IMG/VR virus record: IMGVR_UViG_3300027782_000058
Span: 1-64,000 of that record
Length of the DNA: 64,000 nt
Source of the DNA: a virus
Reading direction: 5' to 3' (one strand)
Shown piece by piece: positions 1 to 64,000 of this stretch. Position 1 is the first letter of the stretch, and every line of letters starts with the position of its first letter. Both the position numbers and the translations under genes were made by a program. The notes beneath the pieces were generated by a model. The model had not been told where the DNA came from. It did not search any database and saw only the letters and a program-made list of their open reading frames with translations.

Positions 1-10
1 ATCTGGAATC

Positions 11-313
11 GTGCTGTGCAAGCCTGCCCGGATGGAGTGCCCGTGCAAGAAGTTGAGGCCGGTCCTGACGGCTGAGGATGTCAGGCCGTTCCTGCGGAAG
101 ACTGCTGGGTCTGGGACGATGCACGCGCTGATCCGAGGACTGGCGGCGCTGTCGGTGTCGGGTCGGTCGGCTGAGTGGATCGTGGATCTGGTCTGTGACA
201 GGTGCGGGTCCGGAGACGGTGTGGTCCCTGCGGCGGTGACTCAGGGCGGGGTGCTGGTGTCAGAGCCGACTGGGTATGATGCTTTACTCTGCCGAGAATG
301 CCGGGGCGGCTGA
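11..313 (+). CDS. Cys-rich hypothetical protein (may extend beyond window start)
   Basis: CxxC motifs (CDRC, CREC); stop overlaps WhiB ATG at 313; frame is open back to position 2. Confidence 0.55.
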   Translation: MLCKPARMECPCKKLRPVLTAEDVRPFLRKTAGSGTMHALIRGLAALSVSGRSAEWIVDLVCDRCGSGDGVVPAAVTQGGVLVSEPTGYDALLCRECRGG

Positions 314-627
314 TGAGCCGACAGAGGGATATCGACGGAGGGATAGATCTTCCCAGCACGACGGCTGAGTACTGGGAGTGGCAGTTGCGAGGAGCCTGCC
401 GTGACGAGGGGATTGACCCCGAGTTGTTCTTTCATCCGTGGGATGAGCCTCTGGCGCAGAGACGGATTCGAGCCAATGTCGCGATCTCGATCTGCAAGGT
501 ATGCCCAGTCGTCAGCGAATGCCTTGACTGGTCGATGAAAGTCCAAGAGCCGTACGGCACATGGGGTGGTGTGAGTGAGGACGACCGTCGAAGGATGCTG
601 AGGCTGAGACGGGTCGTGCGAGGATGA
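313..627 (+). CDS. whiB: WhiB-family Fe-S transcription factor
   Basis: WQLRGAC...ELFF...CKVCPVVSEC...GTWGGVSEDDRR: four Cys plus G[VT]WGG turn. Confidence 0.95.
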   Translation: MSRQRDIDGGIDLPSTTAEYWEWQLRGACRDEGIDPELFFHPWDEPLAQRRIRANVAISICKVCPVVSECLDWSMKVQEPYGTWGGVSEDDRRRMLRLRRVVRG

Positions 628-889
628 TCGAGCAGTTGTGCGGCTGCTGTATTGAAGTATGTAGATTTGTCAAGTCTTGACATCTGACATATGGTTTGAG
701 CGTGGAACGGATCGTTATACTATAGAGTTGTTTATAGAAGGGCCTGAAAAGGCGGCGCACTTTCTCCGCGCGAGCAAAAAATTCGTCGCGAAAAAATCCT
801 GTACCCTTGGCTCTAGCAGAAAAAATAATAGATGTCAAGCCCGACAAGGGTAAGCACAAAAAATATTTTTTGTCAAGTTGAGGAGCGGT

Positions 890-994
890 ATGGGCGACGA
901 CGAGCAGGACTTCCCCGAGATCTCCCTTGAGGACGCGGCAAGCGCTGAGGCTCCCGAGGCCGACGCGCACCCGCACTTCGAGGAGGAAATGTGA
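890..994 (+). CDS. 34-aa acidic peptide coupled to endolysin
   Basis: GAGGAG RBS at 880; MGDDEQDFPEISLEDAASAEAPEADAHPHFEEEM; GTGA overlap with lysin start. Confidence 0.55.
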   Translation: MGDDEQDFPEISLEDAASAEAPEADAHPHFEEEM

Positions 995-1911
995 CCATCA
1001 ACAAGCCGACACCGGCACAGATCCGCGAGGCCATCCTTGACTGGATGCCCGCCAATAAGGTATCCTTTGATCGGGAGTGGAACACCCGTGGTCGTCCGTG
1101 GGAGTACGGACTTCGCGGCGCGGTCGAGCATCACATCTCAGGTGTCGGAGACGGCGCGGTCGAGTGGTGCGACGGTCGCTCCGAGGGCTACAACTACCCG
1201 TGCTGCAACGAGGTCGTCCGTCGTGACGGCTCGGTGATTATTATGTCCGCTTTGTCCTGCTGGCACTCTGGCAAGGGTGGACCGTGGCCTGCTTACGGCG
1301 TGCCGAAGGATCTTGGCCACCTGATGCTCTGGGGCCGTGAGCACGAGTCGTGGGGGACCAAGCAGGACTTCACCGACGAGATGTTCGACTCGACGGCACG
1401 AATGGACAGTGCCCTGCGTCAGGTCTCGAACTGGGAGAACTTCAACCATCTGATCAACCACAAGGGCTGGACTGACGGTGGCCCGGAGATGGGCCTGTCC
1501 TACTACCACCCGACCCGAGGCCGGAAGAACGACACCCTCTACGACATCTCGGTGTTTCGGACCAACGCTCAGAAGATGTGGGAGACCAAGCATGCCCCTG
1601 CACCTAAACCGCCAGTACCTCCGAAGCCTGTACCCAAGCCCGACTCGGTCGTCGACCTGTCGAACATTCAGCGGGCGGCACGGCGAAAGGGCAAGGACGT
1701 GGATGTGCTGCTGGTGACCAAGGGCCTTCGAGCCGTTGGTATCACCCGTGGTATCCGGGTTCAGGATGTTTTTGACGAATCCGTTCGAGTAGGGTATGCT
1801 TTGTGGCAGCGGAGGCTCGGGTACACCGGCACGGACGCTGACGGCATCCCCGGCATGACCAGTCTCTCGACACTAGGCTCGAAGTCCAAACTATTCAAGG
1901 TGGTGCTGTAG
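991..1911 (+). CDS. Endolysin, N-acetylmuramoyl-L-alanine amidase with C-terminal peptidoglycan-binding domain
   Basis: VEHH, WHSGKG, INHKGWT, RKND amidase-2-like motifs; Pro/Lys linker; WQRRLGY..ADGIPG cell-wall binding motif; next to holin. Confidence 0.88.
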   Translation: MTINKPTPAQIREAILDWMPANKVSFDREWNTRGRPWEYGLRGAVEHHISGVGDGAVEWCDGRSEGYNYPCCNEVVRRDGSVIIMSALSCWHSGKGGPWPAYGVPKDLGHLMLWGREHESWGTKQDFTDEMFDSTARMDSALRQVSNWENFNHLINHKGWTDGGPEMGLSYYHPTRGRKNDTLYDISVFRTNAQKMWETKHAPAPKPPVPPKPVPKPDSVVDLSNIQRAARRKGKDVDVLLVTKGLRAVGITRGIRVQDVFDESVRVGYALWQRRLGYTGTDADGIPGMTSLSTLGSKSKLFKVVL

Positions 1912-2211
1912 ATGCCAGACCAAGTCAAGGCAATGATCGGGACGTGGGCACGGGTGTTCGTGGTATCCGCGATCACCGCGTTCCTCGCTCTCCAGTCTCC
2001 CCCGTGGGATCTGTCAAGTGATCAGTGGCTCGCGGTGCTGTGGGCAGCGATCCTGTCCATCCTGCCCGTGATCGTCAACTGGATGAACCCCGGCTACATC
2101 ATGTACGGCAACGGCTCGGTGTCAAACGGCACGGCTGGCTCGGGCAACCCGCTTCCTGACCAGATCGGTCCGTCGACGGAGAACGTCGATGACCTCCCCG
2201 CCGGAGGCTGA
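1912..2211 (+). CDS. Holin
   Basis: Two hydrophobic TM segments; starts immediately after the lysin stop. Confidence 0.8.
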   Translation: MPDQVKAMIGTWARVFVVSAITAFLALQSPPWDLSSDQWLAVLWAAILSILPVIVNWMNPGYIMYGNGSVSNGTAGSGNPLPDQIGPSTENVDDLPAGG

Positions 2212-2353
2212 AAACCGTAAGTTACTGGCGAGTAGGAAAAAATCTTTACGACGCCATCGAGAAGTTGGACCGGGTCGTGCGGGAAAAACTCCCCACGGCC
2301 CGGTCGCTTCAGTTTTGTCGGGCAAAATTTTTATTGATTGGTACATTTGACCC

Positions 2354-3265
2354 ATGTCTGAACTGGTGTACGGCGGCGAGCCCGTCGAAGAGGGAGCAGG
2401 CGAGCCCGTCGTCGAGGAGCCAATCGACACTCGACCCGATCTGGCAGCCATCGGCCTGCCCGAGATCGAGCGAGGGGTGTGCGAGGACACCTACGAGAAC
2501 CGTGCTGCCCTTCGTCGAGCGAAGTTGCAATGGCAGCCGGTCTATGATAGTTTTGGTAACCCGACCGGACTGATCGCGGCACGGTCCCCGGAGGCGATGA
2601 AGGAGCGACGGATCCAGTCGCTCGCCGAGAAGCGACCGCTGCTCGTCGACCCGAAAGACATGAACTCGGATTATGTCACCGGGCTCGACCTACTGGTCGA
2701 CGAGGCGGCATGCCGTATCGCGCCACCGTGGGTGGTCGGTGCGACCAAGGGGTGGCAAGCCGAGCAACTGGCAGGCGGACCGTCGAGTGAGCGGCGTGCG
2801 CCGAAGGTGCTCCCGACCCGATGCCGCGTGATCAAGTCAGACGGTATCCGCTGCATGCTGTGGGCATCGGGTCGTCATCAGGATGACGGCATGTGCCGAG
2901 TCCATCTACGGTCTGCCCGTAAACCGGGCGAGGACATCGAGCGGGCACGGAAGAAGATCATCCAAGCCGCACCGTACGCGGTGGATGTCCTCGAAGAGAT
3001 GATGGAAACCGCTGTATCTGAGCCGGTTCGGCTCAAGGCTGCAACGGAGATCCTCGACCGTGCCGGAGTTCGAGGCGGCATGGAGATTGACATGGGCGTC
3101 GAGGTGACGGATGCGCGGCCTGCCGCTCAGGTCGTTGCCGAACGGCTGGCCCGTCTTGCTGCAGGAGCCGTGACCGTCGAGGCTGCCCAGCACAAAACGG
3201 ACAATCAGGACGAAGTGATCGATGCCGAGGTCGTTGAGATCGAAGAAGGAGAACTCGATGCGTGA
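2354..3265 (+). CDS. Probable terminase small subunit
   Basis: RC...C...CRVH zinc motif, then APYAVDVL...VRLKAATEILDRAG and acidic tail (VIDAEVVE), typical of actinophage small terminases. Confidence 0.55.
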   Translation: MSELVYGGEPVEEGAGEPVVEEPIDTRPDLAAIGLPEIERGVCEDTYENRAALRRAKLQWQPVYDSFGNPTGLIAARSPEAMKERRIQSLAEKRPLLVDPKDMNSDYVTGLDLLVDEAACRIAPPWVVGATKGWQAEQLAGGPSSERRAPKVLPTRCRVIKSDGIRCMLWASGRHQDDGMCRVHLRSARKPGEDIERARKKIIQAAPYAVDVLEEMMETAVSEPVRLKAATEILDRAGVRGGMEIDMGVEVTDARPAAQVVAERLARLAAGAVTVEAAQHKTDNQDEVIDAEVVEIEEGELDA

Positions 3266-3428
3266 AGAAATCGAAGAGATCGCGAACTTGGCAGCCGTGC
3301 TCGTTGAGGAACTTCAGTCCGACATCGAGTTGTGCAAGACAAGAGAAGAGCATATTCGGATGACGGCACGGACGAACGCTGCGACCAATCTTGTGCGCCT
3401 TCTCGACCTAGCGGCCTCGCGGATTTGA
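3258..3428 (+). CDS. Hypothetical protein
   Basis: AAGGAG RBS, ATG 3258, helical 56 aa. Confidence 0.65.
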   Translation: MREEIEEIANLAAVLVEELQSDIELCKTREEHIRMTARTNAATNLVRLLDLAASRI

Positions 3429-3433
3429 CTGTA

Positions 3434-3484
3434 GGTTGTTTCTTTGATATGATGCATGCTATGCATCAGATCAAAGAAACAACC
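3434..3484. repeat. AT-rich near-perfect palindrome (24-bp arms, 3-nt loop) overlapping a TTGACT-N17-TATGAT promoter
   Basis: GGTTGTTTCTTTGATATGATGCAT-gct-ATGCATCAGATCAAAGAAACAACC, one mismatch. Confidence 0.9.
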
Positions 3485-3588
3485 GTACTTGGGACCTAAG
3501 CCCTTTTTCTAATCGGGGTTACACTCGAATTGACGGCAAGCGACAACGCAATGCCTACGCTGAGGCGCGGGGGGACCGGAGGCATGAG

Positions 3589-3762
3589 ATGCCTGATCTA
3601 TTTATTTCAGTTCTAGTCCTAATGACAGTCGTTCAATCCACGCTGTGCGTGGTGATGATTACGTCGATTGCCGTGAGTGAATATCGGTACTTTCATTTGG
3701 CAAGCACAATTCATCACAAGGAAAACGTGCATGCTGCAGAGGAAGCCAAAAAAAATTTTTAG
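3589..3762 (+). CDS. Small membrane protein (57 aa)
   Basis: GGAGG RBS at 3578; MPDLFISVLVLMTVVQSTLCVVMITSIAV hydrophobic N-terminus. Confidence 0.55.
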   Translation: MPDLFISVLVLMTVVQSTLCVVMITSIAVSEYRYFHLASTIHHKENVHAAEEAKKNF

Positions 3763-3847
3763 CGGCACGGGCTGTTCATATCGAGTGCATCACGCTATGG
3801 TGTAAGTGAGTGCCTTAGAGCACTTCAAATACACAACGGAGGAAACG

Positions 3848-4279
3848 ATGTACAAGACCAAGATCGGCATGGCCGTGGGCCTAGCCGCTGCAGCACTCGT
3901 GCTTACGGCCTGCGGGTCGGGAAGCGGCACGGCCTCGACCGTGACGGTAACAGCGACCGCTGCAGCACCCGCACCCGCTCCTGCACCCGCACCAGCGGAG
4001 ACGGTAGACAGCGGCTCGGTCAAGGATGCCGCGTACATCGCGCTTCTTCGCAGTAAGGGCAACTCGTACGTCGACTCTGCAACGGACGAGAAGTTGATCG
4101 AACTCGGACACTCGGCGTGCGACGTATTCGATAGCGGCACGACCGTGCGCGAGTACGCCGTGTACTTCGTGAAGGAGTACCCGAACAACGAGGAGATGCG
4201 AACATTCGCCGCGTACCTCGGCGGTGCGGCGGTGGCCGCGTACTGCCCGGAGTACCAGTACCAGATTGATGCCCTCTAG
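3848..4279 (+). CDS. Lipoprotein, DUF732-like
   Basis: Signal peptide with lipobox LTAC; Thr/Pro-Ala linker; DAAYIALL...GHSACD...AAVAAYCPEY. Confidence 0.8.
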   Translation: MYKTKIGMAVGLAAAALVLTACGSGSGTASTVTVTATAAAPAPAPAPAPAETVDSGSVKDAAYIALLRSKGNSYVDSATDEKLIELGHSACDVFDSGTTVREYAVYFVKEYPNNEEMRTFAAYLGGAAVAAYCPEYQYQIDAL

Positions 4280-4281
4280 TC

Positions 4282-4629
4282 ATGGACGATCCACGGATCC
4301 GGGTTGGATCGGACGCGCTGCTGGACTCTCATCTGCCCGGCATGCCGTTGTCCGACATCCAACCCCGAATCGTGGAACGGGCAGGCAAGGATGCCGAGAC
4401 CGTGATTGATGCGCTCGACCGACTTCGCCTCGGCGAGGGAAACTCCTTCGAGCGCGATGTCGAGCGGCTGCTCGCAGCGACACGGATGAGACTGCTCGAA
4501 GACATCCTCGACCGATTGAAAGACGAGATGTCAAAGGTTGCTGACAGCGAGCGGTACTCGCACCTCGAACCCGGAATCCGATGGTCTTTGGAGATCCTCA
4601 CGGACCGGGTGATCGGCGTGGGCAAGTGA
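4282..4629 (+). CDS. Hypothetical protein
   Basis: Tightly packed ORF in operon. Confidence 0.65.
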   Translation: MDDPRIRVGSDALLDSHLPGMPLSDIQPRIVERAGKDAETVIDALDRLRLGEGNSFERDVERLLAATRMRLLEDILDRLKDEMSKVADSERYSHLEPGIRWSLEILTDRVIGVGK

Positions 4630-4931
4630 AGGTTGCGGTCTACTGGATGCGAGCAGGCTCGGATAACTGCCGCCGCTTTACGCTCTCCGATGAGCACGAT
4701 CATTACGAGATCCTCAGTCGACTCGTCGAGGAGACCGCTGCCTGCAGCGGCCCGCTGTATGACAAGGTCTCACCGATGCCTGAAGTCGAGGGCGGCTCGG
4801 GACTGCAGGAACGGGACTTAGTCAGACTTGACGACACTCTCTACGAGTTGAAGTCTCGAACGGAGTTCGTCTCTGCCTTCGATCAAACCGCGTACTTGAA
4901 ACCGATGACGGTCGACGACGACTTGACCTGA
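4626..4931 (+). CDS. Hypothetical protein
   Basis: GTGA overlap with upstream gene. Confidence 0.6.
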   Translation: MKVAVYWMRAGSDNCRRFTLSDEHDHYEILSRLVEETAACSGPLYDKVSPMPEVEGGSGLQERDLVRLDDTLYELKSRTEFVSAFDQTAYLKPMTVDDDLT

Positions 4932-4958
4932 GTAAGATCTCTATGATACAAATGATCC

Positions 4959-5270
4959 ATGTTCACTATTCTGCTATTTGGCAAGGCGTGGGAGATCAAC
5001 GAGCGCCTGAAGGGCGAGGACGACAGCGCCGGGTCCGTCGTGTTCCTCGCCTTCTTAGCGCTGATCTTCGTTTGGCCAGTGCTACCGGCACGGCTGCTCT
5101 ACCACGCGGGCATGTCTCAAAAGGTAGCCCTCTTGGTGACGGTGATCCCCGGAGCCATCTTTGCTCTACTGTCAATCGGTCTCTATCTGGCTGTCGGTCT
5201 GGTGGTGGCACTTATCGCTGTCATCGGAGCGACCTGCTACATGACGTGGACTAGCGGCTCGGAGGATTGA
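4959..5270 (+). CDS. Membrane protein
   Basis: Three to four hydrophobic segments. Confidence 0.65.
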   Translation: MFTILLFGKAWEINERLKGEDDSAGSVVFLAFLALIFVWPVLPARLLYHAGMSQKVALLVTVIPGAIFALLSIGLYLAVGLVVALIAVIGATCYMTWTSGSED

Positions 5271-5331
5271 CACACGGATTTAGATCTGTACTATGAAACG
5301 AAATGACACCCACCGAAGTGAGGAAGCAGAC

Positions 5332-5508
5332 ATGAGCAATTCCAAGAAAGTGACGGAGGCACGGCAGGCGTGGATGGAGACCACCACCGCGCTGATGGCA
5401 AGCGGCACGGATGAGAACCGCGAGGCGGAGATGAAGGCATGGGCCGCTCTTCAGGCCGCAGTGTCTTCGTACTCTGAGAAGAACGGCCATGTCGACGACG
5501 GAGTCTGA
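5332..5508 (+). CDS. Hypothetical protein
   Basis: Promoter at 5267; GAGGAAG RBS; ATG 5332. Confidence 0.7.
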   Translation: MSNSKKVTEARQAWMETTTALMASGTDENREAEMKAWAALQAAVSSYSEKNGHVDDGV

Positions 5509-5629
5509 GCGCGAACGATGGTGGTTTCACTTCTGCCGTTTGTGCGATAACACGTTTAGCAGCCGATCCGAGATAGAGTTCTGCAGAGTCTGCAGCATCC
5601 AAACCATTAGCGCGGAGGTACCGCTATGA
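5489..5629 (+). CDS. Zinc-ribbon miniprotein (46 aa)
   Basis: CRLC...CRVC; ATGA overlap with the glycosyltransferase. Confidence 0.55.
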   Translation: MSTTESERERWWFHFCRLCDNTFSSRSEIEFCRVCSIQTISAEVPL

Positions 5630-6369
5630 ACCCGAACGAAAAGGTTGTCGTCGGATATGTCGACAACGGAGTCACACGCGGCCCGTTCGCACATGACCTG
5701 TTCCTGATGGGCGCGTCCCGAGCGGATCGGTTCGCCGGGATCGTGAACGAGTGCGACAACCTGATCGCTCGTGGTCGGAACCGCATGGTAAAAAATTTTT
5801 TGGCAAGCGGCACGGCTGAGTGGCTGTTCATGCTTGACGCCGACCAGCGGTTTTACCTCGAAGCGTTCGACTTGCTCATCAGTGCGGCGGACGCCAAGGA
5901 GCGGCCTGTCATCTCCGGGCTGTACTTTGCTGCCAACGACACTGGCGAGTTGTACCCGTTGCCGATGCCGACGATTTACATGAGGAACGAAGAGCATTCC
6001 TTTCATGTGATCACGCATTACCCGGAGAACGCGGTAGTCCAGATCGACGGTGCGGGCGCGGGATTCATGCTCGTGCATCGATCCGTGTTCGAGAAGATCG
6101 CTGAGCAGGCTGGACCTGAATACCTCGACCGCTGCTGGTTCCGTGACTACCCGCTGCCCGATGGTGACGGATGGTTCGGCGAGGATCTGTACTTCTGCAA
6201 CATGGTCCATGATGCCGGGTTCAACATGTACTGCCACACTGGAGCCACGTCTCCGCACATCAAGTCGTACGCGGTGACTGAAGCGCACTTCCTGAAGTTC
6301 CGCGACTTCTTCGATTCACAGGGGATCAAGTCCGAGTTCCAGAAGCGACTTGACAACGGCACGGATTAG
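5626..6369 (+). CDS. Glycosyltransferase (GT-A/GT2-like)
   Basis: IARGRN, WLFMLDAD (DxD), GAGAGFMLVHRSVF, GEDLYFC. Confidence 0.85.
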   Translation: MNPNEKVVVGYVDNGVTRGPFAHDLFLMGASRADRFAGIVNECDNLIARGRNRMVKNFLASGTAEWLFMLDADQRFYLEAFDLLISAADAKERPVISGLYFAANDTGELYPLPMPTIYMRNEEHSFHVITHYPENAVVQIDGAGAGFMLVHRSVFEKIAEQAGPEYLDRCWFRDYPLPDGDGWFGEDLYFCNMVHDAGFNMYCHTGATSPHIKSYAVTEAHFLKFRDFFDSQGIKSEFQKRLDNGTD

Positions 6370-6409
6370 TAGGTAAGGTCGTACCTCGACCACTACTCAG
6401 GGAGACGAA

Positions 6410-6751
6410 ATGACGGAGATTCAGGTTGTATGGGCGACCGGCGCGCGGTGGGCAGCCGAGGTCGGCAAGGATCCTGTGACGACGAAGACCATCGAGTACT
6501 ACACGGACGGCGTGCCGGACGAGGACATCTGCGAGAAAGTGTTCCGTGACACGAACCTCTACGAGGGTGATCTCTGGGACGCGCTTCAACCGCTGTCCGA
6601 GGCACGGACTCATACCTCGCTCTCGGTTGGCGATTACGTCATCATCGACGGACGCATGTACCGTTGCGCCGGAATCGGCTGGGAGCGCACCGAGACCTTC
6701 GACCCCGGCTTGGGCTTTCTCGACCCGATCCCAGAGGAGATCGACCTGTGA
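6410..6751 (+). CDS. Hypothetical protein
   Basis: Promoter 6350; CAGGGAG RBS; HTSLSVGD motif. Confidence 0.75.
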   Translation: MTEIQVVWATGARWAAEVGKDPVTTKTIEYYTDGVPDEDICEKVFRDTNLYEGDLWDALQPLSEARTHTSLSVGDYVIIDGRMYRCAGIGWERTETFDPGLGFLDPIPEEIDL

Positions 6752-6969
6752 CAGATCCAACGGCACATCCGCCGATTGACCGCGTCGAACTGTCTGCGGA
6801 TGAGCATGAGAAGTTCGTGCTCTGGCTCGAAGAGGGAGTCGAGCGCGGCTGGATAAGCAGCCCGGTGTGCAGCACGCATGACGGCCTGCCCGGTACCGCC
6901 GAGGAAGACATGGACTGGGAGGAGGGGCTAGACCCCTGCGTTCCAGCAGTGAGAATCTGGGTCGCATGA
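6748..6969 (+). CDS. Hypothetical protein
   Basis: GTGA overlap; CSTHDG..DPC motif. Confidence 0.65.
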   Translation: MTDPTAHPPIDRVELSADEHEKFVLWLEEGVERGWISSPVCSTHDGLPGTAEEDMDWEEGLDPCVPAVRIWVA

Positions 6970-7157
6970 GATTCGGATGGTGCATGGACAACCATCACGA
7001 GAACTGCCGACAGGTCTACCGCCAGCACTGGTCCGACGATGAAGTGCGCCGATGCGACTGCGAATGCCACAAAGGGAAAGAACTCCCTGACCCGCCGCCG
7101 TCGAAAGAATCTTTGCGAATGCCTGTGAATCCGAACCCCAGAAGGAGGAAGGGGTGA
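6966..7157 (+). CDS. Cys/His-rich miniprotein
   Basis: WCMDNHHENC...CDCECH; ATGA overlap. Confidence 0.65.
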   Translation: MRFGWCMDNHHENCRQVYRQHWSDDEVRRCDCECHKGKELPDPPPSKESLRMPVNPNPRRRKG

Positions 7158-7354
7158 CACTCGTGGCACCGTGTGACAAGTGCGGCAAGGACATGACCGA
7201 GTACGGAAGTTACGAGATTCGACGAAAGCACCCGGACCCTCGACGAGACCTAATAAAAAATTTTTGTTCCGAGTCCTGCATGTACGACGCGCTCGACTCG
7301 CGTGGCACGCGACTCACCGGGCCAATGCTCGAACGCTTGACACGAGCATCATAG
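7154..7354 (+). CDS. Zinc-finger miniprotein
   Basis: CDKCG...FCSESC; GTGA overlap. Confidence 0.65.
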   Translation: MTLVAPCDKCGKDMTEYGSYEIRRKHPDPRRDLIKNFCSESCMYDALDSRGTRLTGPMLERLTRAS

Positions 7355-7467
7355 AGGGTGTACCTTCCACATTAGGCAGGACGCCTGAAGTTGACAGCAA
7401 GACACCTGATGGTGTAACCTTGCTTCAGCAAGACCAAATGACGAAACGACACAAGGGAGTGATCAAA

Positions 7468-7686
7468 GTGCAGAACACCACGGTCAACTATGACCTTCAG
7501 TTCAAGAACCTCACGTTCGCCGACATTATGCGCGAGGGCGAGAAGTGGAAGCGCGAGCGCGTTTTCTTCGACGCCAAAAAGGCGTTTGAGTCGGCTCGCC
7601 GCTCAGAGGCGCGCGGCGTCTCCGTCGCCTTCGCCAAGAGCGAGAGCGGCGCGTACTTCGTCTGGAGCGGGGAGGTGACGGCATGA
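7468..7686 (+). CDS. Hypothetical protein
   Basis: Tandem promoters 7337/7391; CAAGGGAGTGATC RBS; GTG 7468. Confidence 0.7.
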   Translation: MQNTTVNYDLQFKNLTFADIMREGEKWKRERVFFDAKKAFESARRSEARGVSVAFAKSESGAYFVWSGEVTA

Positions 7687-7925
7687 GGCCGAGTATGAAG
7701 TTCGGAAGTCCCGTCGAGGTGCATCGTCAACGGCCCGGCCTGTACGAGGCAACCAACGGATACGTCATCCGACGCACCAACCCGATCACCAGTGACGGAC
7801 GTGCTTGGTGGATCGTCTACCACCCATCAATCGTCGGCGGCTACGACAACGGCATGTGGCGTCGACACCCGGCGAGCAAGACCTTCGAGACTCTGGCTGA
7901 CGCAAAGGAATGGGTGATGGCATGA
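7683..7925 (+). CDS. Hypothetical protein
   Basis: ATGA overlap; C-terminal FETLADAK motif. Confidence 0.7.
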   Translation: MRPSMKFGSPVEVHRQRPGLYEATNGYVIRRTNPITSDGRAWWIVYHPSIVGGYDNGMWRRHPASKTFETLADAKEWVMA

Positions 7926-8128
7926 GTACCTACTACGAGTACCCCGAGACCTCTATCCTTATCAACGGACAGGGTGGGTACGACATCACGTTCTACGACG
8001 GCACGGTCGAAGACATGCCGCAGATTCGGATGGTGATTCCAGCGCACTCGTACTACATCGAGGAGTGCATTCGGAACATTGTCGAGTACGCCAAGACCTA
8101 CGGCAAGGAAGAAGCCCTACGGGGTTGA
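7922..8128 (+). CDS. Hypothetical protein
   Basis: ATGA overlap. Confidence 0.65.
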   Translation: MSTYYEYPETSILINGQGGYDITFYDGTVEDMPQIRMVIPAHSYYIEECIRNIVEYAKTYGKEEALRG

Positions 8129-8201
8129 CAAGAAATAATGGATAGGTGTAAGATCGCATCATCAAGACAACACAACGACAAACAACACTAGGGAGATAGA
8201 A

Positions 8202-8789
8202 ATGGGTTACTACGTCACACTTATTGCAGCAGACTTCACGATCCCCGAGACCCCCGAGGTTCTCGCGGCGATCCACGGCATGGACGTTCGCTTCGACGCG
8301 CTGAAGCGCGGCGGCGTGATCGGCGGGGATAAGCCGCAGGAGAAGTGGTTCTCATGGATGCCGAAGTTGGGCACGCTCACCAGCGTGCAGGAGGTGTTCG
8401 AAACGCTGGGCTTCGACACCGAGATCGACCCCGAGACCGGGAATGTCGGGCTTGTCGGGTACGACAACAAGACTGGACAGGAGGACTTGTTCCTCGCGGT
8501 GGTCGCGCCGTTCGTCAAGGACGGCTCGTACACGGTATGGCGTGGCGAGGACGGCATGTTGTGCCGATACGAGGTCACGGAAGGACGCCTTACCGTACGG
8601 AACTCTTTCGTCCAGTGGACCGAACCGGAGCCGTTTGCCATCGCGCACTATGGCTCTGTGGGATCGTTCAGGGATGGGACGTACCTTGGATTCTCGATCC
8701 TCGTGGACCCGTACAACGACGACGAGACCACGATCATGAACCTGATCGACGACCAGATTCAGGACTTGCGCGGCGCATCAAAGGTATGA
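8202..8789 (+). CDS. Hypothetical phage protein
   Basis: Promoter 8125; CTAGGGAG RBS; MGYY start and GSY..WRGEDG motif. Confidence 0.8.
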   Translation: MGYYVTLIAADFTIPETPEVLAAIHGMDVRFDALKRGGVIGGDKPQEKWFSWMPKLGTLTSVQEVFETLGFDTEIDPETGNVGLVGYDNKTGQEDLFLAVVAPFVKDGSYTVWRGEDGMLCRYEVTEGRLTVRNSFVQWTEPEPFAIAHYGSVGSFRDGTYLGFSILVDPYNDDETTIMNLIDDQIQDLRGASKV

Positions 8790-8876
8790 TAGATTGACCA
8801 TGCAAGACAACGACAAACGACACAACGACTAGGGAGGCAAGGAAATGCAGGTACCGACGCGAGTGGAGGTGGCGGC

Positions 8877-9290
8877 ATGAGCACCTACGTCGTCACCCTC
8901 GTGATTGAGGACGTTGGCCCGGACATGGGCAGTCCAGAATACTGGCCTTGGGCCGAGATGCTTGACTACCCCGGCGCGGTCATGAATGCGATTACGGAGG
9001 AGATTGAGTCTCACCCGACGCCGGAGCAGATCGACCTGTTCCAGCGGCTCACCAGTGACTACCGGCGAGCGATCAAGCAGGAAATGAGTCCGGCTCCTGA
9101 GGAGGAGGATGAGGACTCCGAGGTGATTAGCACATGGGAAATCTCCTATTCCACCAAGCCTGAATGGTGGGATGATGATTCGGAACCTCGCTGCGATGTA
9201 TGCGGAATGCATTGTGAGGAAGTCGAATGGTGTGGCGAATGCGGAAACTGCGTTTTGCACTGTGAGGGACGCGAAGAGGTGAAGGCATGA
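8877..9290 (+). CDS. Acidic protein with C-terminal Cys cluster
   Basis: CDVC...CGECGNC..HC. Confidence 0.7.
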   Translation: MSTYVVTLVIEDVGPDMGSPEYWPWAEMLDYPGAVMNAITEEIESHPTPEQIDLFQRLTSDYRRAIKQEMSPAPEEEDEDSEVISTWEISYSTKPEWWDDDSEPRCDVCGMHCEEVEWCGECGNCVLHCEGREEVKA

Positions 9291-9499
9291 ATACCAACTG
9301 CCTCGCGGGCATCGAGTGCCCCCAGTGCGGATCGGAGGGACCGTTCGCCATTGCAGTCACTGCGGTGGCCGTGATGCACGATGACGGATCGGAGTACGTC
9401 GAGAGCATCGAATGGACGAACACGTCGAACATCTCATGCATGACCTGCCACAACTACGGCATGGTCGGAGAGTTTGAGGCGCAACCAAATACCAACTGA
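9287..9499 (+). CDS. Zinc-ribbon protein
   Basis: NTNCLAGIECPQCG...CMTC. Confidence 0.75.
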   Translation: MNTNCLAGIECPQCGSEGPFAIAVTAVAVMHDDGSEYVESIEWTNTSNISCMTCHNYGMVGEFEAQPNTN

Positions 9500-9505
9500 C
9501 ACTCC

Positions 9506-9561
9506 CTAGAAAAACAGCCGGGGCAGGCTTGGAAAACTTGCCCCGGCTTTTCTAGTTTTTT
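9506..9561 (+). terminator. Intrinsic terminator
   Basis: AGCCGGGGCAG...CTTGCCCCGGCT stem followed by T-tracts. Confidence 0.8.
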
Positions 9562-9732
9562 GGGCGAGCGCGCCGGAGTGGAAAAAATCTTTGCGACGCC
9601 GTGATGAAGTGGGTCAAGGTAACGATTCGATAACGACAGCCGTTTCGATTAGACAGGTGTCATACCGGCATGGTACTGTTCTACATGTCAGCAAGACGCT
9701 GGCGAGACAAACGACACAGGGATGTGATCAGG

Positions 9733-9936
9733 TTGCAAAAGGACACAACGACTGCAGTCATCGCAAAGGAAGAGTACTGCGACTACTGCCAGATGAGCGG
9801 TACGAAGACCGTCGCCCTCTACGACGGCAAGACCACTCAGGGGGCGTGGGCCTACATGTGCGAGGACCACTTCAGCGACTACGGGGTCGGTATCGGTCTC
9901 GGACTCGGACAGATTCTGATCGTCGAGACGAGTTGA
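9733..9936 (+). CDS. Zinc-binding hypothetical protein
   Basis: CDYC...YDGKT..GAWAYMCEDHF..G.GIG.GLGQ. Confidence 0.75.
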   Translation: MQKDTTTAVIAKEEYCDYCQMSGTKTVALYDGKTTQGAWAYMCEDHFSDYGVGIGLGLGQILIVETS

Positions 9937-9961
9937 CAGAGACTCCGGAGGAGTGCTAGAA

Positions 9962-10025
9962 ATAGACCACTCCTCCCTAGGAGAAGGCAGGCCCCGGATC
10001 CCCCTCCGGGGCTTTGTCTTTTCCC
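9962..10025 (+). ncRNA. Candidate small RNA (promoter-terminator unit with no ORF) carrying CCUCCCUAGG
   Basis: TTGACA 9933 with -10 near 9957; CTCCT-ccct-AGGAG hairpin, then GCCCCGGA-tcccc-CTCCGGGGC hairpin with T-rich tail. Confidence 0.55.
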
Positions 10026-10129
10026 GAAGCAGAACGCGCGGAAAAAATCTTTACGGATGCGCGCCGCCTTGACAAGAAATAATGCAAGGTATAGTCTGGG
10101 CACTACAACAACCGAGAGAGGAGAAGCAC

Positions 10130-10267
10130 ATGAATGAGGAACTACGGAAACTAATCGCCAAGTTGCCGGAGCAGGCGGCCACCACTGGCCGCGACTTCGG
10201 TCGAGGGTACGCGCTCGCAGTCAGAGATGTGCTTGCCGTTCTCGATAGACTTGACACTCAAGAGTAA
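10130..10267 (+). CDS. Hypothetical miniprotein
   Basis: Promoter 10069; GAGGAG RBS. Confidence 0.65.
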   Translation: MNEELRKLIAKLPEQAATTGRDFGRGYALAVRDVLAVLDRLDTQE

Positions 10268-10309
10268 GTGCGATAGAGTTCATACATCAGAACGACACAC
10301 ACTAGGGAG

Positions 10310-10711
10310 GTGAATGACGTGATGAAAACAGATACGCGAGTGGAGTGCTACTGGAACCTCCACAAGAACTGCTTGTCGGCACGGCCTACGGTCAAAGGCG
10401 GCAAGGTATGGCACGCGGACATGGTGTGGCTCACGGATGTACGATTCGCGGTGCAGCCCGCTGGCAACGCCAAGGTGCGCGCCGAGGGACGCAAGAACGT
10501 CCACGCCTACGTTCGCGGTACGGTCGTGAACTGGCAGGGGCTGCTAGGCGGTGCTCCGGTCGACGCCGAGACGGTGGAACGTCTCGGCTGGGTGCGGGTG
10601 TCGTACAACCCCTACAGGTACGAATCGTTCGTGCTCGCTGCTACAGGTGAGCCGATCCTCGCAGCCCGTGAGGCGTTCATCGCCAGCAAGCAAATCTGGG
10701 CGCTGCTCTAA
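10310..10711 (+). CDS. Conserved hypothetical phage protein (start may be 10322)
   Basis: YWNLHK, KNVHAYVRG, SYNPY motifs; CTAGGGAG RBS. Confidence 0.8.
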   Translation: MNDVMKTDTRVECYWNLHKNCLSARPTVKGGKVWHADMVWLTDVRFAVQPAGNAKVRAEGRKNVHAYVRGTVVNWQGLLGGAPVDAETVERLGWVRVSYNPYRYESFVLAATGEPILAAREAFIASKQIWALL

Positions 10712-10720
10712 AAAGTCAAA

Positions 10721-10756
10721 AACGAAAAGGCGGGACTTCGGTCCCGCTTTTTCGTT
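10721..10756 (+). terminator. Intrinsic terminator (UUCG loop, possibly bidirectional)
   Basis: AACGAAAAGGCGGGAC-TTCG-GTCCCGCTTTTTCGTT. Confidence 0.9.
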
Positions 10757-10915
10757 GCGCGGACTCGGAAAAAATCTTTGCGCTCGCGCGCTAGCAACGT
10801 CTCGCGTTACTACTTTCCTGCCCCCGAAAACTCTCCTGCCGTTTGGACTTGCATCATAGAGAGATTCCTGCTATTCTCTCTAATGTCAGAACAACACCTA
10901 GGGAGGTAACAACCA

Positions 10916-11647
10916 GTGTCAACCACACTCAAGCGAAGCAAGGACCGGAAGGTCACCAACGCAGTGAACCCGAAGGGTACCGCCGCCTTCATTGCGAACA
11001 CCTTCGGACTCCCGTCCGGAAAGAATTACTCCTGCCCCGGTGCCACCGAGGTCTGCGAACTCATCTGCTACGCGGGCAAGTTGGAGATTATCTACAAGGG
11101 CGTGCGCGACGTGCTCACGCACAACTTCGACACGCTGCAGTCTCTTGATCAGGCTGGCATGGCCGAGGCTCTCTCGGGTATGGTGGCAGACTTCAAGGCC
11201 GACTCGGTCAAGCGTGGCGCGGACCTGCTGTTCCGCATTCACTGGGACGGGGACTTCTTCTCGGACGACTACGCGAGCGCGTGGGTCGCCGTGGTGCGCG
11301 AGCACTCGGACGTTCAATTCTGGGTCTACACGCGGGTCGTGAGCGCTGCAGTCATGATTCACAAGGCGGCGCTGCCGAACCTCTCGCTCTACTTCTCGGC
11401 AGACTCGGCTAACGCGCCGATTGCTGCCATGCTGAAGAAGACCTACGGCATGAACCTCGCGTGGCTCGCTGAGAACTTCCAGACGGGTCAGGCGGCGCTC
11501 AAGGAACTCACGGGCAAGCCGGGGGCGAAGTGCCCCGAGAATGCGGGCAGGCTCCCGCTGATCAGTGCCGAGGGATCGGCGTGCGTCCGGTGCGGACTCT
11601 GCGTCTTCGGCAAGGCTGACGTGGTGTTCAGCCGGTCCAAGAAGTAG
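10916..11647 (+). CDS. GP88-like Cys-rich (radical-SAM-like) protein
   Basis: FGLPSG..SCPGA..C...CYA, FRIHWDGDFF, FWVYTR, C..CGLC. Confidence 0.75.
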   Translation: MSTTLKRSKDRKVTNAVNPKGTAAFIANTFGLPSGKNYSCPGATEVCELICYAGKLEIIYKGVRDVLTHNFDTLQSLDQAGMAEALSGMVADFKADSVKRGADLLFRIHWDGDFFSDDYASAWVAVVREHSDVQFWVYTRVVSAAVMIHKAALPNLSLYFSADSANAPIAAMLKKTYGMNLAWLAENFQTGQAALKELTGKPGAKCPENAGRLPLISAEGSACVRCGLCVFGKADVVFSRSKK

Positions 11648-11739
11648 GACTTGACAGTGGGCCGGTAGGCGAGTAGACTTCACCTACCGGCTCACGGTCG
11701 GGAAAACAAAACGACAAACGACACAAGGGAGTGATCGAA

Positions 11740-12246
11740 GTGGGACTGAGAGACATTGCAAGCGCAGCAATCGAAGCCGAAGAGGCGAAGCAGAAGGCCG
11801 ACGAGAAGCGTTGGTGGAACGAGAACGCACGGGCAGGCGAGAGCATCGTGAAGGACTTGCTCGGCATCACCGGCAAGGCGGTACGAGCGCACAAGACGGA
11901 GCGGTCGGAATCCACTGGAGCGCAATGGGGGAATGGCACGGTAGTGGAACTTGAGGAGGGTGTGTGCGTCAAGGTGATGCACTGGATCCACAACACCACC
12001 GACCGATACGGATTCGTCACCGGAACCGAGACAACCAGAAGCCTTGAGTTGTGCGACCGAGAGGGACTCAACCTGCAGGCTACGGACGGTTCGTCGTTCT
12101 ACTCCCCGAAGTTCACGACACTCGCGGAGTTGGGGCACGCGCTCACGAAGTACGACGGGCAGGCGGCTGACAACAAAGCCGAGCGCGAGCGCCGAGCGCG
12201 AGCGCGAGAGGCAGCAGAGGCTAGGCTCGCAGCGAACGCCCGCTGA
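11740..12246 (+). CDS. Hypothetical protein
   Basis: Promoter 11651; CAAGGGAGTGATC RBS. Confidence 0.75.
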   Translation: MGLRDIASAAIEAEEAKQKADEKRWWNENARAGESIVKDLLGITGKAVRAHKTERSESTGAQWGNGTVVELEEGVCVKVMHWIHNTTDRYGFVTGTETTRSLELCDREGLNLQATDGSSFYSPKFTTLAELGHALTKYDGQAADNKAERERRARAREAAEARLAANAR

Positions 12247-12442
12247 GAATCACGCGGCCCCGATTCCACAAGGAGTCGGGGTCGCGTGCTCGCGCGCGCC
12301 TCGCGGCGTGCGGGAAAAAATCTTTACGACGCGGCGCGGGTACAACATAACGATTCGGTAACGACGGGCCTCTCAACTTGCGCTTCATCATAGAAGCGAG
12401 TAGAGTGTCCTTATCAGCACAAACAACTAGGAGGTGAAAGAT

Positions 12443-12757
12443 ATGGAAGGACTGACTACAAATGTCAAGGCTACTGTTGACCTGACAGGGAGACAGTGGG
12501 AAATCTTCTCGCCCGAGGTCATGGCCGAGGGAGGGGCATCAGACTTGGTGCAAGTGACGATCCACCACAACGAGTGCGTTACCGCACTCAATGCCGCTGC
12601 CACTGAGGCTCTCTCCTGCGGAAACCCCCGCGAAGCGTGGGAAATCTTCGGGAAGGCTCAGCGCGAGTGGGCGCACTTCGGTGCCGAGGACTCCGAGCCA
12701 ACGTGGAAGTTCACGCGGCTCATGCGCGAGGTATTCGGCAACGACTGCGGGTACTAG
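12443..12757 (+). CDS. Hypothetical protein
   Basis: CTAGGAGG RBS; FGAEDSEP motif. Confidence 0.75.
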   Translation: MEGLTTNVKATVDLTGRQWEIFSPEVMAEGGASDLVQVTIHHNECVTALNAAATEALSCGNPREAWEIFGKAQREWAHFGAEDSEPTWKFTRLMREVFGNDCGY

Positions 12758-12877
12758 GTCACAGAAAGATAACGATCCAAAGAAACACCCCGTCTGGGCT
12801 TGCAGATGTCAGACCAAACGTGTAATGTTCTACTTACCGGCAGATAGCCGGAAACGACGAAAGAGGGAGTGATCCAA

Positions 12878-13216
12878 GTGAGTGTTCGATTCGAGAAGCG
12901 AGTGGTCGAGGTTGTCTCCGAAACCATCGAGAACGTGGCGGTGCTGGATGGCACGAACGCCGAGGAGTTGATCGAGCGCATGAACACCGCGCGCGCCGCT
13001 GCTGCCAAGATGAAGGAAGAGGCAGACGCTGCTCGCGACGCGCTCGTCGCGCTGATGGGCGGTGCCGAGACTGGCACCATCGGCGGTGTGGACCGCGTGA
13101 AGATCAAGATGATCGAGCGCGAGGGTACGAACCGCGACCTGCTCGCGGAGGCTTACCCCGAGGCGTACGAGGCTACGCTGACCACCACCACCTACCCCCG
13201 AGTCACCACCAAGTGA
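12878..13216 (+). CDS. Hypothetical protein (coiled-coil; resembles the C-terminal part of YqaJ-type proteins)
   Basis: GAGGGAGTGATC RBS; LAEAYPEAY motif. Confidence 0.75.
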   Translation: MSVRFEKRVVEVVSETIENVAVLDGTNAEELIERMNTARAAAAKMKEEADAARDALVALMGGAETGTIGGVDRVKIKMIEREGTNRDLLAEAYPEAYEATLTTTTYPRVTTK

Positions 13217-13402
13217 CCCGAGGAGGGCGGGGTCGGGAGAAATCCCGGCCCCGTCCTTCCGCGTTTTGAGCGCGGGCCGCAGGAAAAAATCTTTGGGGTC
13301 GCTAGGCGGAAAACTTTCTGAGGCGTAGGACTTGCGCTTGTCACAGAAGTTTGGTACTGTTTGACTACTCGCAGGGAGCGAGCACAAACTAGGGATGAAC
13401 AC

Positions 13403-13609
13403 ATGAGCATCGACTACAAGGTGGGGGACGAGATCACCTACCAGACCTTCGGTATGGACTACCGTACCGTCATCGTCACAGATCGCCACGAGAACATAAA
13501 GAATGGGCAGCCGGGATTCGATGGCTACGTCACAGGCGACCCGACTTTCTCCGTCTGGGGCTACGACCACCAGATCACTCAGGTAACTACGAGCGTAGGG
13601 AGCGCATGA
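13403..13609 (+). CDS. SH3/KOW-like miniprotein
   Basis: YKVGDEITY...IKNGQPGFDG...VWGYD. Confidence 0.7.
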   Translation: MSIDYKVGDEITYQTFGMDYRTVIVTDRHENIKNGQPGFDGYVTGDPTFSVWGYDHQITQVTTSVGSA

Positions 13610-13833
13610 TGAGCCGCATCGTAATCAAGACAACCTGCACTGCGACTGTCAGGGAGGAGTGGCAGTGGGAGTCAGACATGACGCTTGACGAGATTCGCCA
13701 CGCCGAGCCTGACCTGATGGACGATGACCTGATCGATTGGCTGCTGAGCCAAGGTGCTCGGCTGGTCGAGGTCAAGAACGTAGAGGTGTACGACGAGCAG
13801 GATCGAGAGGTTCTGGAGGTCGAAGAAGTCTGA
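13606..13833 (+). CDS. Acidic hypothetical protein
   Basis: ATGA overlap. Confidence 0.7.
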   Translation: MMSRIVIKTTCTATVREEWQWESDMTLDEIRHAEPDLMDDDLIDWLLSQGARLVEVKNVEVYDEQDREVLEVEEV

Positions 13834-14126
13834 GAGGTTAGCCAAGCAGAAGCGGGTCAGAAAACTTCCGGCCCGCTTTTGCATGTCCGGGTAGTTCCGG
13901 AAAAAATCTTTGCAATCCTGTCTCGATCTGCGGAAGGTCACGAAACGATAACGATCCCCCGGAAACTTGCTTTTGGACTTGACCAGTGTCAGTGCAGTAC
14001 GCAATAATGGTGCCAACGACGAAAGACAACCACCACTAGGGAACGCCGAGTTGACACAAACTCAGCCAACTGCTACTGTTACACCAACAAAGCAACACAC
14101 ACCCAAATGACGAAAGGACTAGGGAA

Positions 14127-14579
14127 ATGCTAGACAAGGACAAGCCAGTTCAGGGCTATGTTGTCTACTCGGAATTCCGACAGGGCGGCAGCACCCTTCA
14201 GATGTTTTTCACTCCGGATGGGTTCACCACTGATGGCCGCTTCGTGGGGATGAAGATCCACCGCCGAGTGGTCAGTTCGATCACACCCAAGAAGCAGTGG
14301 AAGATCTCATCTGCTCCTGATCGAGAGGTGCGGAAGTTCGTTGTCGATGGTGAGCCCAACACCTTCGACGCTGACTTCGCAGACACTCGTCTGGGATTCT
14401 GCCACTCGCTGCTCAACTCCATGATGGGTGGTTCATGGGAGATGGTGAAGCACCCCATCGTGGTTGAGGCATCCAAGAAGGACATGGATGACCTTCTCGC
14501 ACTCAAGACACCCACCAAGATCATCTACCGAATCAACCAGACTCGTGAGGCCGCTGGCTTCCCCGAGAACCTGTTCTGA
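14127..14579 (+). CDS. Hypothetical protein
   Basis: Promoter 14051; CTAGGGAA leader. Confidence 0.75.
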   Translation: MLDKDKPVQGYVVYSEFRQGGSTLQMFFTPDGFTTDGRFVGMKIHRRVVSSITPKKQWKISSAPDREVRKFVVDGEPNTFDADFADTRLGFCHSLLNSMMGGSWEMVKHPIVVEASKKDMDDLLALKTPTKIIYRINQTREAAGFPENLF

Positions 14580-14597
14580 GACCTAGGGAGAAATGAA

Positions 14598-15656
14598 ATG
14601 ACACACACTACACTTGTCGAGAAGTACCGCCCTCTGGGCAACCTTGACCCCTCTGGGGTATCGCTCTACGAGCGCCTCATGGAGGTGTCTCTGCTCGCTG
14701 GCGATGAGAACGCTGCCATGCGGCTCAATGCTCAGGTGCTGCCTCAGGGACGCTATGCAGAGCGCGTGGCTGCTCGTCCTCGCGTGGCTGCTGCCACTGC
14801 TGCTGCTCTCGCGGGTGGCCCTGTCATCGCTAGTGGTGATGACGTGTTCGTCCGGCCCAATGGTGAGCAGTACCACGCTCGCTCATGGGGTGAGCATCAG
14901 GACGTGATGGTCCTCCGCAAGGCGCGTGAGCAGACCAAGAAGGCTTACCTCTCAGGTGGGTCTCCTATGTTCACGCTGATCTACGGGGAGCCCGGCTGCG
15001 GCAAGACTGCGCTCGTGGAGGCAGCGTTCGGGAGCGATCTCTACACGCTCATGGGCACTGGCGACACTGAGGTCTCCGACCTCACGGGAGGCTATGTCCA
15101 GACCCCGAGTGGCACGTTCGTCTGGATCAATGGCGACATGATTCGCGCCGCCATCGAGGGCAAGGTCTACTTCATTGACGAGATCGGACTGGTTGACTCC
15201 AAGGTTCTGTCGATCCTCTACGGACTCATGGATGGACGCCGCGAGATCACTGTCAATGCCAACCTTGAGATGGGTTCGATCAAGGCCCACCCTGACTTCT
15301 ACGTCGTGGCTGCCACCAACCCCAACGCCCCCGGCGTTCGGCTCTCTGAGGCTCTCCTGTCGCGCTTCACCAATCAGGTGGAGATGACGACTGACTGGTC
15401 GCTCGCTCGCAAGTTGGGCGTCCCGACGACTGTCGTCACGGCAGCGCAGAACCTCAACAAGAAGCGCGACTCGCAGGAGTGCATGTGGGCTCCGCAGATG
15501 CGAGAGTTGCTCGCCTTCCGCGACATTGCGGAGACGTTCGGACTCAAGTTCGCGATCTCTAACCTGCTCGCTGCTGCACCTGAGATCGACCGGCCCATCG
15601 TGGCTGACGTTCTCACGCGGGTGTTCGGCGATGAGTGCAAGCCCGCCAAGATCTGA
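14598..15656 (+). CDS. MoxR/CbbQ-like AAA+ ATPase
   Basis: Walker A GEPGCGKT, Walker B YFIDEI, sensor ATNP, ALLSRF arginine finger. Confidence 0.92.
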   Translation: MTHTTLVEKYRPLGNLDPSGVSLYERLMEVSLLAGDENAAMRLNAQVLPQGRYAERVAARPRVAAATAAALAGGPVIASGDDVFVRPNGEQYHARSWGEHQDVMVLRKAREQTKKAYLSGGSPMFTLIYGEPGCGKTALVEAAFGSDLYTLMGTGDTEVSDLTGGYVQTPSGTFVWINGDMIRAAIEGKVYFIDEIGLVDSKVLSILYGLMDGRREITVNANLEMGSIKAHPDFYVVAATNPNAPGVRLSEALLSRFTNQVEMTTDWSLARKLGVPTTVVTAAQNLNKKRDSQECMWAPQMRELLAFRDIAETFGLKFAISNLLAAAPEIDRPIVADVLTRVFGDECKPAKI

Positions 15657-15798
15657 TCCCTAGCGGATCTTGGCGCTGGGTCGGGGAGTCGTTTGGGTGC
15701 GGCTCCCCGGCCCACCTAGGGAAGAATTGACAGCATCATAGACACCTGCTACTATCGTACTAATGCCGCAGGGAGCGGCCAACGACAGGAGAGACATA

Positions 15799-17646
15799 AT
15801 GGCACACATCAACCACACCGCCCACCGCAAGGGAGGGCACACGCCCCCCGAGTGGCTTCGGATCGGCGCTGAGATCTCCACCCTCGCCAACGCTTGGGCA
15901 GCGAGGTACGACCTCGTGGCCTACGTCGGCCCCGGTGCTGGAGGTCCGGCCCCCGCCTGCTACTCGCCCGCGCTGGCCGAGATCGAGGTCAACGTCACCA
16001 CGGCGTTCGGACCCCACATCAAGCCTGAGGACATTGGCACACTCACTGATCGTTCGACTCAGTACGAGTACGCTCGTGCCTGCGGAGCGATTCGCCACGA
16101 GGCGTACCACGCTCGCTACTCTGGCTGGGACATGGAGACTGCCAGCAAGGATCTCAAGCGCGACGAGTTCGACGCTCTGGTGCTGCTGGAGGAGGGTCGT
16201 ATCGAGGCGTTCGGAGTCAAGGATGACCCCACCTCGCGAGTGTTCCTCCGCGCTTGCGCGATGGACATTGTGATCGGGGACGCCAAGGAGCACCTTAACG
16301 AGGATGCCTCTCTGCGCGGTCTGACCAACCTTGTCGGTCTGGTCTACCCCCGAATCTTCGCTGGCATCCTTGACGCCGACGAGATGGCTGACCTGACTGA
16401 CCTGATCGAGGAGGCTCTGGGCTTCGACCTCGTGGAGTCTCTCTGCGCTCTGATCCGCAAGGCACAGGCTCACGACATGCACACCCACATCGAGCCTCTC
16501 TACCCTGTCGCCCGCGAGTGGGCGCGTCTGGTGCGCGAGGCCACGAGCGAGAGCGAGGAGCCGGGAGAGCCGGGAGAAGGTGGCGAGTCTGGCGACGAGG
16601 GCGAGGGTGAGGGTGATGGCCCCGGTAAGGCTCCCAAGTTCTCTGACGAGGAGATCAAGGAGATCATCGCTGAGGCTCTGGCTCGCATGGAGGATGCGGC
16701 TGAGGAGGTCGCGATCAACAACAACGATGACCTCGCAGATCAGGAGCAGGCAGAGGCGTGGGAGGGTGTCGTCAATGAGCGTCGTGCTGAGGCTGACGAG
16801 CGCAAGACTCACACCAACGTGGCAAGCAAGGTATTCGCTCGCCCCCGCGAGGGTGGCAGGAGCAGCGGCTCTCGTCTGCACAGGACTCGTGCGCCGCTTC
16901 CGTCTGAGCGCGCCGCTGCGGTTCAGGTGGCACGCGCTCTGGACCGCGCCAAGTACCGCGAGCGGGACGTTACTGAGACTCGCAGTGTGCTTCCTCCCGG
17001 TCGTCTCCGCACGCGGGCGATGGTGCAGGATGCCGCCAATCGAGCGCAGGGTCGCATGACTCAGGTAGACATGTGGCAGCGCAAGGCTCGCAAGCACACT
17101 GACGAGCCGACGCTGACTGTCGGGATCATGGTGGACATTAGCGGCTCGATGGGCTCTGCGATGGAGCCGATGGCGACTACCGCGTGGGTCATGTCTGAGG
17201 CGGGCTACCGGGTGCAGGCCAAGACCGCGATGGTCTACTACGGCAGCGCAGTGTTCCCGACGCTCAAGCCGGGAGAGCGCCAGAGCGAGGTTCGGATCTA
17301 CACCGCGCCTGACGGCACTGAGAAGTTTGACGAGGCGTTCTGCGCTCTTGACGGCTCTCTCAACCTGCTCTACGGAGCGGGCGCTCGCTTGCTTGTGGTG
17401 GTCTCTGACGGCTGCTACACGGCTCCGCAGATCGCTGCTGCCAAGAAGTGGGTCAAGCGATGCGAGGAGGCCGGTGTCGGCGTTCTGTGGCTTCCCTTCG
17501 ACCACGGCCACTACGCCCGTGAGATCCTCTCTGTGTCCTCTACGGCAAGCCTCGTGGCAGGAACGATGGACCCGGCTGCGGCTGCGGCTGAGATCGGGCG
17601 GGCTGCGGCTGAGTCGATGACCAAGATCGGTCGTCGGGCCGGGTGA
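15799..17646 (+). CDS. VWA-domain partner protein (CobT-like) with N-terminal HEXXH
   Basis: HEAYH, LEEGRIE, acidic Gly linker, MIDAS DISGSMG and VSDG; follows the MoxR ATPase. Confidence 0.9.
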   Translation: MAHINHTAHRKGGHTPPEWLRIGAEISTLANAWAARYDLVAYVGPGAGGPAPACYSPALAEIEVNVTTAFGPHIKPEDIGTLTDRSTQYEYARACGAIRHEAYHARYSGWDMETASKDLKRDEFDALVLLEEGRIEAFGVKDDPTSRVFLRACAMDIVIGDAKEHLNEDASLRGLTNLVGLVYPRIFAGILDADEMADLTDLIEEALGFDLVESLCALIRKAQAHDMHTHIEPLYPVAREWARLVREATSESEEPGEPGEGGESGDEGEGEGDGPGKAPKFSDEEIKEIIAEALARMEDAAEEVAINNNDDLADQEQAEAWEGVVNERRAEADERKTHTNVASKVFARPREGGRSSGSRLHRTRAPLPSERAAAVQVARALDRAKYRERDVTETRSVLPPGRLRTRAMVQDAANRAQGRMTQVDMWQRKARKHTDEPTLTVGIMVDISGSMGSAMEPMATTAWVMSEAGYRVQAKTAMVYYGSAVFPTLKPGERQSEVRIYTAPDGTEKFDEAFCALDGSLNLLYGAGARLLVVVSDGCYTAPQIAAAKKWVKRCEEAGVGVLWLPFDHGHYAREILSVSSTASLVAGTMDPAAAAAEIGRAAAESMTKIGRRAG

Positions 17647-17782
17647 GACTTCCGACCGGGGTGGCAACCTCTCCCTAGGTGTGTGCCAACGCGCCGCCCC
17701 GGTCGGTCGATCAACTTGACAGATGCTCTCTAGAGGAGTACCTTGTATCTATAAGCGAACGACAACAGGAAGAGAGACAGCA

Positions 17783-18001
17783 ATGACAAAAGGACCGACG
17801 TGCCCCCGATGCGGAGGGTACATTCCGAACAACGTGACACCGGGTGCGTACCCCGGAGCGATCTCCCGACTCGACAACCGTACGGAGATCTGCTCGGAGT
17901 GCGGGACTCAGGAAGCGCTTGAGGACTACTTCGGAGGAATGTCGATCAAGCCCATGAGCGAGTGGGCCGGACTCACTCCGGACCTAAACGAGAAGGTGTA
18001 A
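17783..18001 (+). CDS. Zinc-finger hypothetical protein
   Basis: CPRCG...YPGAISRLDN..EICSECG..EA. Confidence 0.75.
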   Translation: MTKGPTCPRCGGYIPNNVTPGAYPGAISRLDNRTEICSECGTQEALEDYFGGMSIKPMSEWAGLTPDLNEKV

Positions 18002-18010
18002 GGGAAGAAA

Positions 18011-18913
18011 TTGAGACTAATCGAAGTACACACAGACGACTACCGAAACTGGGTATTCGACACGTCGCACCCTACACAGGGGCGACGGTTCATCAAGGCG
18101 CACGAGCGGCTGCACGACCTCGCGGCAGGGCAAGGTGTTGATGTCAAGACCATCGAGTCTGACTATGTGCCAGACTTCCGGGTGATGCGGCTCGCGCATA
18201 GCGAGAGGTACATCGCTGAGGTGCTTGACGGGTACAGTGGCGAGTGGTCCGGACAGGACGAGGATCTCGGCATGCTCGCCCTCAGAATGTGCGGAGGGAC
18301 TCAACTGGCTCTTGACGCACTGCTGAGCGAGCGAGGTGTCTATCGGACTGCGGTCCACTTCCCCGGCGCGAAGCATCACGCGCAGTTCTCGCACTCAAGC
18401 GGGTTCTGTGTATTCGCTGACTTTGCCATTGCCGCGATCCGTGCGACGCAACTCGGCCTGCGAGTGGCGATCCTCGATATCGACGCGCATCACGGTGACG
18501 GCACGGAGAACCTGACGTATTCGAATCAGAGCATCCTGACGTACTCGATCCATGACGGGACGATCTTTCCCGGCACGGGTCACTACTCGGTGCCAAGCCA
18601 GCGGGTCTACAACGCTGCACTGGAAGCCGAGGCAGGGGATGCTCAACTTCACGAGAACGTCGAAGAGTTCATCCGGCTTGCCGGTGAGTTTAACGCTGAC
18701 TTGCTCATGATCGCGATGGGTGCCGATGGCCTGCGTAACGATCCTCTCTCTACGCTGACCTACAGTATTGGCGGGCTGACCCGCGCGGTCGCACTCGTTC
18801 GGTCGGAGTTCCCAGAACATCCGATCCTGCTCGGAGGAGCGGGCGGGTATCAGCCGGATACCGAGACGCCGGAAGTCTGGGCACAGATGGCAATCGCCGC
18901 GACCACCGGGTGA
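18011..18913 (+). CDS. Histone-deacetylase-family (AcuC/HDAC class I/II-like) Zn hydrolase
   Basis: GAKHHA, SGFCVFAD, ILDIDAHHGDGTE, SIH..FPGTG, GADGL..DPL, GAGGY. Confidence 0.93.
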   Translation: MRLIEVHTDDYRNWVFDTSHPTQGRRFIKAHERLHDLAAGQGVDVKTIESDYVPDFRVMRLAHSERYIAEVLDGYSGEWSGQDEDLGMLALRMCGGTQLALDALLSERGVYRTAVHFPGAKHHAQFSHSSGFCVFADFAIAAIRATQLGLRVAILDIDAHHGDGTENLTYSNQSILTYSIHDGTIFPGTGHYSVPSQRVYNAALEAEAGDAQLHENVEEFIRLAGEFNADLLMIAMGADGLRNDPLSTLTYSIGGLTRAVALVRSEFPEHPILLGGAGGYQPDTETPEVWAQMAIAATTG

Positions 18914-19050
18914 GCGAGAAAAAAAGTTTGGTGTCGCACTTCATCGCACTGTGGAAAACTCGATCCGATCTCGACTTGACAACGACTCTCTAATCAGGTA
19001 AGTTTAGTCCTGTCAGCAAGACCGCTGGCACAGACACTAGGGAGATCAAA

Positions 19051-19320
19051 ATGTCAGTTCCGCAGAGCACGCAGAGCGCAATCGAGAACGGCGCGAAGGG
19101 CTTCGAGTTCCGCGAGGATGGTTCCTTCGCAATGGCTAGCGGCCCGGACGCGGTAGCCCTCTACCGCCTCAAGGTCATCCAGAACGCTCTGGCCTTCGAG
19201 ATCAAGACCGGGATGAAGATGTCCCGAGCCTCCGCCCTCAAGGCCGCTAACGGGGCGCTGGGCACGACCTACCGCACGAAGCAGAAGGCCCTCGATCACC
19301 TCAACTCGATCCTCGGCTGA
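19051..19320 (+). CDS. Hypothetical protein
   Basis: Promoter 18976; CTAGGGAG RBS; terminator follows. Confidence 0.8.
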   Translation: MSVPQSTQSAIENGAKGFEFREDGSFAMASGPDAVALYRLKVIQNALAFEIKTGMKMSRASALKAANGALGTTYRTKQKALDHLNSILG

Positions 19321-19331
19321 GGCTCGGAAGG

Positions 19332-19359
19332 AAGCCCCCGCGAAAGCGGGGGCTTTTTT
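19332..19359 (+). terminator. Intrinsic terminator (GAAA loop)
   Basis: AAGCCCCCGC-GAAA-GCGGGGGCTTTTTT; the same stem recurs at 19819-19838. Confidence 0.9.
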
Positions 19360-19642
19360 CGTTTCTGAAAAAATCAGAAAAGCCCCGTCCAAAAAATCTT
19401 TGGAGCCCCGACTTCGACAGCACACAAAACAAAAGACCCCCGCCCGTAGGCGAGGGTCTTTTCCCCGCTGCCACGGTCACCGCCCCCCCTGTGGGGCGAT
19501 GAAAACCTACTGGAGTGGGAGTGCCCGCTCTGCGGCTACGGGGACACGTTCGATCCCCACGCCTAACAGAACTTGACAGCAGCCCTGAACTATGATTAGA
19601 TATACATATCGGCAGGGAGCCGAAGCCACTAGGGAGGCAGAC

Positions 19643-19807
19643 ATGATCGCAATCTTCTCGTACACCGAGGAACTGTTTGAAGACATCCGTCAGGCGGGTG
19701 CGCTCGACGCGGGGTACTACAGGGTAGGTGGCCAGTACGGCTACAGCCCCGACGGGGTGGGCGTCTACTGGTATGACTCCCGCGAGGAGATGCTCGCGAA
19801 TCACTGA
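19643..19807 (+). CDS. Hypothetical miniprotein
   Basis: Promoter 19572; CTAGGGAG RBS. Confidence 0.75.
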   Translation: MIAIFSYTEELFEDIRQAGALDAGYYRVGGQYGYSPDGVGVYWYDSREEMLANH

Positions 19808-19918
19808 CCAACTCAGTGGCCCCCGCGAAAGCGGGGGCTACTCCGGTCAACTTGACACATGAACGAATCTGTGGTTGAATATACCTATACAGAACGACAC
19901 CAACTAGGGAGGCCCCAA

Positions 19919-20071
19919 ATGAGCAAGAAGCAGAAGAAGGTCAAGGACATGTTCGTCGTGGCCCGTGCGGGTTACGTTCAGGACCAGAAGGTTCAGGTGT
20001 TCGCGCACCGGAACACCAAGCGCGCGAAGACGCGCGCCGCCCAGAAGGCCCGCGCCCTCACCGAATGGTGA
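19919..20071 (+). CDS. Basic miniprotein
   Basis: Promoter 19852; CTAGGGAG RBS; Lys/Arg-rich. Confidence 0.75.
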   Translation: MSKKQKKVKDMFVVARAGYVQDQKVQVFAHRNTKRAKTRAAQKARALTEW

Positions 20072-20287
20072 GGGCAGGGCCAATGGACGTGAAGACGAAG
20101 GCGCTAGAGGCGCAGGAAAAAATCTTTGGACTCCGGGTCAGTCGGCTCGCTTACGATCAAGAGTTGACAAGACTCAGGAAGTATGCTTAAATAGCACTAT
20201 CAACAAAGCACAACCCCGCACCGTGACCCCTTCGGGGGAGACCGCCACACAAGCAGGGTGCATGAGGTTCTAGGACAGAGATGCACC

Positions 20288-20368
20288 GCTCCCATAGCGC
20301 GCTGGTTGCGCGACATGTGCAAGACGAGCAAGAGCATGGTAGGTGGGTTCGATTCCCGCATGGGTGGC
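20288..20368 (+). ncRNA. tRNA-like element at the 3' end of an ORF-less transcript (about 20195-20408)
   Basis: D-arm GCGC-GCTGGTT-GCGC; T-arm GTGGG-TTCGATT-CCCGC; acceptor-like CCCAT/ATGGG; aberrant anticodon arm; no CCA; promoter 20164; terminator 20370-20408. Confidence 0.6.
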
Positions 20369-20539
20369 TGGAAAAACTGGGCAGTGATCCTGTCCAGTTT
20401 TTCCTTTTGGGGGAGGAAGGAAAAAATCTTTACTCAGCACTCCTTCGCCGCCGGGAATCTTGACAACTGTCAGAGACCTATGCTTTAATGTACATGTCGG
20501 CAGGGAGCCGACAACCAAACGCCTAGGGAGGCGACAGAA

Positions 20540-20827
20540 GTGCAGACCACTAACCTCGACAAGAAGAACCGTTCTTGGTGCGCGTTCGAAGCCCTGTTCA
20601 TGCGTTACGAGCGGTCGGGGCGCAACGAGACCCTGCTCCCTCGCATGGCCATGCAGTCGGCTTTCGAGTGGGCGATGGACAGTGCGGAGCGCAAGGAGTT
20701 CTACGAGATGATCCTCTTCGCCGCGCAGACAGAGATCGAGGGCGACTACATGCTCCTCAATGAGGAGACCGGCGAGTACGAGTGGGCCACCGAGGAGCAG
20801 GCGAACGAGAGCCGCTGGAGGGCGTAG
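20540..20827 (+). CDS. Hypothetical protein
   Basis: Promoter 20460; CTAGGGAG RBS. Confidence 0.75.
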   Translation: MQTTNLDKKNRSWCAFEALFMRYERSGRNETLLPRMAMQSAFEWAMDSAERKEFYEMILFAAQTEIEGDYMLLNEETGEYEWATEEQANESRWRA

Positions 20828-20954
20828 GGCGGCGGGCAGGGTCGCTCCCTAGCGGCCCTGCCCATTCCTCTCGCCGACAGAAGTTGACAGCACTACAGAA
20901 GTATGGTTAGATAGAGATATCGGCAGGGAGCCGAAACGACACAAGGAGCCAAAG

Positions 20955-21122
20955 ATGCCCATCGTTACCCTCAGCAACGGAGAGAAGATCAAGGTCGCCC
21001 CGAAGCCGAAGATGCCTTTCGGTCCCGACCGCTGCTGCAAGTGCGGTGCCTATGCTTACCAGTGGTACGGCTACTGGGCTCAGCCGTTCTGCCGCACACA
21101 TGAGCGAAAGGACGGGATCTAA
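20955..21122 (+). CDS. Zinc-finger miniprotein (55 aa)
   Basis: Promoter 20884; AAGGAG RBS; CCKCG...FCRTH; terminator 21130-21163. Confidence 0.7.
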   Translation: MPIVTLSNGEKIKVAPKPKMPFGPDRCCKCGAYAYQWYGYWAQPFCRTHERKDGI

Positions 21123-21357
21123 TCCCCAAACAAACAGCCCCGCTTAGGCGGGGTTTTTGTTGTTCCGAGGTGATGTAGGGCAGCAGAAAAAATCTTTACT
21201 CTGACTCCGGGGATCCATTTCGTCACGCGGACATTCCCCCACATCAAGGCAGTGAGAACATTTCCCCGCATCAGTAGGGATTGACAACTAAAGAACTTGC
21301 CTGCTAAGATTCACTTATTCGGCAAACAGCCGGGTTGACGCACATACGGAGGACATA

Positions 21358-21639
21358 ATGCTCACAAGAGAAGGCATCTTCGAGAAGTTCGGCCCGAGGG
21401 CAAGGGTTGCACAGGACGGATTCCAGTTCGATGGAATTGTGGTCTACGCCCACAACTGGCTTATCGATCAGCACAAGGTCGTATGGGCGGGCGAGTTCTT
21501 CGGAACTGTCGGATACTCCAACGTCACCGAGTTCCTCGACTCGTTCAAGAGTTGGTGTGATGAGCAAGGCACTTGGGTTCCAGTTGTCGCCCTACTTGGT
21601 AACTCTCGCACTGGAGAAAGCCACTTCATGTCAATCTGA
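21358..21639 (+). CDS. Hypothetical protein
   Basis: GGAGG RBS; promoter 21281. Confidence 0.75.
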   Translation: MLTREGIFEKFGPRARVAQDGFQFDGIVVYAHNWLIDQHKVVWAGEFFGTVGYSNVTEFLDSFKSWCDEQGTWVPVVALLGNSRTGESHFMSI

Positions 21640-21749
21640 GCCGGGAGGGGAGCCGAGGAAACTTGGCTCCCCAACCTACTTGACATCTGCTCAAAAGTAC
21701 GGTTGGATAGAGATATCGGCAGGGAGCCGAAAGAACCTAGGGAGCCAAG

Positions 21750-21938
21750 ATGATCAACGTAATCGACGAGAAGATGACCTCCAGTGGCAACTGGGCCGGT
21801 ACTTGCACCGAGTGCAAGGAGATCGTCACCGGAATGGACGACTTCGACGAGGACCGTGGCTGGATGTTCATCGGATGGTTCCACGAGGGACAGAGGTCAA
21901 CCTCCAAGTGGGATCCCTGTCCTCGAAAGGGGGCCTGA
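21750..21938 (+). CDS. Hypothetical miniprotein
   Basis: Promoter 21680; CTAGGGAG RBS; CTEC. Confidence 0.75.
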   Translation: MINVIDEKMTSSGNWAGTCTECKEIVTGMDDFDEDRGWMFIGWFHEGQRSTSKWDPCPRKGA

Positions 21939-22150
21939 AGAGTCGGTATGATGGCTAGGTGGAGATAGACATCGTTGACACATACGGATGGCTCGAACAC
22001 GGAGTCTTCCTGTCTATGACCACAGAAGAGTTGGCAGAACTGAGATTCGCTCTCTCGATAGCCTCAGCACATGGAATAAAGATGGACATCATTGACGAGT
22101 TTCTAAGGGTTACAGACTGAACAAACCAAACGACAAAGGAGAAAAAGACA

Positions 22151-22387
22151 ATGCCTGACCTAATGAACGCACCGCCCACCGACCGAGTGATCCTCGCCGT
22201 TACCGCACTTCACATGGAGTGGGAGGCAGCAGACAAGAACTTCACAGAGAGCATGGTGGAGGACACTGCTAAACGCTGGAGCCTGTCTGAGGAAGAGGCT
22301 GAGGACATCGCCAACTTCCTCTGTGAATTCGTCATGGACATGCGGGCTGATGCCGAGGATGATGGATTCGAAGGGGACGAAGACTAA
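22151..22387 (+). CDS. Acidic hypothetical protein
   Basis: AAGGAG RBS; very acidic. Confidence 0.7.
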   Translation: MPDLMNAPPTDRVILAVTALHMEWEAADKNFTESMVEDTAKRWSLSEEEAEDIANFLCEFVMDMRADAEDDGFEGDED

Positions 22388-22691
22388 CAAGAGGCGTAAG
22401 CCGTGAGTGCGCTTGTGCGGGAAAGATGGATATGCTTATGACCCGCTAACCACGGCAGCAGGAGGTGTTGGCGAACTCCCTGCGCTGATCCTGTCGAGAA
22501 GCCCCCGGACTCATACTCCGGGGGTCTTTCGTTTTCTTCCTCTGCTCGCCGGGTGACGGGGTAAAGATTTTTTCCTCTCGCGTGGAAACTGACCCGCGAT
22601 GGCTTCGCAATAGAACTTGACAACTGCTTCTCAAAGGAGTAACGTATGTCTTGTCGCTCCAACCGGGGGCGCGCGCCCAAGGGAGGCACCC

Positions 22692-22964
22692 ATGTCCGAC
22701 AGCCGCTACTCCAACGCCGCGCTTCGCGCGGACCTCAACTCCACCTCGCGCGGTCCCCGCGTGCGGGCAGAGATCCTGCTCACCGTGCCCGAGGAGGTGC
22801 GCGCGGAACTTAGCGCAGAAGCGTGGACACTCGGTAACCTGCGTAACGGTGGCCGACCCTCTGACGACCTGCGCGAGGCCGTCCGCGTCTGGCGTGAGAC
22901 CGGGAAGTTCCCCGCCCGCGCCTACGCGGCAGAGTGGCGCGAGCGCAATCAGCGTCGCTTCTGA
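22692..22964 (+). CDS. Hypothetical protein
   Basis: Promoter 22616; CAAGGGAGG RBS; terminator 22975-23005. Confidence 0.75.
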   Translation: MSDSRYSNAALRADLNSTSRGPRVRAEILLTVPEEVRAELSAEAWTLGNLRNGGRPSDDLREAVRVWRETGKFPARAYAAEWRERNQRRF

Positions 22965-23046
22965 TCCGCAAGCGAAGGGACTCCCCTCCGGGGGAGTCCC
23001 TTTCGTATGCCCGGAGCAGTTAGGAAAATTCTTTGATACACTCGCG

Positions 23047-23140
23047 GTGTCTGCTTGAGCAACTCCCTATGCTCGTGGACACAGGTGGGACCCCCGCCGC
23101 GACTAGCGCCGTCACTCCCTAGACGGCGCTAGTTGCTTTA
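23047..23140. ncRNA. Candidate structured RNA with two identical ACUCCCUA hairpin loops
   Basis: GAGCA-actcccta-TGCTC (23057-23074) and ACTAGCGCCGTC-actcccta-GACGGCGCTAGT (23102-23133); TACACT -10 at 23037; no ORF. Confidence 0.65.
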
Positions 23141-23170
23141 CAGGGTTCTTTTCTGGGATATGGTTCCGAC

Positions 23171-23422
23171 ATGAGCGAATACCAAATTGTGGACCGAGCG
23201 TTTCATCATAACGGGAACGCGGTGCCGTTCGTCGCTGCACTTGTTGACGACGCCGAGAACGATGACGTAAAACTGGTCATCATGTTCGAGGACGAGGATT
23301 ACACCGCAGTTTTCTCACTCGACCGACTTCTTGATGATGAGGACATCTCAGCCAAGACCAACTCGTGGAGCGGTAGTCGATTCGAGTTTCTTCGAGACCT
23401 GCTCTGGAACGACGAGAACTAG
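23171..23422 (+). CDS. Hypothetical protein
   Basis: FHHNGN..PF motif; acidic. Confidence 0.7.
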   Translation: MSEYQIVDRAFHHNGNAVPFVAALVDDAENDDVKLVIMFEDEDYTAVFSLDRLLDDEDISAKTNSWSGSRFEFLRDLLWNDEN

Positions 23423-23429
23423 CCCGCCC

Positions 23430-24002
23430 ATGACTACCATCGCCGCGATTCAGGGAAAGAACTTCGCTGTTGTCGGATTCGATTCGATGGTCACGGAAGA
23501 CAACGGCAGGTTTTTCACACTCCCATCGGACATGCCAAAGGTTGTCAAAGACGAGAACTGCCTGTTTGGAGCATCCGGAGACCTGAGGTTGATCAACCTG
23601 CTTTCGATCTCCAACTTCGACAAGCCGATGGAAAGTTTTAAAGGCCGAGCACTCGATGTCTGGGTAGGCGGAATCTTCATCCCAGAACTCAGAGAAGTCT
23701 TGGAAGAAGGGCTTCCGTCTGAGAAAGAAGGCTCCTACGAGGGAACCATCATCGCGGTCTTTAATGGAGTCATCTACGAGGTAGGCCCTAACTACGAGTG
23801 GATCCGTTCGACGAACGGACTTTACGCACTCGGCTCCGGCGGAAGTTACGCGCTCGGGAACCTTCAGGCTGCGGAGCCGGGGATCTACAAAAATTCTTTA
23901 CTCGCTGAGCAGGCCGTCCGCCGAGCGGTAAAGGCAGCGATCAAGTACGACTATCGATCTCGCGGGCCGGTTCGGGCTCTTACCGTTCATGCCCCGGCTT
24001 GA
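23430..24002 (+). CDS. Proteasome-beta/HslV-like Ntn threonine protease
   Basis: N-terminal MTTIAA (Thr1 nucleophile), GFDS, KV, GASGD, ALGSGGSYALG, A..YD..SRGP. Confidence 0.85.
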   Translation: MTTIAAIQGKNFAVVGFDSMVTEDNGRFFTLPSDMPKVVKDENCLFGASGDLRLINLLSISNFDKPMESFKGRALDVWVGGIFIPELREVLEEGLPSEKEGSYEGTIIAVFNGVIYEVGPNYEWIRSTNGLYALGSGGSYALGNLQAAEPGIYKNSLLAEQAVRRAVKAAIKYDYRSRGPVRALTVHAPA

Positions 24003-24073
24003 CAGACCGAGACCCATGTATGTAGTCTTATAGAAGTAGAACAACAACACCAATGACATAGGAGAAAAACATC

Positions 24074-24751
24074 GTGATCAAAAATACGGAAAACGCCCTC
24101 GATGACATCATCGAGCGTCGATCAAAGGGAGAGACCCTGCAGTCAATCGCCAACGACTACGGCGTGACGCGGGAGCGAATCCGGCAAATCGCTGGATCGG
24201 ATGCTAGTGCATCGGCTCGGACCCTACGCAAGGAACGACGTGAGCAGAGTCTCGAACGACTCCGGGTTGATCGGGAAGAGGCTCGGATCAAGGCATTGCT
24301 TGCCCCCTACGAGGAGAAGTCAAAGCGTTGGTCAGACGAGGACATTCTTGCTTGCCTGCGTGAGGCTGCCGCTACTGTCGGTGCGGACACAATCTCCATC
24401 AAGAAGTACAACGGACTTGTGCCGCTGATGGATATCCCATCAAGTGCAACGGTTACCCTCAGGTTCAACTCATGGAACGATGCGCTTGAGGCTGCCGGGC
24501 TTAAGGCTGCCAACTCATCGCGGGTTCAGCCTTTCTACAAGCGGGAAGATGCCGTCGCATCTGTCAAGGCGTACCTCGCCGAAAAGTGGGAGTCCGGCTC
24601 GTTGAGCATGGGATCGCAGAAGTACGACGAGTGGCGACTCTCTCAGAAGCCAACTACTCACCCGATTCCGTCTGCTGCCCTCATCGTTCGCCGATGGGGA
24701 TGGGCAAACGTTCGTGCCGAGGCTGCGAGTCAGATGCTCGCCGAGCGCTGA
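24074..24751 (+). CDS. HTH DNA-binding protein with homing-endonuclease-associated repeats
   Basis: TLQSIANDYGVTRERIRQI (sigma region 4-like HTH); PSSATVTLRFNSWNDALEAAGL repeat. Confidence 0.75.
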   Translation: MIKNTENALDDIIERRSKGETLQSIANDYGVTRERIRQIAGSDASASARTLRKERREQSLERLRVDREEARIKALLAPYEEKSKRWSDEDILACLREAAATVGADTISIKKYNGLVPLMDIPSSATVTLRFNSWNDALEAAGLKAANSSRVQPFYKREDAVASVKAYLAEKWESGSLSMGSQKYDEWRLSQKPTTHPIPSAALIVRRWGWANVRAEAASQMLAER

Positions 24752-24793
24752 TCTCGCAGTCAATGACAAAGTGACGAAAGGAACTTACTGCTC

Positions 24794-25768
24794 ATGCGTG
24801 CAACAGACACGCTCGATTTGCGGGCAGACCTGAAGACAAAGGTCGACGACTTCAGGTACGCCAAGACAATGGAACATCACCTGATCCTTGACTTCACGCG
24901 GGCTAAGCCAAATGAGAATCCGCGTCCAGCCGAAACACTCGCGGAAGCATTCGTTGTCGCGGCTCAGCATGCGGCCCGAGATGGGGAAAATTTCTTTGTC
25001 TCGGCAGATATGTGCGATCTCGTCTCGTTCTCTGCTCGGATGCTTGACTCGACGGACTTCATGGATGTCACACTCGCCCCATCAAAATCTGGGTTCTGCT
25101 ACTTCGAGGCTCCAATCGAGATCAAGGACAATCGCGGGCAGACATTAAAAATCAACGCTTTCCTCTGGCAGCAAGTTGCCGTCAGAGGTGGCGGGGAGGC
25201 AGTGCTACTGCACATGTGGAATGACGAGTATCGAACTCCGGATGATGCGGCAGAGAAGGGCCGAACTGCACTGAAGCGTGCTGAGATGATCGGACGATGG
25301 GGATACATCGGATCACAGACATATGTCAACAATGATCCTCTCGGAGATGAGTTTCAACCGATGATGTCTGAGGAGGCTGCCAGACTTTACGAAGAGGAAG
25401 GATCGACTCCGCATCAGACGACAAATGTCATGCGGATCGCTCATGCTCTATGGCTGATGCTCGGGCAGACAATCACGTCATCGACGAAAGAGTCCGGTGA
25501 TAAGCGTCAGGAACGTGAGATGAAATGGATGGACCTACCGAACGATGTCACGGTCATTCAACTTCGACGCTCAGAAAGTAAGCCCCGTGAGGGAGAAAGT
25601 GCAGTCGAGTGGAAGCATCGTTGGATCACACGCGGGCACTGGAGATGGCAGCCGTACAAAGAAAAAGGGGAATGGATTCGGAAGCGAATCTGGATTAATC
25701 CTTACGTCAAGGGTCCGGGTGATAAGCCTCTAATCCTGACTCGGAAGGTAAACGCGCTTGTTCGGTAG
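24794..25768 (+). CDS. Conserved hypothetical phage protein
   Basis: C-terminal HRWITRGHWRWQ...IWINPYVKGP motif. Confidence 0.8.
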   Translation: MRATDTLDLRADLKTKVDDFRYAKTMEHHLILDFTRAKPNENPRPAETLAEAFVVAAQHAARDGENFFVSADMCDLVSFSARMLDSTDFMDVTLAPSKSGFCYFEAPIEIKDNRGQTLKINAFLWQQVAVRGGGEAVLLHMWNDEYRTPDDAAEKGRTALKRAEMIGRWGYIGSQTYVNNDPLGDEFQPMMSEEAARLYEEEGSTPHQTTNVMRIAHALWLMLGQTITSSTKESGDKRQEREMKWMDLPNDVTVIQLRRSESKPREGESAVEWKHRWITRGHWRWQPYKEKGEWIRKRIWINPYVKGPGDKPLILTRKVNALVR

Positions 25769-25861
25769 GCGCGACACGCCGAATCTGAAATACACGGGTG
25801 TGATGCCTGACTGCGTTATGATGGTTCTACCAGCAAAACACAACAACTTAGGGAGACCACA

Positions 25862-26026
25862 ATGAACAACGTCAGGCTCACCACCCGTGGCAAGATCGTT
25901 CTTGCAATCATCGCTACCGTTGCACTGCTCGGACTGAACTGGGCAATCTCAGGAAAGTCACTTGCTTGTGATTGGAGGCACGGGATTACCAAGTGTGAGG
26001 TCATCACAATCGAAGGGAAGGGGTGA
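25862..26026 (+). CDS. Small membrane protein (54 aa)
   Basis: TTAGGGAG RBS; RLTTRG followed by a TM helix. Confidence 0.7.
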   Translation: MNNVRLTTRGKIVLAIIATVALLGLNWAISGKSLACDWRHGITKCEVITIEGKG

Positions 26027-26033
26027 GGAAGGG

Positions 26034-26204
26034 ATGTCAAAGATTTTTTCCACGTTCCGGCGCGTAGTCTGGTCGTCGGTCCTCGCGGTTCTGCTTTTTC
26101 TCGGTAGTCTCTACGCGGTCCATCTTGGAGACAATCTGCTTACGTTGGCACTTGCCATCGGTGGAAACACGTTTGCACTGCTAGCACTTCGAGCATCCCG
26201 CTGA
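26034..26204 (+). CDS. Small two-TM membrane protein
   Basis: Two hydrophobic helices. Confidence 0.6.
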   Translation: MSKIFSTFRRVVWSSVLAVLLFLGSLYAVHLGDNLLTLALAIGGNTFALLALRASR

Positions 26205-26274
26205 CTTGACAAGTGACGAATCGAGGAGTAGGCTGAGCCCACTGGCTCATCCACCCACACCCACGGAGGACACA

Positions 26275-26835
26275 ATGACAACCACCCTTTACCCCGCGAG
26301 CGAGCGTCAGGTCGCTTTCATCACGTCCCTGCTCGCGGACCGCGTGATTCCGGACGCCGACGCCGTGCGCGCCGAACTCCCGACGCTAGACAAGCGTCGC
26401 GCGTCGGCGCTGATCGAGCGCCTGCTGCAGGCCCCTAAGGCCGCTCGGACTGCTGCGGCGACCCGTAGCGGCAACCCCGCGCTCGCGGGCATCCCGCACT
26501 CGAAGTACGCCGTGCGCGTCAGCGACATCGAGGTCGCGGCTGATGTCGCGGGAATCGCCCTCGCGGGTGACCTGCTGTTCGTCGAGGTCAAGGAGTACCG
26601 GGGCACGGTCTACATGCGCCGCCTGACCGGCGCTCCCGGTGCGTTCACCCGCTCGCGTATGCCGCGCGGGCTGGAGGATGACATCATCCGCGTGATCGCT
26701 GCGGACCCTTACGGGCACACCCGCCTGTTCGGCGAGCACTACCGCTGCTGCGGCAAGTGCGGGGCGGAACTCACGGACGAGGAGTCGCGCCGCCTGATGC
26801 TCGGCCCGGTGTGCCGGAGGGCATTCGGGGTCTAG
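26275..26835 (+). CDS. DUF6011-like zinc-finger protein
   Basis: ASERQVAFI N-terminus; CCGKCGAELTDEESRRLMLGPVC. Confidence 0.8.
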   Translation: MTTTLYPASERQVAFITSLLADRVIPDADAVRAELPTLDKRRASALIERLLQAPKAARTAAATRSGNPALAGIPHSKYAVRVSDIEVAADVAGIALAGDLLFVEVKEYRGTVYMRRLTGAPGAFTRSRMPRGLEDDIIRVIAADPYGHTRLFGEHYRCCGKCGAELTDEESRRLMLGPVCRRAFGV

Positions 26836-26857
26836 CCCCTCTCATGGAGAAGCCGCC

Positions 26858-27088
26858 CTACGGGGCGGCTTTTTCCTTTGCCATGCAGGCTTGGATAGTC
26901 GTGAAAAGTTTGTAGAGCGGGATCTTGGGGCACTCACTGCCGTGTGCAACGCATATGCCGATGGTATCGAGAGCATCGAGGGCATCGTCAGGGCCAAACA
27001 CTTCGAGAAACTTGTAGGCAATGGGGATGAGGAATTCGTCATCGAACTGGTCATCCGTTTTATCAAGCGTCGCTGAAGTAGTTGTCAT
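26858..27088 (-). CDS. Hypothetical protein
   Basis: Minus-strand ORF converging on the hairpin at about 26850-26875. Confidence 0.5.
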   Translation of the reverse strand: MTTTSATLDKTDDQFDDEFLIPIAYKFLEVFGPDDALDALDTIGICVAHGSECPKIPLYKLFTTIQACMAKEKAAP

Positions 27089-27174
27089 GCGTCGACCTTA
27101 CTCGTGAATCGTATTCGAAGTCGAGCGAGCGGGCGGAGAACGAGAAAAAATCTTTACTCCGCCCGCCGGGCGGC

Positions 27175-27294
27175 TCACTTTTTCGGTTCTGTCTTCTTCT
27201 TGGCTGCAGCGGGCTTTGCCGCCTGAGGAGTTTTTTCAGGGGCGGGCTTAGTCGCGCCGGGCATGTCTTGCGCGCGGAAGTTGGTTTGGGCCAT
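27175..27294 (-). CDS. Lys/Pro/Ala-rich 39-aa peptide
   Basis: AAGGGAGG RBS; MAQTNFRAQDMPGATKPAPEKTPQAAKPAAAKKKTEPKK. Confidence 0.6.
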   Translation of the reverse strand: MAQTNFRAQDMPGATKPAPEKTPQAAKPAAAKKKTEPKK

Positions 27295-27417
27295 GAGGGC
27301 ACCTCCCTTCCTAACTTCGATGGGCATGTCAGAATCGTACCGTTTTCGGTACTGTTCTGCCTTGACATGACAAGGCCCCCACTCCCCGAGAGGAGTGAGG
27401 GCTTGTCAGGGTGACGG

Positions 27418-27777
27418 TCAGAGTTGGACCAGTCGTCCTAGGTCAAGCACGCGCTGCATGAGCGCGCCCCATGAGCAGTAGTAGTGCATCCCGTACGCGG
27501 ACCGCGTGCGGGGGTTGTAGGTCCAAGTGGAGTAGGTGTCCACCTTGCTAGGGGCCTCACCGTCGTTCACGGCGTAGGCGTCCTTGAGGGCGATGCCGCA
27601 CGCGGCACACGGGCGGTCGCCCGCCTCGCCATCGTTCGGCATGTGGAGCATGAACGTCTTACGCATGCGCCGTGCGCCTTCCGCGAGTGCGGCAAACGTG
27701 TCCGCCTCATGGTACGCCTTAGCCCCGGTAGTCCACGGCTTGCGGAAGCCGGGGCGGGTAGTGGTCGAAGTCTTCAC
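27418..27777 (-). CDS. Hypothetical protein (inverted cassette)
   Basis: Minus-strand TTGACT..TAGTTT promoter (27854-27826), CTAGGGAGG RBS, terminator about 27374-27403. Confidence 0.75.
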   Translation of the reverse strand: MKTSTTTRPGFRKPWTTGAKAYHEADTFAALAEGARRMRKTFMLHMPNDGEAGDRPCAACGIALKDAYAVNDGEAPSKVDTYSTWTYNPRTRSAYGMHYYCSWGALMQRVLDLGRLVQL

Positions 27778-27940
27778 TGTCTCACCTCCCTAGGGTGTCT
27801 GCCGGGGTTTTCCCGGTCAGGAGTAAAACTACCCTAGATCGAGTCAAAAGTCAAATCGAGGGTAGGACTTGCGAATGTCAGAGAACTAGGGTACTCTGAT
27901 CCCATACCCCGAAGACACGGGGCAGAACTAGGGAGGCACA

Positions 27941-28171
27941 ATGTTCACTGAAGTCAACTTCATCATCGACGTTTGCACTGACTGCTACGTCGCCGCCGCT
28001 GGAGTCGGGGACGCGGGTGAGACTCCCGAGTACGCCCCCCTCGCTCACTTCGACGGGCAGGGTACGGCAGTGCCCACTGAGGAAGGGGAGGGCCACTTCA
28101 GCAATCACGGGTGCCCCGGATGCGGGTCACCCCTTGCGGGGCAACGCTTTGAGGTCACGGTTCTGAACTAG
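27941..28171 (+). CDS. Zinc-ribbon protein
   Basis: CTDC...FS...CPGCGSPLAGQR; CTAGGGAG RBS. Confidence 0.78.
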   Translation: MFTEVNFIIDVCTDCYVAAAGVGDAGETPEYAPLAHFDGQGTAVPTEEGEGHFSNHGCPGCGSPLAGQRFEVTVLN

Positions 28172-28313
28172 GCGCGAGAGGTTGCCCCGGCCTACGGGTC
28201 GGGGCTTCCCGCCCCCGTCAGGAAACAATTCCGGCGTAAGACTTGCGATCCGATCCAAAGTAGGGTATCTTCGTACTACCGCCCCAAACGGGGGCCAAAC
28301 TAGGGAGGTCACA

Positions 28314-28529
28314 ATGCACACACTCATCACCCCCACCCTCACCCTCGCGGGCACCGTTTACTCGGTGTCTGAGCAGTACGAGTCCCCTGCGGCTCACTTC
28401 ACTACCCGCGAGGCTGCAGTGGCCCACGCGGAAGCCCTTAACGCCGCCTACCGGGGTCGATTCAATGACTGTCTTGGCGACGACTACTACCCCACGTTCG
28501 CGGTGGGGGAGGTCAAGGTCTACTCCTGA
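28314..28529 (+). CDS. Hypothetical protein
   Basis: CTAGGGAG RBS; FTTREAA motif. Confidence 0.75.
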   Translation: MHTLITPTLTLAGTVYSVSEQYESPAAHFTTREAAVAHAEALNAAYRGRFNDCLGDDYYPTFAVGEVKVYS

Positions 28530-28597
28530 CCACTGGCACGCGCCCCCCGGCCATACGGTCGGGGGGGCATTCACAACGACAGAAGGAAGTGATCACA

Positions 28598-28957
28598 ATG
28601 CAGAACCCAGTGACATTCACGCCCACTGAGGCCGTGATCCTCACTCACCGGCTAGAGGCCCCTGACGCTATCGCTGAAGCCCTCTCTGACGGCGGGGCAC
28701 CGTGGACCTACGCGGCCATCGAGGAACGCGCCACCGCCATCCTCTCGGGCTGGAGGGGAGGCAAGTCCCTGACCGTCGACATGGGCGACTCGCTCACCCG
28801 CGCCATCATCGAGGACTGTTGTGATGGCAGTGTGTTCTTCGCCGCGATGGAGTACGCGGTCGACTACGGAGAAATTACCCCCGCAAAGGCGCGACACCTT
28901 GAGCAAGCGGCGACCACGCTGGAAGCCAAGACGGGGGTGCCGGTTCCACTCGGATAG
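28598..28957 (+). CDS. Hypothetical protein
   Basis: AAGGAAGTGATC RBS; terminator follows. Confidence 0.75.
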   Translation: MQNPVTFTPTEAVILTHRLEAPDAIAEALSDGGAPWTYAAIEERATAILSGWRGGKSLTVDMGDSLTRAIIEDCCDGSVFFAAMEYAVDYGEITPAKARHLEQAATTLEAKTGVPVPLG

Positions 28958-29179
28958 CCGCGCGCCTAGCGAGAAGCCTCATCCCTACGGGGGATGGGGC
29001 TTTTCGCATTCCCGTCGCGAGTCGAGGACGCCGCCGGAAAAAATCTTTGCCTCGCCCCCGCGCGGCCCCGCCCCCGGACGAATGGAAAGGCTTCACTCGA
29101 AAGAACTTGACACCTGTCATAGGACTGGTATAAGGTGTGTATACATCCCAGAGAGGGGTGCCACTAGGGAGGTGGGAAG

Positions 29180-29464
29180 TTGCAGTACCGAATCACTCAC
29201 CACGCGGCTCGTCAGGCCGCAGTCAAGGGGTTCGCCATCGACGCCGTGATCCGAGCGGCTCAATCCCCGAGCATCACTTACCCGAGCGGGAAGCGTCACC
29301 CCGGTCAGGTCCGTCACATTCGTGACGGCATCGTCGCCGTCGTGGACCCCGTGACGGCAACGGTTGTCACGGTCTACGAGAACGTGCGGGAGACCGCGCT
29401 ACGTCCCGATCAGCGCGACCCGGTGGCGCTGGAGTACGGCAGGCAGTGGGGCAAGCGGCACTGA
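29180..29464 (+). CDS. DUF4258-like protein (RelE-like fold)
   Basis: ITHHAARQ...VVTVY; CTAGGGAG RBS. Confidence 0.7.
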   Translation: MQYRITHHAARQAAVKGFAIDAVIRAAQSPSITYPSGKRHPGQVRHIRDGIVAVVDPVTATVVTVYENVRETALRPDQRDPVALEYGRQWGKRH

Positions 29465-29595
29465 CTGACTGAGAGGGAGGCCCCCACCTACGGGTGGGGG
29501 TCTCCCGTTTGTCAGGGGACCCAAACTTGACAGGCAAGGTAGATAGGCGTATTCTTTGAGAGTTGGACTCACCACACAGACAAGGGAGAACCGAA

Positions 29596-29940
29596 ATGAC
29601 GACCACCACCGTCCTCGAACTTGTGGAGGACTACATGCAGGCAATCCGCGAGGCTACGGCCAAGTACTACGCGGACAACTACCACCACCTTCAGCCCCCG
29701 ATGATCTATGCGGAGCCGGGTCGCCGGTTCGCCCGCATCGTGATGGAAGGCTCGAATCAGCGTACGGTCCACGCTTTCGTGGACATGGAGACCGGCGACG
29801 TGATCAAGGCTGCAGGCTGGAAGGCCCCGCAGAAGGACAAGGACGGCCTCGCGGTTCGCTACCACCTCGCCGATGAGGCTGATCGCGCGCGGTGCTACGC
29901 GGCCATCGACCCTCACGGTGGATACCTCTACAAGTGGTAG
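29596..29940 (+). CDS. Conserved hypothetical phage protein
   Basis: GRRFARIV...VHAFVDMETGDVIKAAGWKAP. Confidence 0.8.
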   Translation: MTTTTVLELVEDYMQAIREATAKYYADNYHHLQPPMIYAEPGRRFARIVMEGSNQRTVHAFVDMETGDVIKAAGWKAPQKDKDGLAVRYHLADEADRARCYAAIDPHGGYLYKW

Positions 29941-30207
29941 CCCTCACGAAGTACGGCCCCCACCTACGGGTGGGGGCTTTTCGTTTTCGCGCGACGGGAG
30001 GACTGGTAACCCTCTCGCCGAAAGGCCCTCGCCGAAAGGCGGGGGCCTTTTCGCGTGCGAATGCGGGCCGGGTGATGGGAGGTGGCGAAACTTTTTTTCC
30101 GGTCATCGCGCGCGAGGTCGCTACGCGCGGGACAACTTGACACTCGGTAGGATGTTCGATAAGGTAGGACTACCGCCCAACCGGGGCGCACAACCTAGGG
30201 AGTCGAA

Positions 30208-30456
30208 ATGTCCGTCACCACCGTCACCACCTACGCAATCTCCTACACCGCCACTAACCGTAGCGGCGCGGTCCACACCTACGTTCTGTCAGACCTTGAC
30301 ACCGCCGGTATCGGCGAGGTCATCGCTTCCATGTACGCGCAACGGGATGACTGGTACTGCCGCAACGTCACCATTGCCACGATGGGCGGTCAGGTTGTCT
30401 ACACGTTCGATGGCACCCCGCACGCCGCTACCGTGGCGAGCGTTCTCTCTCGCTAG
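30208..30456 (+). CDS. Hypothetical protein
   Basis: Promoter 30137; CTAGGGAG RBS. Confidence 0.75.
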   Translation: MSVTTVTTYAISYTATNRSGAVHTYVLSDLDTAGIGEVIASMYAQRDDWYCRNVTIATMGGQVVYTFDGTPHAATVASVLSR

Positions 30457-30590
30457 TCACGTCCTAGGCCCCGGCCCTCACCCTGCGAAAGGGTGGGGGC
30501 TGGCTGGCTTTCCGGCCCATATCGCCATGCGGCGGGCTAGATACAATGGCTTGACATTCCTTGCGCGCCCTACCCTGCCGGAGGCCCACC

Positions 30591-30761
30591 GTGCCGTTTC
30601 GCACGTCGTGCGAGCAATGCGAGGGAGTCGCCACCGTGCTAGTGGCGGGCGGTCGCGCGCACGCGCAATGCCTGCCGCTGCCGGTGGACTTGACGCGGCT
30701 CGCTGCCATGCCGCGACTTCCGGATGGGATCCCGTGGCGGTGCCCGTGGTGCGGCGCTTGA
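30591..30761 (+). CDS. Zinc-finger miniprotein
   Basis: GGAGG RBS; CEQC...CPWC. Confidence 0.5.
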   Translation: MPFRTSCEQCEGVATVLVAGGRAHAQCLPLPVDLTRLAAMPRLPDGIPWRCPWCGA

Positions 30762-30969
30762 AACTTTTTTTCCTCACCTACGCGCACACGGCAGGACATC
30801 GGGAGTGCTCGGGCTACCGCGACTTCGAGACTTTGCGCGAAAGTCTGCCGTAAGGCTCTCAGACTTGACATGACTTGACGCATAGGGCTCTCATGACTTG
30901 ACAAACGTTCGGATTCGAGTAAACTGGGCACACCGGCCCACAAGGGGCCGCAACCGAAGGGACACCGAC

Positions 30970-31500
30970 ATGACCACCTACGCCCCCCGCACCCGCGTCG
31001 CCCGCCCCGCGACCGACCGTCAGGTTGCGTACGCCGAGGCGCTGCTGCTGCAGGTCACCGGCCCTGACAACTTTGACGAGGCCCGCCTCGCGCTCGCCGA
31101 GCGGGGTGGACTCGCCACGGTTGACGCGGCGTCGCGCACTATCGACGCCCTGCGGACGCAGGCCGCTGCCATGCGGACGCAGGCCCCTCGCGCCGCTGCC
31201 CCTCGCGCCGCTGCCACTGAGGCCCTCGCACTGGGCATGTACCGCCGTGACGGTGAGGTCTACCGCGTAGTCGCCTCGCGGGCCGGTCGCCCGTACGCTA
31301 AGCGCCTTGACCCGGCCACGGGTAAGTTTGACTACGCGGCGGGCGCGATCCGCACGCTCACCGCTGCGGACCGTATGAGCCTCTCCGAGGCTGCCGAGTA
31401 CGGTCGGGCCATCGGTCGGTGTTGCGTATGTGGCGCGACGCTCACCGACCCCGAGTCGGTCGCCCGTGGCATCGGCCCCGTGTGCGGGGGGCGAGTCTGA
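30970..31500 (+). CDS. DUF6011-like zinc-finger protein (paralog of 26275-26835)
   Basis: ATDRQVAY; CCVCGATLTDPESVARGIGPVC. Confidence 0.82.
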   Translation: MTTYAPRTRVARPATDRQVAYAEALLLQVTGPDNFDEARLALAERGGLATVDAASRTIDALRTQAAAMRTQAPRAAAPRAAATEALALGMYRRDGEVYRVVASRAGRPYAKRLDPATGKFDYAAGAIRTLTAADRMSLSEAAEYGRAIGRCCVCGATLTDPESVARGIGPVCGGRV

Positions 31501-31741
31501 GGCCCCGAGCGCGAGAGGCCCCATCCCTTCGGGGGTGGGGCCTTCGTCATGTCGTGCGGATCACGCGCGAGCGGCGAGCGGCAGGCGAGAAAAAATCTTT
31601 GCCCTGCCCCCGTCGGGCGTGGAGTCGCGAGAGGTCGCGCGAGTGGTGAGATTCCCTTCCGAGATTCGACTTGACATGCCGCACGAGGTACGTCATACTG
31701 GAGGCATGCCGCAAGGCGCGGCAGCACCTAGGGAGGCAATC

Positions 31742-31987
31742 ATGACCGACTACACCACGATCACCGGAACCCGCGAGGGTGTTCGCGCCTACTACTCCGA
31801 GATTGCCCCCGGAGTGTGGGAGGCGGAGATTGAGTGGCAGGACGACTACGCTCGCGGTGTCTGGCACAACGCCGGTTGCGTTACGTTCACCAGTGAGCCC
31901 GACCTCGCCGCCATCGTGAGCGCGGTACAGTCCTACTGCTCCGATCAATACGACCGCGAAATGGAGTACCGCTCCACAAAACACTGA
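31742..31987 (+). CDS. Hypothetical protein
   Basis: Promoter 31671; CTAGGGAG RBS. Confidence 0.75.
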   Translation: MTDYTTITGTREGVRAYYSEIAPGVWEAEIEWQDDYARGVWHNAGCVTFTSEPDLAAIVSAVQSYCSDQYDREMEYRSTKH

Positions 31988-32217
31988 CACCCGAAAGATG
32001 CCCCGCCCCGAAAGGGTGCGGGGCATCTTTGCGTTTGGGATTGACAATCCGGCGCGCGAGGGGCACCGCCGCACCGTGGAAAAAATCTTTGCCCACGGGG
32101 CGGTCGGGAGTCGCGCGCGGACTGCGAACCATGCCGATGCACTTGACTTGACACTGCCTTAGATCCGAGTAAACTGGGACTACCGCCCCGGCAGGGGGCC
32201 ACACCTAGGGAGACCAA

Positions 32218-32556
32218 ATGTCCACTGTCATCGCCACCGCCACCCCCACGTCCGCCGCTATCTCGGACGGCATCGTGCGGGCAAGTGTCGACCTTATGGG
32301 ACGCAACCGTGAGGGGCGTCAGGAATGGCGCTACAGCATCGCCTGCGAGTCCGAGGCTCAGACTGGCACCGACCTGCGGACGGGAGTTGGGGCCACAGAG
32401 ACTGGCGTCGACATGCTCCGTACCCTCGCGGGATTCCTCGCGGCACACTCCGAGTCCTCCGAGGGCGGCGAGTGTGCGGACCTGTTCGATATCTCGCGAG
32501 AGGCTACGGAGGCCATCTCCGAGGTCATCTACTACGCGGTCGGGTGGGATGCCTGA
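32218..32556 (+). CDS. Hypothetical protein
   Basis: Promoter 32148; CTAGGGAG RBS. Confidence 0.78.
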   Translation: MSTVIATATPTSAAISDGIVRASVDLMGRNREGRQEWRYSIACESEAQTGTDLRTGVGATETGVDMLRTLAGFLAAHSESSEGGECADLFDISREATEAISEVIYYAVGWDA

Positions 32557-32772
32557 CCCGAACGTTCTGAAAGGCCCCGCATCCGAAAGAGCGCGGGGCC
32601 TTTCGCATTGCGCGGGGAGCGCGCGCGGTGGAATCGGAAAAAATCTTTAGACCGCCGCCCCGCCCGTCGCCACGCGCCCATCGCCCGGTCCCGATAGAAC
32701 TTGACAACGCTCGCAGAATCCGGCATACTAGATCCATGCCGCAGGGAGCGGCACTAATCAAGGGAGACTGAA

Positions 32773-32910
32773 ATGACCTTCGCAATCGCCTACACCGTGA
32801 ACACCGAGAACATCGTCCTGTCGGGCCTTGACTCGCAGGGGCTTATCGATGCCGTGCTCTACTCGGCTCAATACGGCCCCATCACGAACGTCACGGTGTC
32901 GTCCTACTGA
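32773..32910 (+). CDS. Miniprotein (45 aa), similar to 30208-30456
   Basis: Promoter 32701; CAAGGGAG RBS; FAIAYT..VLSGLD..NVTV. Confidence 0.7.
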   Translation: MTFAIAYTVNTENIVLSGLDSQGLIDAVLYSAQYGPITNVTVSSY

Positions 32911-33039
32911 CAGGCACCGCGCGAGACCCCGGCCCTTACGGGTCGGGGTCTTTCGCTTTCTAGGGGGCTTGACAACGTGACTCAAACTAGTAGACTGGGG
33001 CTACGCCCCGATACGCGGGGCCTGACCTAGGGAGTCACA

Positions 33040-33177
33040 ATGGCCGTTATGACCACAGAGTGGATCTGTTCCTCATGCCGTACCGTGTGGGTGAGTGAGG
33101 ACTACCCGCTTTGCCCGGAGTGCCGCACGGATGAGTGCGCGCTCACGCGCGAGGCGTGGGTTAGGTGGGTACGATGA
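33040..33177 (+). CDS. Zinc-ribbon miniprotein (45 aa)
   Basis: CTAGGGAG RBS; CSSC...CPEC. Confidence 0.7.
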   Translation: MAVMTTEWICSSCRTVWVSEDYPLCPECRTDECALTREAWVRWVR

Positions 33178-33485
33178 CCACCACCCGCAACGCAAACGCC
33201 GCTATCGCGTCGTGCGAGACGTTCCGCGCGTCGGCCCTGTCGGGAGTCACCACGGTGCCCGGTGCGGGTCGCCTTGACGGTGCCGACCGTGATCGGTTCT
33301 ACGCCGACCGGGACGCTATCGCCTACGCGGTTATGTCCTACGGCACGCCTATCGCGTGGCTCACGCCGCGCGGGTGGCACGTCGTGGGCCAGCGTTTCAG
33401 CGTCACCACTTCACGACACCAGAGCGTCACCTTGCGGGGCGTGCGCGAGTGGTGCGAACGGTCGGGAGTCACTTGCGTTTGGTGA
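33174..33485 (+). CDS. Conserved hypothetical phage protein
   Basis: YAVMSYGTPIAW...SVTTSRHQ; ATGA overlap. Confidence 0.8.
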   Translation: MTTTRNANAAIASCETFRASALSGVTTVPGAGRLDGADRDRFYADRDAIAYAVMSYGTPIAWLTPRGWHVVGQRFSVTTSRHQSVTLRGVREWCERSGVTCVW

Positions 33486-33799
33486 CCCGCTAGCCTCCGA
33501 GTGAGAGCCCTGCCCCGTTTGAGGGGGGTGGGGCTCTCGCCGTTTCGCGCGCGGCGTGCGGGCGCTCGACGAAAAAAATCTTTACCCCCCCGGTGTTTGG
33601 CTCGACGGACTACCGAGAGGTGGTCGGGGTCTTCACTTGTCTCCCGGCGGGGTGCGGGGCGGGGCGCGCCCACCCGTGACGCTCTCGGGGCGCTATCAAA
33701 CCGTGACCTAGAAACTTGCGGGAAGTGTTGACAGTCTCCCCAAACTCTGACAAACTAGAGGCATGCCCCAAACGGGGGCACCACCTAGGGAGGCACCAA

Positions 33800-33907
33800 A
33801 TGTCACTCACCACCACCACCGCCTACACGGTCACTAGCCTCTGGGATGACGACCTAGAGGACGCACTCTGTGAGTGCGTTGCCGATGACTGCCCCCTAGA
33901 TCACTAG
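33800..33907 (+). CDS. 35-aa peptide
   Basis: Promoter 33728; CTAGGGAG RBS; CEC...CPLDH. Confidence 0.6.
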   Translation: MSLTTTTAYTVTSLWDDDLEDALCECVADDCPLDH

Positions 33908-34026
33908 GGGGCAAGCGGGCAGGGGCACCCTACGGGGTGCCCCTTTCGTTGCCCGGCGGGGGTGCGCGGCGGGCGTCCGGAAACTTTTTTTCGTGCCTCG
34001 CGCCCCAGCGGCACGGCACGGCCTAC

Positions 34027-34067
34027 GGCAGGGCAGGGCAGGGGCAGGGCAGGGCAGGGCAGGGGGG
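34027..34067 (+). repeat. (GGGCA)n tract, G-quadruplex-capable
   Basis: GGCAGGGCAGGGCAGGGGCAGGGCAGGGCAGGGCAGGGGGG; related (GCGGCAGG)4 at 34493-34530. Confidence 0.85.
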
Positions 34068-34185
34068 TGACGATGACCGTTATAGAACCGTGACCAAAAC
34101 TTGCGAGACTGGCTTGACACTTGGCAGGCAACTACGGTACTTTCGTTGTATGCCGCAAAGGGCGGCACCAACTAGGGAGGCACCA

Positions 34186-34446
34186 ATGTCCAACTACACC
34201 TTCACCACCAACACCCCGTTCGTCAACGTCTCTGTCGGTCCGCGTACCGATGTTGCTCAGTACATCTTCCACCTCGCCAACGGGGACAGTATCAGCGTTC
34301 TCCCCGCCTACGACCCTGCCGACTTCGAGTCGGCGTACATCCCCGCCGGGGACACGTCCGGACGTTGGGATGTTCGTAGGTGGGACGGCACCGACGCCTC
34401 CCCTGAGAGCGTGGCCCTCGCGCACCTCGCGGCACTCACCGCCTGA
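34186..34446 (+). CDS. Hypothetical protein
   Basis: Promoter 34114; CTAGGGAG RBS. Confidence 0.75.
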   Translation: MSNYTFTTNTPFVNVSVGPRTDVAQYIFHLANGDSISVLPAYDPADFESAYIPAGDTSGRWDVRRWDGTDASPESVALAHLAALTA

Positions 34447-34633
34447 CCCTCGCTCACTGGAAGGCCCTCGCTACGGCGGGGGCCTTCCTCATGCGGCAGG
34501 GCGGCAGGGCGGCAGGGCGGCAGGGCGGGGCCTCCCGAAAAAGTTTGCCGGTAGGTCTTGCCATCCGATTCGAAGTACGGTACTTTTACCTCAGCGCCCC
34601 AAAAGGGGCCACAACCTAACCTAGGGAGACACA

Positions 34634-34861
34634 ATGACCACCACCGCCACCCGCCCCACCCCCACTACCAAGACCGTTTCCGTTGCCGTTCACCCTAGCG
34701 GCGAGTGTTTCGTCGTCACCCGGATCGATGGGTTTTACGACGCGGGTAACGGCTTCCGCGACCGTTCATTCTGGGAGGTTGTGTTCACCCTCAAGCGGGC
34801 AGGCGGGGACGTGCTGCACAAGGTGCCGAACCGCCACTACCGCCCGTGTGAGTGCGGGTAG
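34634..34861 (+). CDS. Hypothetical protein
   Basis: CTAGGGAG RBS; terminator 34879-34905. Confidence 0.72.
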   Translation: MTTTATRPTPTTKTVSVAVHPSGECFVVTRIDGFYDAGNGFRDRSFWEVVFTLKRAGGDVLHKVPNRHYRPCECG

Positions 34862-34916
34862 TCCGCACCACGGCGAGAGGCCCCGCCCGGAAGGGTGGGG
34901 CCTCTCGCATGTCGGG

Positions 34917-34979
34917 CTCACGGCTCACGGCCTACGGCTCACGGCCTACGGCTCACGGCTCACGGCCTACGGCCTACGG
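34917..34979 (+). repeat. Nine tandem heptamers C(TC/CT)ACGG
   Basis: CTCACGG and CCTACGG units, 9 in total. Confidence 0.95.
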
Positions 34980-35219
34980 CCCCCCGTACTTACGGTCACC
35001 GCCCTCCCGGACGTGTGGCAGGCCCTGCAGCCTGCCGCCGGATGGCTCACTACCGCGTGGACTGTGGTCGACGGTGCGGGCCGTGAGTACCGTAGCGACT
35101 CCCCCGCCGACGCGGTGGCCTCTACAGGGCAGGAAGGTAGGCCCTAGGCCCACGACTCGGAAGGCCCCGACACCCGCGAGGGAGTCGGGGTCTTTCGTTG
35201 TGTCCATGCTCACGCGCAC

Positions 35220-35760
35220 TAACGCACGTTAACGCGCGTTAGCGCGCGTTAGGAATGAGCGACAGGACATGCCCCTATGCCCCTCAGAGAGGCTCTAGAG
35301 CATTAGAACACCCTCATCCTCATGTTCCCCCAGACTCACCCTGACAGGCCCTCAGAGAGGCTCTAGAGCCTCAGGGCAGGAAGGCAGGGCAGGAAGGTAG
35401 GGCAGGGGCTTCCTGTCGGGAGGTAGGGGCAGGGAGGCAGGGGCAGGCAGGCAGGGAGAGAGAGAGAGAGAGGGCAGGGACACTCGACAGGCTCACTCGA
35501 CAGGCTCGACACACTCGACTGACCCTCGACTCGACTCGACTCACTCGACAGGCAGGCACTCGACTCGACTCACTCGACAGGCAGGCACTCGACTCGACTC
35601 ACTCGACAGGCAGGCAGGCAGGCACTCGACTCGACACACTCGACACACTAGACATGGCCCTCGACAGGCAGGAAGGCAGGCAGGGGAAAGGTTTTTTCCC
35701 TGCCCTAGTATGTCCGTTTTGCTCTTGATGTCCGTTTTGATCCTTTCTGTCCGTTTTGTA
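35220..35760. repeat. Non-coding repeat-rich junction (origin/pac/terminus candidate)
   Basis: CCCTCAGAGAG(G)GCTCTAGAGC x2; purine-rich GGCAGG/GAGA tract; 29-bp TCACTCGACAGGCAGGCACTCGACTCGAC x2 plus a variant; TGTCCGTTTTG x3. Confidence 0.85.
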
Positions 35761-35880
35761 CGAAACGATCAGGGGAGGCCCGCCACATAAGCAGAGCCCA
35801 CTCACACGCCTAACGAATTTCAACTAAAGGTTCACTTTTTTGCTTGCATCGTCCAACTTCTTCGCCCTAGACTCATCCCC

Positions 35881-36345
35881 ATGACGCTTCCAGAAGAGGA
35901 GACCCTCCTCCTCCGCTCGCTCTCTCAACCAGACCTTCACCCGCGTCTGAAGGCGCTCAACTCCGTTGGCTGGCCGATCTCGACTCTCGCCAACGCACTC
36001 TCCCCCGCACGACCGAAGGCGACCGTCCACTACTGGATCTCCAGATGCCACACGTCCGACCGCCTCGACATCCCGCTCCCCCACCCCCTCAAGCGCGAGA
36101 AGGCAGCACGTCCAGTACGTCCAACCGTCTCCCCGGAGGACGCCGCCACGCTCCGCTCCCTGTCGCAACTCGCACGCCGCCACCGAGCCCGCCAGCGCCC
36201 CGACGCGCCTCAGGCCATCGCGTCCCGAGAACTCACCATCCTCGCCGCACAACTGAACTCCACGGGCGTGCCCACCGCCGCAATCGCCAAGGCGGCAGGA
36301 ATTTCCTATCGCGCCATGCACAAAAGGATCACAAACTCTGGTTGA
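35881..36345 (+). CDS. Putative HTH DNA-binding protein
   Basis: GWPISTLANAL..KATVHYW and GVPTAAIAKAAGISYRAM HTH-like segments. Confidence 0.7.
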   Translation: MTLPEEETLLLRSLSQPDLHPRLKALNSVGWPISTLANALSPARPKATVHYWISRCHTSDRLDIPLPHPLKREKAARPVRPTVSPEDAATLRSLSQLARRHRARQRPDAPQAIASRELTILAAQLNSTGVPTAAIAKAAGISYRAMHKRITNSG

Positions 36346-36353
36346 ATAGGCTA

Positions 36354-36734
36354 ATGCGCGTACGAGCAGATGTCTTCCCAGCGATCATCGTCGTGACGCC
36401 CAACGGCTCTGTGTCCGAGGACACCATCCAGTCCCTCTCCGCACGCAACACCGCGACGTATCCCGAGGGTGCCCGACGCCTCGACCGCTGCCGGGTCGCA
36501 ATCATCCAAGACACGATCCTCGTAGCAGTCGACTCGCCGACCGGACCGACCCTCGTCTTCCGCGACGACATCTCCTACCACTCCAAGGACGCCACCCGAG
36601 AGCATCGGGCCGTGACCGTCTCGGGCAAGGGCCTCGCGTTCATCAAGGACGAGAACTGCGGCTGCGGATCGCGCCTCCGCAGTTGGAACCCCTACGGCGC
36701 TACCGTGACCGCCTACGCGGAGGACTCCGAATGA
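36354..36734 (+). CDS. Hypothetical protein
   Basis: DVFPA...CGCGSRLRSWNP. Confidence 0.75.
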   Translation: MRVRADVFPAIIVVTPNGSVSEDTIQSLSARNTATYPEGARRLDRCRVAIIQDTILVAVDSPTGPTLVFRDDISYHSKDATREHRAVTVSGKGLAFIKDENCGCGSRLRSWNPYGATVTAYAEDSE

Positions 36735-37033
36735 CCCAGCAGCGAAGCCTCGTCTCACTCGCCATCTCCGGGCTTGCCACCTACCGCGCCACACGACTCG
36801 TGACGACCGACCAGATCACCGCCCCGATCCGCGACCGCGTCTGGGAGAAGCATCCCCCGCACACGTCAAAAATTGGATACCTTTTCACATGTGACTGGTG
36901 TACGTCAATCTACGTCGCATCAGCACTTGAGATTTCCCGTATCATTGCACCTAGGTTGACCTCCAGTGCCGAGACAGTCCTCGCCCTCTCTGCCGTGGCA
37001 GGTCTGCTGTCCGCGCACGAGGACGACATCTAG
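36731..37033 (+). CDS. DUF1360-like membrane protein
   Basis: YRATRLVTTDQITAPIR...LFTCDWCTS. Confidence 0.8.
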   Translation: MTQQRSLVSLAISGLATYRATRLVTTDQITAPIRDRVWEKHPPHTSKIGYLFTCDWCTSIYVASALEISRIIAPRLTSSAETVLALSAVAGLLSAHEDDI

Positions 37034-37074
37034 AGGTCTTCGCGCTCCGACACAACGAGATTGAGAAGGGCCAA

Positions 37075-38739
37075 GTGGGAATCTTCCGCAGTGAGTCAGA
37101 CAGTCCGTCGAGCGGACTCGTCCCTGTCATCTCGCCCGCACGCTCCCTCTCGTACTCGGCACCCCGCTCCCTGACGGCTGCCGCCGCCCAGATCAAGGTC
37201 AATGACAAGGGCGAGTTTGAGCAGTTCAAGTCACGCCGCAGCGCCGGTTCCAGCGCGTGGCAGGCAGAGGCTTGGGAGTACTACGACGCCATCGGTGAAG
37301 TGAAGTACGCCTTCAACCTCGTTGCTTCCGTTGTCTCCCGAATTCGCATCTACTCGGCCATCGTCGAGGATCCCAGCCAGACTCCCGTGTCCGTCACCGC
37401 GTCCCCCAAGGTAGACGCGCGTCTGGCACAGGCCGCAGAGCGCGCGCTTGACCGCCTGACCAGCGCCTACGGTGGCCAGCCCGGACTCCTGCGCGACGCC
37501 GCGCTGAACCTGAGCGTCGCAGGCGAGTGCTACCTCATCCAGATCCCCGCCCAGATCAGCACCGGCACCCCCGAGTCGTGGGACATCCGGAGCATCGACG
37601 AGGTGAAGACCGACCCGCGTGGCGGGTACTCGGTAATCGGACGCCGTGAGGCCGCGAACTCCAACCAGCAGTCAGGTTCCGCTCGCAGCCTAGGCTCCAA
37701 GGCGTTCGTTGGTCGCATCTGGCGCTCGCACCCCCGCTACTCCGACGAGGCTGACTCGTCCCTGCGCGGCCTTCTGGACCTGTGCGCCGAACTCCTGCTG
37801 CTCAACCGCACCTTCCGCGCCACCGCACGCAGCCGCCTCAACGCTGGCGCGCTCTACCTGCCTGACGGCTTGTCCGTCGCGGCTCAGGGCGACCCAGACA
37901 TCTACGAGGATGACTCGGACCTGAACCCTCCGTACACGCAGGAGGAGGCTGAGGACGAGTTCGAGGAGCAGTTGATCGACGCGATGACGACGCCGATCCG
38001 CGACGAGGAGTCCGCCTCCGCCGTCGTGCCGCTGATCATTCGCGGTCCTGCCGAATTGGGTGACAAGATCAAGCAGTTCAAGTTCGAACGGTCCTTCGAC
38101 CCGGCTCTGGCCGAGCGCTCCGACCGCGTGCTTGAGCGCATCCTGCAGGGTCTGGATGTCCCCAAGGATGTCATCACGGGGCTGGCGAACGTCAAGTACA
38201 GCAACGCACTGCAGATTGACGAGAGCCTGTACAAGGCTCACATCGAGCCGCTGATGCTGCTGATCGTTGACGCGCTGACCGTCGTCTACCTGCGTCCCTA
38301 CCTCGTAGCCTCCGGCTTCGCCCCCGACGAGGTTGACCGGATCGTCGTCTGGTACGACCCCTCAGCCGTCTCCACGCGCAACGACCGCGCATCGGATGCT
38401 GACGCCGGGTACGACCGCTACGCCGTGTCACTCGACACTTGGCGTCGGGCGCATGGCTTCTCAGATGCTGACGCTCCCACGCCCAACGAGTTGGCGATCC
38501 GCATGCTCGCAGAGCGCGGCACCCTGACCCCTGAACTCACCGAGGCCATGCTCTCGGCCCTCGCCCCTCAGGTCATGGAGGCCGTGCGCGCCGCTCAGCA
38601 GGGTGCCAGCGCCGGAGCAATCCCACCGGAGGTTCAGCAGTTGCTCAAGGCTCAGGGGCAGCAGCCCGGCGCAGCGCCAGAAGCCCCGGCTCCAGCACCA
38701 GCACCCGCACCAGAGCAGGGCGGTCAGCCCAATGCCTGA
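37075..38739 (+). CDS. Portal protein
   Basis: WQAEAWEYYDAIGEV, NLSVAGE, RIWRSHPR..EADS, SAVVPLII: actinophage portal pattern; first gene of the head cluster. Confidence 0.85.
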   Translation: MGIFRSESDSPSSGLVPVISPARSLSYSAPRSLTAAAAQIKVNDKGEFEQFKSRRSAGSSAWQAEAWEYYDAIGEVKYAFNLVASVVSRIRIYSAIVEDPSQTPVSVTASPKVDARLAQAAERALDRLTSAYGGQPGLLRDAALNLSVAGECYLIQIPAQISTGTPESWDIRSIDEVKTDPRGGYSVIGRREAANSNQQSGSARSLGSKAFVGRIWRSHPRYSDEADSSLRGLLDLCAELLLLNRTFRATARSRLNAGALYLPDGLSVAAQGDPDIYEDDSDLNPPYTQEEAEDEFEEQLIDAMTTPIRDEESASAVVPLIIRGPAELGDKIKQFKFERSFDPALAERSDRVLERILQGLDVPKDVITGLANVKYSNALQIDESLYKAHIEPLMLLIVDALTVVYLRPYLVASGFAPDEVDRIVVWYDPSAVSTRNDRASDADAGYDRYAVSLDTWRRAHGFSDADAPTPNELAIRMLAERGTLTPELTEAMLSALAPQVMEAVRAAQQGASAGAIPPEVQQLLKAQGQQPGAAPEAPAPAPAPAPEQGGQPNA

Positions 38740-39988
38740 TAGGAAGGCCCCTCCGGGGGACAGGATCAAAGGCTCTGAGAGCAATCGTCCGAAGAGTTCG
38801 GAGAGCCAGAGTTCCGCGCGTTCCATCGAGTTCTCCGAGGCAACCGAGAAGGCGCTCCAGAACAAGGTTGAGAAGAACAACGAGGACGCTTCCACTGCCA
38901 AGAAGACATCGCTCGCCACCCTCAAGGCTGTGTACCGCCGTGGCGCTGGTGCGTTCTCGTCTAGTCACCGACCCGGAATGACGAGGAACCAGTGGGCGAT
39001 GGCCCGCGTCAACGCATTCCTTTATCTGCTGAACAACGGTGCCCCTGAGAACAAATCTTATGTGTCGGACAACGATCTGCTGCCCACTGGGCACCCCCGC
39101 TCGACGAGGAAGAAGGAGAGCATGAGCCTGAGCCCGAACTCCAAGGACGCCCGGATGATCTACTTCGGCGCTGATACGGAGGAAGCGATCTCAACCCGCG
39201 TCTCCGCCTACAACGCCAAGGCTCCCAAGGGCTTCGAGGTCTCGCTGCCCACAGCCCGCGCTGTCTTCCGTCGCGGCGCTCTGGCGATGACCGCCTCAGG
39301 CACCAGCCGCCGCACTCGCAACGACTGGGGCTTCGCCCGTCTCGATGCGTTCCTGTCCCTCGTGCGACACGGACGCCCACACAACCCTTCGTACACTGAG
39401 GACAATGACCTGATTCCGCTCACTGCCAGCGCCGCTCGCAGCGAGGAGAACGCTGCAGGCACCGTCACTGGTGAGGAGAGCGATCTGGCCGGTGCTCTTC
39501 TGGACATCGCAGAGAAGTACGGCAAGTTCAACCAAGACGCCACCGGCATCTGGGCCGGGTACGTCCCTGCAGCGGAGAACGAGGTTGCTGAGATCGGTGT
39601 GATGTGCGCCAACTGCGTGCTCTACCGTGGCGAGGACCAGTGCGCGATCATCGCGCTTCCGGTGGAGCCTGCGGGTCGCTGCCGTTTCGCGGTCATCCCA
39701 GATGGTGTCGTGAAGCCCGAGCCGCCCATCGAGGATGAGGTGCGCGCACTTCCGAATCTCATCTCGTTCATCAAGGAGCAGGACGACTACGAGTCGAACG
39801 AAGACGCGATTCTTGACATGACCGAGTACTCCGGTCTCGGCTATGACGCGGAGCCTGCCATTCGTGCTGCGTGGATTCGTGCCACGAATGATGACTCAGA
39901 TCCATTCAAGCGTGCATTATCTATGGCAGAATTGACAGACCAAAGCATTGACGCCGACCTACTGCCCCGCTTTGAGAAGGGTGTCTAG
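38732..39988 (+). CDS. Head-associated protein with duplicated LKAVYRRG..WAMARVNAFL domain and Cys4 (HiPIP-like) motif
   Basis: Two internal repeats; CANC..C..GRC; overlaps the portal stop. Confidence 0.75.
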   Translation: MPDRKAPPGDRIKGSESNRPKSSESQSSARSIEFSEATEKALQNKVEKNNEDASTAKKTSLATLKAVYRRGAGAFSSSHRPGMTRNQWAMARVNAFLYLLNNGAPENKSYVSDNDLLPTGHPRSTRKKESMSLSPNSKDARMIYFGADTEEAISTRVSAYNAKAPKGFEVSLPTARAVFRRGALAMTASGTSRRTRNDWGFARLDAFLSLVRHGRPHNPSYTEDNDLIPLTASAARSEENAAGTVTGEESDLAGALLDIAEKYGKFNQDATGIWAGYVPAAENEVAEIGVMCANCVLYRGEDQCAIIALPVEPAGRCRFAVIPDGVVKPEPPIEDEVRALPNLISFIKEQDDYESNEDAILDMTEYSGLGYDAEPAIRAAWIRATNDDSDPFKRALSMAELTDQSIDADLLPRFEKGV

Positions 39989-39990
39989 CA

Positions 39991-42900
39991 GTGAAGGACA
40001 ACATCGATGGCGCAAGCGCCAAGTCGACAGCCCGACTCAATGCTCGGATTGATGCGCTGGTCGCGTCTGCGAATGATGGAACCCCGGCCCAGCGTCGGGT
40101 GAACCTTGGTGCTGCCCGTGAGGTGGTCCGACGCTCGCTGAAGTCAACACAGGGTAGGGCATTCTCTCAGCGCGAACACATCGCACTGACAGCGCTCTCG
40201 CACTTCATCACTCTGGCACAGCGTGACAAGTCAGTCGCGCTCTACCCGGCCAACACTGACCTTCTTCCTCTCGGCCACCCCCGGTCGACCGCTTCCAACG
40301 CCCTCACAGCCTTCGCCCTCCGCGAGCACCGCGCTCGCTGGTTTGCCGCTGACCACCGCGTCTTGGACGAGCACCGCGCGCTGGTTGCGTCTGCTCTTGC
40401 TGCTGAGTACGGCTCGATGGAGCACTTCTACGCGCTCTCGATGCTGGAGCAACTGAACGATGGCTCCGCCCTCGTTGCCCTCGTTGCATCCTTCGGTGAC
40501 GGCAACTCGCGTGCTGCCCGTTCGGCTCGTGCCCGTCGTCAGCGCCGCGACCGTTTCGGTCGATTCGCCTATCAAGGCGGCGGTCTCCGCAGCCTTCTCC
40601 GCTTCGGAGACGGCAGCGTTCGCTCGCTCACTGGTAGTTATGTCAAGGACTCTGATGACGGTGAGTCGTTTGATGTCGAGACCCCGGACGGAACCCTCTA
40701 CCGGATCCCAGCGAGCAAGGCCGAGTCTGTCAAGGCCGTACTTTTTGACAGTCCCGATGGCTTCAGTCCCATGCCCGCCAAGTATGACTCATCTGATCCG
40801 ATCATCGACGTTGCTGACCTTGTCAAGATTGACATGCCATCCGGCTACATCGAGAAGTCTCGCGACAAGGATGGATCGGTCACATACGGTCTGGCCAATG
40901 GTGACGACTACCTGATTCGTGCGACTCCTGCAGGCAACGGCACGACTGCGTACGAGGTCGTGCGGAATGATGGCAAAGACACCCCGGTTGGTCTTGCCAG
41001 CAACTGGTCTGACGTACACAAGATGGTTGTGCAAGACGGCAAGAAGGCCAACCGCGAGGACGCCGCCAAGGCTCGTCTTGAGGGCAAGTCCGGTCCTGAG
41101 TCTGACTACCTAGACTTCCTTCCCGATGTCAACATCGCGGCCAAGGATGAGGGCAGCGAGGTTCGTCGTCAGGCACAGTCGATCATGGACTTCTTCGAAC
41201 TGGATGAACTTCCAGATGGAATGTCCGCCCAGCAACTGGCCGACCGCACACGTCTGAACGCTGATGCTCTCAAGGATGGCTCGCTCAAGGGCGGCGAAGA
41301 CCTCGCTCAGGACTTCTACGACGCTGCTGACGCCATCGAGCGCAAGTCTGGTCTCGCCAAGCCCGAGAAGAAGGCCGACCTGACCCCCGCTCCCTCCACT
41401 GCCCCAGCCCCCGAGGCCGGTAAGTGGGAGCCCAGCGACACCCGCATTGACCTGCCCTACAAGGAACCGATCATCGGCCCGGACGGCAACCTGACCGGAG
41501 AGTACAAGGACGGAACGGCGAATATCGTAGACATCAATGGCCGCAAGGTCGTGGTGGTGGATATCAACGGAACTCCTGTCCCCTTCTACCTGTCTTCCGG
41601 CGACGGCGGCAAGAAGGATGTAGAGGCTGGTAAGTGGTACCCCTTCTTCGGCTGGGGCATGGACGGCTGGATGAACAAGGGTAAGTCCGACGAGATCAAC
41701 GACTACTACGGGTCTCCTGAACTCCGGGCGCAGGCCGAGTGGCTCGACGCGAACATCGGAGATATCCGAGACGACAAGAGCATCCCGCGCGATTCCTCAA
41801 GTCAGGGCAACCTCGACATGTGGATCAACGATCACGTTGGTCTCAAGCCTGCATCCAACGACACCCCCACCACACGCACTGAGTTCGACGCAAACGTCGC
41901 TGAGATCAAGCGTCGGATTGAAGCAGGCAATGGTGGCTCCAACAAGGAGCAGGCCCGCCTAGATGCCACTCCTACTCCAGAGTCAGGAGGCACATCGGCC
42001 TCACCGGAGCAGATCGCCGAACTCCGCAGGCTGATGGACGAGCGTAATGTTCGTGATAACGTTCCCGATCTTGCCGATGGCATCGAAAAACTGATCGCGG
42101 ACAACACCCTAGGTAAGGAACAAGCAGACCGGCTGATCAGTGGAATCAGGGAAAACCGGGACGTGTTCCCTGAGCCCGACACCACTCCCGAGAAGGCTCC
42201 CAGTAAGTCCGACGACTTCAACGCACCTGAGGGCGCTTACGCGCTGAACCAGACTGCAATCGACAACTTCGAGCCTCAGGGTCGCGTAGATGAGAGCAGT
42301 ACGGACTTCACCGACGACCCCTCCGAACTCGCGCAGCGGTTCGACACAGATGACCTGACGGCTGCTCTTGAGCAGGCCCTCATCGGTGAGGACGGCGCTG
42401 ACGGCGACGTTCAGGGCCGTGGTGCTGGCAATCTCCAGTTCAACAGGGGAGACGAGTGGGTTCCTGCTGAGGCGCTTTATCAAGCACTCGACCAGCAGGA
42501 CGAGGATGCCCGCGCCATCGCCAACGATATCTACGACAGTGCGCGCAAGGGTCAGATGAAGGAGCAGGCCCGCCTTGACGGTGCTCCGCTTCCTGAGAAG
42601 GCGACCAAGGATGAGACTCCCGTCTCTGCCCCCGAGAAGCCAGCGGCGCAGTCTGAGATGAAGCCTCTTAAGGAACTGAAGAAGGGAGATGTGGTTCGCT
42701 TAGAGGACGGCACTCTTCGCACTGTCTCTGAGGTCTATGGCGTCCGTAGTTACAATTCGAGGACCAACAGTTTCGATGGATCCACCGAGGTCGAATTCAC
42801 TGACGGCTCTACCATGCGTCGTTCTAACGAGGATGCGCGGAACAAGCCTGACTTCGAGGTAGTTTCGTCCGAGTCCGAGTCCGGCGTCAACATTCCAGAG

Positions 42901-45900
42901 AATCTCCCTAGCCTGCTGGAAGACCTGTCTCCAGAGGACCGCGCTAACTACGAGCAGACCGGCGACTACCGTCCCTACCTGCCCGAGAACGCAGACATTC
43001 CTGACTACCCGTCTTCCATGTACCAGATGGATCAGTCTCCTCTGTCGCCAGAAGAAATTGGCCCGCTGGCGGAAGACGCCCCGCAGGGGTTCGACAACGA
43101 CCCGATGCGTCTGGCAACGGAGTACAACTCTGAGACGCTCACTGAGGAACTCACCAATGCTCTGACCGGCGATAACGAGCGCGACCTAGGCTACGGCTAC
43201 TTCGGCTACACGGATGAGAATGGCGAGGAGTGGGCGGGCAACATCCCCGCCGAGGCCATCCGTGACGCGCTTCAGTTGCAGGGTGTCAACACTGATCAGA
43301 TCGTTCAGGATGCAATTGACAAGACAGCCAAGGCCCCAGAAGGAGTAGAAGTAGACGTACCAGAAAAGCCATCGCGTGAGCCTTCAGCAGAGCCTCTCAC
43401 TGATGTCCGGTACAGCGATGCGATCCTGCTGTCCAACCCTGAACTGCAGAACTCCATCGACGCTGCCCTTGAAGATGCCATGAACGAGGGCCGCAACATC
43501 GGCAGGAACGCCACTCGCTCCTCTGCCAATCGACTCGAAGTCCTGCTGAACGAGCAGGCCATGCGTCGGGCTGGCGCATCTCGCGCTGATCGTGTGAAGG
43601 CTCAGCGTCTGCTGGAGCAGATTCAGGCCCTGCGTGACACCAACATGCCCGCTGACTTCAGCAAGCCCTCGATGCGTGGCGGTAAGAAGGATCAGGACAA
43701 GGAGAAGAGCCTTGTCGATCAGTTCAACGCCATCCCCGGCGTAAGCCAGCAGCGCTACAGGCTCGACACCCCCAGCAAGACCGTCGAGAAGCAGGGTGGC
43801 GTACCCAGTCTCTACGCTCCGTCAACAATTGAGGTCGCACCCGGCCTCAACTGGGAGCAGCGCGATAATGGCCGGTCAAAGGGTGGAAAATTCGGATCCC
43901 AGTCTGGAAGCACCTACATCATCTCTGGCTCCCGCGCCAAGGATCTCAATCCTGACGAGATGAAGAAACTCGGATTCTACTGGGATGAAAACTCTCAGTC
44001 ATGGATCAACTACAACGGTGCTGTTGGCAATATGTCCTCCAAGGACAAGAAGAACATCACTGACTCCCTCAGCAAGTCCGGATTCGATGTCAACCCTGCA
44101 TTCACCAATGGAGGCTTCATTCCTTCATGGCTCAGGGACTCCGCTGACGTTGTCAACCCGAAGATTGTTGAGACAGTGTCGGCTCCTAGGCCGCGTCGTC
44201 CTTCTCCCCCCGGTCGTCCGATCACGGATGGAAGGCTTCGCGACCTGCTGGAGCAGGCTGACGGTGACCCCAAGAAGTTCCGTGAACTTCTTGGTAAGGA
44301 GAACGTCCACGTCTTCGACTTTGAGACGACCGGCATCCGGTTCGACGAGAACGGGAACATGATCGACTCCGGTGAACCGTGGGCGATTTCGGTTGCGCGC
44401 TACAACCCGGCCACGGGTGAGATGGAGCAGAAGACCTTCTACATGAACCCCGGCCAGTCCATCAAGGACACTTGGGCTGGCGGGACGAATGAAGACGGCA
44501 GTCCTCGCGCCATTGACTCAGATGGAAAACCGCTCACTGACGAGTGGCTCGCACAGCAGCCTTCGCAGGCTGAGGCTCTGCAGGCCGCTCTTGATTTCAT
44601 GGGTCAGGATCCGATCCTGTTCGGGCACAACTCAACCTTCGACCACGACACGTTCACCCGCAAGGCGGACGAACTCGGTCTGGACTACCGCCCGGCTGCC
44701 ATTGGTGACACGATGAGCCTTTCTCAACTGGTGCATGATGGCGAGCAACTGCCATCGCACTCGCTCGGTTATCTGGCCAAGCATCACGGGATTCCCAGTC
44801 AGGGCACCGCGCACACGGCTGATGCTGACACCCGCACGACTGCTGCGCTGCTCGACAAGTTGCTCACGAAGGCCGAGCGTGCAGAACTCGGCATGACGCC
44901 GGAGAACCTCGACAGGTGGCAGGGTAAGAACGAGGATCGATACAACAAGGCACTGGCTGACTACAACGAGGCCAATGCCCCACGGGTAGCCACTGAGGCA
45001 GTCCTTGAGGCCGCTCAGGATCCGACTGAGGTTCCTTCTCCGGAAGAGACCTCTGCCCGCGTTGACAAGATGATCAAGGACATGTCTGGCAACCCTGATG
45101 GTGCGCCTAACCCTGAGACAGACATCGTTGATGAATCATCAGATGGAGCCGAACCGCTTCCTAACGGTTACAGCCGTAGCAATCTGCATGAGTTGGCTCA
45201 GTCGGCACTGGATGAGTTTGATCGCAACAGTGATATCAACAGTTACACGCAGTTCACGCCTCAGGAGATCAAGGAGGTTCAGGACAAGATCGATGCTCTT
45301 CGTGAGATGTCCAATGACCCCTCGGTCAGCGACGAGCAGGTAGCCGCTGCACTGGATGACATCGCTGAAGACCTTGATGCAATGGTCAGCCGTCTCGGTG
45401 ACCCGAACGACGACCGCACTCCTCTGCGAAACATCGACATTATCGAGAATCTCAACCGAGAGCGGGACTACGTCACCGAGACCGCAGACATGCTGCGCGC
45501 TCGTAACGGCGAGAACAAGCCGGAGCCGGAGTCCGACGACACCACCAACGAGGTGGATGACGCACAGGTCCGCGACCAGATGGCTGGGGAGGCTGCCGGA
45601 ATTCGCAACATCGTCAACGAGACTGGCAGCACTAACGCCGACCTAACTGATGAAGAGCGCCAGAGGTTCTGGGACTATCAGACTCGCCTTGAGGAGGTCA
45701 TCGCTCTCGTTCGTGGCAACCGCAAGGACGAGATGGGTGACAGGGATCTGGCAACCTACGTCAACCGTGTGGCAATTGACCTGAAGAATGACTTCGGCCC
45801 CGGTGGTGAGTTAGAGGATGTCGCGTACTCGCGCGGCATGGACCGCAACAAGGTTGAGAACATTCTTGATCTGGCGGACAAGTTGGAAGTGCTCACCAAC

Positions 45901-48900
45901 CGGCTGATGCAGCAAGTCTTGGATCGTGAGGGAAGTAAACCTCCCGCAGTCCGCACGCCTGCCATACCAAAGAGTGGTCCCGGCTCGAAGCCTGAGGCAC
46001 CGACGAAGCCGGAAGACTCTGGACAACTCAAGCCGCTCAAGCCAGCCAACAACCCATCCCGAGATGAACTGATTGACATTCGAAGTAATTTTGACAGCCT
46101 CATGGCGAACGAGACTGACTCTGAAATTATTACAATGGGATCAGATATTTCAAATGCATTGAACGATGTGCTAGATCTCATCGAGGCCGATCCAGATGGC
46201 AAGAACCGCGAGACTGGTCGGTCACTGGACGCGCTGGCAGGAGACATTCAAGAGTTGGCAGATGTTGTCGAAGACGACAGGCTGAAGTCATTTGACGGAC
46301 TACTAGACAGAATCCGCACTCTTTCACGCGCATATCGTCGTCGTAACCGCGAACAACGTGGGGGTAACGGTACTGCCCGTAACCGCCGTCAAACTCCCGC
46401 AGCGCCTAAGAGCGAGCCGGTTGACACCCCGGAGACGAAGCCGGGACCAGACGCTCCAACTGTCACTAGAAAGGCTCAGTTTACTAACCCGGACACTGGA
46501 GCACGGTCAGAGAACTGGACTCTCAGTAACGGTGACCAAATTATTGCTATTGATTCCGTCACTGGTAGTGGGATTGCCACGGTTTACTATCACGATGATG
46601 AGCCTGAGGTCAGGCGTTGGGACACTGACAACTTCGCTGAGGCTCTTCAACTGCACCTCGCTGAGCGCAGTGGCAACTCCTCCTCCGCATCTCGGGAGAT
46701 CACGCAGCCGAACCCGTCGAACCTCCCACCAGAGGTCAAGGTTGGGAAGACTGGCAAGACTGGTGTTGGTGCCAAGGTTCCCGACGCTCCCGGCGAGCGT
46801 GCGGTCGGCATCACCAACGGAGCCGACCTTCCCAGTGCGCCTCCTCCCCCGAACAGCGATGGGCCGGTAGGCCCGAACGGGGAGCGGCTGCTTCGTCGTG
46901 GCCGGGAGAATCGCAACTTCTGGGATCACCCGATCATGCAGAGTTGGGCGCGTCGTCGATTCCGCAAGCCGCTTGAGGGTCAGTTCGTCGACCGGAGCCG
47001 TGTGCCGATTGCCTACGGAGACCGCGTCGTACACACTAACCCGAAGGCCGCTCGTTCGACTCTTCGTCCAGACGGCACTCCAATGACAGGTGTTGTCCTC
47101 AACCGTCAGGACAATGTTGGTCGCGAGAATGGCCACAACCGTGACCACGTCACGGTTCAGTGGGAGAACGGAACAGTGTCACACTACGTTTCCCACAACC
47201 TGCAGATCGTCGGACTCACTGAGGCTGACACTGAGTGGCGTACCCTCGTGCATCCTGACGAGACTCCTGACACTCCTGAGTCTGAGCGTATCGACCTACC
47301 GGCTGGCTTCGACTGGAACCAGAAGCGTCGAGGAGCAGCGCCATCTGGACGTATGGGACCAAATGGCAGGCTATCTGGAGAGGGTCGTGGGCAGAACAAC
47401 ATCCCTGTCGAGGCCGGAGACGAGTCCACTCGCTTCGAGCGAGGCGAAGGTGTAGAGGGTCTGATCGCTGACTTCAACGGCGTACAGATTCAGGTCGGCG
47501 ACCGCGTCTACCACCGAGGCAAGGTAGGATCACGTCGCGGGCTCACTGGCGGAACAGTGATCGGGAAGAAGTACATCGCCCGGTACCGCACGATCACGGA
47601 CGAGAACGGTAACAAGAAGCGAGTCCGTGTCGGCTACGCCTACCAGCCTATCGTCCGCTGGGACAACGACCCCGAGATTAAGGAGTGGTCGGCCAATCAA
47701 CTGATCGTCACGACTCCTGATGCTGAATCTCGGAATGTCTCAGATGCGCCGATCCCGACCCTTCGTCGTGAAGGACGCGGAGCGAGTTCTAAGTGGGTTC
47801 CTGACACTGAGGCACCGGACTACAACGCCGATTCGGCTAGTGGGTTCGAGCCGATCCCGGCAAACGGCGGAGGTTCTGGGGCTCCTTCGACTCCAACCCC
47901 CTCCCGCTCTCGCCGAGTCCAGCCCTCCGGAAATCGACCGGGATACGAGTTCGTTGGCTCTAGAGAAGTTCTCTTCATCGGAACGTCCGAGCAGATCAAT
48001 CGTCTCATCGATAACTATGCTGTCGATGACCAAGAGGCGGAGTTGTTCCGGTCTGAGATCGTAGACGACACCAACCCCGATGGCACGCAGAGTGGTAACG
48101 ATCAGATTATTCTGTCAATTGACCAAGGCGTCACCAATAGTGGGAAGACACCCAGAGAGTACGTTGAGGGCGTTCTCGACGAGACATTCGGTTCTGCCTC
48201 TTCAGGCACCAGCCCGACTTCCTCCACACCAAACGCCCCGGAAGCAGATACCTCCACTCCTGACGATGGAATGGTGGTGCAGCCTAAGGACAAGAACGGT
48301 CAGTTGCTCGACCTTGGTGACATTGTCGAAGCCAACAACGGCAAGCGAGGCATGGTTCGAGGCTTCACTCCAGACGGCAAGGTGCGAGTCAAGTACGAGG
48401 ATGGCCGTTACGGCAAGTTGAATGCTGACAAACTATCTCGCACTGGCCAAACGACACGCGGTCCTGCTGACCCAACCGGCGCTGTCGGCGAACCCGTCGA
48501 GGGTGAGTTCGGTGAGTGGGGTGCCCGCGCTGAGAAGATCCGTGAGGCCAAGAACCGTGGTCCGGCAGATCTTACTGATCTGATTCAGCGAGGTGATGAT
48601 GCCCTACCTCCGGGCAAGACCCTCAAGGACTTGATGCAGGAGGTCTGGGGCCTTGAGCACAAGTACAAGGACAAGGACGGCAATGAACGAAGCCTACGGG
48701 CCGAGGTCACTGGCGCTCACGTCTCTCGCGGCAGGCAGATCTCGGTCTCGATGAGAATTCTTGATGAGAACGGTCGTGTGGTTGGGACGATGAGTCGCCA
48801 ACTCAAGATGGATAATAACGGCAATCTGTCTGTCTACCACGCATATTTTGAGATCACTGACAGCAAGCGTCAGGGCACTGGCTTTGCAACGGCTATCAAC

Positions 48901-49356
48901 CGCTACGCCGAGGACTTCTACATTGCTCAGGGCGTTCGAGAGATCGGTGTTCAGGCTGCTCTTTCGAACGGTGGTTACACTTGGGCCAAGCAAGGCTTCG
49001 AGTGGGACCACCCACACTACGGGACTCCGTGGGCTGACCCTCTGAGGAGGCTGGGAGAGTACGGTCGAAGAGGAAACATGTCCCCGGCGCTGAGGAAGGT
49101 CTACGATGACCTAATGTGGCGTTTCCGCAACCTAGACCCAAGTGATCCCAACTTCCCGACTCCGCAGGAAATCGTCATGTTCGGATGGACACCCGGAGCC
49201 ACTTCTTGGCCCGGAAAGTCGATCCTTGTTGGATCTGGTTGGTATGGCGTCAAGCGTCTCAGGCCCGGTGGTCGCAGGACCACTCAGGGCGAGCGCGATA
49301 ATGGCAAGTGGTGGCATGACCAGATCTTCAGGCGGAACAACCAGAGGAAGGCGTAG
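39991..49356 (+). CDS. Giant (3121 aa) multidomain virion-cluster protein with DEDDh 3'-5' exonuclease, KOW/SH3-like repeats and C-terminal GNAT-like domain
   Basis: FDFETTG (44314), GHNSTFD, HTADAD (44812); GD(R/V/I)V repeats; RQGTGFA..GGYTWAKQGF. Confidence 0.85.
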   Translation: MKDNIDGASAKSTARLNARIDALVASANDGTPAQRRVNLGAAREVVRRSLKSTQGRAFSQREHIALTALSHFITLAQRDKSVALYPANTDLLPLGHPRSTASNALTAFALREHRARWFAADHRVLDEHRALVASALAAEYGSMEHFYALSMLEQLNDGSALVALVASFGDGNSRAARSARARRQRRDRFGRFAYQGGGLRSLLRFGDGSVRSLTGSYVKDSDDGESFDVETPDGTLYRIPASKAESVKAVLFDSPDGFSPMPAKYDSSDPIIDVADLVKIDMPSGYIEKSRDKDGSVTYGLANGDDYLIRATPAGNGTTAYEVVRNDGKDTPVGLASNWSDVHKMVVQDGKKANREDAAKARLEGKSGPESDYLDFLPDVNIAAKDEGSEVRRQAQSIMDFFELDELPDGMSAQQLADRTRLNADALKDGSLKGGEDLAQDFYDAADAIERKSGLAKPEKKADLTPAPSTAPAPEAGKWEPSDTRIDLPYKEPIIGPDGNLTGEYKDGTANIVDINGRKVVVVDINGTPVPFYLSSGDGGKKDVEAGKWYPFFGWGMDGWMNKGKSDEINDYYGSPELRAQAEWLDANIGDIRDDKSIPRDSSSQGNLDMWINDHVGLKPASNDTPTTRTEFDANVAEIKRRIEAGNGGSNKEQARLDATPTPESGGTSASPEQIAELRRLMDERNVRDNVPDLADGIEKLIADNTLGKEQADRLISGIRENRDVFPEPDTTPEKAPSKSDDFNAPEGAYALNQTAIDNFEPQGRVDESSTDFTDDPSELAQRFDTDDLTAALEQALIGEDGADGDVQGRGAGNLQFNRGDEWVPAEALYQALDQQDEDARAIANDIYDSARKGQMKEQARLDGAPLPEKATKDETPVSAPEKPAAQSEMKPLKELKKGDVVRLEDGTLRTVSEVYGVRSYNSRTNSFDGSTEVEFTDGSTMRRSNEDARNKPDFEVVSSESESGVNIPENLPSLLEDLSPEDRANYEQTGDYRPYLPENADIPDYPSSMYQMDQSPLSPEEIGPLAEDAPQGFDNDPMRLATEYNSETLTEELTNALTGDNERDLGYGYFGYTDENGEEWAGNIPAEAIRDALQLQGVNTDQIVQDAIDKTAKAPEGVEVDVPEKPSREPSAEPLTDVRYSDAILLSNPELQNSIDAALEDAMNEGRNIGRNATRSSANRLEVLLNEQAMRRAGASRADRVKAQRLLEQIQALRDTNMPADFSKPSMRGGKKDQDKEKSLVDQFNAIPGVSQQRYRLDTPSKTVEKQGGVPSLYAPSTIEVAPGLNWEQRDNGRSKGGKFGSQSGSTYIISGSRAKDLNPDEMKKLGFYWDENSQSWINYNGAVGNMSSKDKKNITDSLSKSGFDVNPAFTNGGFIPSWLRDSADVVNPKIVETVSAPRPRRPSPPGRPITDGRLRDLLEQADGDPKKFRELLGKENVHVFDFETTGIRFDENGNMIDSGEPWAISVARYNPATGEMEQKTFYMNPGQSIKDTWAGGTNEDGSPRAIDSDGKPLTDEWLAQQPSQAEALQAALDFMGQDPILFGHNSTFDHDTFTRKADELGLDYRPAAIGDTMSLSQLVHDGEQLPSHSLGYLAKHHGIPSQGTAHTADADTRTTAALLDKLLTKAERAELGMTPENLDRWQGKNEDRYNKALADYNEANAPRVATEAVLEAAQDPTEVPSPEETSARVDKMIKDMSGNPDGAPNPETDIVDESSDGAEPLPNGYSRSNLHELAQSALDEFDRNSDINSYTQFTPQEIKEVQDKIDALREMSNDPSVSDEQVAAALDDIAEDLDAMVSRLGDPNDDRTPLRNIDIIENLNRERDYVTETADMLRARNGENKPEPESDDTTNEVDDAQVRDQMAGEAAGIRNIVNETGSTNADLTDEERQRFWDYQTRLEEVIALVRGNRKDEMGDRDLATYVNRVAIDLKNDFGPGGELEDVAYSRGMDRNKVENILDLADKLEVLTNRLMQQVLDREGSKPPAVRTPAIPKSGPGSKPEAPTKPEDSGQLKPLKPANNPSRDELIDIRSNFDSLMANETDSEIITMGSDISNALNDVLDLIEADPDGKNRETGRSLDALAGDIQELADVVEDDRLKSFDGLLDRIRTLSRAYRRRNREQRGGNGTARNRRQTPAAPKSEPVDTPETKPGPDAPTVTRKAQFTNPDTGARSENWTLSNGDQIIAIDSVTGSGIATVYYHDDEPEVRRWDTDNFAEALQLHLAERSGNSSSASREITQPNPSNLPPEVKVGKTGKTGVGAKVPDAPGERAVGITNGADLPSAPPPPNSDGPVGPNGERLLRRGRENRNFWDHPIMQSWARRRFRKPLEGQFVDRSRVPIAYGDRVVHTNPKAARSTLRPDGTPMTGVVLNRQDNVGRENGHNRDHVTVQWENGTVSHYVSHNLQIVGLTEADTEWRTLVHPDETPDTPESERIDLPAGFDWNQKRRGAAPSGRMGPNGRLSGEGRGQNNIPVEAGDESTRFERGEGVEGLIADFNGVQIQVGDRVYHRGKVGSRRGLTGGTVIGKKYIARYRTITDENGNKKRVRVGYAYQPIVRWDNDPEIKEWSANQLIVTTPDAESRNVSDAPIPTLRREGRGASSKWVPDTEAPDYNADSASGFEPIPANGGGSGAPSTPTPSRSRRVQPSGNRPGYEFVGSREVLFIGTSEQINRLIDNYAVDDQEAELFRSEIVDDTNPDGTQSGNDQIILSIDQGVTNSGKTPREYVEGVLDETFGSASSGTSPTSSTPNAPEADTSTPDDGMVVQPKDKNGQLLDLGDIVEANNGKRGMVRGFTPDGKVRVKYEDGRYGKLNADKLSRTGQTTRGPADPTGAVGEPVEGEFGEWGARAEKIREAKNRGPADLTDLIQRGDDALPPGKTLKDLMQEVWGLEHKYKDKDGNERSLRAEVTGAHVSRGRQISVSMRILDENGRVVGTMSRQLKMDNNGNLSVYHAYFEITDSKRQGTGFATAINRYAEDFYIAQGVREIGVQAALSNGGYTWAKQGFEWDHPHYGTPWADPLRRLGEYGRRGNMSPALRKVYDDLMWRFRNLDPSDPNFPTPQEIVMFGWTPGATSWPGKSILVGSGWYGVKRLRPGGRRTTQGERDNGKWWHDQIFRRNNQRKA

Positions 49357-49364
49357 GGACTCCG

Positions 49365-50291
49365 ATGAACAGCAAGCAGCGCTCCGCCAATGCGGCGAAG
49401 GTCTATCAGGACTGGATCAAGGCAAATCCGAAGATGGACCCGGACAACCCGACTCCGGAGCAAGAGAACGACTACTTCATGCGTCTCTACGAGTCGGATC
49501 CTGATGTCGCAGGCAAGGGATGGGCTGATGCCGTATCCAAGATGAGCGAAGAAGAGATCACACAGTATTTGGACGATCAGGAGAAGGCATCTCCCGAGAC
49601 AGCAAACTCCTTCCGTGTACAGGCTCTGATGGCGGCTGTAGATGAGTCGACCGACGAACTTGTTGGTCTGGTGCTATTCGTTCCATCATCTGGAACAAAG
49701 GGTCTAGAGACCGAATGGGTTCGTGTCGATGGTGAGTGGGTTCCCGAGAGCGTCAGCCCTCTGGCCGATATGTCAGAAGATGATCTGGTCTACTACCCAG
49801 TAACGGACGACTACATCTTAATCTATGATGGAGGATCACGGTCCATCGAGGACGCGATGAGCCACAAGACGGAGATCCCTGAGCCTGTTGCGCCAGTCTC
49901 GTCACCCATCACTGCCGCAGCCTTCTCATGCCCGGCTCCCACGCAGGACATCCCTCTCAACCTAGCCAATCGACAGAAGGCCATTGATGGCGCTGGCTAC
50001 GGACCGATGAATCCAACACGCCCGAATGAGCAGTTCTGGCAGGCAAAGGCAGACCGTTGGAGCACCACTGTAGAAGAGGCTAAGTCGTCCAAGTGCGGCA
50101 ATTGTGCAGCATTCATTATCACTGCTTCTATGAGAGAATGTATCAATCAAGGGCTAGGCGATGACGCGGACTCTTGGAACGTGATCAACGCTGGTGATCT
50201 CGGATACTGTGAAGCATTCGACTTCAAGTGCGCTTCTGAGCGGACTTGTGACGCATGGATCGTCGGCGGTCCCATTACTGAGGAGAAGTAG
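49365..50291 (+). CDS. Head-cluster protein with R.DGEW domain and Cys-rich domain
   Basis: WVRVDGEWV; CPAPT; CGNCAAF...GYC..FDFKC..RTCDAW. Confidence 0.75.
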   Translation: MNSKQRSANAAKVYQDWIKANPKMDPDNPTPEQENDYFMRLYESDPDVAGKGWADAVSKMSEEEITQYLDDQEKASPETANSFRVQALMAAVDESTDELVGLVLFVPSSGTKGLETEWVRVDGEWVPESVSPLADMSEDDLVYYPVTDDYILIYDGGSRSIEDAMSHKTEIPEPVAPVSSPITAAAFSCPAPTQDIPLNLANRQKAIDGAGYGPMNPTRPNEQFWQAKADRWSTTVEEAKSSKCGNCAAFIITASMRECINQGLGDDADSWNVINAGDLGYCEAFDFKCASERTCDAWIVGGPITEEK

Positions 50292-50293
50292 TC

Positions 50294-50614
50294 ATGGAAG
50301 AAGAGTTCACCTTCCCGTCGCAACTGTGGGTGCTTCTCGACGAAGACACCCCTACCAGTCTTGTCTTCATGACAGACGCTGGCGCTTGGGTGCGCGAGGA
50401 TGGCGAGTGGGTCGAGTTCGTCATCGACGACAAAAACCCCAAGCGTCGCTTCGAGGGAATGCTGATCGCTCCCGTCGATCCCCGGATCATCGACCTGTGG
50501 GATGCACAGAACGGCGAACTGTCAGACGCTGAGGTCGACCCCTTCGAGTACAAATGGAACCCGCCGTCAGTAGTCGGCAAGCCTGAAGATGCGGCTACGA
50601 AGCCGAGCAACTAA
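50294..50614 (+). CDS. Small acidic protein with R.DGEW domain
   Basis: WVREDGEWV; packed in operon. Confidence 0.7.
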   Translation: MEEEFTFPSQLWVLLDEDTPTSLVFMTDAGAWVREDGEWVEFVIDDKNPKRRFEGMLIAPVDPRIIDLWDAQNGELSDAEVDPFEYKWNPPSVVGKPEDAATKPSN

Positions 50615-50671
50615 AGGAAGCAGCAGCAGTAGGCAGAATACTGAGCAATTATACTTTATTTGGAGCGTAAG

Positions 50672-51133
50672 ATGATGATTCCGATGGACGGCCAGATGCA
50701 TTCAGTACTCGTCGCTGCTCTTCGCCAACTCATGGCAGACACTTCAGCCGTGTACCAGCATGCTCATGGGTTTCACTGGAATGTCAAAGGTCCAGACTTC
50801 AGCCAGTACCACGCGCTCTTCGCTGCAATCTACGAGGACATCTACGGCAGCCTAGACCCGACAGCCGAGTGCCTTCTCAAGATCGGCGAGGACGCACCCT
50901 TCACCGCGAGTGAGTTCGCTGCGCTGTGCTCCATCGATGACATGACAACCACTGACACTCCTCAGTCGATGACTGAGAGCCTGTACATGCTCAACGAGGC
51001 GCTGATCCGATCCACCAAGACCGCGTTCGACGCTGCCATCGGATGCGACAACCAAGGTGTGGCCAACTTCCTCGCCGGTCGTCTTGACCAACTAGCAAAG
51101 TGGTCTTGGCAGTTGCGGGTTTCTGCTTCCTAG
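50672..51133 (+). CDS. dps: Dps-family ferritin-like protein
   Basis: HGFHWNVKGPDF..YH.LF..IYE...D..AE ferroxidase signature; C-terminal KWSWQL. Confidence 0.92.
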   Translation: MMIPMDGQMHSVLVAALRQLMADTSAVYQHAHGFHWNVKGPDFSQYHALFAAIYEDIYGSLDPTAECLLKIGEDAPFTASEFAALCSIDDMTTTDTPQSMTESLYMLNEALIRSTKTAFDAAIGCDNQGVANFLAGRLDQLAKWSWQLRVSAS

Positions 51134-51193
51134 GTTCTAGTACTACGTCAAGTTCGCTAGAATATAGGAACAAACAGTCAGAATGGAGAGACC

Positions 51194-54100
51194 GTGGGCT
51201 ACTTCGGTAGGTCTGGCGATCTAGCGCTGTTCGTGTTCGACGAACTGGGTGTCGTCGTGGACGAGGGGCTCAACCTCGTCGTGGAGAAGGGGCATCTGGA
51301 TGCCCTGATCGCTTCCGGCGACTGGAACACTGACGACTCTGAATACTCCAAGGCGGCAGAGGACATCGCGCAGGCGTCCATCACAGATCTCGATATCCAC
51401 GTCTTCTCGTCTAATGACCGTCTCTACACGATCCCGAAGTCCGTCCAATCGGAGGCCAAACGTGCTCTTGAGTGGAGGAAGACGCACAAGCGTGGCGGAA
51501 CTCCAGTAGGACTAAACACCGCTCGCACTCTGGCCGAGGGTGGACAGATTGGGATCAAGAAGATCCGCCACATCGCTCGCTACTTCCCTCGTCACGAGGT
51601 TGATAAGCGTGGCCAAGGGTACAAACTGGGAGATAAGGGATTTCCCAGCAACGGTCGAATCGCATGGGCTCTCTGGGGAGGGGACGCTGCACAGAAGTGG
51701 GCAGCGACTATCGTAGAACGAGACGACAAGAAGAAAAAGTCTCTCACTGCTGATGGACTTCCTTCCGAGTACTTCGAGCCGAGCAGCAGTCGATTTGACT
51801 ACTTCCGAATGGCAGAAAATCTGCCTGCTGAAGAGGCTCCGGAGTTCATGGCCCGAGTCCGTCTCGACGGGAGCGGGATTGACCGCATCTACATGATGGA
51901 TGCTGATGGGATCGTCTACATCTGGGACGACGGATCTTGGGATGACCTAGGTCTGTTCGAGCAGGACATCATGTCATTTGATGCTTTCTTCGACATGCCA
52001 GACGACGACGTAGACACCATGTACGTTCCAGTGGACGCTGAGGCTGCTGTCAAGATCTGCGCCCTCATCGATGCTGAGCCGTTCTCCCCCAAAAACACTA
52101 GCGACTTCTCTTCTGACGAAGAGATGCTAATGGTACATAGCGCCCTGTCCGAGATCGACTGGGACGAGGTCGACAGGGTTCTGGTAGCCGCTGGTGAGGC
52201 TCCTGCAGCAGATGCCCCCGCCGACCAGCCTCAGGGGGATGGCAACTACACCCCGGATGAGCGCTCCAAGAATGCGTCCAAGCAGGTTCGTGACGCGACT
52301 GGCAAATTCTCGAAGAGCGGATCACGAGTAGTTGTTGGCAATGACACGAACTCCCGTGGAACGATCACGTCGATCAATCCTGACACTCAGACTGTCGACG
52401 TACAACTGGACAACGGAAACACTGTCACCGTCCCCGGAACTGCCACTCAGGGGGAGGACAAGTTCGTAGACGTGTCGGCAGAGAACGAGACCAACATGAC
52501 TGTCCCTCCGAGTGCCACCGCTGGCATTCTAGGCCAGCCTCGCGTCCCATCAAATCAGCCGAATGCTCGTATCCCCGGCATGCTTCCCCCTCTCACTGGA
52601 GAAAGCATCTCTCTGCTGCTCAATGACTGGCCTGCATGGGTTGCAGCCGAGCGTGAGTTGTACCGGCAGACCGCTCCCAAGACTCCCCCGAACATCGGTC
52701 CGCGCCAGTACAACGTTCCCCAGCGGGACAACACTGGTGTAGATGTCCGAGACCCCTCCACCGGAGGCACTCGAAACGTCGCATGGAATCCGATGCAGGC
52801 TCCCAACGCATACAACCACCCCCTGCTGCGCGACTGGCTGAAAGGCAGCGACCGTCACGGCCACCCAAACCGTGGATGGTACAACCCAATCGTTCGCAGG
52901 AACGTGATCGAGCCCCGCAGGTACTTCTCCGCCGAGGTTCTCATCGCTGCTGGTGCCGAACATCCTGAGGTGCAGGAGATCAAGAAGCCTGATCCCAATG
53001 CTCCCAAGGCAAAGTCAGGCCCTGACTTCACACCTGAAACCTCTGACGTTCCTCCCATGTACATGGCCATCGTCGCTCAGGATGATCCTCAAGCCGTCAT
53101 GGACCTGATCTCTCTGGTTCCAGTGAACTCCCAGTCATCCACTCCGACCATCTTCCGCAGGGAGCCCGGTGAGTGGGTCAAGGATGATGCCATCCTCGCT
53201 GACCTGAACTCTCCCACGCCTCCACCAGTGGTTGTGCTGGACAACAAGAACCTAGCATCAGTGGTCGAGCAGATCGACCAAGCCTTGGTGGCATCTGCCT
53301 CTTATCTGCTTGACCGTCGTCTTGCTGATCTCTGGATCAGCGGTGCTGATGTCATGGCGATTGTCGCTGCTGGTGGCGTTGACCGCAACCGTGGCAACGC
53401 TGAGAAACTACGTCGGTACTGGACTGTTGGTGAGGGTGGAGCGAAGATCCGCTGGGGGACTGGCGGAGACTGGAAGCGCTGCGTTCGCCACCTGTCGAAG
53501 TATCTCGGTCCGCGTGCGAAGGGCTACTGCAACCTTCGTCACAAGGAGATGCTGGGCATCTACCCCGCTACCCACGCGAAGCGCCTCCGCGAGAACTCGA
53601 TGGAGCAGCCTCTATACATGGAGGTTCCAGACTCTGACCTGCAGATGCCCATCGAGGCCATTCATGCTGAGGAAGACAAGAACTTTGATCACGAGTGGGA
53701 GCCAAACGAAGAAGTCGTTTGGATGCTCATCGAACTCAAGGATCTTGATGACGACACGTTCAGCCTAGTAGCCGCTGGCGGTCTAGACCGCAATCGCGGA
53801 AACGCTGAGGAGTTGCGCCGCTACTGGACGGTCGGCAAGGGTGGAGCCAAGATTCGCTGGAACACCAAGGGCGACTGGACCCGCTGCACACGTCATCTTG
53901 CCAAGTACCTAGGCCCACGAGCCAAGGGCTACTGCGCTCTCCGCCACAAGGAGATGACAGGTATGTGGACCGGAGATCAGGCTCACCGTCAGATGTACGG
54001 GCGCAAGTCTTTCAGCACCGACTTCATCCTGCCTGAGCAGCAGATCATCGAGAACGCTGCACTGTCTGCTCAGATCGCCTCTGCCAAGGCCCGTATCTCT

Positions 54101-55690
54101 GGTGTCACTGCTTCCGGCAGCACTCCTGAGTACGGCTCTGCATTCTTCATCCCTCTGGTCATCCCTGAGCAGATGGAGTCTGGTGATGGACGGAAGTTCA
54201 CCAAGGACGCCATCGACATGCGTCAACTCCCTCTCCCCCTGCTGTGGCAGATCAAGACTGGAGCCGGGCACGACGGTTCGGTTGTGGTTGGAAAGATCAC
54301 GCACATGCAGCGGACTAAGGATGGCATCGGTCATGCCTTCGGCGTCTTCGACAACGGAGAGCATGGACGCGAGGCTGAGCGCCTTGTCCGTGGCGGCTTC
54401 ATTCGTGGTGTCTCCGCAGATCTGGACCGATTCGAGGCAAGTGAAGAACCTGAGGAAGCCTCAGGTGACGACTCCAAGAAGATCGGCTCAAGCAAGATCA
54501 ACATCACAAAGGCCCGCGTAATGGCCGTTACCCTTGTACCTAAGCCAGCATTCCAAGAATGCACGATTGAACTCATTCCAGACATGGCGCATAAGCAGCA
54601 GGAGGAAACCGTGGTACCTGACGGAGTGTATGTCGAGGATTCGGATGCCGCCGAGGCTTCCGCGCTGCTCGCTTGCGGAATGGTTGCCGGTGCGATTCCG
54701 GTAACTCCGCCGAAGGAGTGGTTCACCAACCCCGGACTGTCCAAGCCGACTCCCCTCACCGTTGATGAGGAGGGCCGAGTGTTCGGTCACATTGCCGCAT
54801 GGCATGTGGACCACATCGGCATGTCGTTCGGAACTCGTCCTCCCCGAAGCGCCAGCCAGTACGCCTACTTCCACACTGGAGTCATTCGTACTGAAGAGGG
54901 CTCAGACGTTCCGGTTGGTCAGTTGACACTGGCTGGAGGGCACGCCTCTCTGGAGGCAAGCGCCTCCGAGGCCGTTCGTCACTATGACGACACTGCCAGC
55001 GCCATCGCTGATGTCCACGCAGGCGAGGACAATCACGGCATCTGGGTAGCCGGAGCCCTGCGCCCCGGAACCACTCCCGAGCAGGTTCGTGCGCTGCGCG
55101 CTTCTGCCCCATCCGGTGACTGGCGTCCGATCAAGGGCAAGTTGGAACTGGTTGCCGTGTGTCAGGTCAATGTTCCCGGCTTCCCCGTCGCCCGCGCGCG
55201 TGTGGCGTCTGGTCAGGTTCTTGCTCTGGTTGCCGCTGGGGCAAACACTCTGGCGAAGATGAAGGGCGATCCGGTAGCCGAACTAGCCGCTCGGATCGAC
55301 AAATTGGAGCAGTTGGAGAAGGCTCCTCTGGTTGCTGCCGCTGAGGCTGCCAAGGCTCGCATCGCATCAGTCCGGGCTGCTGAACTGAGCGCCCGAGTGC
55401 ATGGCACCGGAGAGTTCGCAATCTCAGAGGAGACTCGGATGCGTCTGGCCGGGGAGGGCAAGGCTCTGCCTGACGGCTCCTACCCGATCCGCAACGTCTC
55501 TGACCTCAAGAATGCGATCAAGTCCTACGGGCGGGCCAACAAGAGCGACCGGGCCAAGGTCCGCAAGCACATCACGAAGCGGGCCAAGGCTCTGGGTCAT
55601 CCTGAACTGATCCCCGATGAGTGGACCGCTGCTTCCATTCTTGAGGCTCGCGTCGCCTCCGCCATGACGGAGGAGCCAAGTGCCGAGTAA
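51194..55690 (+). CDS. Capsid maturation protease polyprotein (1498 aa)
   Basis: ESGDGR..LPLPLLWQ..GHDGSVVVG..RGVSADLD..TLVPKPAF protease-like domain; second GRVFGH..SGDWR..VNVPGF domain; duplicated LRRYWT module; directly upstream of the capsid genes. Confidence 0.8.
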   Translation: MGYFGRSGDLALFVFDELGVVVDEGLNLVVEKGHLDALIASGDWNTDDSEYSKAAEDIAQASITDLDIHVFSSNDRLYTIPKSVQSEAKRALEWRKTHKRGGTPVGLNTARTLAEGGQIGIKKIRHIARYFPRHEVDKRGQGYKLGDKGFPSNGRIAWALWGGDAAQKWAATIVERDDKKKKSLTADGLPSEYFEPSSSRFDYFRMAENLPAEEAPEFMARVRLDGSGIDRIYMMDADGIVYIWDDGSWDDLGLFEQDIMSFDAFFDMPDDDVDTMYVPVDAEAAVKICALIDAEPFSPKNTSDFSSDEEMLMVHSALSEIDWDEVDRVLVAAGEAPAADAPADQPQGDGNYTPDERSKNASKQVRDATGKFSKSGSRVVVGNDTNSRGTITSINPDTQTVDVQLDNGNTVTVPGTATQGEDKFVDVSAENETNMTVPPSATAGILGQPRVPSNQPNARIPGMLPPLTGESISLLLNDWPAWVAAERELYRQTAPKTPPNIGPRQYNVPQRDNTGVDVRDPSTGGTRNVAWNPMQAPNAYNHPLLRDWLKGSDRHGHPNRGWYNPIVRRNVIEPRRYFSAEVLIAAGAEHPEVQEIKKPDPNAPKAKSGPDFTPETSDVPPMYMAIVAQDDPQAVMDLISLVPVNSQSSTPTIFRREPGEWVKDDAILADLNSPTPPPVVVLDNKNLASVVEQIDQALVASASYLLDRRLADLWISGADVMAIVAAGGVDRNRGNAEKLRRYWTVGEGGAKIRWGTGGDWKRCVRHLSKYLGPRAKGYCNLRHKEMLGIYPATHAKRLRENSMEQPLYMEVPDSDLQMPIEAIHAEEDKNFDHEWEPNEEVVWMLIELKDLDDDTFSLVAAGGLDRNRGNAEELRRYWTVGKGGAKIRWNTKGDWTRCTRHLAKYLGPRAKGYCALRHKEMTGMWTGDQAHRQMYGRKSFSTDFILPEQQIIENAALSAQIASAKARISGVTASGSTPEYGSAFFIPLVIPEQMESGDGRKFTKDAIDMRQLPLPLLWQIKTGAGHDGSVVVGKITHMQRTKDGIGHAFGVFDNGEHGREAERLVRGGFIRGVSADLDRFEASEEPEEASGDDSKKIGSSKINITKARVMAVTLVPKPAFQECTIELIPDMAHKQQEETVVPDGVYVEDSDAAEASALLACGMVAGAIPVTPPKEWFTNPGLSKPTPLTVDEEGRVFGHIAAWHVDHIGMSFGTRPPRSASQYAYFHTGVIRTEEGSDVPVGQLTLAGGHASLEASASEAVRHYDDTASAIADVHAGEDNHGIWVAGALRPGTTPEQVRALRASAPSGDWRPIKGKLELVAVCQVNVPGFPVARARVASGQVLALVAAGANTLAKMKGDPVAELAARIDKLEQLEKAPLVAAAEAAKARIASVRAAELSARVHGTGEFAISEETRMRLAGEGKALPDGSYPIRNVSDLKNAIKSYGRANKSDRAKVRKHITKRAKALGHPELIPDEWTAASILEARVASAMTEEPSAE

Positions 55691-56450
55691 CGACGCTCCT
55701 CTGGATGCTGACGCGATCCTTGCAAGCATGAGGGCGCGTATCAGCGAGTTTAACAAGACTGAGGACATTATCCAGTCGATCCCAGATGCGCCCAAGCCTG
55801 AGGATCTGATCAAGGCTGTAGAGAAGATCCAAAAGGTAGATGCTCCAACTCCTAAGAATCCTACAAATGTCAATAAAGATGGAGTTCCGGAGGGCACTGT
55901 TGTACCTGCCCCTGCTGAGAGAATGACCCCAGCAGAGGCGCTCAAGTACACCGCTGAGACACAGCCACGAGATGCTCGCGGGCGATTTCGTCAGGTGCTG
56001 GCACGGATCAAGCAGGATCTAGGAACGTCTGGAAATCAGGATGCACTTGCCAAGATCGCTCAGGTCGAGAACCTTGACTTTGCAGGAAACTACACAGGCG
56101 CTGTAGAGGCATCTGGTGATCTTCTAAGCATTATTGATCGTCTTGACTCTGGAGCGCTAAACGCAACTTCACTAGAGAATGTCCGATCTAGTGCTGCTGA
56201 ACTTGGAAAAGTAATTTCTAATCTTCCTTTTGCATTTGGAGACGACAACGCAAAGATTCGCTATAGCGATGTCCCTCCAGCGCTGAAGAGTCTCATGGAA
56301 GAGATGATCAAGCGGGTTGAGGGAAAGATTGGCAAGAAGGATTCTGCCAAGGCCACTACCACTCTTAGGGAGTTCAAGTCTGGCGGTCTGTACATGAATC
56401 AAGCGCAGATCTCAAGCGAAATGTCAACGCTCCTGCGTTTGCTCACATAG
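55680..56450 (+). CDS. Head-cluster hypothetical protein
   Basis: QPRDARGRF motif; lies between protease and capsid. Confidence 0.75.
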   Translation: MPSNDAPLDADAILASMRARISEFNKTEDIIQSIPDAPKPEDLIKAVEKIQKVDAPTPKNPTNVNKDGVPEGTVVPAPAERMTPAEALKYTAETQPRDARGRFRQVLARIKQDLGTSGNQDALAKIAQVENLDFAGNYTGAVEASGDLLSIIDRLDSGALNATSLENVRSSAAELGKVISNLPFAFGDDNAKIRYSDVPPALKSLMEEMIKRVEGKIGKKDSAKATTTLREFKSGGLYMNQAQISSEMSTLLRLLT

Positions 56451-56617
56451 AATCATTCAACTGCAACAGATAGACAACTAAATAGCCCACAAATAATGTA
56501 TCATTCAGTATCAGGTGGAGTGCCTCCGCACAGTTATGCGGCTGGAGTCCCTCAGCCTCGACTGATCATCGAATGGCGAACGCTCTGTTCGCCACTGACT
56601 GCCCCGGAGGAGGGACA

Positions 56618-58528
56618 GTGGACCGAATCAAGCAGATGATGGACTCACTGCCTGAACTTAGTGACGATCAGGTCACCGAACTTCAGAGTGAGATCATCAA
56701 CGAATTCGAAACGGTCGAGAAGGAAGAGCCGACTCCGCAGACAGTTGACGCGATGACTTCTCTTGCCGACATGCTCGACACAGTGCGTACCGAGGTCAAG
56801 CGCCGCGAGGCCGCTGCCGTCGAACTCGTTCAGGTTGCCGCAGAGGCTGCCTCTCGCGTTCACGGCTCGACCGAGGGCGAGGCCGAGACCGAGGCCGGTA
56901 ACATGACCGACGAGGTCGTGGAGGACACAGTCTCAGAGGTTGTTGAGACTCCCGCCGCCGAGGCCCCTGAGGGAGAGGCTCCTGCCGCTCCCGAGGAGAA
57001 GGCACCAGTCGAGGCTCCCGCCGAGGGAGACGAGTCAGAGGAAGAGAACATGGATGGTGAGGCCAAGAAGAAGGCCGCACCCGCCGAAGCGTCAGCCGAT
57101 GCAGAGAGTGCTGCTGAACTCTCGACCGAAGCCGCCCCAGAAGCCGAAGCCGCAGTCCTCGTTGAGGATGGGGCCGAGGCTGCTTCAGAAACATCAGACA
57201 ACACTGAGGCGCAGACCGCGCCAGAAACTATGGAGGCACCCGTGACCGCCGCTGCTGAGAATGCAGACCTCACCCCTGAGGTTCCGGCTGACCGCCGTCC
57301 CACCCCTGATTCATCGGCTGTCGTGGCGATCACGGCTGGCGCTGACATTCCGGGCTACACGGCTGGCAGCCCCTTGTCCGACATGACTGAGGTCTCCGAG
57401 GCGATGGTTCGTCGTCTCCACGGCCTCCGTAACATCAAGGGTGGTGACGGCGACCAGCACATCGTGGCCTCGCTCATCACCTCCTACCCGCAGGAGCGCA
57501 CGCTCACTGCTGACACCGAGTCGAACAACGCGAAGATCAAGGGTGTCGAAGCCCTTGTTGCTTCCGGTGGCCACTCGACCCCGTTCGAGGTCCGCTACGA
57601 CATCTTCGCGTTCGGTAGCACCGTTCGTCCGGTTCGGGACTCGCTTCCGCGATTCCAAGCCGACCGTGGCGGTATCCGCTACATCGTTCCCCCGGTTCTG
57701 TCGGACTACGACAACGCCGTTGGCGTCTGGACCGCTGCCAATGACGCAGCCACCAGCCCCAGCCCAGCGTCGAAGACCAGCCTCACCGTTGCTGCCGCTA
57801 CGGAGACGACCGTCGCAACCGACGCCGTCACCCTGCAGTTGCAGTTCGGTAACCTCGTGACCCGCGCCTACCCCGAGTTGGTTGCTCGTCACAACGAACT
57901 GGCCCTGATCCAGCACGCTCGTGAGGCTGAGCAGTACCTCATGAGCAAGATCGGCGCTGGCTCAACCGCCATCACGAGCACCAGCCTCATCGGTGTTGCT
58001 CGCGACTTCCTAGTTCAGGTTGGTCGTGCCAGTGCGGGCTACCGCTCGCGTCACCGTCTCGACCCTAATGCCCCACTTCGCGTTATTGCCCCCGCGTGGG
58101 TGAAGGACGCGATTCAGGCTGACCTTGCTCTGGCCATGCCCGGTGACGGCACCCTTGCCGCCTCCGAGGCCGAGATCGAGGGTTACCTTCGCGCTCGCAA
58201 CGTCCTGATCACTTGGACGATTGACGGCGACGTGTTTGGTGCTCAGAGCGCAGCCGCGATGGTTGAGTTCGGTGACACCTTCGTCTGGTACATTTTCGCC
58301 GAGGGCACCTTCCTGTTCCTCGACGGCGGTACGCTCGATGTCGGTATCATCCGTGACTCGACCCTCGTCGGCACGAACGACTACAAGATGTTCATCGAGA
58401 CCTTCGAGGGCATCGCAAAGGTTGGCGTGGAGTCGCTCAAGGTGACCTCAACCATCTCGGTGAACGGTGCGGCTGCTGCCCTCCGCGACACCACTGGTGG
58501 TGCCACCGCCGCTGCCATCGAACTGTAG
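56618..58528 (+). CDS. Major capsid protein with N-terminal scaffold/delta region
   Basis: GGAGG RBS with GTG 56618; acidic Ala/Glu/Pro N-terminal part; ALVASGG..P...YD, RPVRDSLPRF.A.RGG, GTFLFLDGGTLDVGIIRDS.L..NDY..F.E.FEG. Confidence 0.9.
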   Translation: MDRIKQMMDSLPELSDDQVTELQSEIINEFETVEKEEPTPQTVDAMTSLADMLDTVRTEVKRREAAAVELVQVAAEAASRVHGSTEGEAETEAGNMTDEVVEDTVSEVVETPAAEAPEGEAPAAPEEKAPVEAPAEGDESEEENMDGEAKKKAAPAEASADAESAAELSTEAAPEAEAAVLVEDGAEAASETSDNTEAQTAPETMEAPVTAAAENADLTPEVPADRRPTPDSSAVVAITAGADIPGYTAGSPLSDMTEVSEAMVRRLHGLRNIKGGDGDQHIVASLITSYPQERTLTADTESNNAKIKGVEALVASGGHSTPFEVRYDIFAFGSTVRPVRDSLPRFQADRGGIRYIVPPVLSDYDNAVGVWTAANDAATSPSPASKTSLTVAAATETTVATDAVTLQLQFGNLVTRAYPELVARHNELALIQHAREAEQYLMSKIGAGSTAITSTSLIGVARDFLVQVGRASAGYRSRHRLDPNAPLRVIAPAWVKDAIQADLALAMPGDGTLAASEAEIEGYLRARNVLITWTIDGDVFGAQSAAAMVEFGDTFVWYIFAEGTFLFLDGGTLDVGIIRDSTLVGTNDYKMFIETFEGIAKVGVESLKVTSTISVNGAAAALRDTTGGATAAAIEL

Positions 58529-58588
58529 GCAGTAAGCACTAAGCAGTCATCTGGCGGCGCTGAAGAGATCTGAAGGAGAGTAAGCGAA

Positions 58589-59677
58589 ATGGTGTTCAAG
58601 GGTATCTACCCAGCACTAGAACTTCGTCCTACCGAATTCGGACTCTTCAGCGCCGCACAGGTGTCTGAGAGCAAGGTTCCAGACGAGCAGTGGGTTCGCG
58701 GGTTTTCATTCGAGTTTGATTCTCGCCCCACGCTTCGACTTGTTCAGCAAAATGGAACCGTCTCAAAGACAATGTTTGATGGCACTGGGCTTGCTCGATT
58801 CTTAGAAGTAGAGTCTTTCTACATCGAAGTCGAGGACTACCACTCAACGTTTGCCGCTAATAACGAAGATCGATTCGCCCGCGTCCTCAAGCAACTCAAC
58901 GCCGCTACGCAGAAGGGCGTTGAGGCTGAGTTGATGAACGGGTATACCGCCCGAGGCGAGAACAACACCAACAACTACTTGGCCATGAGTGGTGTTACGA
59001 CGATGGCATCAGCCACTCCGGGCACGGCGGTAAGTGTTGCCACCGGGCTAGCAATGCTTGAGTACGCCTTGGCTGCCTCTCCCACAGGGGAGCAGGGGCT
59101 CATCCACCTGACCCGAGACGTTGCTGCAGCCCTTGGCTCCCAGTGGCTTCTCATGCGCGTCGAAGATGACCCCGGACATTTCCACATTGAGACCATGAAT
59201 GGGACTACTACTTCTATTGGCTCCGGATACACCGGAGATGGTCCCATTGCTCGTGTCAGTTTCAAGCGTCGTACTGGCGGAAACTTGGCGCATATAACGA
59301 CCACAACTCCTCACTACCTATCAGTGGGAGATACCGTTCAGGTTTCAGGTGTTGATTCCACGTTTAATGGCAGTTTCACTGTTTCTGCTATAACAAATAG
59401 CACTGAGTTTGACTACGCAAGTACGGGCACCAACGTCAGTACTACTGCTGTATCACCATATGGCAGTGCTCAGATGCTTGGATCTAATACAACCAAGTGG
59501 ATCTATTCAAGTTCCAATGTTGGTGTTCTACTAGGAGAGTCTACTGTTGTCAATGACAACATCGCTCAGGGCTATGACGTAACCGCCAACCAGAACAACC
59601 TTCGGATCAAGGCTGTGCGACCGGCTGCGATCTACTTTGATCCTTCAATGACGTACGCCGTTAAAGTCACTGTCTAG
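58589..59677 (+). CDS. Virion structural protein (head/neck) with inserted beta-rich domain
   Basis: Follows the capsid gene; GLFSAA, GLIHL, GSGY motifs; TTPH.L.VGDTV..SGV...FNG insert. Confidence 0.7.
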   Translation: MVFKGIYPALELRPTEFGLFSAAQVSESKVPDEQWVRGFSFEFDSRPTLRLVQQNGTVSKTMFDGTGLARFLEVESFYIEVEDYHSTFAANNEDRFARVLKQLNAATQKGVEAELMNGYTARGENNTNNYLAMSGVTTMASATPGTAVSVATGLAMLEYALAASPTGEQGLIHLTRDVAAALGSQWLLMRVEDDPGHFHIETMNGTTTSIGSGYTGDGPIARVSFKRRTGGNLAHITTTTPHYLSVGDTVQVSGVDSTFNGSFTVSAITNSTEFDYASTGTNVSTTAVSPYGSAQMLGSNTTKWIYSSSNVGVLLGESTVVNDNIAQGYDVTANQNNLRIKAVRPAAIYFDPSMTYAVKVTV

Positions 59678-59728
59678 TAGTTCTTGTAGAATAAGCCCTA
59701 CGAGAGCGTCACCTAAGGAGAAATACGA

Positions 59729-60961
59729 ATGGCTACTCAGGACTACGCGGCGAGCGTTCAGGGCGTGTCCATCCGGGTCACCCGGCTCGACGCCGCAGGA
59801 AACCTGCTCACTGGGGTCATGGACTCCTACACTACCTCCGCCTTCATGCGCGTGTCGTTTACCCCTGAGTACGAAGAGGGCGACGAAATCACGGAGAAGT
59901 CGGCCAACGGTGTCATCTGCGTCTCGTACAAGGCTCCCGACACCCTCAAGCGCATCACGATGGAACTTGCCATCTGTGAGCCTGACCCCGAGATGACCAG
60001 CCTAATCTCAGGCGGTCTGCTCCTCCGCAAGACGGTGAGCAGCGTTGAAACCAGTGTTGGTTGGGCTGCCCCCGGCGTCGGTGACGACCCTGCAGGCAAT
60101 GGTGTTTGCGTCGAGGTGTGGTCGTTCGCCGTCAAGGACGGCAAGCGCGCTGCCACTCTTCCCTACTTCTACTGGGTCTTCCCCTACGTCCGTCTACGCC
60201 AGTCTGGCGACCGCGTCATTGAGAACGGCATGCTCGCGAGCACCTTCGAGGGCTACGGTCTTGGAAACGCCGCATTCGGCATCGGTCCGGATGGCCGCTG
60301 GGAGTGGCCAGTCGCTGCAGAGCGTCCCTACTCCTACGCTCGCACTTCATGGGCACCCACCGGCCTCAAGGGCTTCTACCAGTGGTACCCAGTATCGACT
60401 GCCACAGTCACCACCAAGGCTCTTGCAACTGACATCGCCACCATCACTACTTCGGCTTCCCACGGCTTCCTTACCGGGCAGACCGTCACAGTGGCAAGCC
60501 TTGGTAGTCCGTTTGATGGTACCTACACCATCAACTCGACCACGACCAACACCTTCACCTACAGCAAGGTTGGCGCAACCGTGACCAGCACTGCCACTAC
60601 TGGAACCGCAACTCGCGGCCCCGGCTACAGCGCGGTGTCCAGTCTCACTGCTGGCACCACCCTCGCGAATGTCTCGAACAAGGCTCTCACGAGCAACGTG
60701 GCAACCATCACTACATCGGCTGCACACAACTTCACCGTTGGTCGGGATATCTACGTCACTGGAGTCGGAAGCCCGTTCGATGGCTCCTACGCCGTCGCGA
60801 GTGTTCCTACTGCAACTACTCTTACCTACACCCGAGTTGCGGACAACGTCACGTCCACCACGTCAACAGGTACGATTCAGGACGCCTTCAACGTCCCCGG
60901 AAGCATCAACTACAATGCGGATCTGGCTATCGACACCATCGTCGGCTCGACTGCAGGCTAG
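59729..60961 (+). CDS. Major tail (tube) protein with two C-terminal decoration repeats
   Basis: IRVTRLD..G, PEYEEGDEI..K.A.G..C, C.PDP, YFYWVFP, F.G; Thr-rich repeats. Confidence 0.85.
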   Translation: MATQDYAASVQGVSIRVTRLDAAGNLLTGVMDSYTTSAFMRVSFTPEYEEGDEITEKSANGVICVSYKAPDTLKRITMELAICEPDPEMTSLISGGLLLRKTVSSVETSVGWAAPGVGDDPAGNGVCVEVWSFAVKDGKRAATLPYFYWVFPYVRLRQSGDRVIENGMLASTFEGYGLGNAAFGIGPDGRWEWPVAAERPYSYARTSWAPTGLKGFYQWYPVSTATVTTKALATDIATITTSASHGFLTGQTVTVASLGSPFDGTYTINSTTTNTFTYSKVGATVTSTATTGTATRGPGYSAVSSLTAGTTLANVSNKALTSNVATITTSAAHNFTVGRDIYVTGVGSPFDGSYAVASVPTATTLTYTRVADNVTSTTSTGTIQDAFNVPGSINYNADLAIDTIVGSTAG

Positions 60962-61044
60962 TCAACATTCTGAGAACGAGCGGCGTGCGCGCGTGTGTGA
61001 ACACGTCGCACGCCGCTCGTATCAGTTAGAAGCGAGGAGAAGTC

Positions 61045-62181
61045 ATGACGAACCTCTGGGTGAACGTCGAAGACCTCGGCGTCTATGCCACGTCTGACTA
61101 CGCCTACGACGCTGTCAAGACATCCTCATATATGCTTTGGGCCATGTCTGGGCGCAAGTTCAATGGAACTTCGACTGTAACCGAGAGGTATGTCGCCCCC
61201 GTCCGTGGCTTTCGAAATGCTTCTGGTCAACGGTTCAGTTATTTTCCAACTCTTGTCAACGGAGAAATTGTCAATCTTCAGAACACATCTGACACGGACT
61301 TTTCTGATGGGTTCTTCTATAACGAAAACTCGACTCGATTTCGAGTGCGCCTTCGTGGGCGCAGGGTCATCAAGATCCACACCCTGCGTGACTGGAACGG
61401 GACCATCATTCCAGAGACCCAGTACTACCTTGCGGATCACTCGCAGATTCAAGCAGCCCCTAATGCTCAGTGGTCTACCTCTAACGTCGAAGTGACCTAT
61501 ACCTACGGAACCCCGCCTCCCTTTGCTGGGAAGGCTGCAGCCAAGATGCTTGCTATCGAACTTGTCAAGATGTATGAAGGCGACGAGTCATGCTCTCTTC
61601 CTCAGCGTGTGACTAGCGTTGCTCGTCAGGGCGTGAGTTACACAGTCCTAGACTCGCAAGACTTCATCGCAGACATGAGAACTGGTGTATACGCCATTGA
61701 CTTGTTCCTTAAGGCTGCCAACCCAGACAATGCTCGCACACGATCTCGTGTCTTCTCTCCTGACCTGCCTCGTGGTCGTCGTCAGATCCCACGGGACAAG
61801 GTTCTCGCTACGTCTCTCTATGACCTTGCAGTGAAGAAAACTGGTGGGTCCATTGAGATCCCGATGCTAGACATCGATGCTGACGAGATCTTTGCAAATA
61901 ATCAATGGACATACTCAGTAGTTGTATCAAACTGGCCGGGTACTATCACTGGGACACTTGCAACTGCGCCAGTTATCGACCAAGTTGGAGACACTGTCAC
62001 GATCTCAGCGGCGTATCTTGAGACCAAAACTATCCTTGTGCTTCGTGACCCCGGAACATATACCCTTTACGCGAGTAGGCCAAGCCTCGCCAATCCAGCA
62101 ATTCCCGAGGTTGTCGAGTTGTATTCGGGTAACATTGAGATTCAGTTGGCCGAGCCGGTCGAAGCAATCTACACGCCGTGA
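61045..62181 (+). CDS. Head-to-tail adaptor
   Basis: A...S..LWAMSGRKF; YTYG..PP; C.LPQRVTSVARQGVS; TG..AIDLFL..ANP. Confidence 0.75.
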   Translation: MTNLWVNVEDLGVYATSDYAYDAVKTSSYMLWAMSGRKFNGTSTVTERYVAPVRGFRNASGQRFSYFPTLVNGEIVNLQNTSDTDFSDGFFYNENSTRFRVRLRGRRVIKIHTLRDWNGTIIPETQYYLADHSQIQAAPNAQWSTSNVEVTYTYGTPPPFAGKAAAKMLAIELVKMYEGDESCSLPQRVTSVARQGVSYTVLDSQDFIADMRTGVYAIDLFLKAANPDNARTRSRVFSPDLPRGRRQIPRDKVLATSLYDLAVKKTGGSIEIPMLDIDADEIFANNQWTYSVVVSNWPGTITGTLATAPVIDQVGDTVTISAAYLETKTILVLRDPGTYTLYASRPSLANPAIPEVVELYSGNIEIQLAEPVEAIYTP

Positions 62182-62186
62182 GGTGA

Positions 62187-62693
62187 ATGATGCCATTAGA
62201 CAACATTGCTGGTATTGACGAAGACGCTTACCATTTAGCAGATCATCTCCAGAACGTACTGGACAAGGTAGTCCAGACATATCAGTCGTATAGCATGCCC
62301 ATTCCAGATCGTCAGTACTGGACCGTTGGTCAGCCTGTCGTGGACTGCGAGCAGATCGTAGTCACGTTCATGCAGATGTACATCGGATCTCCCGGCGATG
62401 AGGCAGTCGAGCCTCGTCGATGCTCTGATCCTCGAAGCGCCACGATCAACATCTTGGTGTCTCGATGTATCCCCGTAGTTGGGCCGGGTGGCCGAGCACC
62501 ATCTGCGGAGCGTATTCAAAATGGCTCTCTTATGGCTGCGTATGACGCATGGATCCTATTAGAGAGTGTTCGACTTCTCGACACATGGGATCAGACCTCG
62601 TACGGACTCGGTGTAATTGCAACCGTAGAGACTCCACCCGCTGAGGGTGGCTTCCAGTCCGTAATGCTCACAATGACATCGGCGGTGCCGTAA
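62187..62693 (+). CDS. Neck/tail-terminator-like protein
   Basis: DCEQIVV..RC.P..EGG motif; synteny. Confidence 0.6.
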   Translation: MMPLDNIAGIDEDAYHLADHLQNVLDKVVQTYQSYSMPIPDRQYWTVGQPVVDCEQIVVTFMQMYIGSPGDEAVEPRRCSDPRSATINILVSRCIPVVGPGGRAPSAERIQNGSLMAAYDAWILLESVRLLDTWDQTSYGLGVIATVETPPAEGGFQSVMLTMTSAVP

Positions 62694-63073
62694 TGGCTAA
62701 TGTAACGTTCTATCCTTCTATGGACTATATGCTGACCAATCCAAATGGAGATGTTGGTAAGTACCTATCTAGTAGAGGAAAACTTGTCACTGCGCTGGCC
62801 AAACGTCAAGTAGGAGTTCGGACTGGAGCACTTAGGGCTTCTATCCATATGAGGCATCTTCGAGACAGCCGTGGTCAATACCTATGGATTGGGTCAGAAC
62901 TGAATTACGCCCTGCTCCATCATGAGGGTAGTAGGCCCCACATGATCACTCCTAATAGGGCAAAGATGCTGAAGTTCCAGTCCAGAGGCAGGACTGTATT
63001 TGCTCATGTCGTCATGCACCCCGGAACCAAGGCTAACAAGTACTTGAGCGACAACCTTAAGTACGTCTTCTAA
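62693..63073 (+). CDS. Neck protein (HK97 gp10-like)
   Basis: VRTGALRASI..YALLHHEG.RPH.I.P..V.HPGT. Confidence 0.75.
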   Translation: MANVTFYPSMDYMLTNPNGDVGKYLSSRGKLVTALAKRQVGVRTGALRASIHMRHLRDSRGQYLWIGSELNYALLHHEGSRPHMITPNRAKMLKFQSRGRTVFAHVVMHPGTKANKYLSDNLKYVF

Positions 63074-63139
63074 GACTACAAATTGATACACTAACTCAGT
63101 ACCGACGTACCTACACCTACATCACAGACTGGATAAAGA

Positions 63140-63484
63140 ATGACTAGATTCAAGGACTTTGGCGCAGGAGATGTTGACAAGACTCCTCTTTCTTTCAAGT
63201 TGTACGAAGAAGAGTTTCACTGCCGTCCCGCTATTCAGGGTTCGGCTCTACTCAAGATGGTCTCAGATTCGGAGTCTGATGATGGCGCTACGGTAGCCAA
63301 CATCATCACTACCTTCTTCTCCAAGACCCTTCAGCCAGAAAGTTACGAGCGCTTTGAGGTTCTTCTTGAAGATCCTGACAGAATCGTCACAGTCGAGACT
63401 CTTGGTGAAATCACGGCTTGGCTGGTGGAGGCGTACACGGACCGCCCTACTCAGGAGCCCGCGCCCTCCTCGAATGGGCAATAG
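63140..63484 (+). CDS. Tail assembly chaperone
   Basis: Position before the tape measure; ITAWLVEAYTDRPT C-terminus. Confidence 0.75.
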   Translation: MTRFKDFGAGDVDKTPLSFKLYEEEFHCRPAIQGSALLKMVSDSESDDGATVANIITTFFSKTLQPESYERFEVLLEDPDRIVTVETLGEITAWLVEAYTDRPTQEPAPSSNGQ

Positions 63485-63906
63485 ACATCTGGCCCTACAT
63501 CAACGGTAGGGCACTGATGCACGGGCTCCAACTCAGCGGTATGGAGTGCTCAGACATGCTTGATGTACTTCATTATATGTTTGAGGAAGATCTACAAGCA
63601 GAGTCTTCTGAGCATGCCGAGGCGAAGAGTCAACTCAGAACTACTTTGTACGATACTATGTATGATAGAAGATACAAGTATGCGCTACAATAGAATGGAA
63701 GCAGTACTGGATCGTTTGACTTCGATACAGATGATGGGTTCGTCAACAATTCAGAATCTGGAGTAATACCGTTTGATCCCACAAAACACTTAGAAGCGAC
63801 AGCCAAGCCGGAAACGACAAAACCGAAGCGTTACGTCCCGCCAACAGACTTCAACTCGGACATGACGCTTCCATTCGGCAAAATCCTAGATTCTCCTATG
63901 AACTAG
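63418..63906 (+). CDS. Second tail-assembly-chaperone segment (-1 frame) interrupted by an in-frame TAG at 63691
   Basis: ORF 63418-63693 continues for 70 sense codons after the TAG, to the TAG at 63904-63906. Confidence 0.55.
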
Positions 63907-63946
63907 AATAATAGGCTGGAGGTTAATAGGCTGGAGGTGGTGGCGC

Positions 63947-64000
63947 GTGGCTGTAGTTGGCGAAGCACATATTATCGTTCGCGCCATTACTACGGGTGTC
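63947..64000 (+). CDS. Tape measure protein, N-terminus (truncated by window end)
   Basis: GGAGGT RBS; MAVVGEAHIIVRAITTGV; follows the chaperones. Confidence 0.7.
   Translation, partial: MAVVGEAHIIVRAITTGV

Follow-up and report, generated by a model that had tools for sequence, protein, structure and literature searches.

The closest known systems to the array described here are the PeSL (promoter-early stem-loop) cassettes of T4-type phages and the L5 stoperators. A T4-type PeSL consists of a strong promoter resembling those of sigma70, an A/T-rich stretch, and a stem-loop terminator in which poly-G is often followed by poly-C, and such elements flank ORFans in hyperplastic regions (PMC2839356, PMC4122927). 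The stoperators of Cluster A mycobacteriophages are sites of the L5 gp71 repressor (PMC9283540, PMC6550527). In the present study, we analyzed a window of 64,000 nucleotides (positions 1 to 64,000) from record IMGVR_UViG_3300027782_000058, a 91,079-base contig of an uncultured freshwater actinobacterial phage that is approximately 54% complete, in which a short box recurs between the units of an early gene array.

As in PeSLs, an intergenic terminator, an A/T stretch, and a host-type early promoter are repeated between small ORFans of a plastic region; the promoter is sigma70-like, the terminator forms a stem-loop, and in both systems G-rich arms are followed by C-rich ones. Unlike in PeSLs, however, the box is a discrete 15-bp element detached from the promoter at a variable distance (16 to 156 nt), no A/T-rich region lies directly before the −35 hexamer, the promoter shows more variation, the host belongs to the actinobacteria, and no recombination was seen at the boxes in the low-depth contigs of 4 runs. 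With stoperators, the array shares about 20 or more short, asymmetric, intergenic sites, which vary in sequence between lineages and have an orientation tied to transcription (17 of 19 copies here, 36 of 38 and 15 of 15 in relatives). Nevertheless, the GGTGGMTGTCAAG-like 13-mer consensus of L5 is unrelated to the box, and the boxes stand behind terminators and in the early array only, whereas stoperators lie inside transcription units. Furthermore, Pfam scans show no HTH repressor in the array of this 54% complete record, and the phage carries no sign of being temperate.

A box between the units of the early array

The box, AAAAAATCTTT, has 19 exact matches, 17 on the plus strand and 2 on the minus strand (22563 and 26039; P = 0.0007), all at the places listed in the earlier note, whose numbers refer to the preceding G (Table 1). 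Shuffled sequence yielded no matches, with none expected. Eleven positions are invariant across all 19 copies, and conservation extends to the edges (G at −1 in 17/19, G at −2 in 15/19, R at +12 in 19/19, and C at +13 in 14/19), giving a full, A/T-rich box of 15 bases, GG-A6-TC-T3-R-C, with a G-rich left and a C-rich right flank. Mutual likeness of the copies spans only 15 to 24 nt, the remaining spacer sequence being unrelated. Nearly all A/T islands of the early array belong to this single class and measure just 11 to 13 bp within flanks of 66% GC. Adjacent copies have a few additional flanking bases in common. The variants reported earlier, A7GT3 (once on the plus and 3 times on the minus strand) and A5GT3, are likewise present. 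The distribution is uneven: exact copies are confined to the first 34 kb of the contig, and the absence previously noted for 37 to 64 kb extends to 37 to 91 kb of the record (chance of all 19 sites missing this part approximately 7e-9), with no copy among the late and structural genes, which span 57 kb.

With genes called by our own codon-usage script, 18 of the 19 exact copies are intergenic, the 19th lying inside a doubtful 35-codon ORF, while non-coding DNA makes up 31% of the first 37 kb (P approximately 8e-9); 17 of the 19 are co-oriented with transcription. The place between a terminator and the next promoter, as claimed previously, is the usual one: a terminator-like GC hairpin precedes about 15 of the 19 boxes, ending 12 to 55 nt before them, and a TTGACA-N16-18-TAnnnT promoter follows 16 to 156 nt downstream. 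Even the 2 inverted copies occupy otherwise normal positions between hairpin and promoter. Consensus promoters are enriched (8 versus 3.3 and 7 versus 1.2 expected), every unit has its own TTGACA-type promoter, and the sequence adjoining the −35 is not A/T-rich. About 13 hairpin-promoter gaps carry no box; their promoters are comparable and also lack an A/T stretch. Neither ARAGORN nor Rfam detected a known RNA in the window, and RNA contigs (depth 1 to 5) leave the exact boxes uncovered, a cover too thin to call them untranscribed. Collectively, these results support the view of the box as a specific, selected cis-element at unit boundaries.

Table 1. Exact and variant boxes in the window.
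Form	Position	Strand	Context
Exact box	2237..2247	+	intergenic, 106 nt before gene 2354; 5-bp flanking stem
Exact box	9582..9592	+	follows hairpin and T-run; fold z −1.7
Exact box	10042..10052	+	terminator-like 9989-10014; TTGACA 16 nt downstream
Exact box	10769..10779	+	covered by variant-strain contig
Exact box	12315..12325	+	fold z −3.1
Exact box	13284..13294	+	exact match
Exact box	13901..13911	+	no flanking stem
Exact box	19391..19401	+	30 nt after strong hairpin and T-run; no flanking stem
Exact box	20117..20127	+	36 nt before TTGACA promoter of ORF-less unit
Exact box	20421..20431	+	exact match
Exact box	21187..21197	+	terminator-like 21136-21155; promoter 21281-21310
Exact box, inverted	22563..22573	-	usual place between hairpin and promoter; terminator-like 22501-22525; TTGACA 43 nt further
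Exact box, inverted	26039..26049	-	no flanking stem
Exact box	27145..27155	+	between two minus-strand ORFs; 10-bp flanking inverted repeat; z −3.2
Exact box	29038..29048	+	exact match
Exact box	31590..31600	+	promoter 31671-31699
Exact box	32080..32090	+	promoter 32148-32175; fold z −2.9
Exact box	32638..32648	+	promoter 32701-32729
Exact box	33573..33583	+	exact match
Variant A6-TA-T3	858..868	+	dominant form of nearest relative
Variant A6T5	3750..3760	.	near-palindromic, intergenic
Variant A6T5	5790		
Variant A6T5	7255..7265	.	intergenic
Variant A7-G-T3	18919..18929	+	
Variant A7-G-T3, inverted	30088..30098	-	
Variant A7-G-T3, inverted	30761..30771	-	intergenic
Variant A7-G-T3, inverted	33981..33991	-	intergenic
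Variant G-A5-G-T3	34537..34546	+	behind 8-bp tandem repeat
Variant A6-CC-T3	35687..35697	-	inside perfect flanking inverted repeat

Boxes of the relatives

Relatives, found through a common AAA-ATPase, carry different boxes in the same position, an observation that is new here. The nearest relative (75% at the amino acid level) has 7 copies of AAAAAATATTT, and others have GTATTTATTTTTT, GTATTCATTTTTT or GTATCCACTTTTT in the equivalent position, 8 to 17 nt after the T-run of a canonical strong terminator hairpin and modally about 30 nt before TTGACA. One relative contig holds 38 copies of GTATTTATTTTTT in 24 kb, 36 of them on one strand, and a complete 153.7-kb genome has 15 copies within 14 kb, all on one strand. 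A box that is uniform inside each genome but differs from lineage to lineage is what one expects of a cis site that evolves together with its reader.

Among isolated phages, a megablast search with 20 kb gave no matches. DSL-LC01, the nearest isolate-like record, has no box and carries a uniform promoter motif in its place, and the cultured relative Microbacterium phage Pumpernickel, with tightly packed operons, has no repeated box near the ATPase. An exact-pattern scan of viral contigs returned single chance matches only, and a metagenome scan with a cassette protein recovered only relatives at 50% identity or less.

A putative protein site at the unit junctions

For an invariant, oriented box placed at junctions, the best reading is that of a protein-recognised site, as the earlier note had proposed. 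Judging from the sequence, we give a probability of roughly 45% to the box being the site of a lineage-specific, probably phage-encoded DNA-binding protein that acts at terminator-promoter junctions. Such a site fits best because the box is uniform within the genome, divergent between lineages, polar, and located in presumably untranscribed DNA; in addition, the non-A/T positions are fixed, for which bending alone gives no need. Weak further evidence comes from a variant-strain contig that spans the 10769 copy and differs at 15 places within 364 nt: among the differences listed (58 others lie outside this set), all flank the box and none falls inside it. We infer that the box is read as double-stranded DNA by a sequence-specific protein, which would be particular to this phage lineage and, for this reason, is probably encoded by the phage. 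The box occupies what is presumably the sole early-array DNA that normally goes untranscribed, past the terminator hairpin and ahead of the next host-type promoter, where a protein bound in fixed orientation could act on the unit junctions. Most likely, the protein would block or insulate against read-through in a polar manner, or switch the early promoters of the array jointly. A switch of this kind would act at a distance or via contacts between neighbouring sites rather than by occupying each promoter. Because the distances to hairpin and promoter both vary, no simple steric mechanism suggests itself. Dispersed operators acting at a distance are known from the C1 operators of P1 and the KorB OB sites of RK2, where, similarly, one regulator serves many replicon-wide sites at varying promoter distances. 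Unlike the box, KorB sites are palindromic, and the analysis revealed neither a ParB-like nor a C1-like protein. As to the uniformity of the copies within the genome, gene conversion among them could be an alternative source.

Speaking against the protein-site reading are the approximately 13 hairpin-promoter gaps that do without a box, the 2 inverted copies at otherwise normal positions, and the search for a binder in this 54% complete record, which produced no candidate among approximately 75 array proteins. In Pfam and PHROGs, the majority of array proteins have no family, and the search recognised only 3 WhiB-like proteins and one HTH plus homing-endonuclease-repeat protein (24074-24751), the latter with no homologue in 64 related loci. 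Nor did Pfam, PHROGs, a PDB sequence search, and ESM Atlas, applied to the conserved array proteins at 2354-3265 and 14127-14579, point to a DNA-binding candidate common to the relatives.

In these large uncultured freshwater actinophages, 25 to 35 kb are taken up by dozens of very small, self-contained early genes whose function is unknown. The recurrence of one conserved box where the units meet, with a different box taking its place in each lineage, points towards a shared device, for control or for exchange, that serves the whole gene set. Were the box read by a phage protein, box and protein would make a compact, orthogonal pair of regulatory parts for use in high-GC bacteria and would help to locate early regions among phage contigs from metagenomes.

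Alternative readings

Unlikely on balance, though compatible with a protein site, is a PeSL-like boundary, in which box, hairpin, and promoter provide the short homology used by general or phage recombination to exchange, delete, or circularise ORFan units, and uniformity could follow from repeated exchange among copies. The layout matches that of T4-type PeSLs down to the G-rich left and C-rich right flanks, the likeness of neighbouring copies extends by a few bases into their flanks, and the array is strongly mosaic when compared to the nearest relative. However, the 11 to 15 bp in common would be very short for homologous exchange, and gene-content breakpoints, which the earlier note proposed to compare with the motif, are not enriched there: compared to the nearest relative, at 75% amino acid identity, presence/absence edges fall in 8 of 18 box-bearing gaps and in 17 of 31 others. 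In the variant-strain contigs from 4 runs (depth 1 to 5), no joint links two boxes, and the contig ends, among those listed, lie away from boxes; a 9.8-kb skip in one contig is unreliable, with one side of 21 nt. The left and right flank subtypes co-vary, which argues for the copying of whole elements and against crossover at the core. Should the boxes mark exchange points, the PeSL idea of T4-type phages, whose hosts are Gram-negative, would also cover phages of actinobacteria.

More doubtful is a structural or host-read A/T element, that is, an A-tract bend, a UP-like alpha-subunit site, or a nucleoid-protein site boosting the downstream promoter. Placed before the −35 hexamer, an A-tract that leads into a T-tract resembles a distal UP subsite, the minor variants A6T5 and A7GT3 preserve this shape, and in relatives the modal distance from box to −35 is about 30 nt. 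UP elements, though, are found at about −40 to −60, on a single face of the helix, whereas the box stands 16 to 156 nt off with no 10- to 11-bp helical phasing against the −35 (Rayleigh P 0.4 to 0.6) and is thus not a classical UP element, in agreement with the earlier note; it is also missing at many equal promoters, about 13 of which have neither box nor A/T stretch. Moreover, its G, C, and R positions are fixed, and the dominant sequence varies between relatives. The suggested control by Lsr2 found no backing, as the record has no match to the Lsr2 domain (PF11774) and islands of 11 to 13 bp in 66% GC flanks differ from the broad A/T-rich tracts of Lsr2/H-NS silencers; Lsr2 favours flexible TpA-rich DNA over rigid A-tracts.

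There is a slim chance that the boxes are crossover or nick sites of an integrase-independent cassette-exchange system run by a lineage-specific phage enzyme and sometimes presented on a stem. Self-contained promoter-gene-terminator units would then be moved or swapped between co-infecting relatives, making the array a phage counterpart of the integron.

Boxes that are uniform, oriented, and specific to a lineage and that stand before genes are also typical of phage-specific promoters, and the box might be a second promoter class before each unit, as are T4 middle promoters, used by a phage-encoded RNA polymerase or sigma factor. We consider this improbable because neither a T7-type RNA polymerase nor sigma region 2 was found in the record or the complete relative; in addition, there is no −10-like element in the box or at a fixed distance after it. 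A divergent virion polymerase may reside within a 3121-aa protein. As an N4-like virion polymerase, this protein was rejected, since it shows only a DEDDh exonuclease domain and no PF00940 match.

Very improbable is a single-strand or hairpin site, at which an extruded stem, as in attC or rolling-circle origins, would expose its loop for nicking, priming, or recombination, or a DNA-entry signal. Besides strong strand polarity, it draws on flanking complementarity above controls: a perfect stem of at least 5 bp occurs at 7 of 19 sites versus 9% of 7,282 control intergenic positions (P approximately 0.001; flank-shuffle test, P approximately 0.01), and the 4 inverted repeats cited earlier are real. 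Flanks described as often complementary are so, however, at only about one third of sites, with z < −1.64 at 6 of 19 in a constrained DNA fold (mean z only −0.47). Stems are 4 bp or less at the other 12, with none at 13901, 19391, and 26039 in the same fold; the relatives' boxes show no enrichment, and loops would span 13 to 25 nt, so that an extruded hairpin with a conserved loop is not supported as a general feature. In attC, each cassette carries one recombination-prone element whose imperfect inverted repeats vary in sequence, but the analogy ends there. Sites of the attC type have conserved ends and a variable centre, whereas the box is conserved centrally; they need IntI, whereas no tyrosine or serine recombinase domain (integrase, resolvase; PF00589 unmatched) was found in the 91-kb, incomplete record; and integron cassettes are promoterless, whereas each unit here has a TTGACA-type promoter.

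Least probable is an RNA-level signal, at which RNase E or a phage endoribonuclease would cleave read-through transcripts to separate the units: the strand bias, the A/U-rich stretch amid GC-rich segments, and an AU/CUU that fits the RN/CNU preference reported for mycobacterial RNase E are consistent with it, but the box is probably rarely transcribed, since it follows hairpins with T-runs (strong terminators 8 to 17 nt upstream in relatives), a relative's box form has no C, and the 2 inverted copies stand at normal positions.

A repeated box between early expression units

The source record, which has 91,079 bases and is judged ~54% complete, contributes its first 64 kb as the window. The capsid protein shares 76% identity with its counterpart in Actinomycetia phage DSL-LC01 (metagenome-assembled, from a lake), large phages of Microbacterium, Arthrobacter, Gordonia and Mycobacterium are more remote kin, and near-identical DNA is present in freshwater metagenome runs. 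Nearly every gene is on the + strand. Bases 1-36 kb are occupied by ~70 small genes, most of which lack a family assignment, and virion genes follow from 37 kb on, among them those for the portal, a protein of 3121 aa, a MuF-like fusion and the capsid.

The early region, an array of small expression units, carries an A/T-rich motif, AAAAAATCTTT, whose repetition had been reported in the earlier note and is confirmed here: it occurs 19 times with 0 expected, and a search of the whole 91-kb record found no copy past 34 kb. The variants described earlier are also real, related minor forms (A6T5, A7GT3, A6TAT3 and A6CCT3) were found at ~10 further places in the same region, and nearly all A/T islands of the array belong to this class. 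In a logo of the 19 copies, the motif widens to a box, GG-A6-TC-T3-R-C, whose left flank is G-rich and whose right flank is C-rich; similarity among the copies is limited to 15-24 nt. Eighteen of the copies are intergenic and 17 of the 19 are co-directional with transcription. At the copy starting at 10769, the substitutions listed for a variant-strain contig cluster in the flanks, with none of those listed inside the box, a pattern that hints at possible constraint on the box.

From stop codon to start codon, the first element of the usual spacer is a GC hairpin, which often has a T-rich tail. The box follows after 12-55 nt, and a promoter of the type TTGACA-N16-18-TAnnnT after a further 16-156 nt; the distance from this promoter to a ribosome site of the CTAGGGAGG type, with its start codon, is a very constant 40-47 nt. 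Strong promoters were enriched in an independent consensus scan, all on the + strand; terminators showed no enrichment under its strict rule, because many of the hairpins have poor T-runs. The hairpin-promoter gaps that lack a box (~13) are shorter, with the hairpin adjoining the -35. Three boxes are followed, at 23-31 nt, by a direct repeat, AACGA-N5-TAACGA (2 exact matches versus 0.04 expected), which may represent a second regulatory site common to a subset of units.

Positional counterparts in related phages

Relatives were sought through the AAA-ATPase of the array, and 62 loci that encode it were retrieved. In none of the 62 does this box occur in number, and most have a highly repeated 11-14-mer of their own. 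This repeat is the promoter itself in some lineages, with a uniform extended -10 region in DSL-LC01 and others, part of the ribosome site in other lineages, and in several a spacer box matching the studied box in position. In the nearest relative (75% at the amino acid level in the ATPase), AAAAAATATTT occurs seven times and A6T5 four times, preceded by hairpins and followed by TTGACA promoters. Three more lineages have the spacer box GTATTTATTTTTT, GTATTCATTTTTT or GTATCCACTTTTT, located 8-17 nt past the T-runs of canonical terminators and modally ~30 nt before the -35. One 96-kb contig of a relative contains 38 box copies within 24 kb, 36 of them on one strand, and in a complete genome of 153.7 kb, which has terminal repeats, all 15 copies are on one strand, in a zone of only 14 kb, 8-22 kb from one end. 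The coding strand carries a T-run in these three lineages, whereas it carries an A-run in the studied phage; their boxes are therefore positional counterparts, not proven homologues. Microbacterium phage Pumpernickel, a cultured relative, has packed operons without such a box. In the 23.5-43.4 kb region of DSL-LC01, a promoter block, TTCTAAAG-A/T-TGTTATAAT, is present 24 times and often lies within a short inverted repeat; small genes there are preceded by a uniform leader, ACGACGAAAGGACAA.

Operators that are dispersed and oriented, and cassettes that combine a terminator with a promoter, are kinds of element already known; new are a box that stands as a discrete, detached element and punctuates the early array in a group of uncultured freshwater actinophages, and its lineage-specific replacement.

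A putative protein site and its alternatives

Judged by its sequence properties, the box is best read as a double-stranded site for a lineage-specific protein: its G, C and R positions are as strictly kept as the A/T core, it is the same throughout one genome and another in the next lineage, and it is polar, kept out of transcribed DNA and restricted to the array of autonomous early units. Being lineage-specific, the candidate protein is probably phage-encoded. On the box, it may stop read-through as a polar block or insulator, a role that fits the place just behind hairpins and shares its logic with the L5 stoperators (PMC9283540); in relatives, a polymerase that pauses at the terminator could reach the box. 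Alternatively, the box could be a common, distance-acting switch for the early promoters. No binder was found among the array proteins, where DNA-binding candidates are limited to three WhiB-like proteins and a protein with an HTH and a homing-endonuclease repeat, nor did a search of the conserved array proteins of unknown fold yield a candidate. The HTH protein, with zero homologues in 64 related loci, may be a mobile-gene remnant.

Compatible with a protein site, the box may also be an exchange point like those of the promoter-early stem-loop (PeSL) cassettes of T4-type phages, the nearest published analogue in layout (PMC2839356, PMC4122927). In thin data, no box-to-box joints were seen and none of the contig breaks listed falls at a box, and gene-content edges are not enriched at box-bearing gaps (8/18 versus 17/31 other gaps). 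No close relative was found in the collections searched.

The earlier note had argued that the A/T-rich core is not a UP element, and three observations argue against UP-like and bending elements alike: the distance to the -35 varies without a 10-11 bp periodicity, many promoters have no box, and the non-A/T positions are fixed. An RNA processing site is unlikely for an element that stands behind strong terminators, as is a phage-specific promoter, since no T7-type RNA polymerase or sigma region 2 domain was found in the record or in a complete relative.

The flanking complementarity had suggested a hairpin with a conserved loop. All four inverted repeats cited as examples are genuine, and a perfect flanking stem of at least 5 bp is found at 7 of the 19 boxes, compared to 9% of control intergenic positions; part of this signal comes from the flanks being rich in G on the left and in C on the right, and the excess keeps P ~0.01 under flank-by-flank shuffling. 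In constrained DNA folds, z is below -1.64 for 6 of the 19 boxes, the mean z is only -0.47 and three sites show no pairing, and the boxes of relatives show no enrichment of flanking stems; the hairpin is therefore not general to the element. A hairpin-borne site of the attC-like or nick type is unlikely, with stems missing at many boxes and no recombinase in a domain search of the 91-kb record. As for control by Lsr2, also suggested previously, no Lsr2 domain is encoded in the record.

Other features of the record

Features of the record (window coordinates unless marked)
Feature	Coordinates	Remarks
WhiB-like genes (three)	298-627; record 88241-88438 and 89275-89466	
AACGA-N5-TAACGA	9621-9636; 12349-12364; near 13940	last copy weaker
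MoxR-like AAA-ATPase and 615-aa partner	14598-17646	sole array module kept in 62/62 related loci
Histone-deacetylase-family protein	18011-18913	early gene; E 8.5e-46
ORF-less unit	20165-20410	consensus TTGACA promoter, hairpin and T-run
ORF-less intergenic segment	23025-23139	
HslV-like peptidase	23430-24002	early gene
HTH protein, 225 aa	24074-24751	N-terminal HTH, homing-endonuclease-associated repeat
Tandem repeats	34493-34528; 34915-34981; 35212-35760	
3121-aa protein	39991-49356	head gene cluster; central DEDDh-type exonuclease domain
MuF-like fusion, 1498 aa	51194-55690	head gene cluster

The 615-aa partner of the MoxR-like ATPase is annotated in DSL-LC01 as a cobalamin biosynthesis protein. 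The ORF-less unit contains a tRNA-like T-arm string, GGTTCGATTCCC, and gave zero ARAGORN or Rfam matches. The gene-free stretch that separates the early array from the virion genes is filled with dense tandem repeats, whose units measure 8 bp, 7/14/21 bp, 29 bp (three times) and 66 bp (twice). Finally, the ORF-less intergenic segment shares 75% DNA identity over 119 nt with the nearest relative and is among the very few non-coding segments kept at the DNA level between the two.

Follow-up and report, generated by a model that had tools for sequence, protein, structure and literature searches.

An early-gene ribosome-binding word in an uncultured actinobacterial phage and a conserved small RNA with complementary loops

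Introduction

In an uncultured actinobacterial phage, one 8-letter ribosome-binding word, CTAGGGAG, heads about 20 early genes, while the complement of that word recurs in the intergenic DNA of the same region, which raises the question of what reads the word and whether the two are connected. A first-pass annotation had proposed that the phage standardized its early ribosome-binding site (RBS) so that a single RNA seed, displayed in hairpin loops, could switch off dozens of host-takeover genes together. We have followed up this proposal in a window of 64,000 nucleotides from a 91,079-bp phage contig. We infer the labels "early" and "host-takeover" solely from gene position and promoter type.

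Results

The word CTAGGGAG is present in 27 copies on both strands, 20 on the plus strand and seven on the minus strand, versus an expectation from shuffles of 1.54 +/- 1.31 for both strands (largest, 6), or approximately 0.8 per strand. All 20 plus-strand copies listed in the first-pass annotation were found where it had placed them, as was its minus-strand copy, which lies at 27786-27793 (Table 1). Every plus-strand copy falls between 8188 and 34628, no further copy exists in the remaining 27 kb of the contig and, in keeping with the earlier observation that late genes lack the word, it precedes no gene past 35 kb and no structural gene. A start codon (ATG, GTG or TTG) is situated 5-10 nt 3' of the word in 19 of the 20 plus-strand copies, and the ORFs opened by these 19 encode 35-352 aa.

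The word is itself part of a larger repeated cassette, which the first-pass annotation did not describe, consisting of a host-type promoter (CTTGACA-N17-TAnnnT), a short leader and then CTAGGGAG. This cassette is used approximately 20 times in the early region, and its leader is 20-35 nt long and either CA-rich or opens with a hairpin. A sigma-70-like promoter was identified before 15 of the 20 copies by a strict parse and before 18-19 by eye. The same cassette was found in two other phages, with 21 and 17-18 copies of the same word, and the neighboring CobT-like protein of these phages is only 62% identical. The 3' tail of 16S rRNA cannot pair with the CU at the 5' end of CTAGGGAG; this CU is invariant, and it can pair with the loop of the small RNA described below. 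The best explanation of CTAGGGAG is that it is an extended, standardized ribosome-binding word of the start-associated sequence kind. Actinobacteriophages carry start-associated sequences to which CTAGGGAG is similar, and for these the published account allowed either an RNA or a protein as the reader (PMC3203893).

The complement was present at all six intergenic sites that had been listed, as CTCCCTAG at 9502, 9973, 17671, 20845 and 23115 and as CTCCCTA at 23063. These six copies in approximately 10 kb of early intergenic DNA compare with 0.13 (shuffles) to 0.39 (third-order Markov) expected, an enrichment of about 15-45-fold. Three sites had been overlooked: a one-mismatch copy, ATCCCTAG, at 15656 and a copy ACTCCCTG at 22476, both inside hairpin loops, and the copy at 42904. 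The earlier statement that the complement nearly always lies in or across a hairpin loop is correct for 23063 and 23115 (unpaired probability ~1.0), for 17671 and in part for 20845, where CCCU alone is looped, but not for 9502 and 9973, where a terminator follows directly and the word is either single-stranded or half taken up in an extended terminator stem. Both of these sites read better as 3' UTR elements; the promoter seen by eye for the 9973 unit is weak. Several of the elements recur in relatives: that at 9502 is kept at L002:3840 and L083:4180, there in a hairpin loop; the loop GAUCCCUAGC recurs on a different stem at L002:9834-9867; and the C-rich apex of the 17652-17706 hairpin is kept in L002 (CCUCCCUG) and L083 (UCUCCCG). 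The loop AACUCCCUG at 22467-22489 is the complement of another leader word, CAGGGAG.

We also considered whether the complement copies are ribosome sites of minus-strand genes. This was rejected because their start-codon context is unfit: no start codon lies within range at 9980, 20852 and 23122, the copy at 9509 opens just a 13-codon ORF (and, at 13 nt, one of 43 codons), and that at 17678 is 3 nt ahead of a 635-codon antisense shadow ORF. Among all hairpins whose stems have at least 6 bp, a crude scan found no general excess of C-rich versus G-rich loops. Some match to C-rich loops is to be expected of any strong, G-rich Shine-Dalgarno site.

Table 1. Coordinates of the ribosome-binding word, leader hairpins, small RNA and complement-bearing elements in the window
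Feature	Position	Strand	Context
CTAGGGAG	8188-8195	+	ATG 6 nt on, 195-aa ORF; promoter TTGACA-18-TAAGAT at 8125-8154
CTAGGGAG	8829-8836	+	11-codon leader ORF, its stop overlapping (ATGA) the gene start at 8877
CTAGGGAG	10302-10309	+	GTG at 9 nt or ATG at 12 nt; 129-130 aa
CTAGGGAG	10898-10905	+	GTG at 10 nt; 243 aa (Pfam GP88)
CTAGGGAG	14583-14590	+	Within operon, without own promoter; MoxR-like AAA ATPase, 352 aa
CTAGGGAG	19037-19044	+	89-aa ORF
CTAGGGAG	19629-19636	+	54-aa ORF; leader 5' hairpin, loop CAGGGAG (19613)
CTAGGGAG	19904-19911	+	50-aa ORF
CTAGGGAG	20523-20530	+	95-aa ORF; leader hairpin loop CAGGGAG at 20501
CTAGGGAG	21737-21744	+	62-aa ORF; leader hairpin loop CAGGGAG at 21720
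CTAGGGAG	27928-27935	+	76-aa ORF; leader 5' end is a GC hairpin
CTAGGGAG	28300-28307	+	71-aa ORF
CTAGGGAG	29164-29171	+	TTG start, 94 aa
CTAGGGAG	30195-30202	+	82 aa
CTAGGGAG	31728-31735	+	81 aa
CTAGGGAG	32205-32212	+	112 aa
CTAGGGAG	33027-33034	+	45 aa
CTAGGGAG	33785-33792	+	35 aa
CTAGGGAG	34172-34179	+	86 aa
CTAGGGAG	34621-34628	+	75 aa
CTAGGGAG cassette	27786-27793	-	TTGACT -35, TAGTTT -10, leader hairpin, GTG at 8 nt, 119 aa
Leader hairpin loop CAGGGAG	13372-13378	+	Stem CUCG/CGAG
Leader hairpin loop CAGGGAG	15769-15775	+	Stem GCCG/CGGC
Leader hairpin loop CAGGGAG	20924-20930	+	Stem CGG/CCG; gene has AAGGAG RBS
Leader hairpin loop CAGGGAG	32742-32748	+	Stem GCCG/CGGC
CUCCCUAG	9502-9509	+	3' UTR, 2 nt past stop of 70-aa zinc-ribbon-like gene; directly 5' of terminator 9506-9555
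CUCCUCCCUAG	9973-9980	+	Single-stranded, 5' of terminator 9989-10014; this phage only; own promoter doubtful
Hairpin, loop GAUCCCUAGC	15644-15675	+	Spans ATPase gene stop codon; one mismatch to complement
Branched terminator-like hairpin	17652-17706	+	3' of CobT/vWA-like gene; CUCCCU in apical loop (17671-17678)
Hairpin	20834-20863	+	3' UTR of gene 20540-20827; apex spanned by CUCCCUAG (loop CCCU)
Hairpin, loop AACUCCCUG	22467-22489	+	ORF-less 3' region of gene 22151-22387, then terminator
Terminator-like hairpin	22974-23003	+	Closes operon upstream of small RNA
Predicted small RNA promoter	23023-23042	+	A-tract box GGAAAATTCTTT, then extended -10 (TG-A-TACACT)
Structured small RNA	23047-23136	+	Three hairpins, then U-rich tail to ~23150
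Small RNA hairpin 1	23047-23082	+	Loop ACUCCCUA at 23062-23069
Small RNA middle hairpin	23084-23098	+	
Small RNA hairpin 3	23099-23136	+	15-bp stem, loop ACUCCCUA at 23114-23121
Promoter-like TTTACA-16-TATGGT	23137-23164	+	3' of hairpin 3; would serve conserved acidic 66-aa gene and HslV-like peptidase gene
CTCCCTAG	42904-42911	+	Within 3121-aa ORF; probably chance, outside system

The main carrier of the complement is the element at 23047-23136, a candidate RNA of approximately 100 nt. Its putative promoter has a layout, an A-tract box followed by an extended -10, that precedes the small RNA in every close homologue, and since a terminator-like hairpin ends the operon upstream, the small RNA is a separate unit. 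Hairpin 3 is terminator-like, with no textbook U-tract in this window. The plus strand has a predicted fold of -57.1 kcal/mol (z = -6.4), with both loops unpaired at a probability of ~1.0, and the minus strand folds worse (-49.7 kcal/mol, z = -3.96). Predicted duplexes between the loops and the RBS averaged -14.4 kcal/mol versus -10.7 kcal/mol for the 16S tail and -5.8 kcal/mol for shuffled loops, so that the loop is predicted to bind the RBS more strongly than 16S rRNA does. No Rfam family matches the small RNA.

Covariance models identified at least 18 distinct homologues in metagenomic phages, all on the gene strand. In the alignment, which had been fitted to the covariance model, 93% of pairing cells can pair, versus 40-53% in slid controls, and compensatory changes on both sides were seen in 24 of the 25 pairs, a level reached by none of 500 shuffles. 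The stems change completely across homologues and the loop of hairpin 3 remains rich in C (UCCCU in most members). The first-pass annotation had set the reverse pattern, conserved stems with drifting loops, against its own idea. It had also offered an alternative in which the hairpins are transcribed from the minus strand and act as decoys for an RBS-binding protein. However, approximately 52 of 413 cells (the row sum of the pair table) are G:U, pairs that the other strand would show as A-C mismatches, and together with the orientation of the promoter and terminator and the strand of the homologues this supports the plus strand as the functional one and argues against the decoy.

The loop and leader words were found to vary together by clade, UCCCUAG with CUAGGGA and CUCCCUG with CAGGGAG, although this comparison spans few independent clades and a quick, unfinished tree. 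CTAGGGA is enriched (3-24 copies versus ~1.6 expected) in all eight loci with the loop UCCCUAG, which belong to two separate clades, and in the low-GC clade among them the enrichment consists of leaders reading CTAGGGAAAGGA..ATG. The three loci with the loop CUCCCUG have 0-2 copies of CTAGGGA (~1.6 expected) but carry CAGGGAG at ribosome sites in seven, four and three copies versus ~1.7, and the eight loci without a detected small RNA have 0-1 copies of CTAGGGA. L083 retains CTAGGGAG, and its hairpin-3 loop has lost UAG, leaving AGGGAGG alone to pair. In the clades with the loops CUCUCCCC or ACCCCUAG the matching word is not enriched and the dominant ribosome word, ACGACGAAAGGA, mismatches the loop. 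Since these clades keep the small RNA, it must serve a different and older role or act on different targets. The C-rich loop is also still present in relatives with a GAAAGGA-type RBS, so the claim that the RBS was standardized for this RNA can hold for this clade only. By these comparisons, the small RNA is older and more widespread than the standardized RBS.

Discussion

We propose that the loops of the small RNA repress translation by base pairing, a mechanism to which we assign an even chance. The loops would pair with CUAGGGAG over 8-9 bp and also with the CAGGGAG loops in some leader hairpins, and several 3' UTR and terminator hairpins display the same C-rich word. Such pairing would occlude the ribosome site and could thereby repress many early mRNAs together, without a chaperone. 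If, as we infer, the small RNA is transcribed and its loops meet these sites in the cell at the appropriate time, the direction of the effect would be repression. The proposed mode of action is akin to that of the firmicute RsaE/RoxS RNAs and of the actinobacterial 6C RNA, whose C-rich loops target G-rich ribosome sites by pairing and need no chaperone (PMC6486639). The motifs and their positions, the conserved covarying RNA, its strand, its complementarity to the word and the co-variation of words by clade all agree with the regulatory-RNA idea of the first-pass annotation, which is nevertheless only partly supported because the RNA persists in distant relatives whose ribosome word does not match it.

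That same observation is consistent with the small RNA mainly targeting host mRNAs with G-rich ribosome sites, as a phage 6C-type mimic for host takeover, in which case its match to phage CUAGGGAG would be secondary, with the abundant early mRNAs, for example, delaying its action as a sponge. Through such sites 6C represses many host genes (PMC6486639), and a related phage has a near-threshold Rfam 6C match (L003:13487-13560; 46 bits versus a gathering score of 47), so C-rich-loop RNAs belong to the toolkit of this phage group. However, CUA lies outside the Shine-Dalgarno sequence and yet belongs to the exact 8-9-nt match, a match that the phage itself contains about 20 times and that follows loop type across two clades, and we therefore consider host targets possible but unlikely. 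It is more doubtful still that the small RNA acts in cis or binds protein, as an attenuator of the conserved 66-aa/HslV-like operon or as a scaffold with protein-binding C-rich loops, its likeness to the RBS complement being incidental. It does lie 70-1300 nt upstream of that gene pair in 15 of the 15 loci examined, hairpin 3 is terminator-like, and the conserved single-stranded GAUGAGG and the CUACCY loop have no match to the RBS; but an extra gene intervenes at roughly half of the loci, a further promoter or terminator separates the RNA from the operon in L002, L083, L003 and this window, and neither the 3' UTR copies of CUCCCUAG nor the co-variation of leader and loop would be explained.

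The word and its complement might also be sites that a DNA-binding protein of the phage or the host recognizes in double-stranded DNA in either orientation, comparable to the stoperators of Cluster A mycobacteriophages, which are intergenic and strongly biased in orientation, or to the extended SAS (ESAS) repeats found 5' of start-associated sequences. The motif shares these two properties and has a palindromic CTAG core, a complement or near copy lies within a promoter spacer at L002:6055 and L083:5292, and distant relatives have the -10 element framed by an inverted repeat made up of a G-rich box and its complement. This seems very unlikely to us, given that the word keeps a fixed 5-10 nt from the start codon whereas its distance from the -10 varies by ~20-35 nt, and that the complement resides in loops whose stems covary with many G:U pairs, a signature of RNA and not of DNA. 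We give scant credence to the notion that no special regulation exists, a strong RBS having been copied with its cassette as genes were added and the complements having arisen by chance or as ordinary terminator loops. Shared descent or design is clear for the cassettes, and strong Shine-Dalgarno sequences are common among phages, yet the 8-mer is exact in all 20 plus-strand copies while its flanks have diverged, likewise in the two phages with 62% identity in a neighboring protein, and its 15-45-fold enriched complement is found within a conserved RNA.

Under the proposed repression by loop pairing, a small RNA made alongside its targets would need an additional timing signal to serve as a switch. 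Because its loops exactly complement the word before about 20 genes, the small RNA may be one switch over many genes.

Gene content of the early region and relatives of the phage

The window covers the first 64 kb of one contig of 91,079 bp (G+C 56.8%), which IMG/VR classes as a linear virus record with a completeness of about 54%. Nearly all genes of the window, as predicted by our own simple codon-usage caller, are carried on the + strand. The region from 5 to 35 kb contains many small genes with gaps between them, including those for a MoxR-like AAA ATPase, CobT/vWA-like, histone-deacetylase-like and GP88-family proteins and an HslV-like peptidase; the head and tail genes begin at about 36 kb. 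A block of G-rich repeats (GGCAGGG units, then a run of GAGAGAGA) separates the early array from the head genes. An ORF of 3121 aa had suggested N4-type hairpin promoters, a candidate that was rejected because Pfam does not identify the ORF product as an RNA polymerase and the promoters belong to the sigma-70 type.

Among named relatives the closest is the lake-water phage Actinomycetia phage DSL-LC01, whose CobT-like protein has 46% amino-acid identity. No match was found among GenBank phages with the early region as a megablast query, nor in viral contigs scanned with a single protein, but an alignment-based scan of viral contigs did retrieve metagenomic relatives, which number in the hundreds. 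A scan for the promoter cassette described below returned mostly single chance matches and no new close relatives.

A standardised ribosome-site word and its cassette

The first-pass annotation had proposed that a single 8-mer, CTAGGGAG (hereafter the word), is the ribosome-binding site of about 20 early genes and does not precede late genes, and a genome-wide count bore this out. There are 27 copies of the word on both strands versus 1.54 expected (shuffle maximum 6), and the 20 copies on the + strand are confined to positions 8188-34628, with none elsewhere in the genome; on the structural side, no gene beyond 35 kb of the contig is preceded by it. For 19 of the 20, a start codon lies 5-10 nt downstream and opens an ORF of 35-352 aa. 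The remaining copy, at 8829, precedes an 11-codon ORF, which ends in an ATGA overlap with the start codon of a 137-aa gene at 8877, a layout typical of translational coupling. The copy at 27786 is the ribosome site of a gene on the - strand, and its upstream arrangement is that of the + strand cassettes.

The cassette consists of a host-type promoter, a short leader, the word and a start codon. Eighteen or 19 of the 20 copies are preceded by (C)TTGACA or TTGCGA and, after a spacer of 16-18 nt, a TAnnnT hexamer; strict automated parsing recovers 15 of these promoters, and the transcription starts are predictions from the promoter consensus only. The predicted leaders are 20-35 nt long and are of three styles (Table), the loop CAGGGAG being repeated in seven of them on stems that differ in sequence. 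The 5' CU of the word is invariant and was judged non-pairing with a generic actinobacterial 16S tail; the host's own tail may differ. Genes without the word use ordinary sites (GGAGG, AGGAG or AAGGA) or have ACGACACAAGGGAGTGATC, a second leader that is repeated. The latter forms the ribosome-binding region before the starts at 7468, 11740 and 12878, with variants before 9733 and 28598, and is nearly a full complement, GAUC included, of the generic 16S 3' tail, from which the host's may differ. In distant relatives AACGACGAAAGGACA is repeated in its place.

Table. Features of the early region (window coordinates) and styles of the predicted cassette leaders
Feature	Position	Strand	Context
11-codon ORF	8845-8880		behind the word at 8829
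Complement of the word	9502	+	directly 5' of a terminator
Complement of the word	9973	+	directly 5' of a terminator
Near copy AUCCCUAG	15656	+	hairpin loop
Complement of the word	17671	+	apex of a terminator-like hairpin
Complement of the word	20845	+	apex of a terminator-like hairpin
Near copy ACUCCCUG	22476	+	hairpin loop
Terminator-like hairpin	22974-23003		5' of the small RNA
Extended -10 (TG-A-TACACT)	23034-23042		5' of the small RNA, after an A-tract box
Small RNA	23047-23136	+	ORF-less unit
Complement of the word	23063	+	within the ORF-less unit (small RNA)
Hairpin 3	23099-23136		third part of the small RNA
Complement of the word	23115	+	within the ORF-less unit (small RNA)
66-aa protein and HslV-like peptidase genes	23222-24002		
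G-rich repeat block	35409-35480		between early array and head genes
Leader style 1			CA-rich, cagaacgacacaca
Leader style 2			GC hairpin at the predicted 5' end, e.g. GCCCC-aaac-GGGGC
Leader style 3			hairpin CGG-CAGGGAG-CCG

Complement copies at the ends of transcription units

The complement of the word, CTCCCTAG, occurs in six copies in roughly 10 kb of early intergenic DNA versus 0.13-0.39 expected, one of the six being a - strand ribosome site. The copies other than this one have no usable - strand start codon and are thus not genes read in reverse, so the idea that they are ribosome sites of small antisense genes was rejected; instead, they sit at the 3' ends of + strand transcription units. 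The suggestion that the complement is displayed in or across hairpin loops held for the copies at 17671, 23063 and 23115 and in part for that at 20845 but not for those at 9502 and 9973, which stand just before terminators. A crude scan of hairpin loops gave no general excess of C-rich over G-rich loops, the specific word alone being enriched.

Some of these elements are kept in two related metagenomic phage loci, L002 and L083. The 9502 copy recurs after the homologous zinc-ribbon-like gene in both (L002, 3840; L083, 4180), in each case in the loop of a small hairpin just 5' of a terminator, and the C-rich apex of the hairpin after the CobT-like gene is kept in all three phages. A hairpin across the stop codon of the ATPase gene has a loop, GAUCCCUAGC, that L002 retains on a different stem. 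The 9973 copy is found in this phage only; a separate promoter for its unit was rejected, as the -10 (TAGAAA) lacks the final T and was not called by the promoter scan, and the terminator scan called a terminator at 9989-10014. The 3'-end copies may be seeds derived from 3' UTRs, or cis partners of the 5' word in the same transcript.

Other intergenic elements were also recorded. The homologue of the gene at 19919 has a promoter (L002:6049-6096, L083:5270-5300) whose -35/-10 spacer contains the complement (CTCCCTAG in L002, CCTCCTAG in L083) about 35 nt 5' of that cassette's CTAGGGAG; the two could fold together in a read-through transcript, and the window's copy of this promoter is without the complement. 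A second repeat, GGAAAAAATCTTT(A/G)C, has 17 + and 2 - strand copies within 2238-33584 (e.g. 9583, 10043, 12316, 20422 and 32081), all intergenic and in most cases placed after a terminator and before the promoter that follows. The upstream part of the small-RNA promoter is a variant of this repeat, and the equivalent box in relatives is GG(G)TAAAAA. A 468-nt ORF-less stretch (20072-20539) carries a tRNA T-arm-like GGGTTCGATTCCCGC; a tRNA there, despite the T-arm-like GGGTTCGATTCCC, was rejected, since ARAGORN found no tRNA or tmRNA.

A conserved structured small RNA

The ORF-less unit that holds two complement copies encodes a candidate small RNA, with no ORF of 40 aa or more on the + strand. 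Positions 23046-23150 fold at -57.1 kcal/mol (z = -6.4) into a 13-bp interrupted hairpin (hairpin 1), a short middle hairpin and a 15-bp hairpin (hairpin 3), the first and last of which both expose the loop ACUCCCUA with an unpaired probability of about 1.0. Upstream are a terminator-like hairpin, an A-tract box and an extended -10, the last conserved after the A-tract among homologues, and downstream is a promoter-like site for the next operon. Hairpin 3 was not called by the terminator scan; its U-tract is weak in the window, whereas homologues have runs of 4-6 U. The predicted promoter (extended -10, A-tract, no -35) differs in type from the cassette promoters, a difference that would permit, but does not in itself imply, a different timing of the small RNA.

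The L002 homologue, beside a protein of 62% identity, has the same hairpin-3 stem as the window, and its hairpin 1 has two compensatory changes and four further changes that preserve pairing through G:U. The exact hairpin-3 pattern was found in viral contigs only in the L002 contig. A covariance model, built from these two sequences and rebuilt from five, identified 18 distinct members at E < 0.005, plus several weaker ones, all on the strand of the flanking genes; each of the 15 members checked is upstream of the same gene pair, encoding an acidic 66-aa protein and the HslV-like peptidase. In the 18-member alignment, 93% of cells are paired and both-side changes are seen in 24 of 25 pairs, values that none of 500 shuffles matched (slid controls, 40-53% paired). 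As the alignment was fitted to the model, these statistics lean towards it; model-independent folds gave the same architecture.

The first-pass annotation had also considered transcription from the - strand, with the loops acting as decoys. G:U pairs make up about one cell in eight (summed over alignment rows), as expected if the RNA is read from the + strand rather than from the opposite one, and the reverse strand folds less well (-49.7 kcal/mol). No Rfam family matches the small RNA. An RNA family with 18 or more members, strong covariation and no entry in Rfam is new, and it is a solid result even if its targets are host mRNAs.

The acidic 66-aa protein is strongly conserved, always paired with the HslV-like peptidase gene, and in roughly half of the relatives the pair comes immediately after the small RNA. 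Its identification as ribosomal protein bS21 was rejected because it is acidic and has no Pfam match.

Where it had been asked whether relatives keep the stems and not the loops, the opposite was found: stems change completely, while the loop of hairpin 3 stays C-rich, and pyrimidine-rich around UCCCU, across members (ACUCCCUA, CCUCCCUA, CUCCCUA(G), AUCCCUA, ACUCCCUG, CCUCCCUG, ACCCCUA and CUCUCCC). The CUCCC loop of hairpin 1 is present only in clades that also have the CUAGGG leader word, plus L083.

Loop and leader words compared across clades

Predicted duplexes between the loop and the leaders of word genes (CUAGGGAG leaders) average -14.4 kcal/mol, compared with -10.7 for the 16S tail on the same leaders and -5.8 for shuffled loops, in keeping with the proposed pairing. 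The loop is also predicted to pair with a second leader class, GGGAGUGA, over 7-8 nt.

The word and cassette are common to the window, L002 and L083, a clade of three members only. In a separate low-GC clade (L036, L045, L050, L052, L057, L058) the hairpin-3 loop is (C/A)UCCCUAG and the leaders read CTAGGGAAAGGA..ATG, with CUAGGG just 5' of a different Shine-Dalgarno core. The three loci with a CUCCCUG loop (L003, L085, L092) are without CTAGGGA and have CAGGGAG at ribosome sites, e.g. ACGACACAGGGAGAA..ATG, and neither word is present at loci whose loop is of another type or in which no RNA was detected. In a quick tree built on the CobT-like protein, for which a careful search is unfinished, the two UCCCUAG clades branch separately, with other loop types between them. 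Together, the match by clade and this separation are suggestive of a loop and a leader word that change or persist together, on at least two occasions. In distant relatives the commonest ribosome word, GAAAGGA, mismatches their own loop, and L083 has lost UAG from the loop and retained the word; the RNA therefore predates the standardised word and must have acted on other targets.

The motif GGGTAAAA was rejected as the ribosome word of distant relatives, being mostly an A-tract promoter box and often half of an inverted repeat around the -10. Many promoters of the low-GC relatives L036, L045 and L072 (e.g. L036:16208-16245) lie within an inverted repeat, TTTTACCCC ... CTATATAT ... GGGGTAAAA, so that the -10 is flanked by a G-rich box and its complement.

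Comparison with known systems

Start-associated sequences (SAS) have been known in actinobacteriophages since 2011, with GGGATAGGAGCCC in Cluster K mycobacteriophages (PMC3203893) and GGGAAAGGACCCC in Cluster EF Microbacterium phages (PMC7302621), and whether a protein or an RNA reads them was left open by the authors of both studies. Like SAS, the word is asymmetric and longer than a Shine-Dalgarno sequence needs to be with the core included. Some SAS positions are unable to pair with 16S rRNA, which may also be true of the 5' CU of the word, as judged against a generic tail. SAS are conserved 3-8 nt before starts, in 10-20 copies, at non-structural genes only, nearly all in one orientation and often with an inverted repeat upstream; the word has a comparable arrangement, being exact in 20 of 20 copies at 5-10 nt, and its sole - strand ribosome site serves a - strand gene. 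It differs from both consensus sequences, having the purine core alone in common with them, and each copy is tied to a sigma-70-type promoter. The upstream hairpins are variable in sequence, unlike the consensus repeats of ESAS, and here there is a candidate reader, an RNA with the exact complement in its loops, for which no counterpart is known among SAS. The word is the same kind of element as SAS and not the same family by descent.

The 6C RNA of actinobacteria pairs its C-rich loops with G-rich ribosome sites and needs no chaperone (PMC6486639). The likeness of the small RNA to 6C (Rfam RF01066) is functional only, in having hairpins with C-rich loops. Its loops are CUCCCUA and not runs of C, it is phage-encoded, keeps synteny with an operon of the phage, and finds its best matches in the leaders of the phage itself. 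The 6C model had no matches in the window at the gathering score, nor at E up to 10 (22900-23300) or E up to 5 (5000-37000). In L003, a near-threshold match (13487-13560, +; 46 bits versus a gathering score of 47) contains two hairpins, whose loops are GCCCCCC and CUCCCCC, and is located some 1.1 kb 5' of the small-RNA copy, which indicates that RNAs of the 6C type occur in this phage group.

The firmicute RNAs RsaE/RoxS and RNAIII carry several loop-exposed UCCC-type seeds per RNA, each able to block a ribosome site. They share with the small RNA the use of C-rich or UCCC loop seeds against Shine-Dalgarno sequences, but are host-encoded, unrelated in sequence and structure, and have metabolic or virulence targets. 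The c4 RNA of P1/P7 and the CI RNA of P4 are structured phage RNAs that silence phage mRNA through short loop sequences complementary to boxes in or close to a ribosome site, an arrangement similar to that proposed here, although each acts on one operon of a temperate phage whereas about 20-25 transcription units would share one word in this phage. Early genes of T4 with a common ribosome-site feature (GGAG for RegB) are turned off together by one factor, RegB or RegA, but that factor is a protein (nuclease or repressor), with no complementary RNA.

Proposed mechanism and alternatives

We propose that the small-RNA loops would pair with the word at early ribosome sites and lower translation in the manner of 6C. 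To our minds the chances are evenly balanced that such pairing represses early translation. It is a more tentative proposal, with somewhat less than an even chance, that this lineage of freshwater actinobacterial phages has a global translational switch with two co-evolving parts. One part would be the word (CUAGGGA/G, or CAGGGAG in the sister clade), placed at the ribosome sites and in the loops of leader hairpins of early genes, dozens of them, each with its own promoter; the second would be the dedicated small RNA, its two seed loops bearing the exact complement and aided by the seeds in 3' UTRs.

Among the alternatives, host mRNAs might be the main targets, which we consider unlikely; the C-rich loops kept in clades whose ribosome word does not match them leave room for this, and the exact match to a word present about 20 times in the phage itself speaks against it. 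A role in cis or in protein binding, linked to the HslV-like operon, would suit the constant position upstream of that gene pair and has a small chance of being correct; it would not account for the joint changes of loop and leader words. It is quite improbable that the word and its complement are DNA operators, as in the stoperators of Cluster A mycobacteriophages, asymmetric sites that a repressor binds on double-stranded DNA and that are positioned by transcription rather than by start codons, because the distance from word to start codon is fixed and that to the -10 varies. The lowest probability is given to there being no regulation at all, a reading that the enrichment of the complement speaks against.

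If the co-evolving switch is real, the reader of SAS-type motifs would be an RNA, and a SAS-like word is here paired with a concrete candidate partner, a conserved structured RNA bearing its complement. If the pairing is real, many independent phage genes would be controlled post-transcriptionally by one RNA, a phage example would be added to the chaperone-independent small RNAs with C-rich loops of high-GC bacteria, and the annotation of metagenomic phages would gain a new RNA family.

Follow-up and report, generated by a model that had tools for sequence, protein, structure and literature searches.

Conserved three-hairpin RNAs with C-rich loops in a presumed phage of Actinobacteria: candidate anti-Shine-Dalgarno small RNAs

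In RsaE/RoxS and in RNAIII of Staphylococcus aureus, unpaired UCCC or CCCC loop motifs pair with the Shine-Dalgarno (SD) sequences of several mRNAs and block initiation. Phage T4 assigns the switching of its early genes to the RegB nuclease. To our knowledge, regulatory RNAs of lytic phages have hardly been described, and none is known for the large freshwater group of phages of Actinobacteria. In the bacteria themselves, the 6C small RNA uses C-rich loops to bind G-rich ribosome-binding sites with no chaperone (PMC6486639). Its targets include the AGGGGGG site of panD and G-rich loops in 5' untranslated regions, contacted by loop-loop or loop-to-single-strand G-C pairing, and its overexpression leads to growth arrest through the C-rich loops (PMC6486639). 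C-rich stem-loops have also been proposed as alternative terminators in Actinobacteria, in work cited in PMC6486639.

The locus described here lies in the IMG/VR record IMGVR_UViG_3300027782_000058, which is 91 kb long and estimated to be 54% complete; the first 64 kb of it form the window, that is, the whole stretch of DNA that was analysed (64,000 nucleotides). By capsid similarity the phage groups with large phages of Actinobacteria. Its capsid is 76% identical to that of the metagenome-assembled Actinomycetia phage DSL-LC01 (PMC10611076) and 50-56% identical to the capsids of Microbacterium and Arthrobacter phages. A row of small cassettes occupies the + strand between 8 and 35 kb, each consisting in order of a TTGACA-N18-TAnnnT promoter, a short 5' hairpin, an SD box, a small gene and a GC hairpin. 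The SD box is very uniform (cTAGGGAGg), with a spacing of 5-9 nt to the start codon. Beginning at 37 kb, the late (virion) genes have ordinary GGAG-type sites. The head gene cluster includes a 3121-aa protein (39991-49356) with a DNA-polymerase-type exonuclease domain at residues 1437-1663 and a 1498-aa protein (51194-55690), the C-terminal part of which matches the PHROG portal protein and head maturation protease families. No tRNA or tmRNA was found in the 64-kb window. The element under study occupies the + strand interval between the stop codon of the gene at 22693-22964 and the ATG at 23171, which contains the following features.

22975-23002, + strand: GC-rich hairpin of 12 pairs with loop TCCG, read from the sequence, 11 nt past the stop codon (22962-22964) of gene 22693-22964
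23023-23042, + strand: RNA promoter, made up of a degenerate A-tract box GGAAAATTCTTT with an extended -10, TGATACACT (23034-23042), immediately after it
23047-23082, + strand: hairpin P1, with outer stem 23047-23054/23075-23082, a TT bulge, inner stem 23057-23061/23070-23074 and loop ACUCCCUA at 23062-23069
23084-23098, + strand: hairpin P2, GGUGGG/CCCGCC with loop ACC
23099-23136, + strand: hairpin P3, 15 pairs with loop ACUCCCUA at 23114-23121
23137-23154, + strand: U-rich tail (UUUACAGGGUUCUUUUCU) directly after P3, overlapping the -35 of the next promoter
23137-23164, + strand: promoter TTTACA-N16-TATGGT found by promoter scan, with the ATG of an 83-aa gene 6 nt after the -10 (unit 23137-23173)

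The hairpin at 22975-23002 is the presumed terminator of the upstream gene and was left unflagged by a consensus terminator scan because a clean T-run is absent. This hairpin and the TACACT at 23037-23042, which is part of the extended -10 TGATACACT, had both been recorded in the initial annotation and are indeed present. The same is true of its first hairpin with an outer extension, which corresponds to P1 (23047-23082), of its perfect 12-bp stem, which extends to the 15 pairs of P3, and of the identical 8-nt loops on differing stems, ACTCCCTA at 23062-23069 and at 23114-23121. Its two-hairpin architecture had to be revised to three hairpins, P2 having been omitted. The inner stem of P1 is GAGCA/TGCTC around ACTCCCTA, with two G-T pairs in the outer stem. 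The core of P3 consists of 12 perfect pairs, ACTAGCGCCGTC/GACGGCGCTAGT, around the loop ACTCCCTA, and the P3 loop together with its closing G reads CUCCCUAG, the exact complement of CUAGGGAG.

The + strand from 23040 to 23175 folds with -66.9 kcal/mol and z = -6.1, equalled by 0 of 200 shuffles, and the - strand of the element folds more weakly (z = -3.2). ACTCCCTA occurs six times in the window against 1.09 copies expected, a number reached by none of 100 shuffles. Among hairpins of the 91-kb record with stems of at least 8 pairs, loops of 6-10 nt are a minority, and the 8-nt C-rich loop of the element is unusual compared with the tetraloops common in the terminator hairpins of this phage. 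The description of the element as ORF-less holds, in that it has no conserved ORF: a 17-codon frame at 23068-23121, from an AUG that ends loop 1 to a UAG within loop 2, probably arose by chance from the two loop sequences because it is missing in the related contig L002 described below. As an intrinsic terminator P3 offers a strong 15-pair stem but is followed by UUUACAGG and was not flagged by the consensus scan. Of the 12 bases that follow P3, 4.5 are T in the family as a whole, the background being 3.0. The tail being only mildly U-rich, termination at this point is plausible but unproven, and P3 probably doubles, on weak support, as the terminator of the RNA.

The promoter at 23023-23042 contains no -35 hexamer. 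An extended -10 occurs at equal distance in the relatives L002 (TGCTATGCT) and L202 (TGGTATCGT). Of the 44 unique members of the family described below, 36 have a TANNNT whose last base lies 5-9 nt before P1, compared with 6.4% at random positions, and a TGn-extended -10 is found in 27 of 44, compared with 0.5%. The transcription start is predicted at about 23048-23050, the foot of P1. A box, GAAAAAATCTTT, of which there are about 20 copies between 2236 and 35700 of the window (0.15 expected), abuts the -10 of the RNA promoter in the window, L002 and L202. Other copies lie in terminator-to-promoter spacers at variable distance and in both orientations, for example at 9581, 10041, 20116, 20420 and 21186 and, inverted, at 22563 and 26039. 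In low-GC relatives, GGGGTAAAAAnTTTTT is found some 25 nt farther upstream.

The second promoter, downstream of P3, is separate and belongs to the next gene. From its distance to the ATG, the mRNA of the 83-aa gene is leaderless and has no SD site. The gene is also leaderless in L002 and L202 (TATCGT, 7 nt, ATG; L002 2975-3003) and in the relatives grouped as clade D (TAGTCT, 6 nt, ATG; L265 2965-3003). The 83-aa protein is very acidic and has no match in Pfam or PHROG. It is followed by a gene for a 190-aa HslV-like peptidase (PHROG 1040), which as a query retrieved no related loci in IMG/VR.

A search with the 83-aa protein yielded one relative in IMG/VR, L002 (68% identity), which carries the element one gene further upstream of the 83-aa gene. 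Its P3 has the stem sequence of the window and the loop CCUCCCUA, and its P1 has the loop ACUCCCUAG, so that the two loops of L002 differ from each other. Between the window and L002, two pairs of P1 are changed on both sides (U-A to C-G and A-U to G-C) and four are switched between G-C and G-U, with none broken. A protein search and a metagenome scan added 80 further loci from lakes and estuaries, with GC contents of 38-59%; the closest protein relatives include P0001, which is 98% identical. Most of these 80 loci contain, upstream of the gene and on its strand, an element of some 100 nt with three hairpins, whose stems are unrelated in sequence and whose loops are C-rich. The sequence of P2 is variable across the family, its loop elsewhere often being ACCCU or UCCCU. 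Where at least 1.2 kb of sequence precedes the 83-aa gene, 52 of 62 loci have the RNA. It lies 29-85 nt before that gene in the window and 18 loci, and many loci have another gene in between.

The family was reached only by way of these metagenome relatives of the neighbouring gene. A covariance model built from the window and L002 (R1) was too specific and found no match in 47 capsid relatives, and a paired CTCCCT pattern likewise found nothing. A second model (R2), built from 12 low-GC members with the window left out, recovered both the window (E = 0.004) and L002 (E = 0.003). After iteration (R3), 56 matches were obtained on the + strand of 82 sources and 4-5 among 48 capsid-related viral contigs; the E-values of these models are rough. 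All credible R2 and R3 matches are on the gene strand, and every member of the family stems from an uncultured metagenome contig. R3 found no match in DSL-LC01 or six near-complete relatives, nor in the five cultured phages Atuin (Arthrobacter), Pumpernickel, Cece, Phendrix and A3Wally. In GenBank phages, neither the region (megablast and blastn) nor the 83-aa neighbour (tblastn) was found, and a search with a clade-A RNA by blastn gave only a chance 36-nt match. The exact pattern of the second hairpin occurs in IMG/VR in the L002 contig alone. A looser pattern, ACTCCCTA-N30-60-ACTCCCTA, gave at least 113 stretches in IMG/VR, all of which were chance or unrelated repeats after a hairpin test.

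In the R3 alignment, which is fitted to the model, all 32 modelled pairs show compensatory changes, including 7 of 7 in P2 and 15 of 15 in P3. Of the aligned cells, 90.5% are paired, compared with 41-49% when the partners are slid by 1-3 columns, and the covariation score is 0.816, compared with at most 0.157 in the slid controls; the observed values are reached by 0 of 500 shuffles. A plain MAFFT alignment of 12 members gave compensatory changes in 9 of 21 RNAalifold pairs. G-U pairs are common, one P3 pair being G-U in 29 of 44 sequences, and this, together with the confinement of credible matches to the gene strand, fits RNA and not duplex DNA. The element thus belongs to a conserved structured-RNA family that is absent from Rfam, and it has the generic properties of a small-RNA gene: a promoter of its own at the 5' edge, no conserved ORF, covariation and a fixed strand. 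Structure, conservation, strand, promoter, loop motif and complementarity are all computed results, and they support the initial reading of the element as a small RNA, here an independently promoted structured RNA from the + strand. The proposed Rfam search gave no family, and the covariance model built from homologous loci gave one of 56 loci. Homologous loci, in which the initial annotation had expected identical loops, keep the hairpins with differing stems and C-rich loops, but the identical 8-mers were not retained (L002 has ACUCCCUAG and CCUCCCUA), the common element being the C-run YUCCCU.

The family was compared with the RNAs introduced above. It resembles 6C (B11, RF01066) in its length of about 90-100 nt, in its three predicted loops, the conserved ones being rich in C, and in its presumed host phylum, Actinobacteria. 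It differs in being phage-encoded, with the phage's own early genes as proposed targets, and in its helix layout, P1 being a two-part stem. Its loops have 3-6 C (YUCCCU), unlike the long C-run in loop L3 of 6C (UCCUCCCCCCCU). By the 6C criterion of two loops with long C-runs, the family loops are C-rich, with only CCC in the window (ACUCCCUA) and CCCCC(C) in clade C and L227. An Rfam scan of the whole window at the gathering threshold returned nothing, and with the limit relaxed to E = 1, a scan that took in the window locus (L001) and seven relatives placed no family on the element, 6C included. With E up to 10, RF01066 matched the 91-kb record only at 30017-30061 and 19433-19460, not at 23047-23142; its gathering score is 47 bits, and Corynebacterium in the control set also fell below that cut-off. 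Membership in 6C fails because there is no covariance-model match. The best-supported reading is one of analogy, in which the phage RNA would act on G-rich sites as 6C does. With RsaE/RoxS and RNAIII, which are from Firmicutes, the phage RNA would share C-rich hairpin-loop motifs directed toward SD sequences. It differs in phylum, size and architecture, has no Rfam match, and the flanks of its C-runs match a phage-private SD extension (CUA...). A sponge of the CsrA/CsrB/RsmZ type was considered and rejected, as the loops are pyrimidine-rich (YUCCCU) and contain no GGA; the only Rsm match is a 20-nt sub-threshold one elsewhere, at 21136-21155.

CCC is present in the loop of P1 (L1) in 33, of P2 (L2) in 29 and of P3 (L3) in 34 of 43 unique members, and L3 is CUCCCUA in 13 unique members. 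The feature of the family is thus a C-run, YUCCCU, at each tip, and the two identical 8-mers are a special case of the window. There, ACUCCCUA in L1 and L3 is the Watson-Crick complement of the early SD box. The initial annotation had proposed that both AGGGA sites of early leaders could be engaged, and the loops do complement the early-gene box, (C)UAGGGAG, as well as the AGGGA loops in the 5' hairpins of early genes.

8188-34628, + strand: proposed target set, 22 early genes with the SD box (C)UAGGGAG(G) plus seven leader hairpins

TAGGGAG occurs 23 times on the + strand, 22 of them before early genes at 5-9 nt from the start, and is followed by ATG in 19 of the 22 occurrences within 8-35 kb; the box is missing at all 13 late-gene starts examined. 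Hairpins with the loop C-AGGGA-G are found in seven 5' leaders, at 13372, 15769, 19613, 20501, 20924, 21720 and 32742. Predicted duplex energies with the 22 early start regions are -12.2 kcal/mol for L1 and -14.2 kcal/mol for L3, compared with -5.9 and -6.4 kcal/mol, respectively, with the 13 late ones. The corresponding value for an assumed actinobacterial 16S tail with the early start regions is -10.6 kcal/mol.

Other members of the family have other SD sequences, and the flavour of each clade was obtained by a scan, independent of gene calls, for words preceding ATG.

Window and G001: SD flavour CUAGGGAG, L1 ACUCCCUA
Clade A: SD flavour GAAGGGA, L1 AUUCCCUUC
Clade B: SD flavour UAAGGGG, L1 without clear match
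Clade C: SD flavour GAAAGGGGG, L1 UUAUCCCCCUUUCA
Clade D: SD flavour GAAAGGAC, L1 without C-run
Clade E: SD flavour AAGGGAGA, L1 UUUUCUCCCUU
G036: SD flavour AAGGGGA, L1 AAUCCCCUUUCC

L1 appears to follow the local SD flavour in most clades. When 7-mers were swapped between clades, the own-clade value was the highest for L1 and L3 of the window and for L1 of clades B and C but not for clades A, D and E, the loci within a clade being non-independent. Three RNA-bearing, capsid-related contigs scanned whole (G026, G037 and G003) have the genome-wide SD consensus GAAAGGA, which the loop CUCCCU matches over four pairs only. Part of the match is generic, as any C-rich loop complements purine-rich ribosome-binding sites.

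Loops of this kind are also found at the 3' ends of two early genes.

15644-15675, + strand: hairpin of 12 pairs with the near anti-SD loop AUCCCUAG, over the stop of gene 14598-15656 and followed by a second hairpin of 15 pairs
20834-20863, + strand: hairpin of 11 pairs with the anti-SD loop CUCCCUAG, just past the stop of early gene 20540-20827

Both loops, AUCCCUAG and CUCCCUAG, complement the SD box of the gene that they follow (14598-15656 and 20540-20827, respectively). They may allow 5'-3' pairing within one mRNA or be further carriers of anti-SD loops, and they could equally act in cis on their own messages. Judged by sequence, anti-SD loops are a recurring theme in this phage.

We propose that the element is the gene for a trans-acting anti-SD small RNA of the phage, a reading that we consider somewhat better than evenly balanced. 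The transcript would be about 92 nt in the window (roughly 23049-23140, + strand) and about 95 bases overall, starting from its own extended -10 at the foot of P1 and probably ending at P3. Its three hairpins would display C-runs at their tips, two of which are ACUCCCUA in the window, and the loops would pair with early mRNAs through G-C-rich loop-to-single-strand or kissing contacts. Two types of site are envisaged, the private SD box CUAGGGAG of about 22 early genes and the AGGGA loop of the early 5' hairpins. By hiding the ribosome-binding site, pairing would affect how efficiently the early genes are translated or how stable their messages are, most likely lowering one or the other. Late genes, which rely on GGAG sites, and the leaderless neighbour, which has no site, would both escape. 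We infer the transcript, its binding, its targets and the direction of its effect from this arrangement. A more elaborate version, which we put forward tentatively and would not expect to hold in full, treats the RNA and the private SD tag as a co-evolving pair. The early tag would be CUAGGGAG here and GAAAGGGGG or AAGGGAGA in other clades, each faced by two or three matching loops, and the multivalent RNA would clamp both the tag and the second, 5' AGGGA loop that often accompanies it, switching the whole early set off (or on) while sparing late and leaderless genes. If so, it would be an RNA-based temporal switch doing the job that T4 gives to the RegB nuclease.

The same small RNA might instead be aimed at the host, mimicking a host small RNA of the 6C/B11 type and shutting down genes with G-rich sites, such as the replication and secretion genes repressed by 6C, for takeover of the cell. 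The capsid places the phage with phages of Actinobacteria, where 6C is a conserved RNA, growth stops on overexpression of 6C by way of the C-rich loops (PMC6486639), L3 of 6C (UCCUCCCCCCCU) resembles the L002 loop CCUCCCUA in flavour, and the CUCCCU loop is kept in contigs whose overall SD consensus is GAAAGGA. We nevertheless think it unlikely, given that RF01066 misses the element at E up to 10, and at E up to 1 in the seven relatives, and that L1 follows the SD flavour of the phage clade, which a mimic directed at the host would not need. Conserved C-rich loops on variable stems could also be recognition sites for a protein, the RNA then being a scaffold, a decoy or sponge, or a signal for processing or antitermination. 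Retention of loops while the stems covary is equally a hallmark of hairpins recognised by proteins, similar loops cap the 3'-end hairpins of two early genes, and throughout the family the RNA stays closely associated with a single small gene. The P3 stem, identical between the window and L002 despite 68% identity of the neighbouring protein, could likewise point to protein recognition. Against this, the very acidic 83-aa protein, unmatched in Pfam and PHROG, is unlikely to bind RNA, the loops do not contain GGA and so do not form a sponge of the CsrA/RsmA type, and their drift with the SD flavour of the clade is more simply explained by RNA-RNA pairing; we rate protein binding as rather improbable.

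Action in cis must be weighed too. The element might insulate or terminate the upstream cassette or form a stable 5' leader for read-through into the next gene, its anti-SD loops either masking the ribosome-binding site of that gene or being incidental. With the weak U-tail after P3 the RNA could read into the next gene, which begins 29-85 nt downstream in the window and 18 loci, hairpins with the same loop end other early genes, and an alternative-terminator role has been suggested for C-rich stem-loops of Actinobacteria (as cited in PMC6486639). A dedicated promoter placed exactly at P1 in most members and a second promoter after P3 speak against it; moreover, the downstream gene is leaderless, with no SD to mask, in the window, in L002/L202 and in clade D, many loci have another gene between the RNA and the 83-aa gene, and termination does not need three hairpins with conserved loops. 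A cis role is to our mind distinctly improbable. Finally, the perfect 12-bp inverted repeat of the second hairpin and the intergenic position would suit an element that acts as DNA and is never used as RNA, with an origin, a packaging signal or a protein operator formed by cruciform or single-strand hairpins. The frequent G-T pairs would be A-C mismatches on the other strand (the P3 pair that is G-U in 29 of 44 sequences among them), the - strand folds worse and credible model matches are all on the gene strand, stems that differ in sequence between clades leave no fixed operator sequence, and a promoter is conserved at the 5' edge. On the strand, G-U and promoter evidence we reject a DNA operator or cruciform, to which we assign hardly any probability.

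The anti-SD reading, which we favour, gives the RNA family, with its strong covariation, defined promoter and more than 50 members, a concrete candidate target in a ribosome-binding tag common to about 22 early genes. Should the pairing prove real, a whole temporal class of genes would be marked by a private SD variant and governed by one small RNA, a simple design for the timing of expression that might also be put to use for orthogonal control of translation in Actinobacteria.

Two other ORF-less stretches of the early region were inspected. After the gene at 22151-22387, the stretch 22388-22540 has a weak hairpin with loop AACUCCCUG followed by a terminator (22501-22525); it folds no better than shuffles (z = -1.8), R3 has no match there, and it was set aside. 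A unit at 20160-20410, bounded by a TTGACA promoter and a strong terminator (20378-20410), includes a tRNA-like T-arm, GGGTTCGATTCCCGC. ARAGORN and Rfam gave nothing convincing for it (tRNA-Sec at 16.9 bits, E = 4.5), and as a structured RNA it was likewise rejected, the fold of 20195-20410 being no better than that of shuffles (z = -1.9).

In one relative, L206, the RNA is preceded at a distance of about 45 nt by two tRNA genes of the same strand (74 and 70 bits; 1250-1400). Two capsid-related contigs have weak second R3 matches about 1.1-1.2 kb from the main copy, at 2705-2813 in L285 (E = 0.0002) and at 2670-2745, on the - strand of the locus, in L282 (E = 0.009), and these may be paralogous copies of the RNA.
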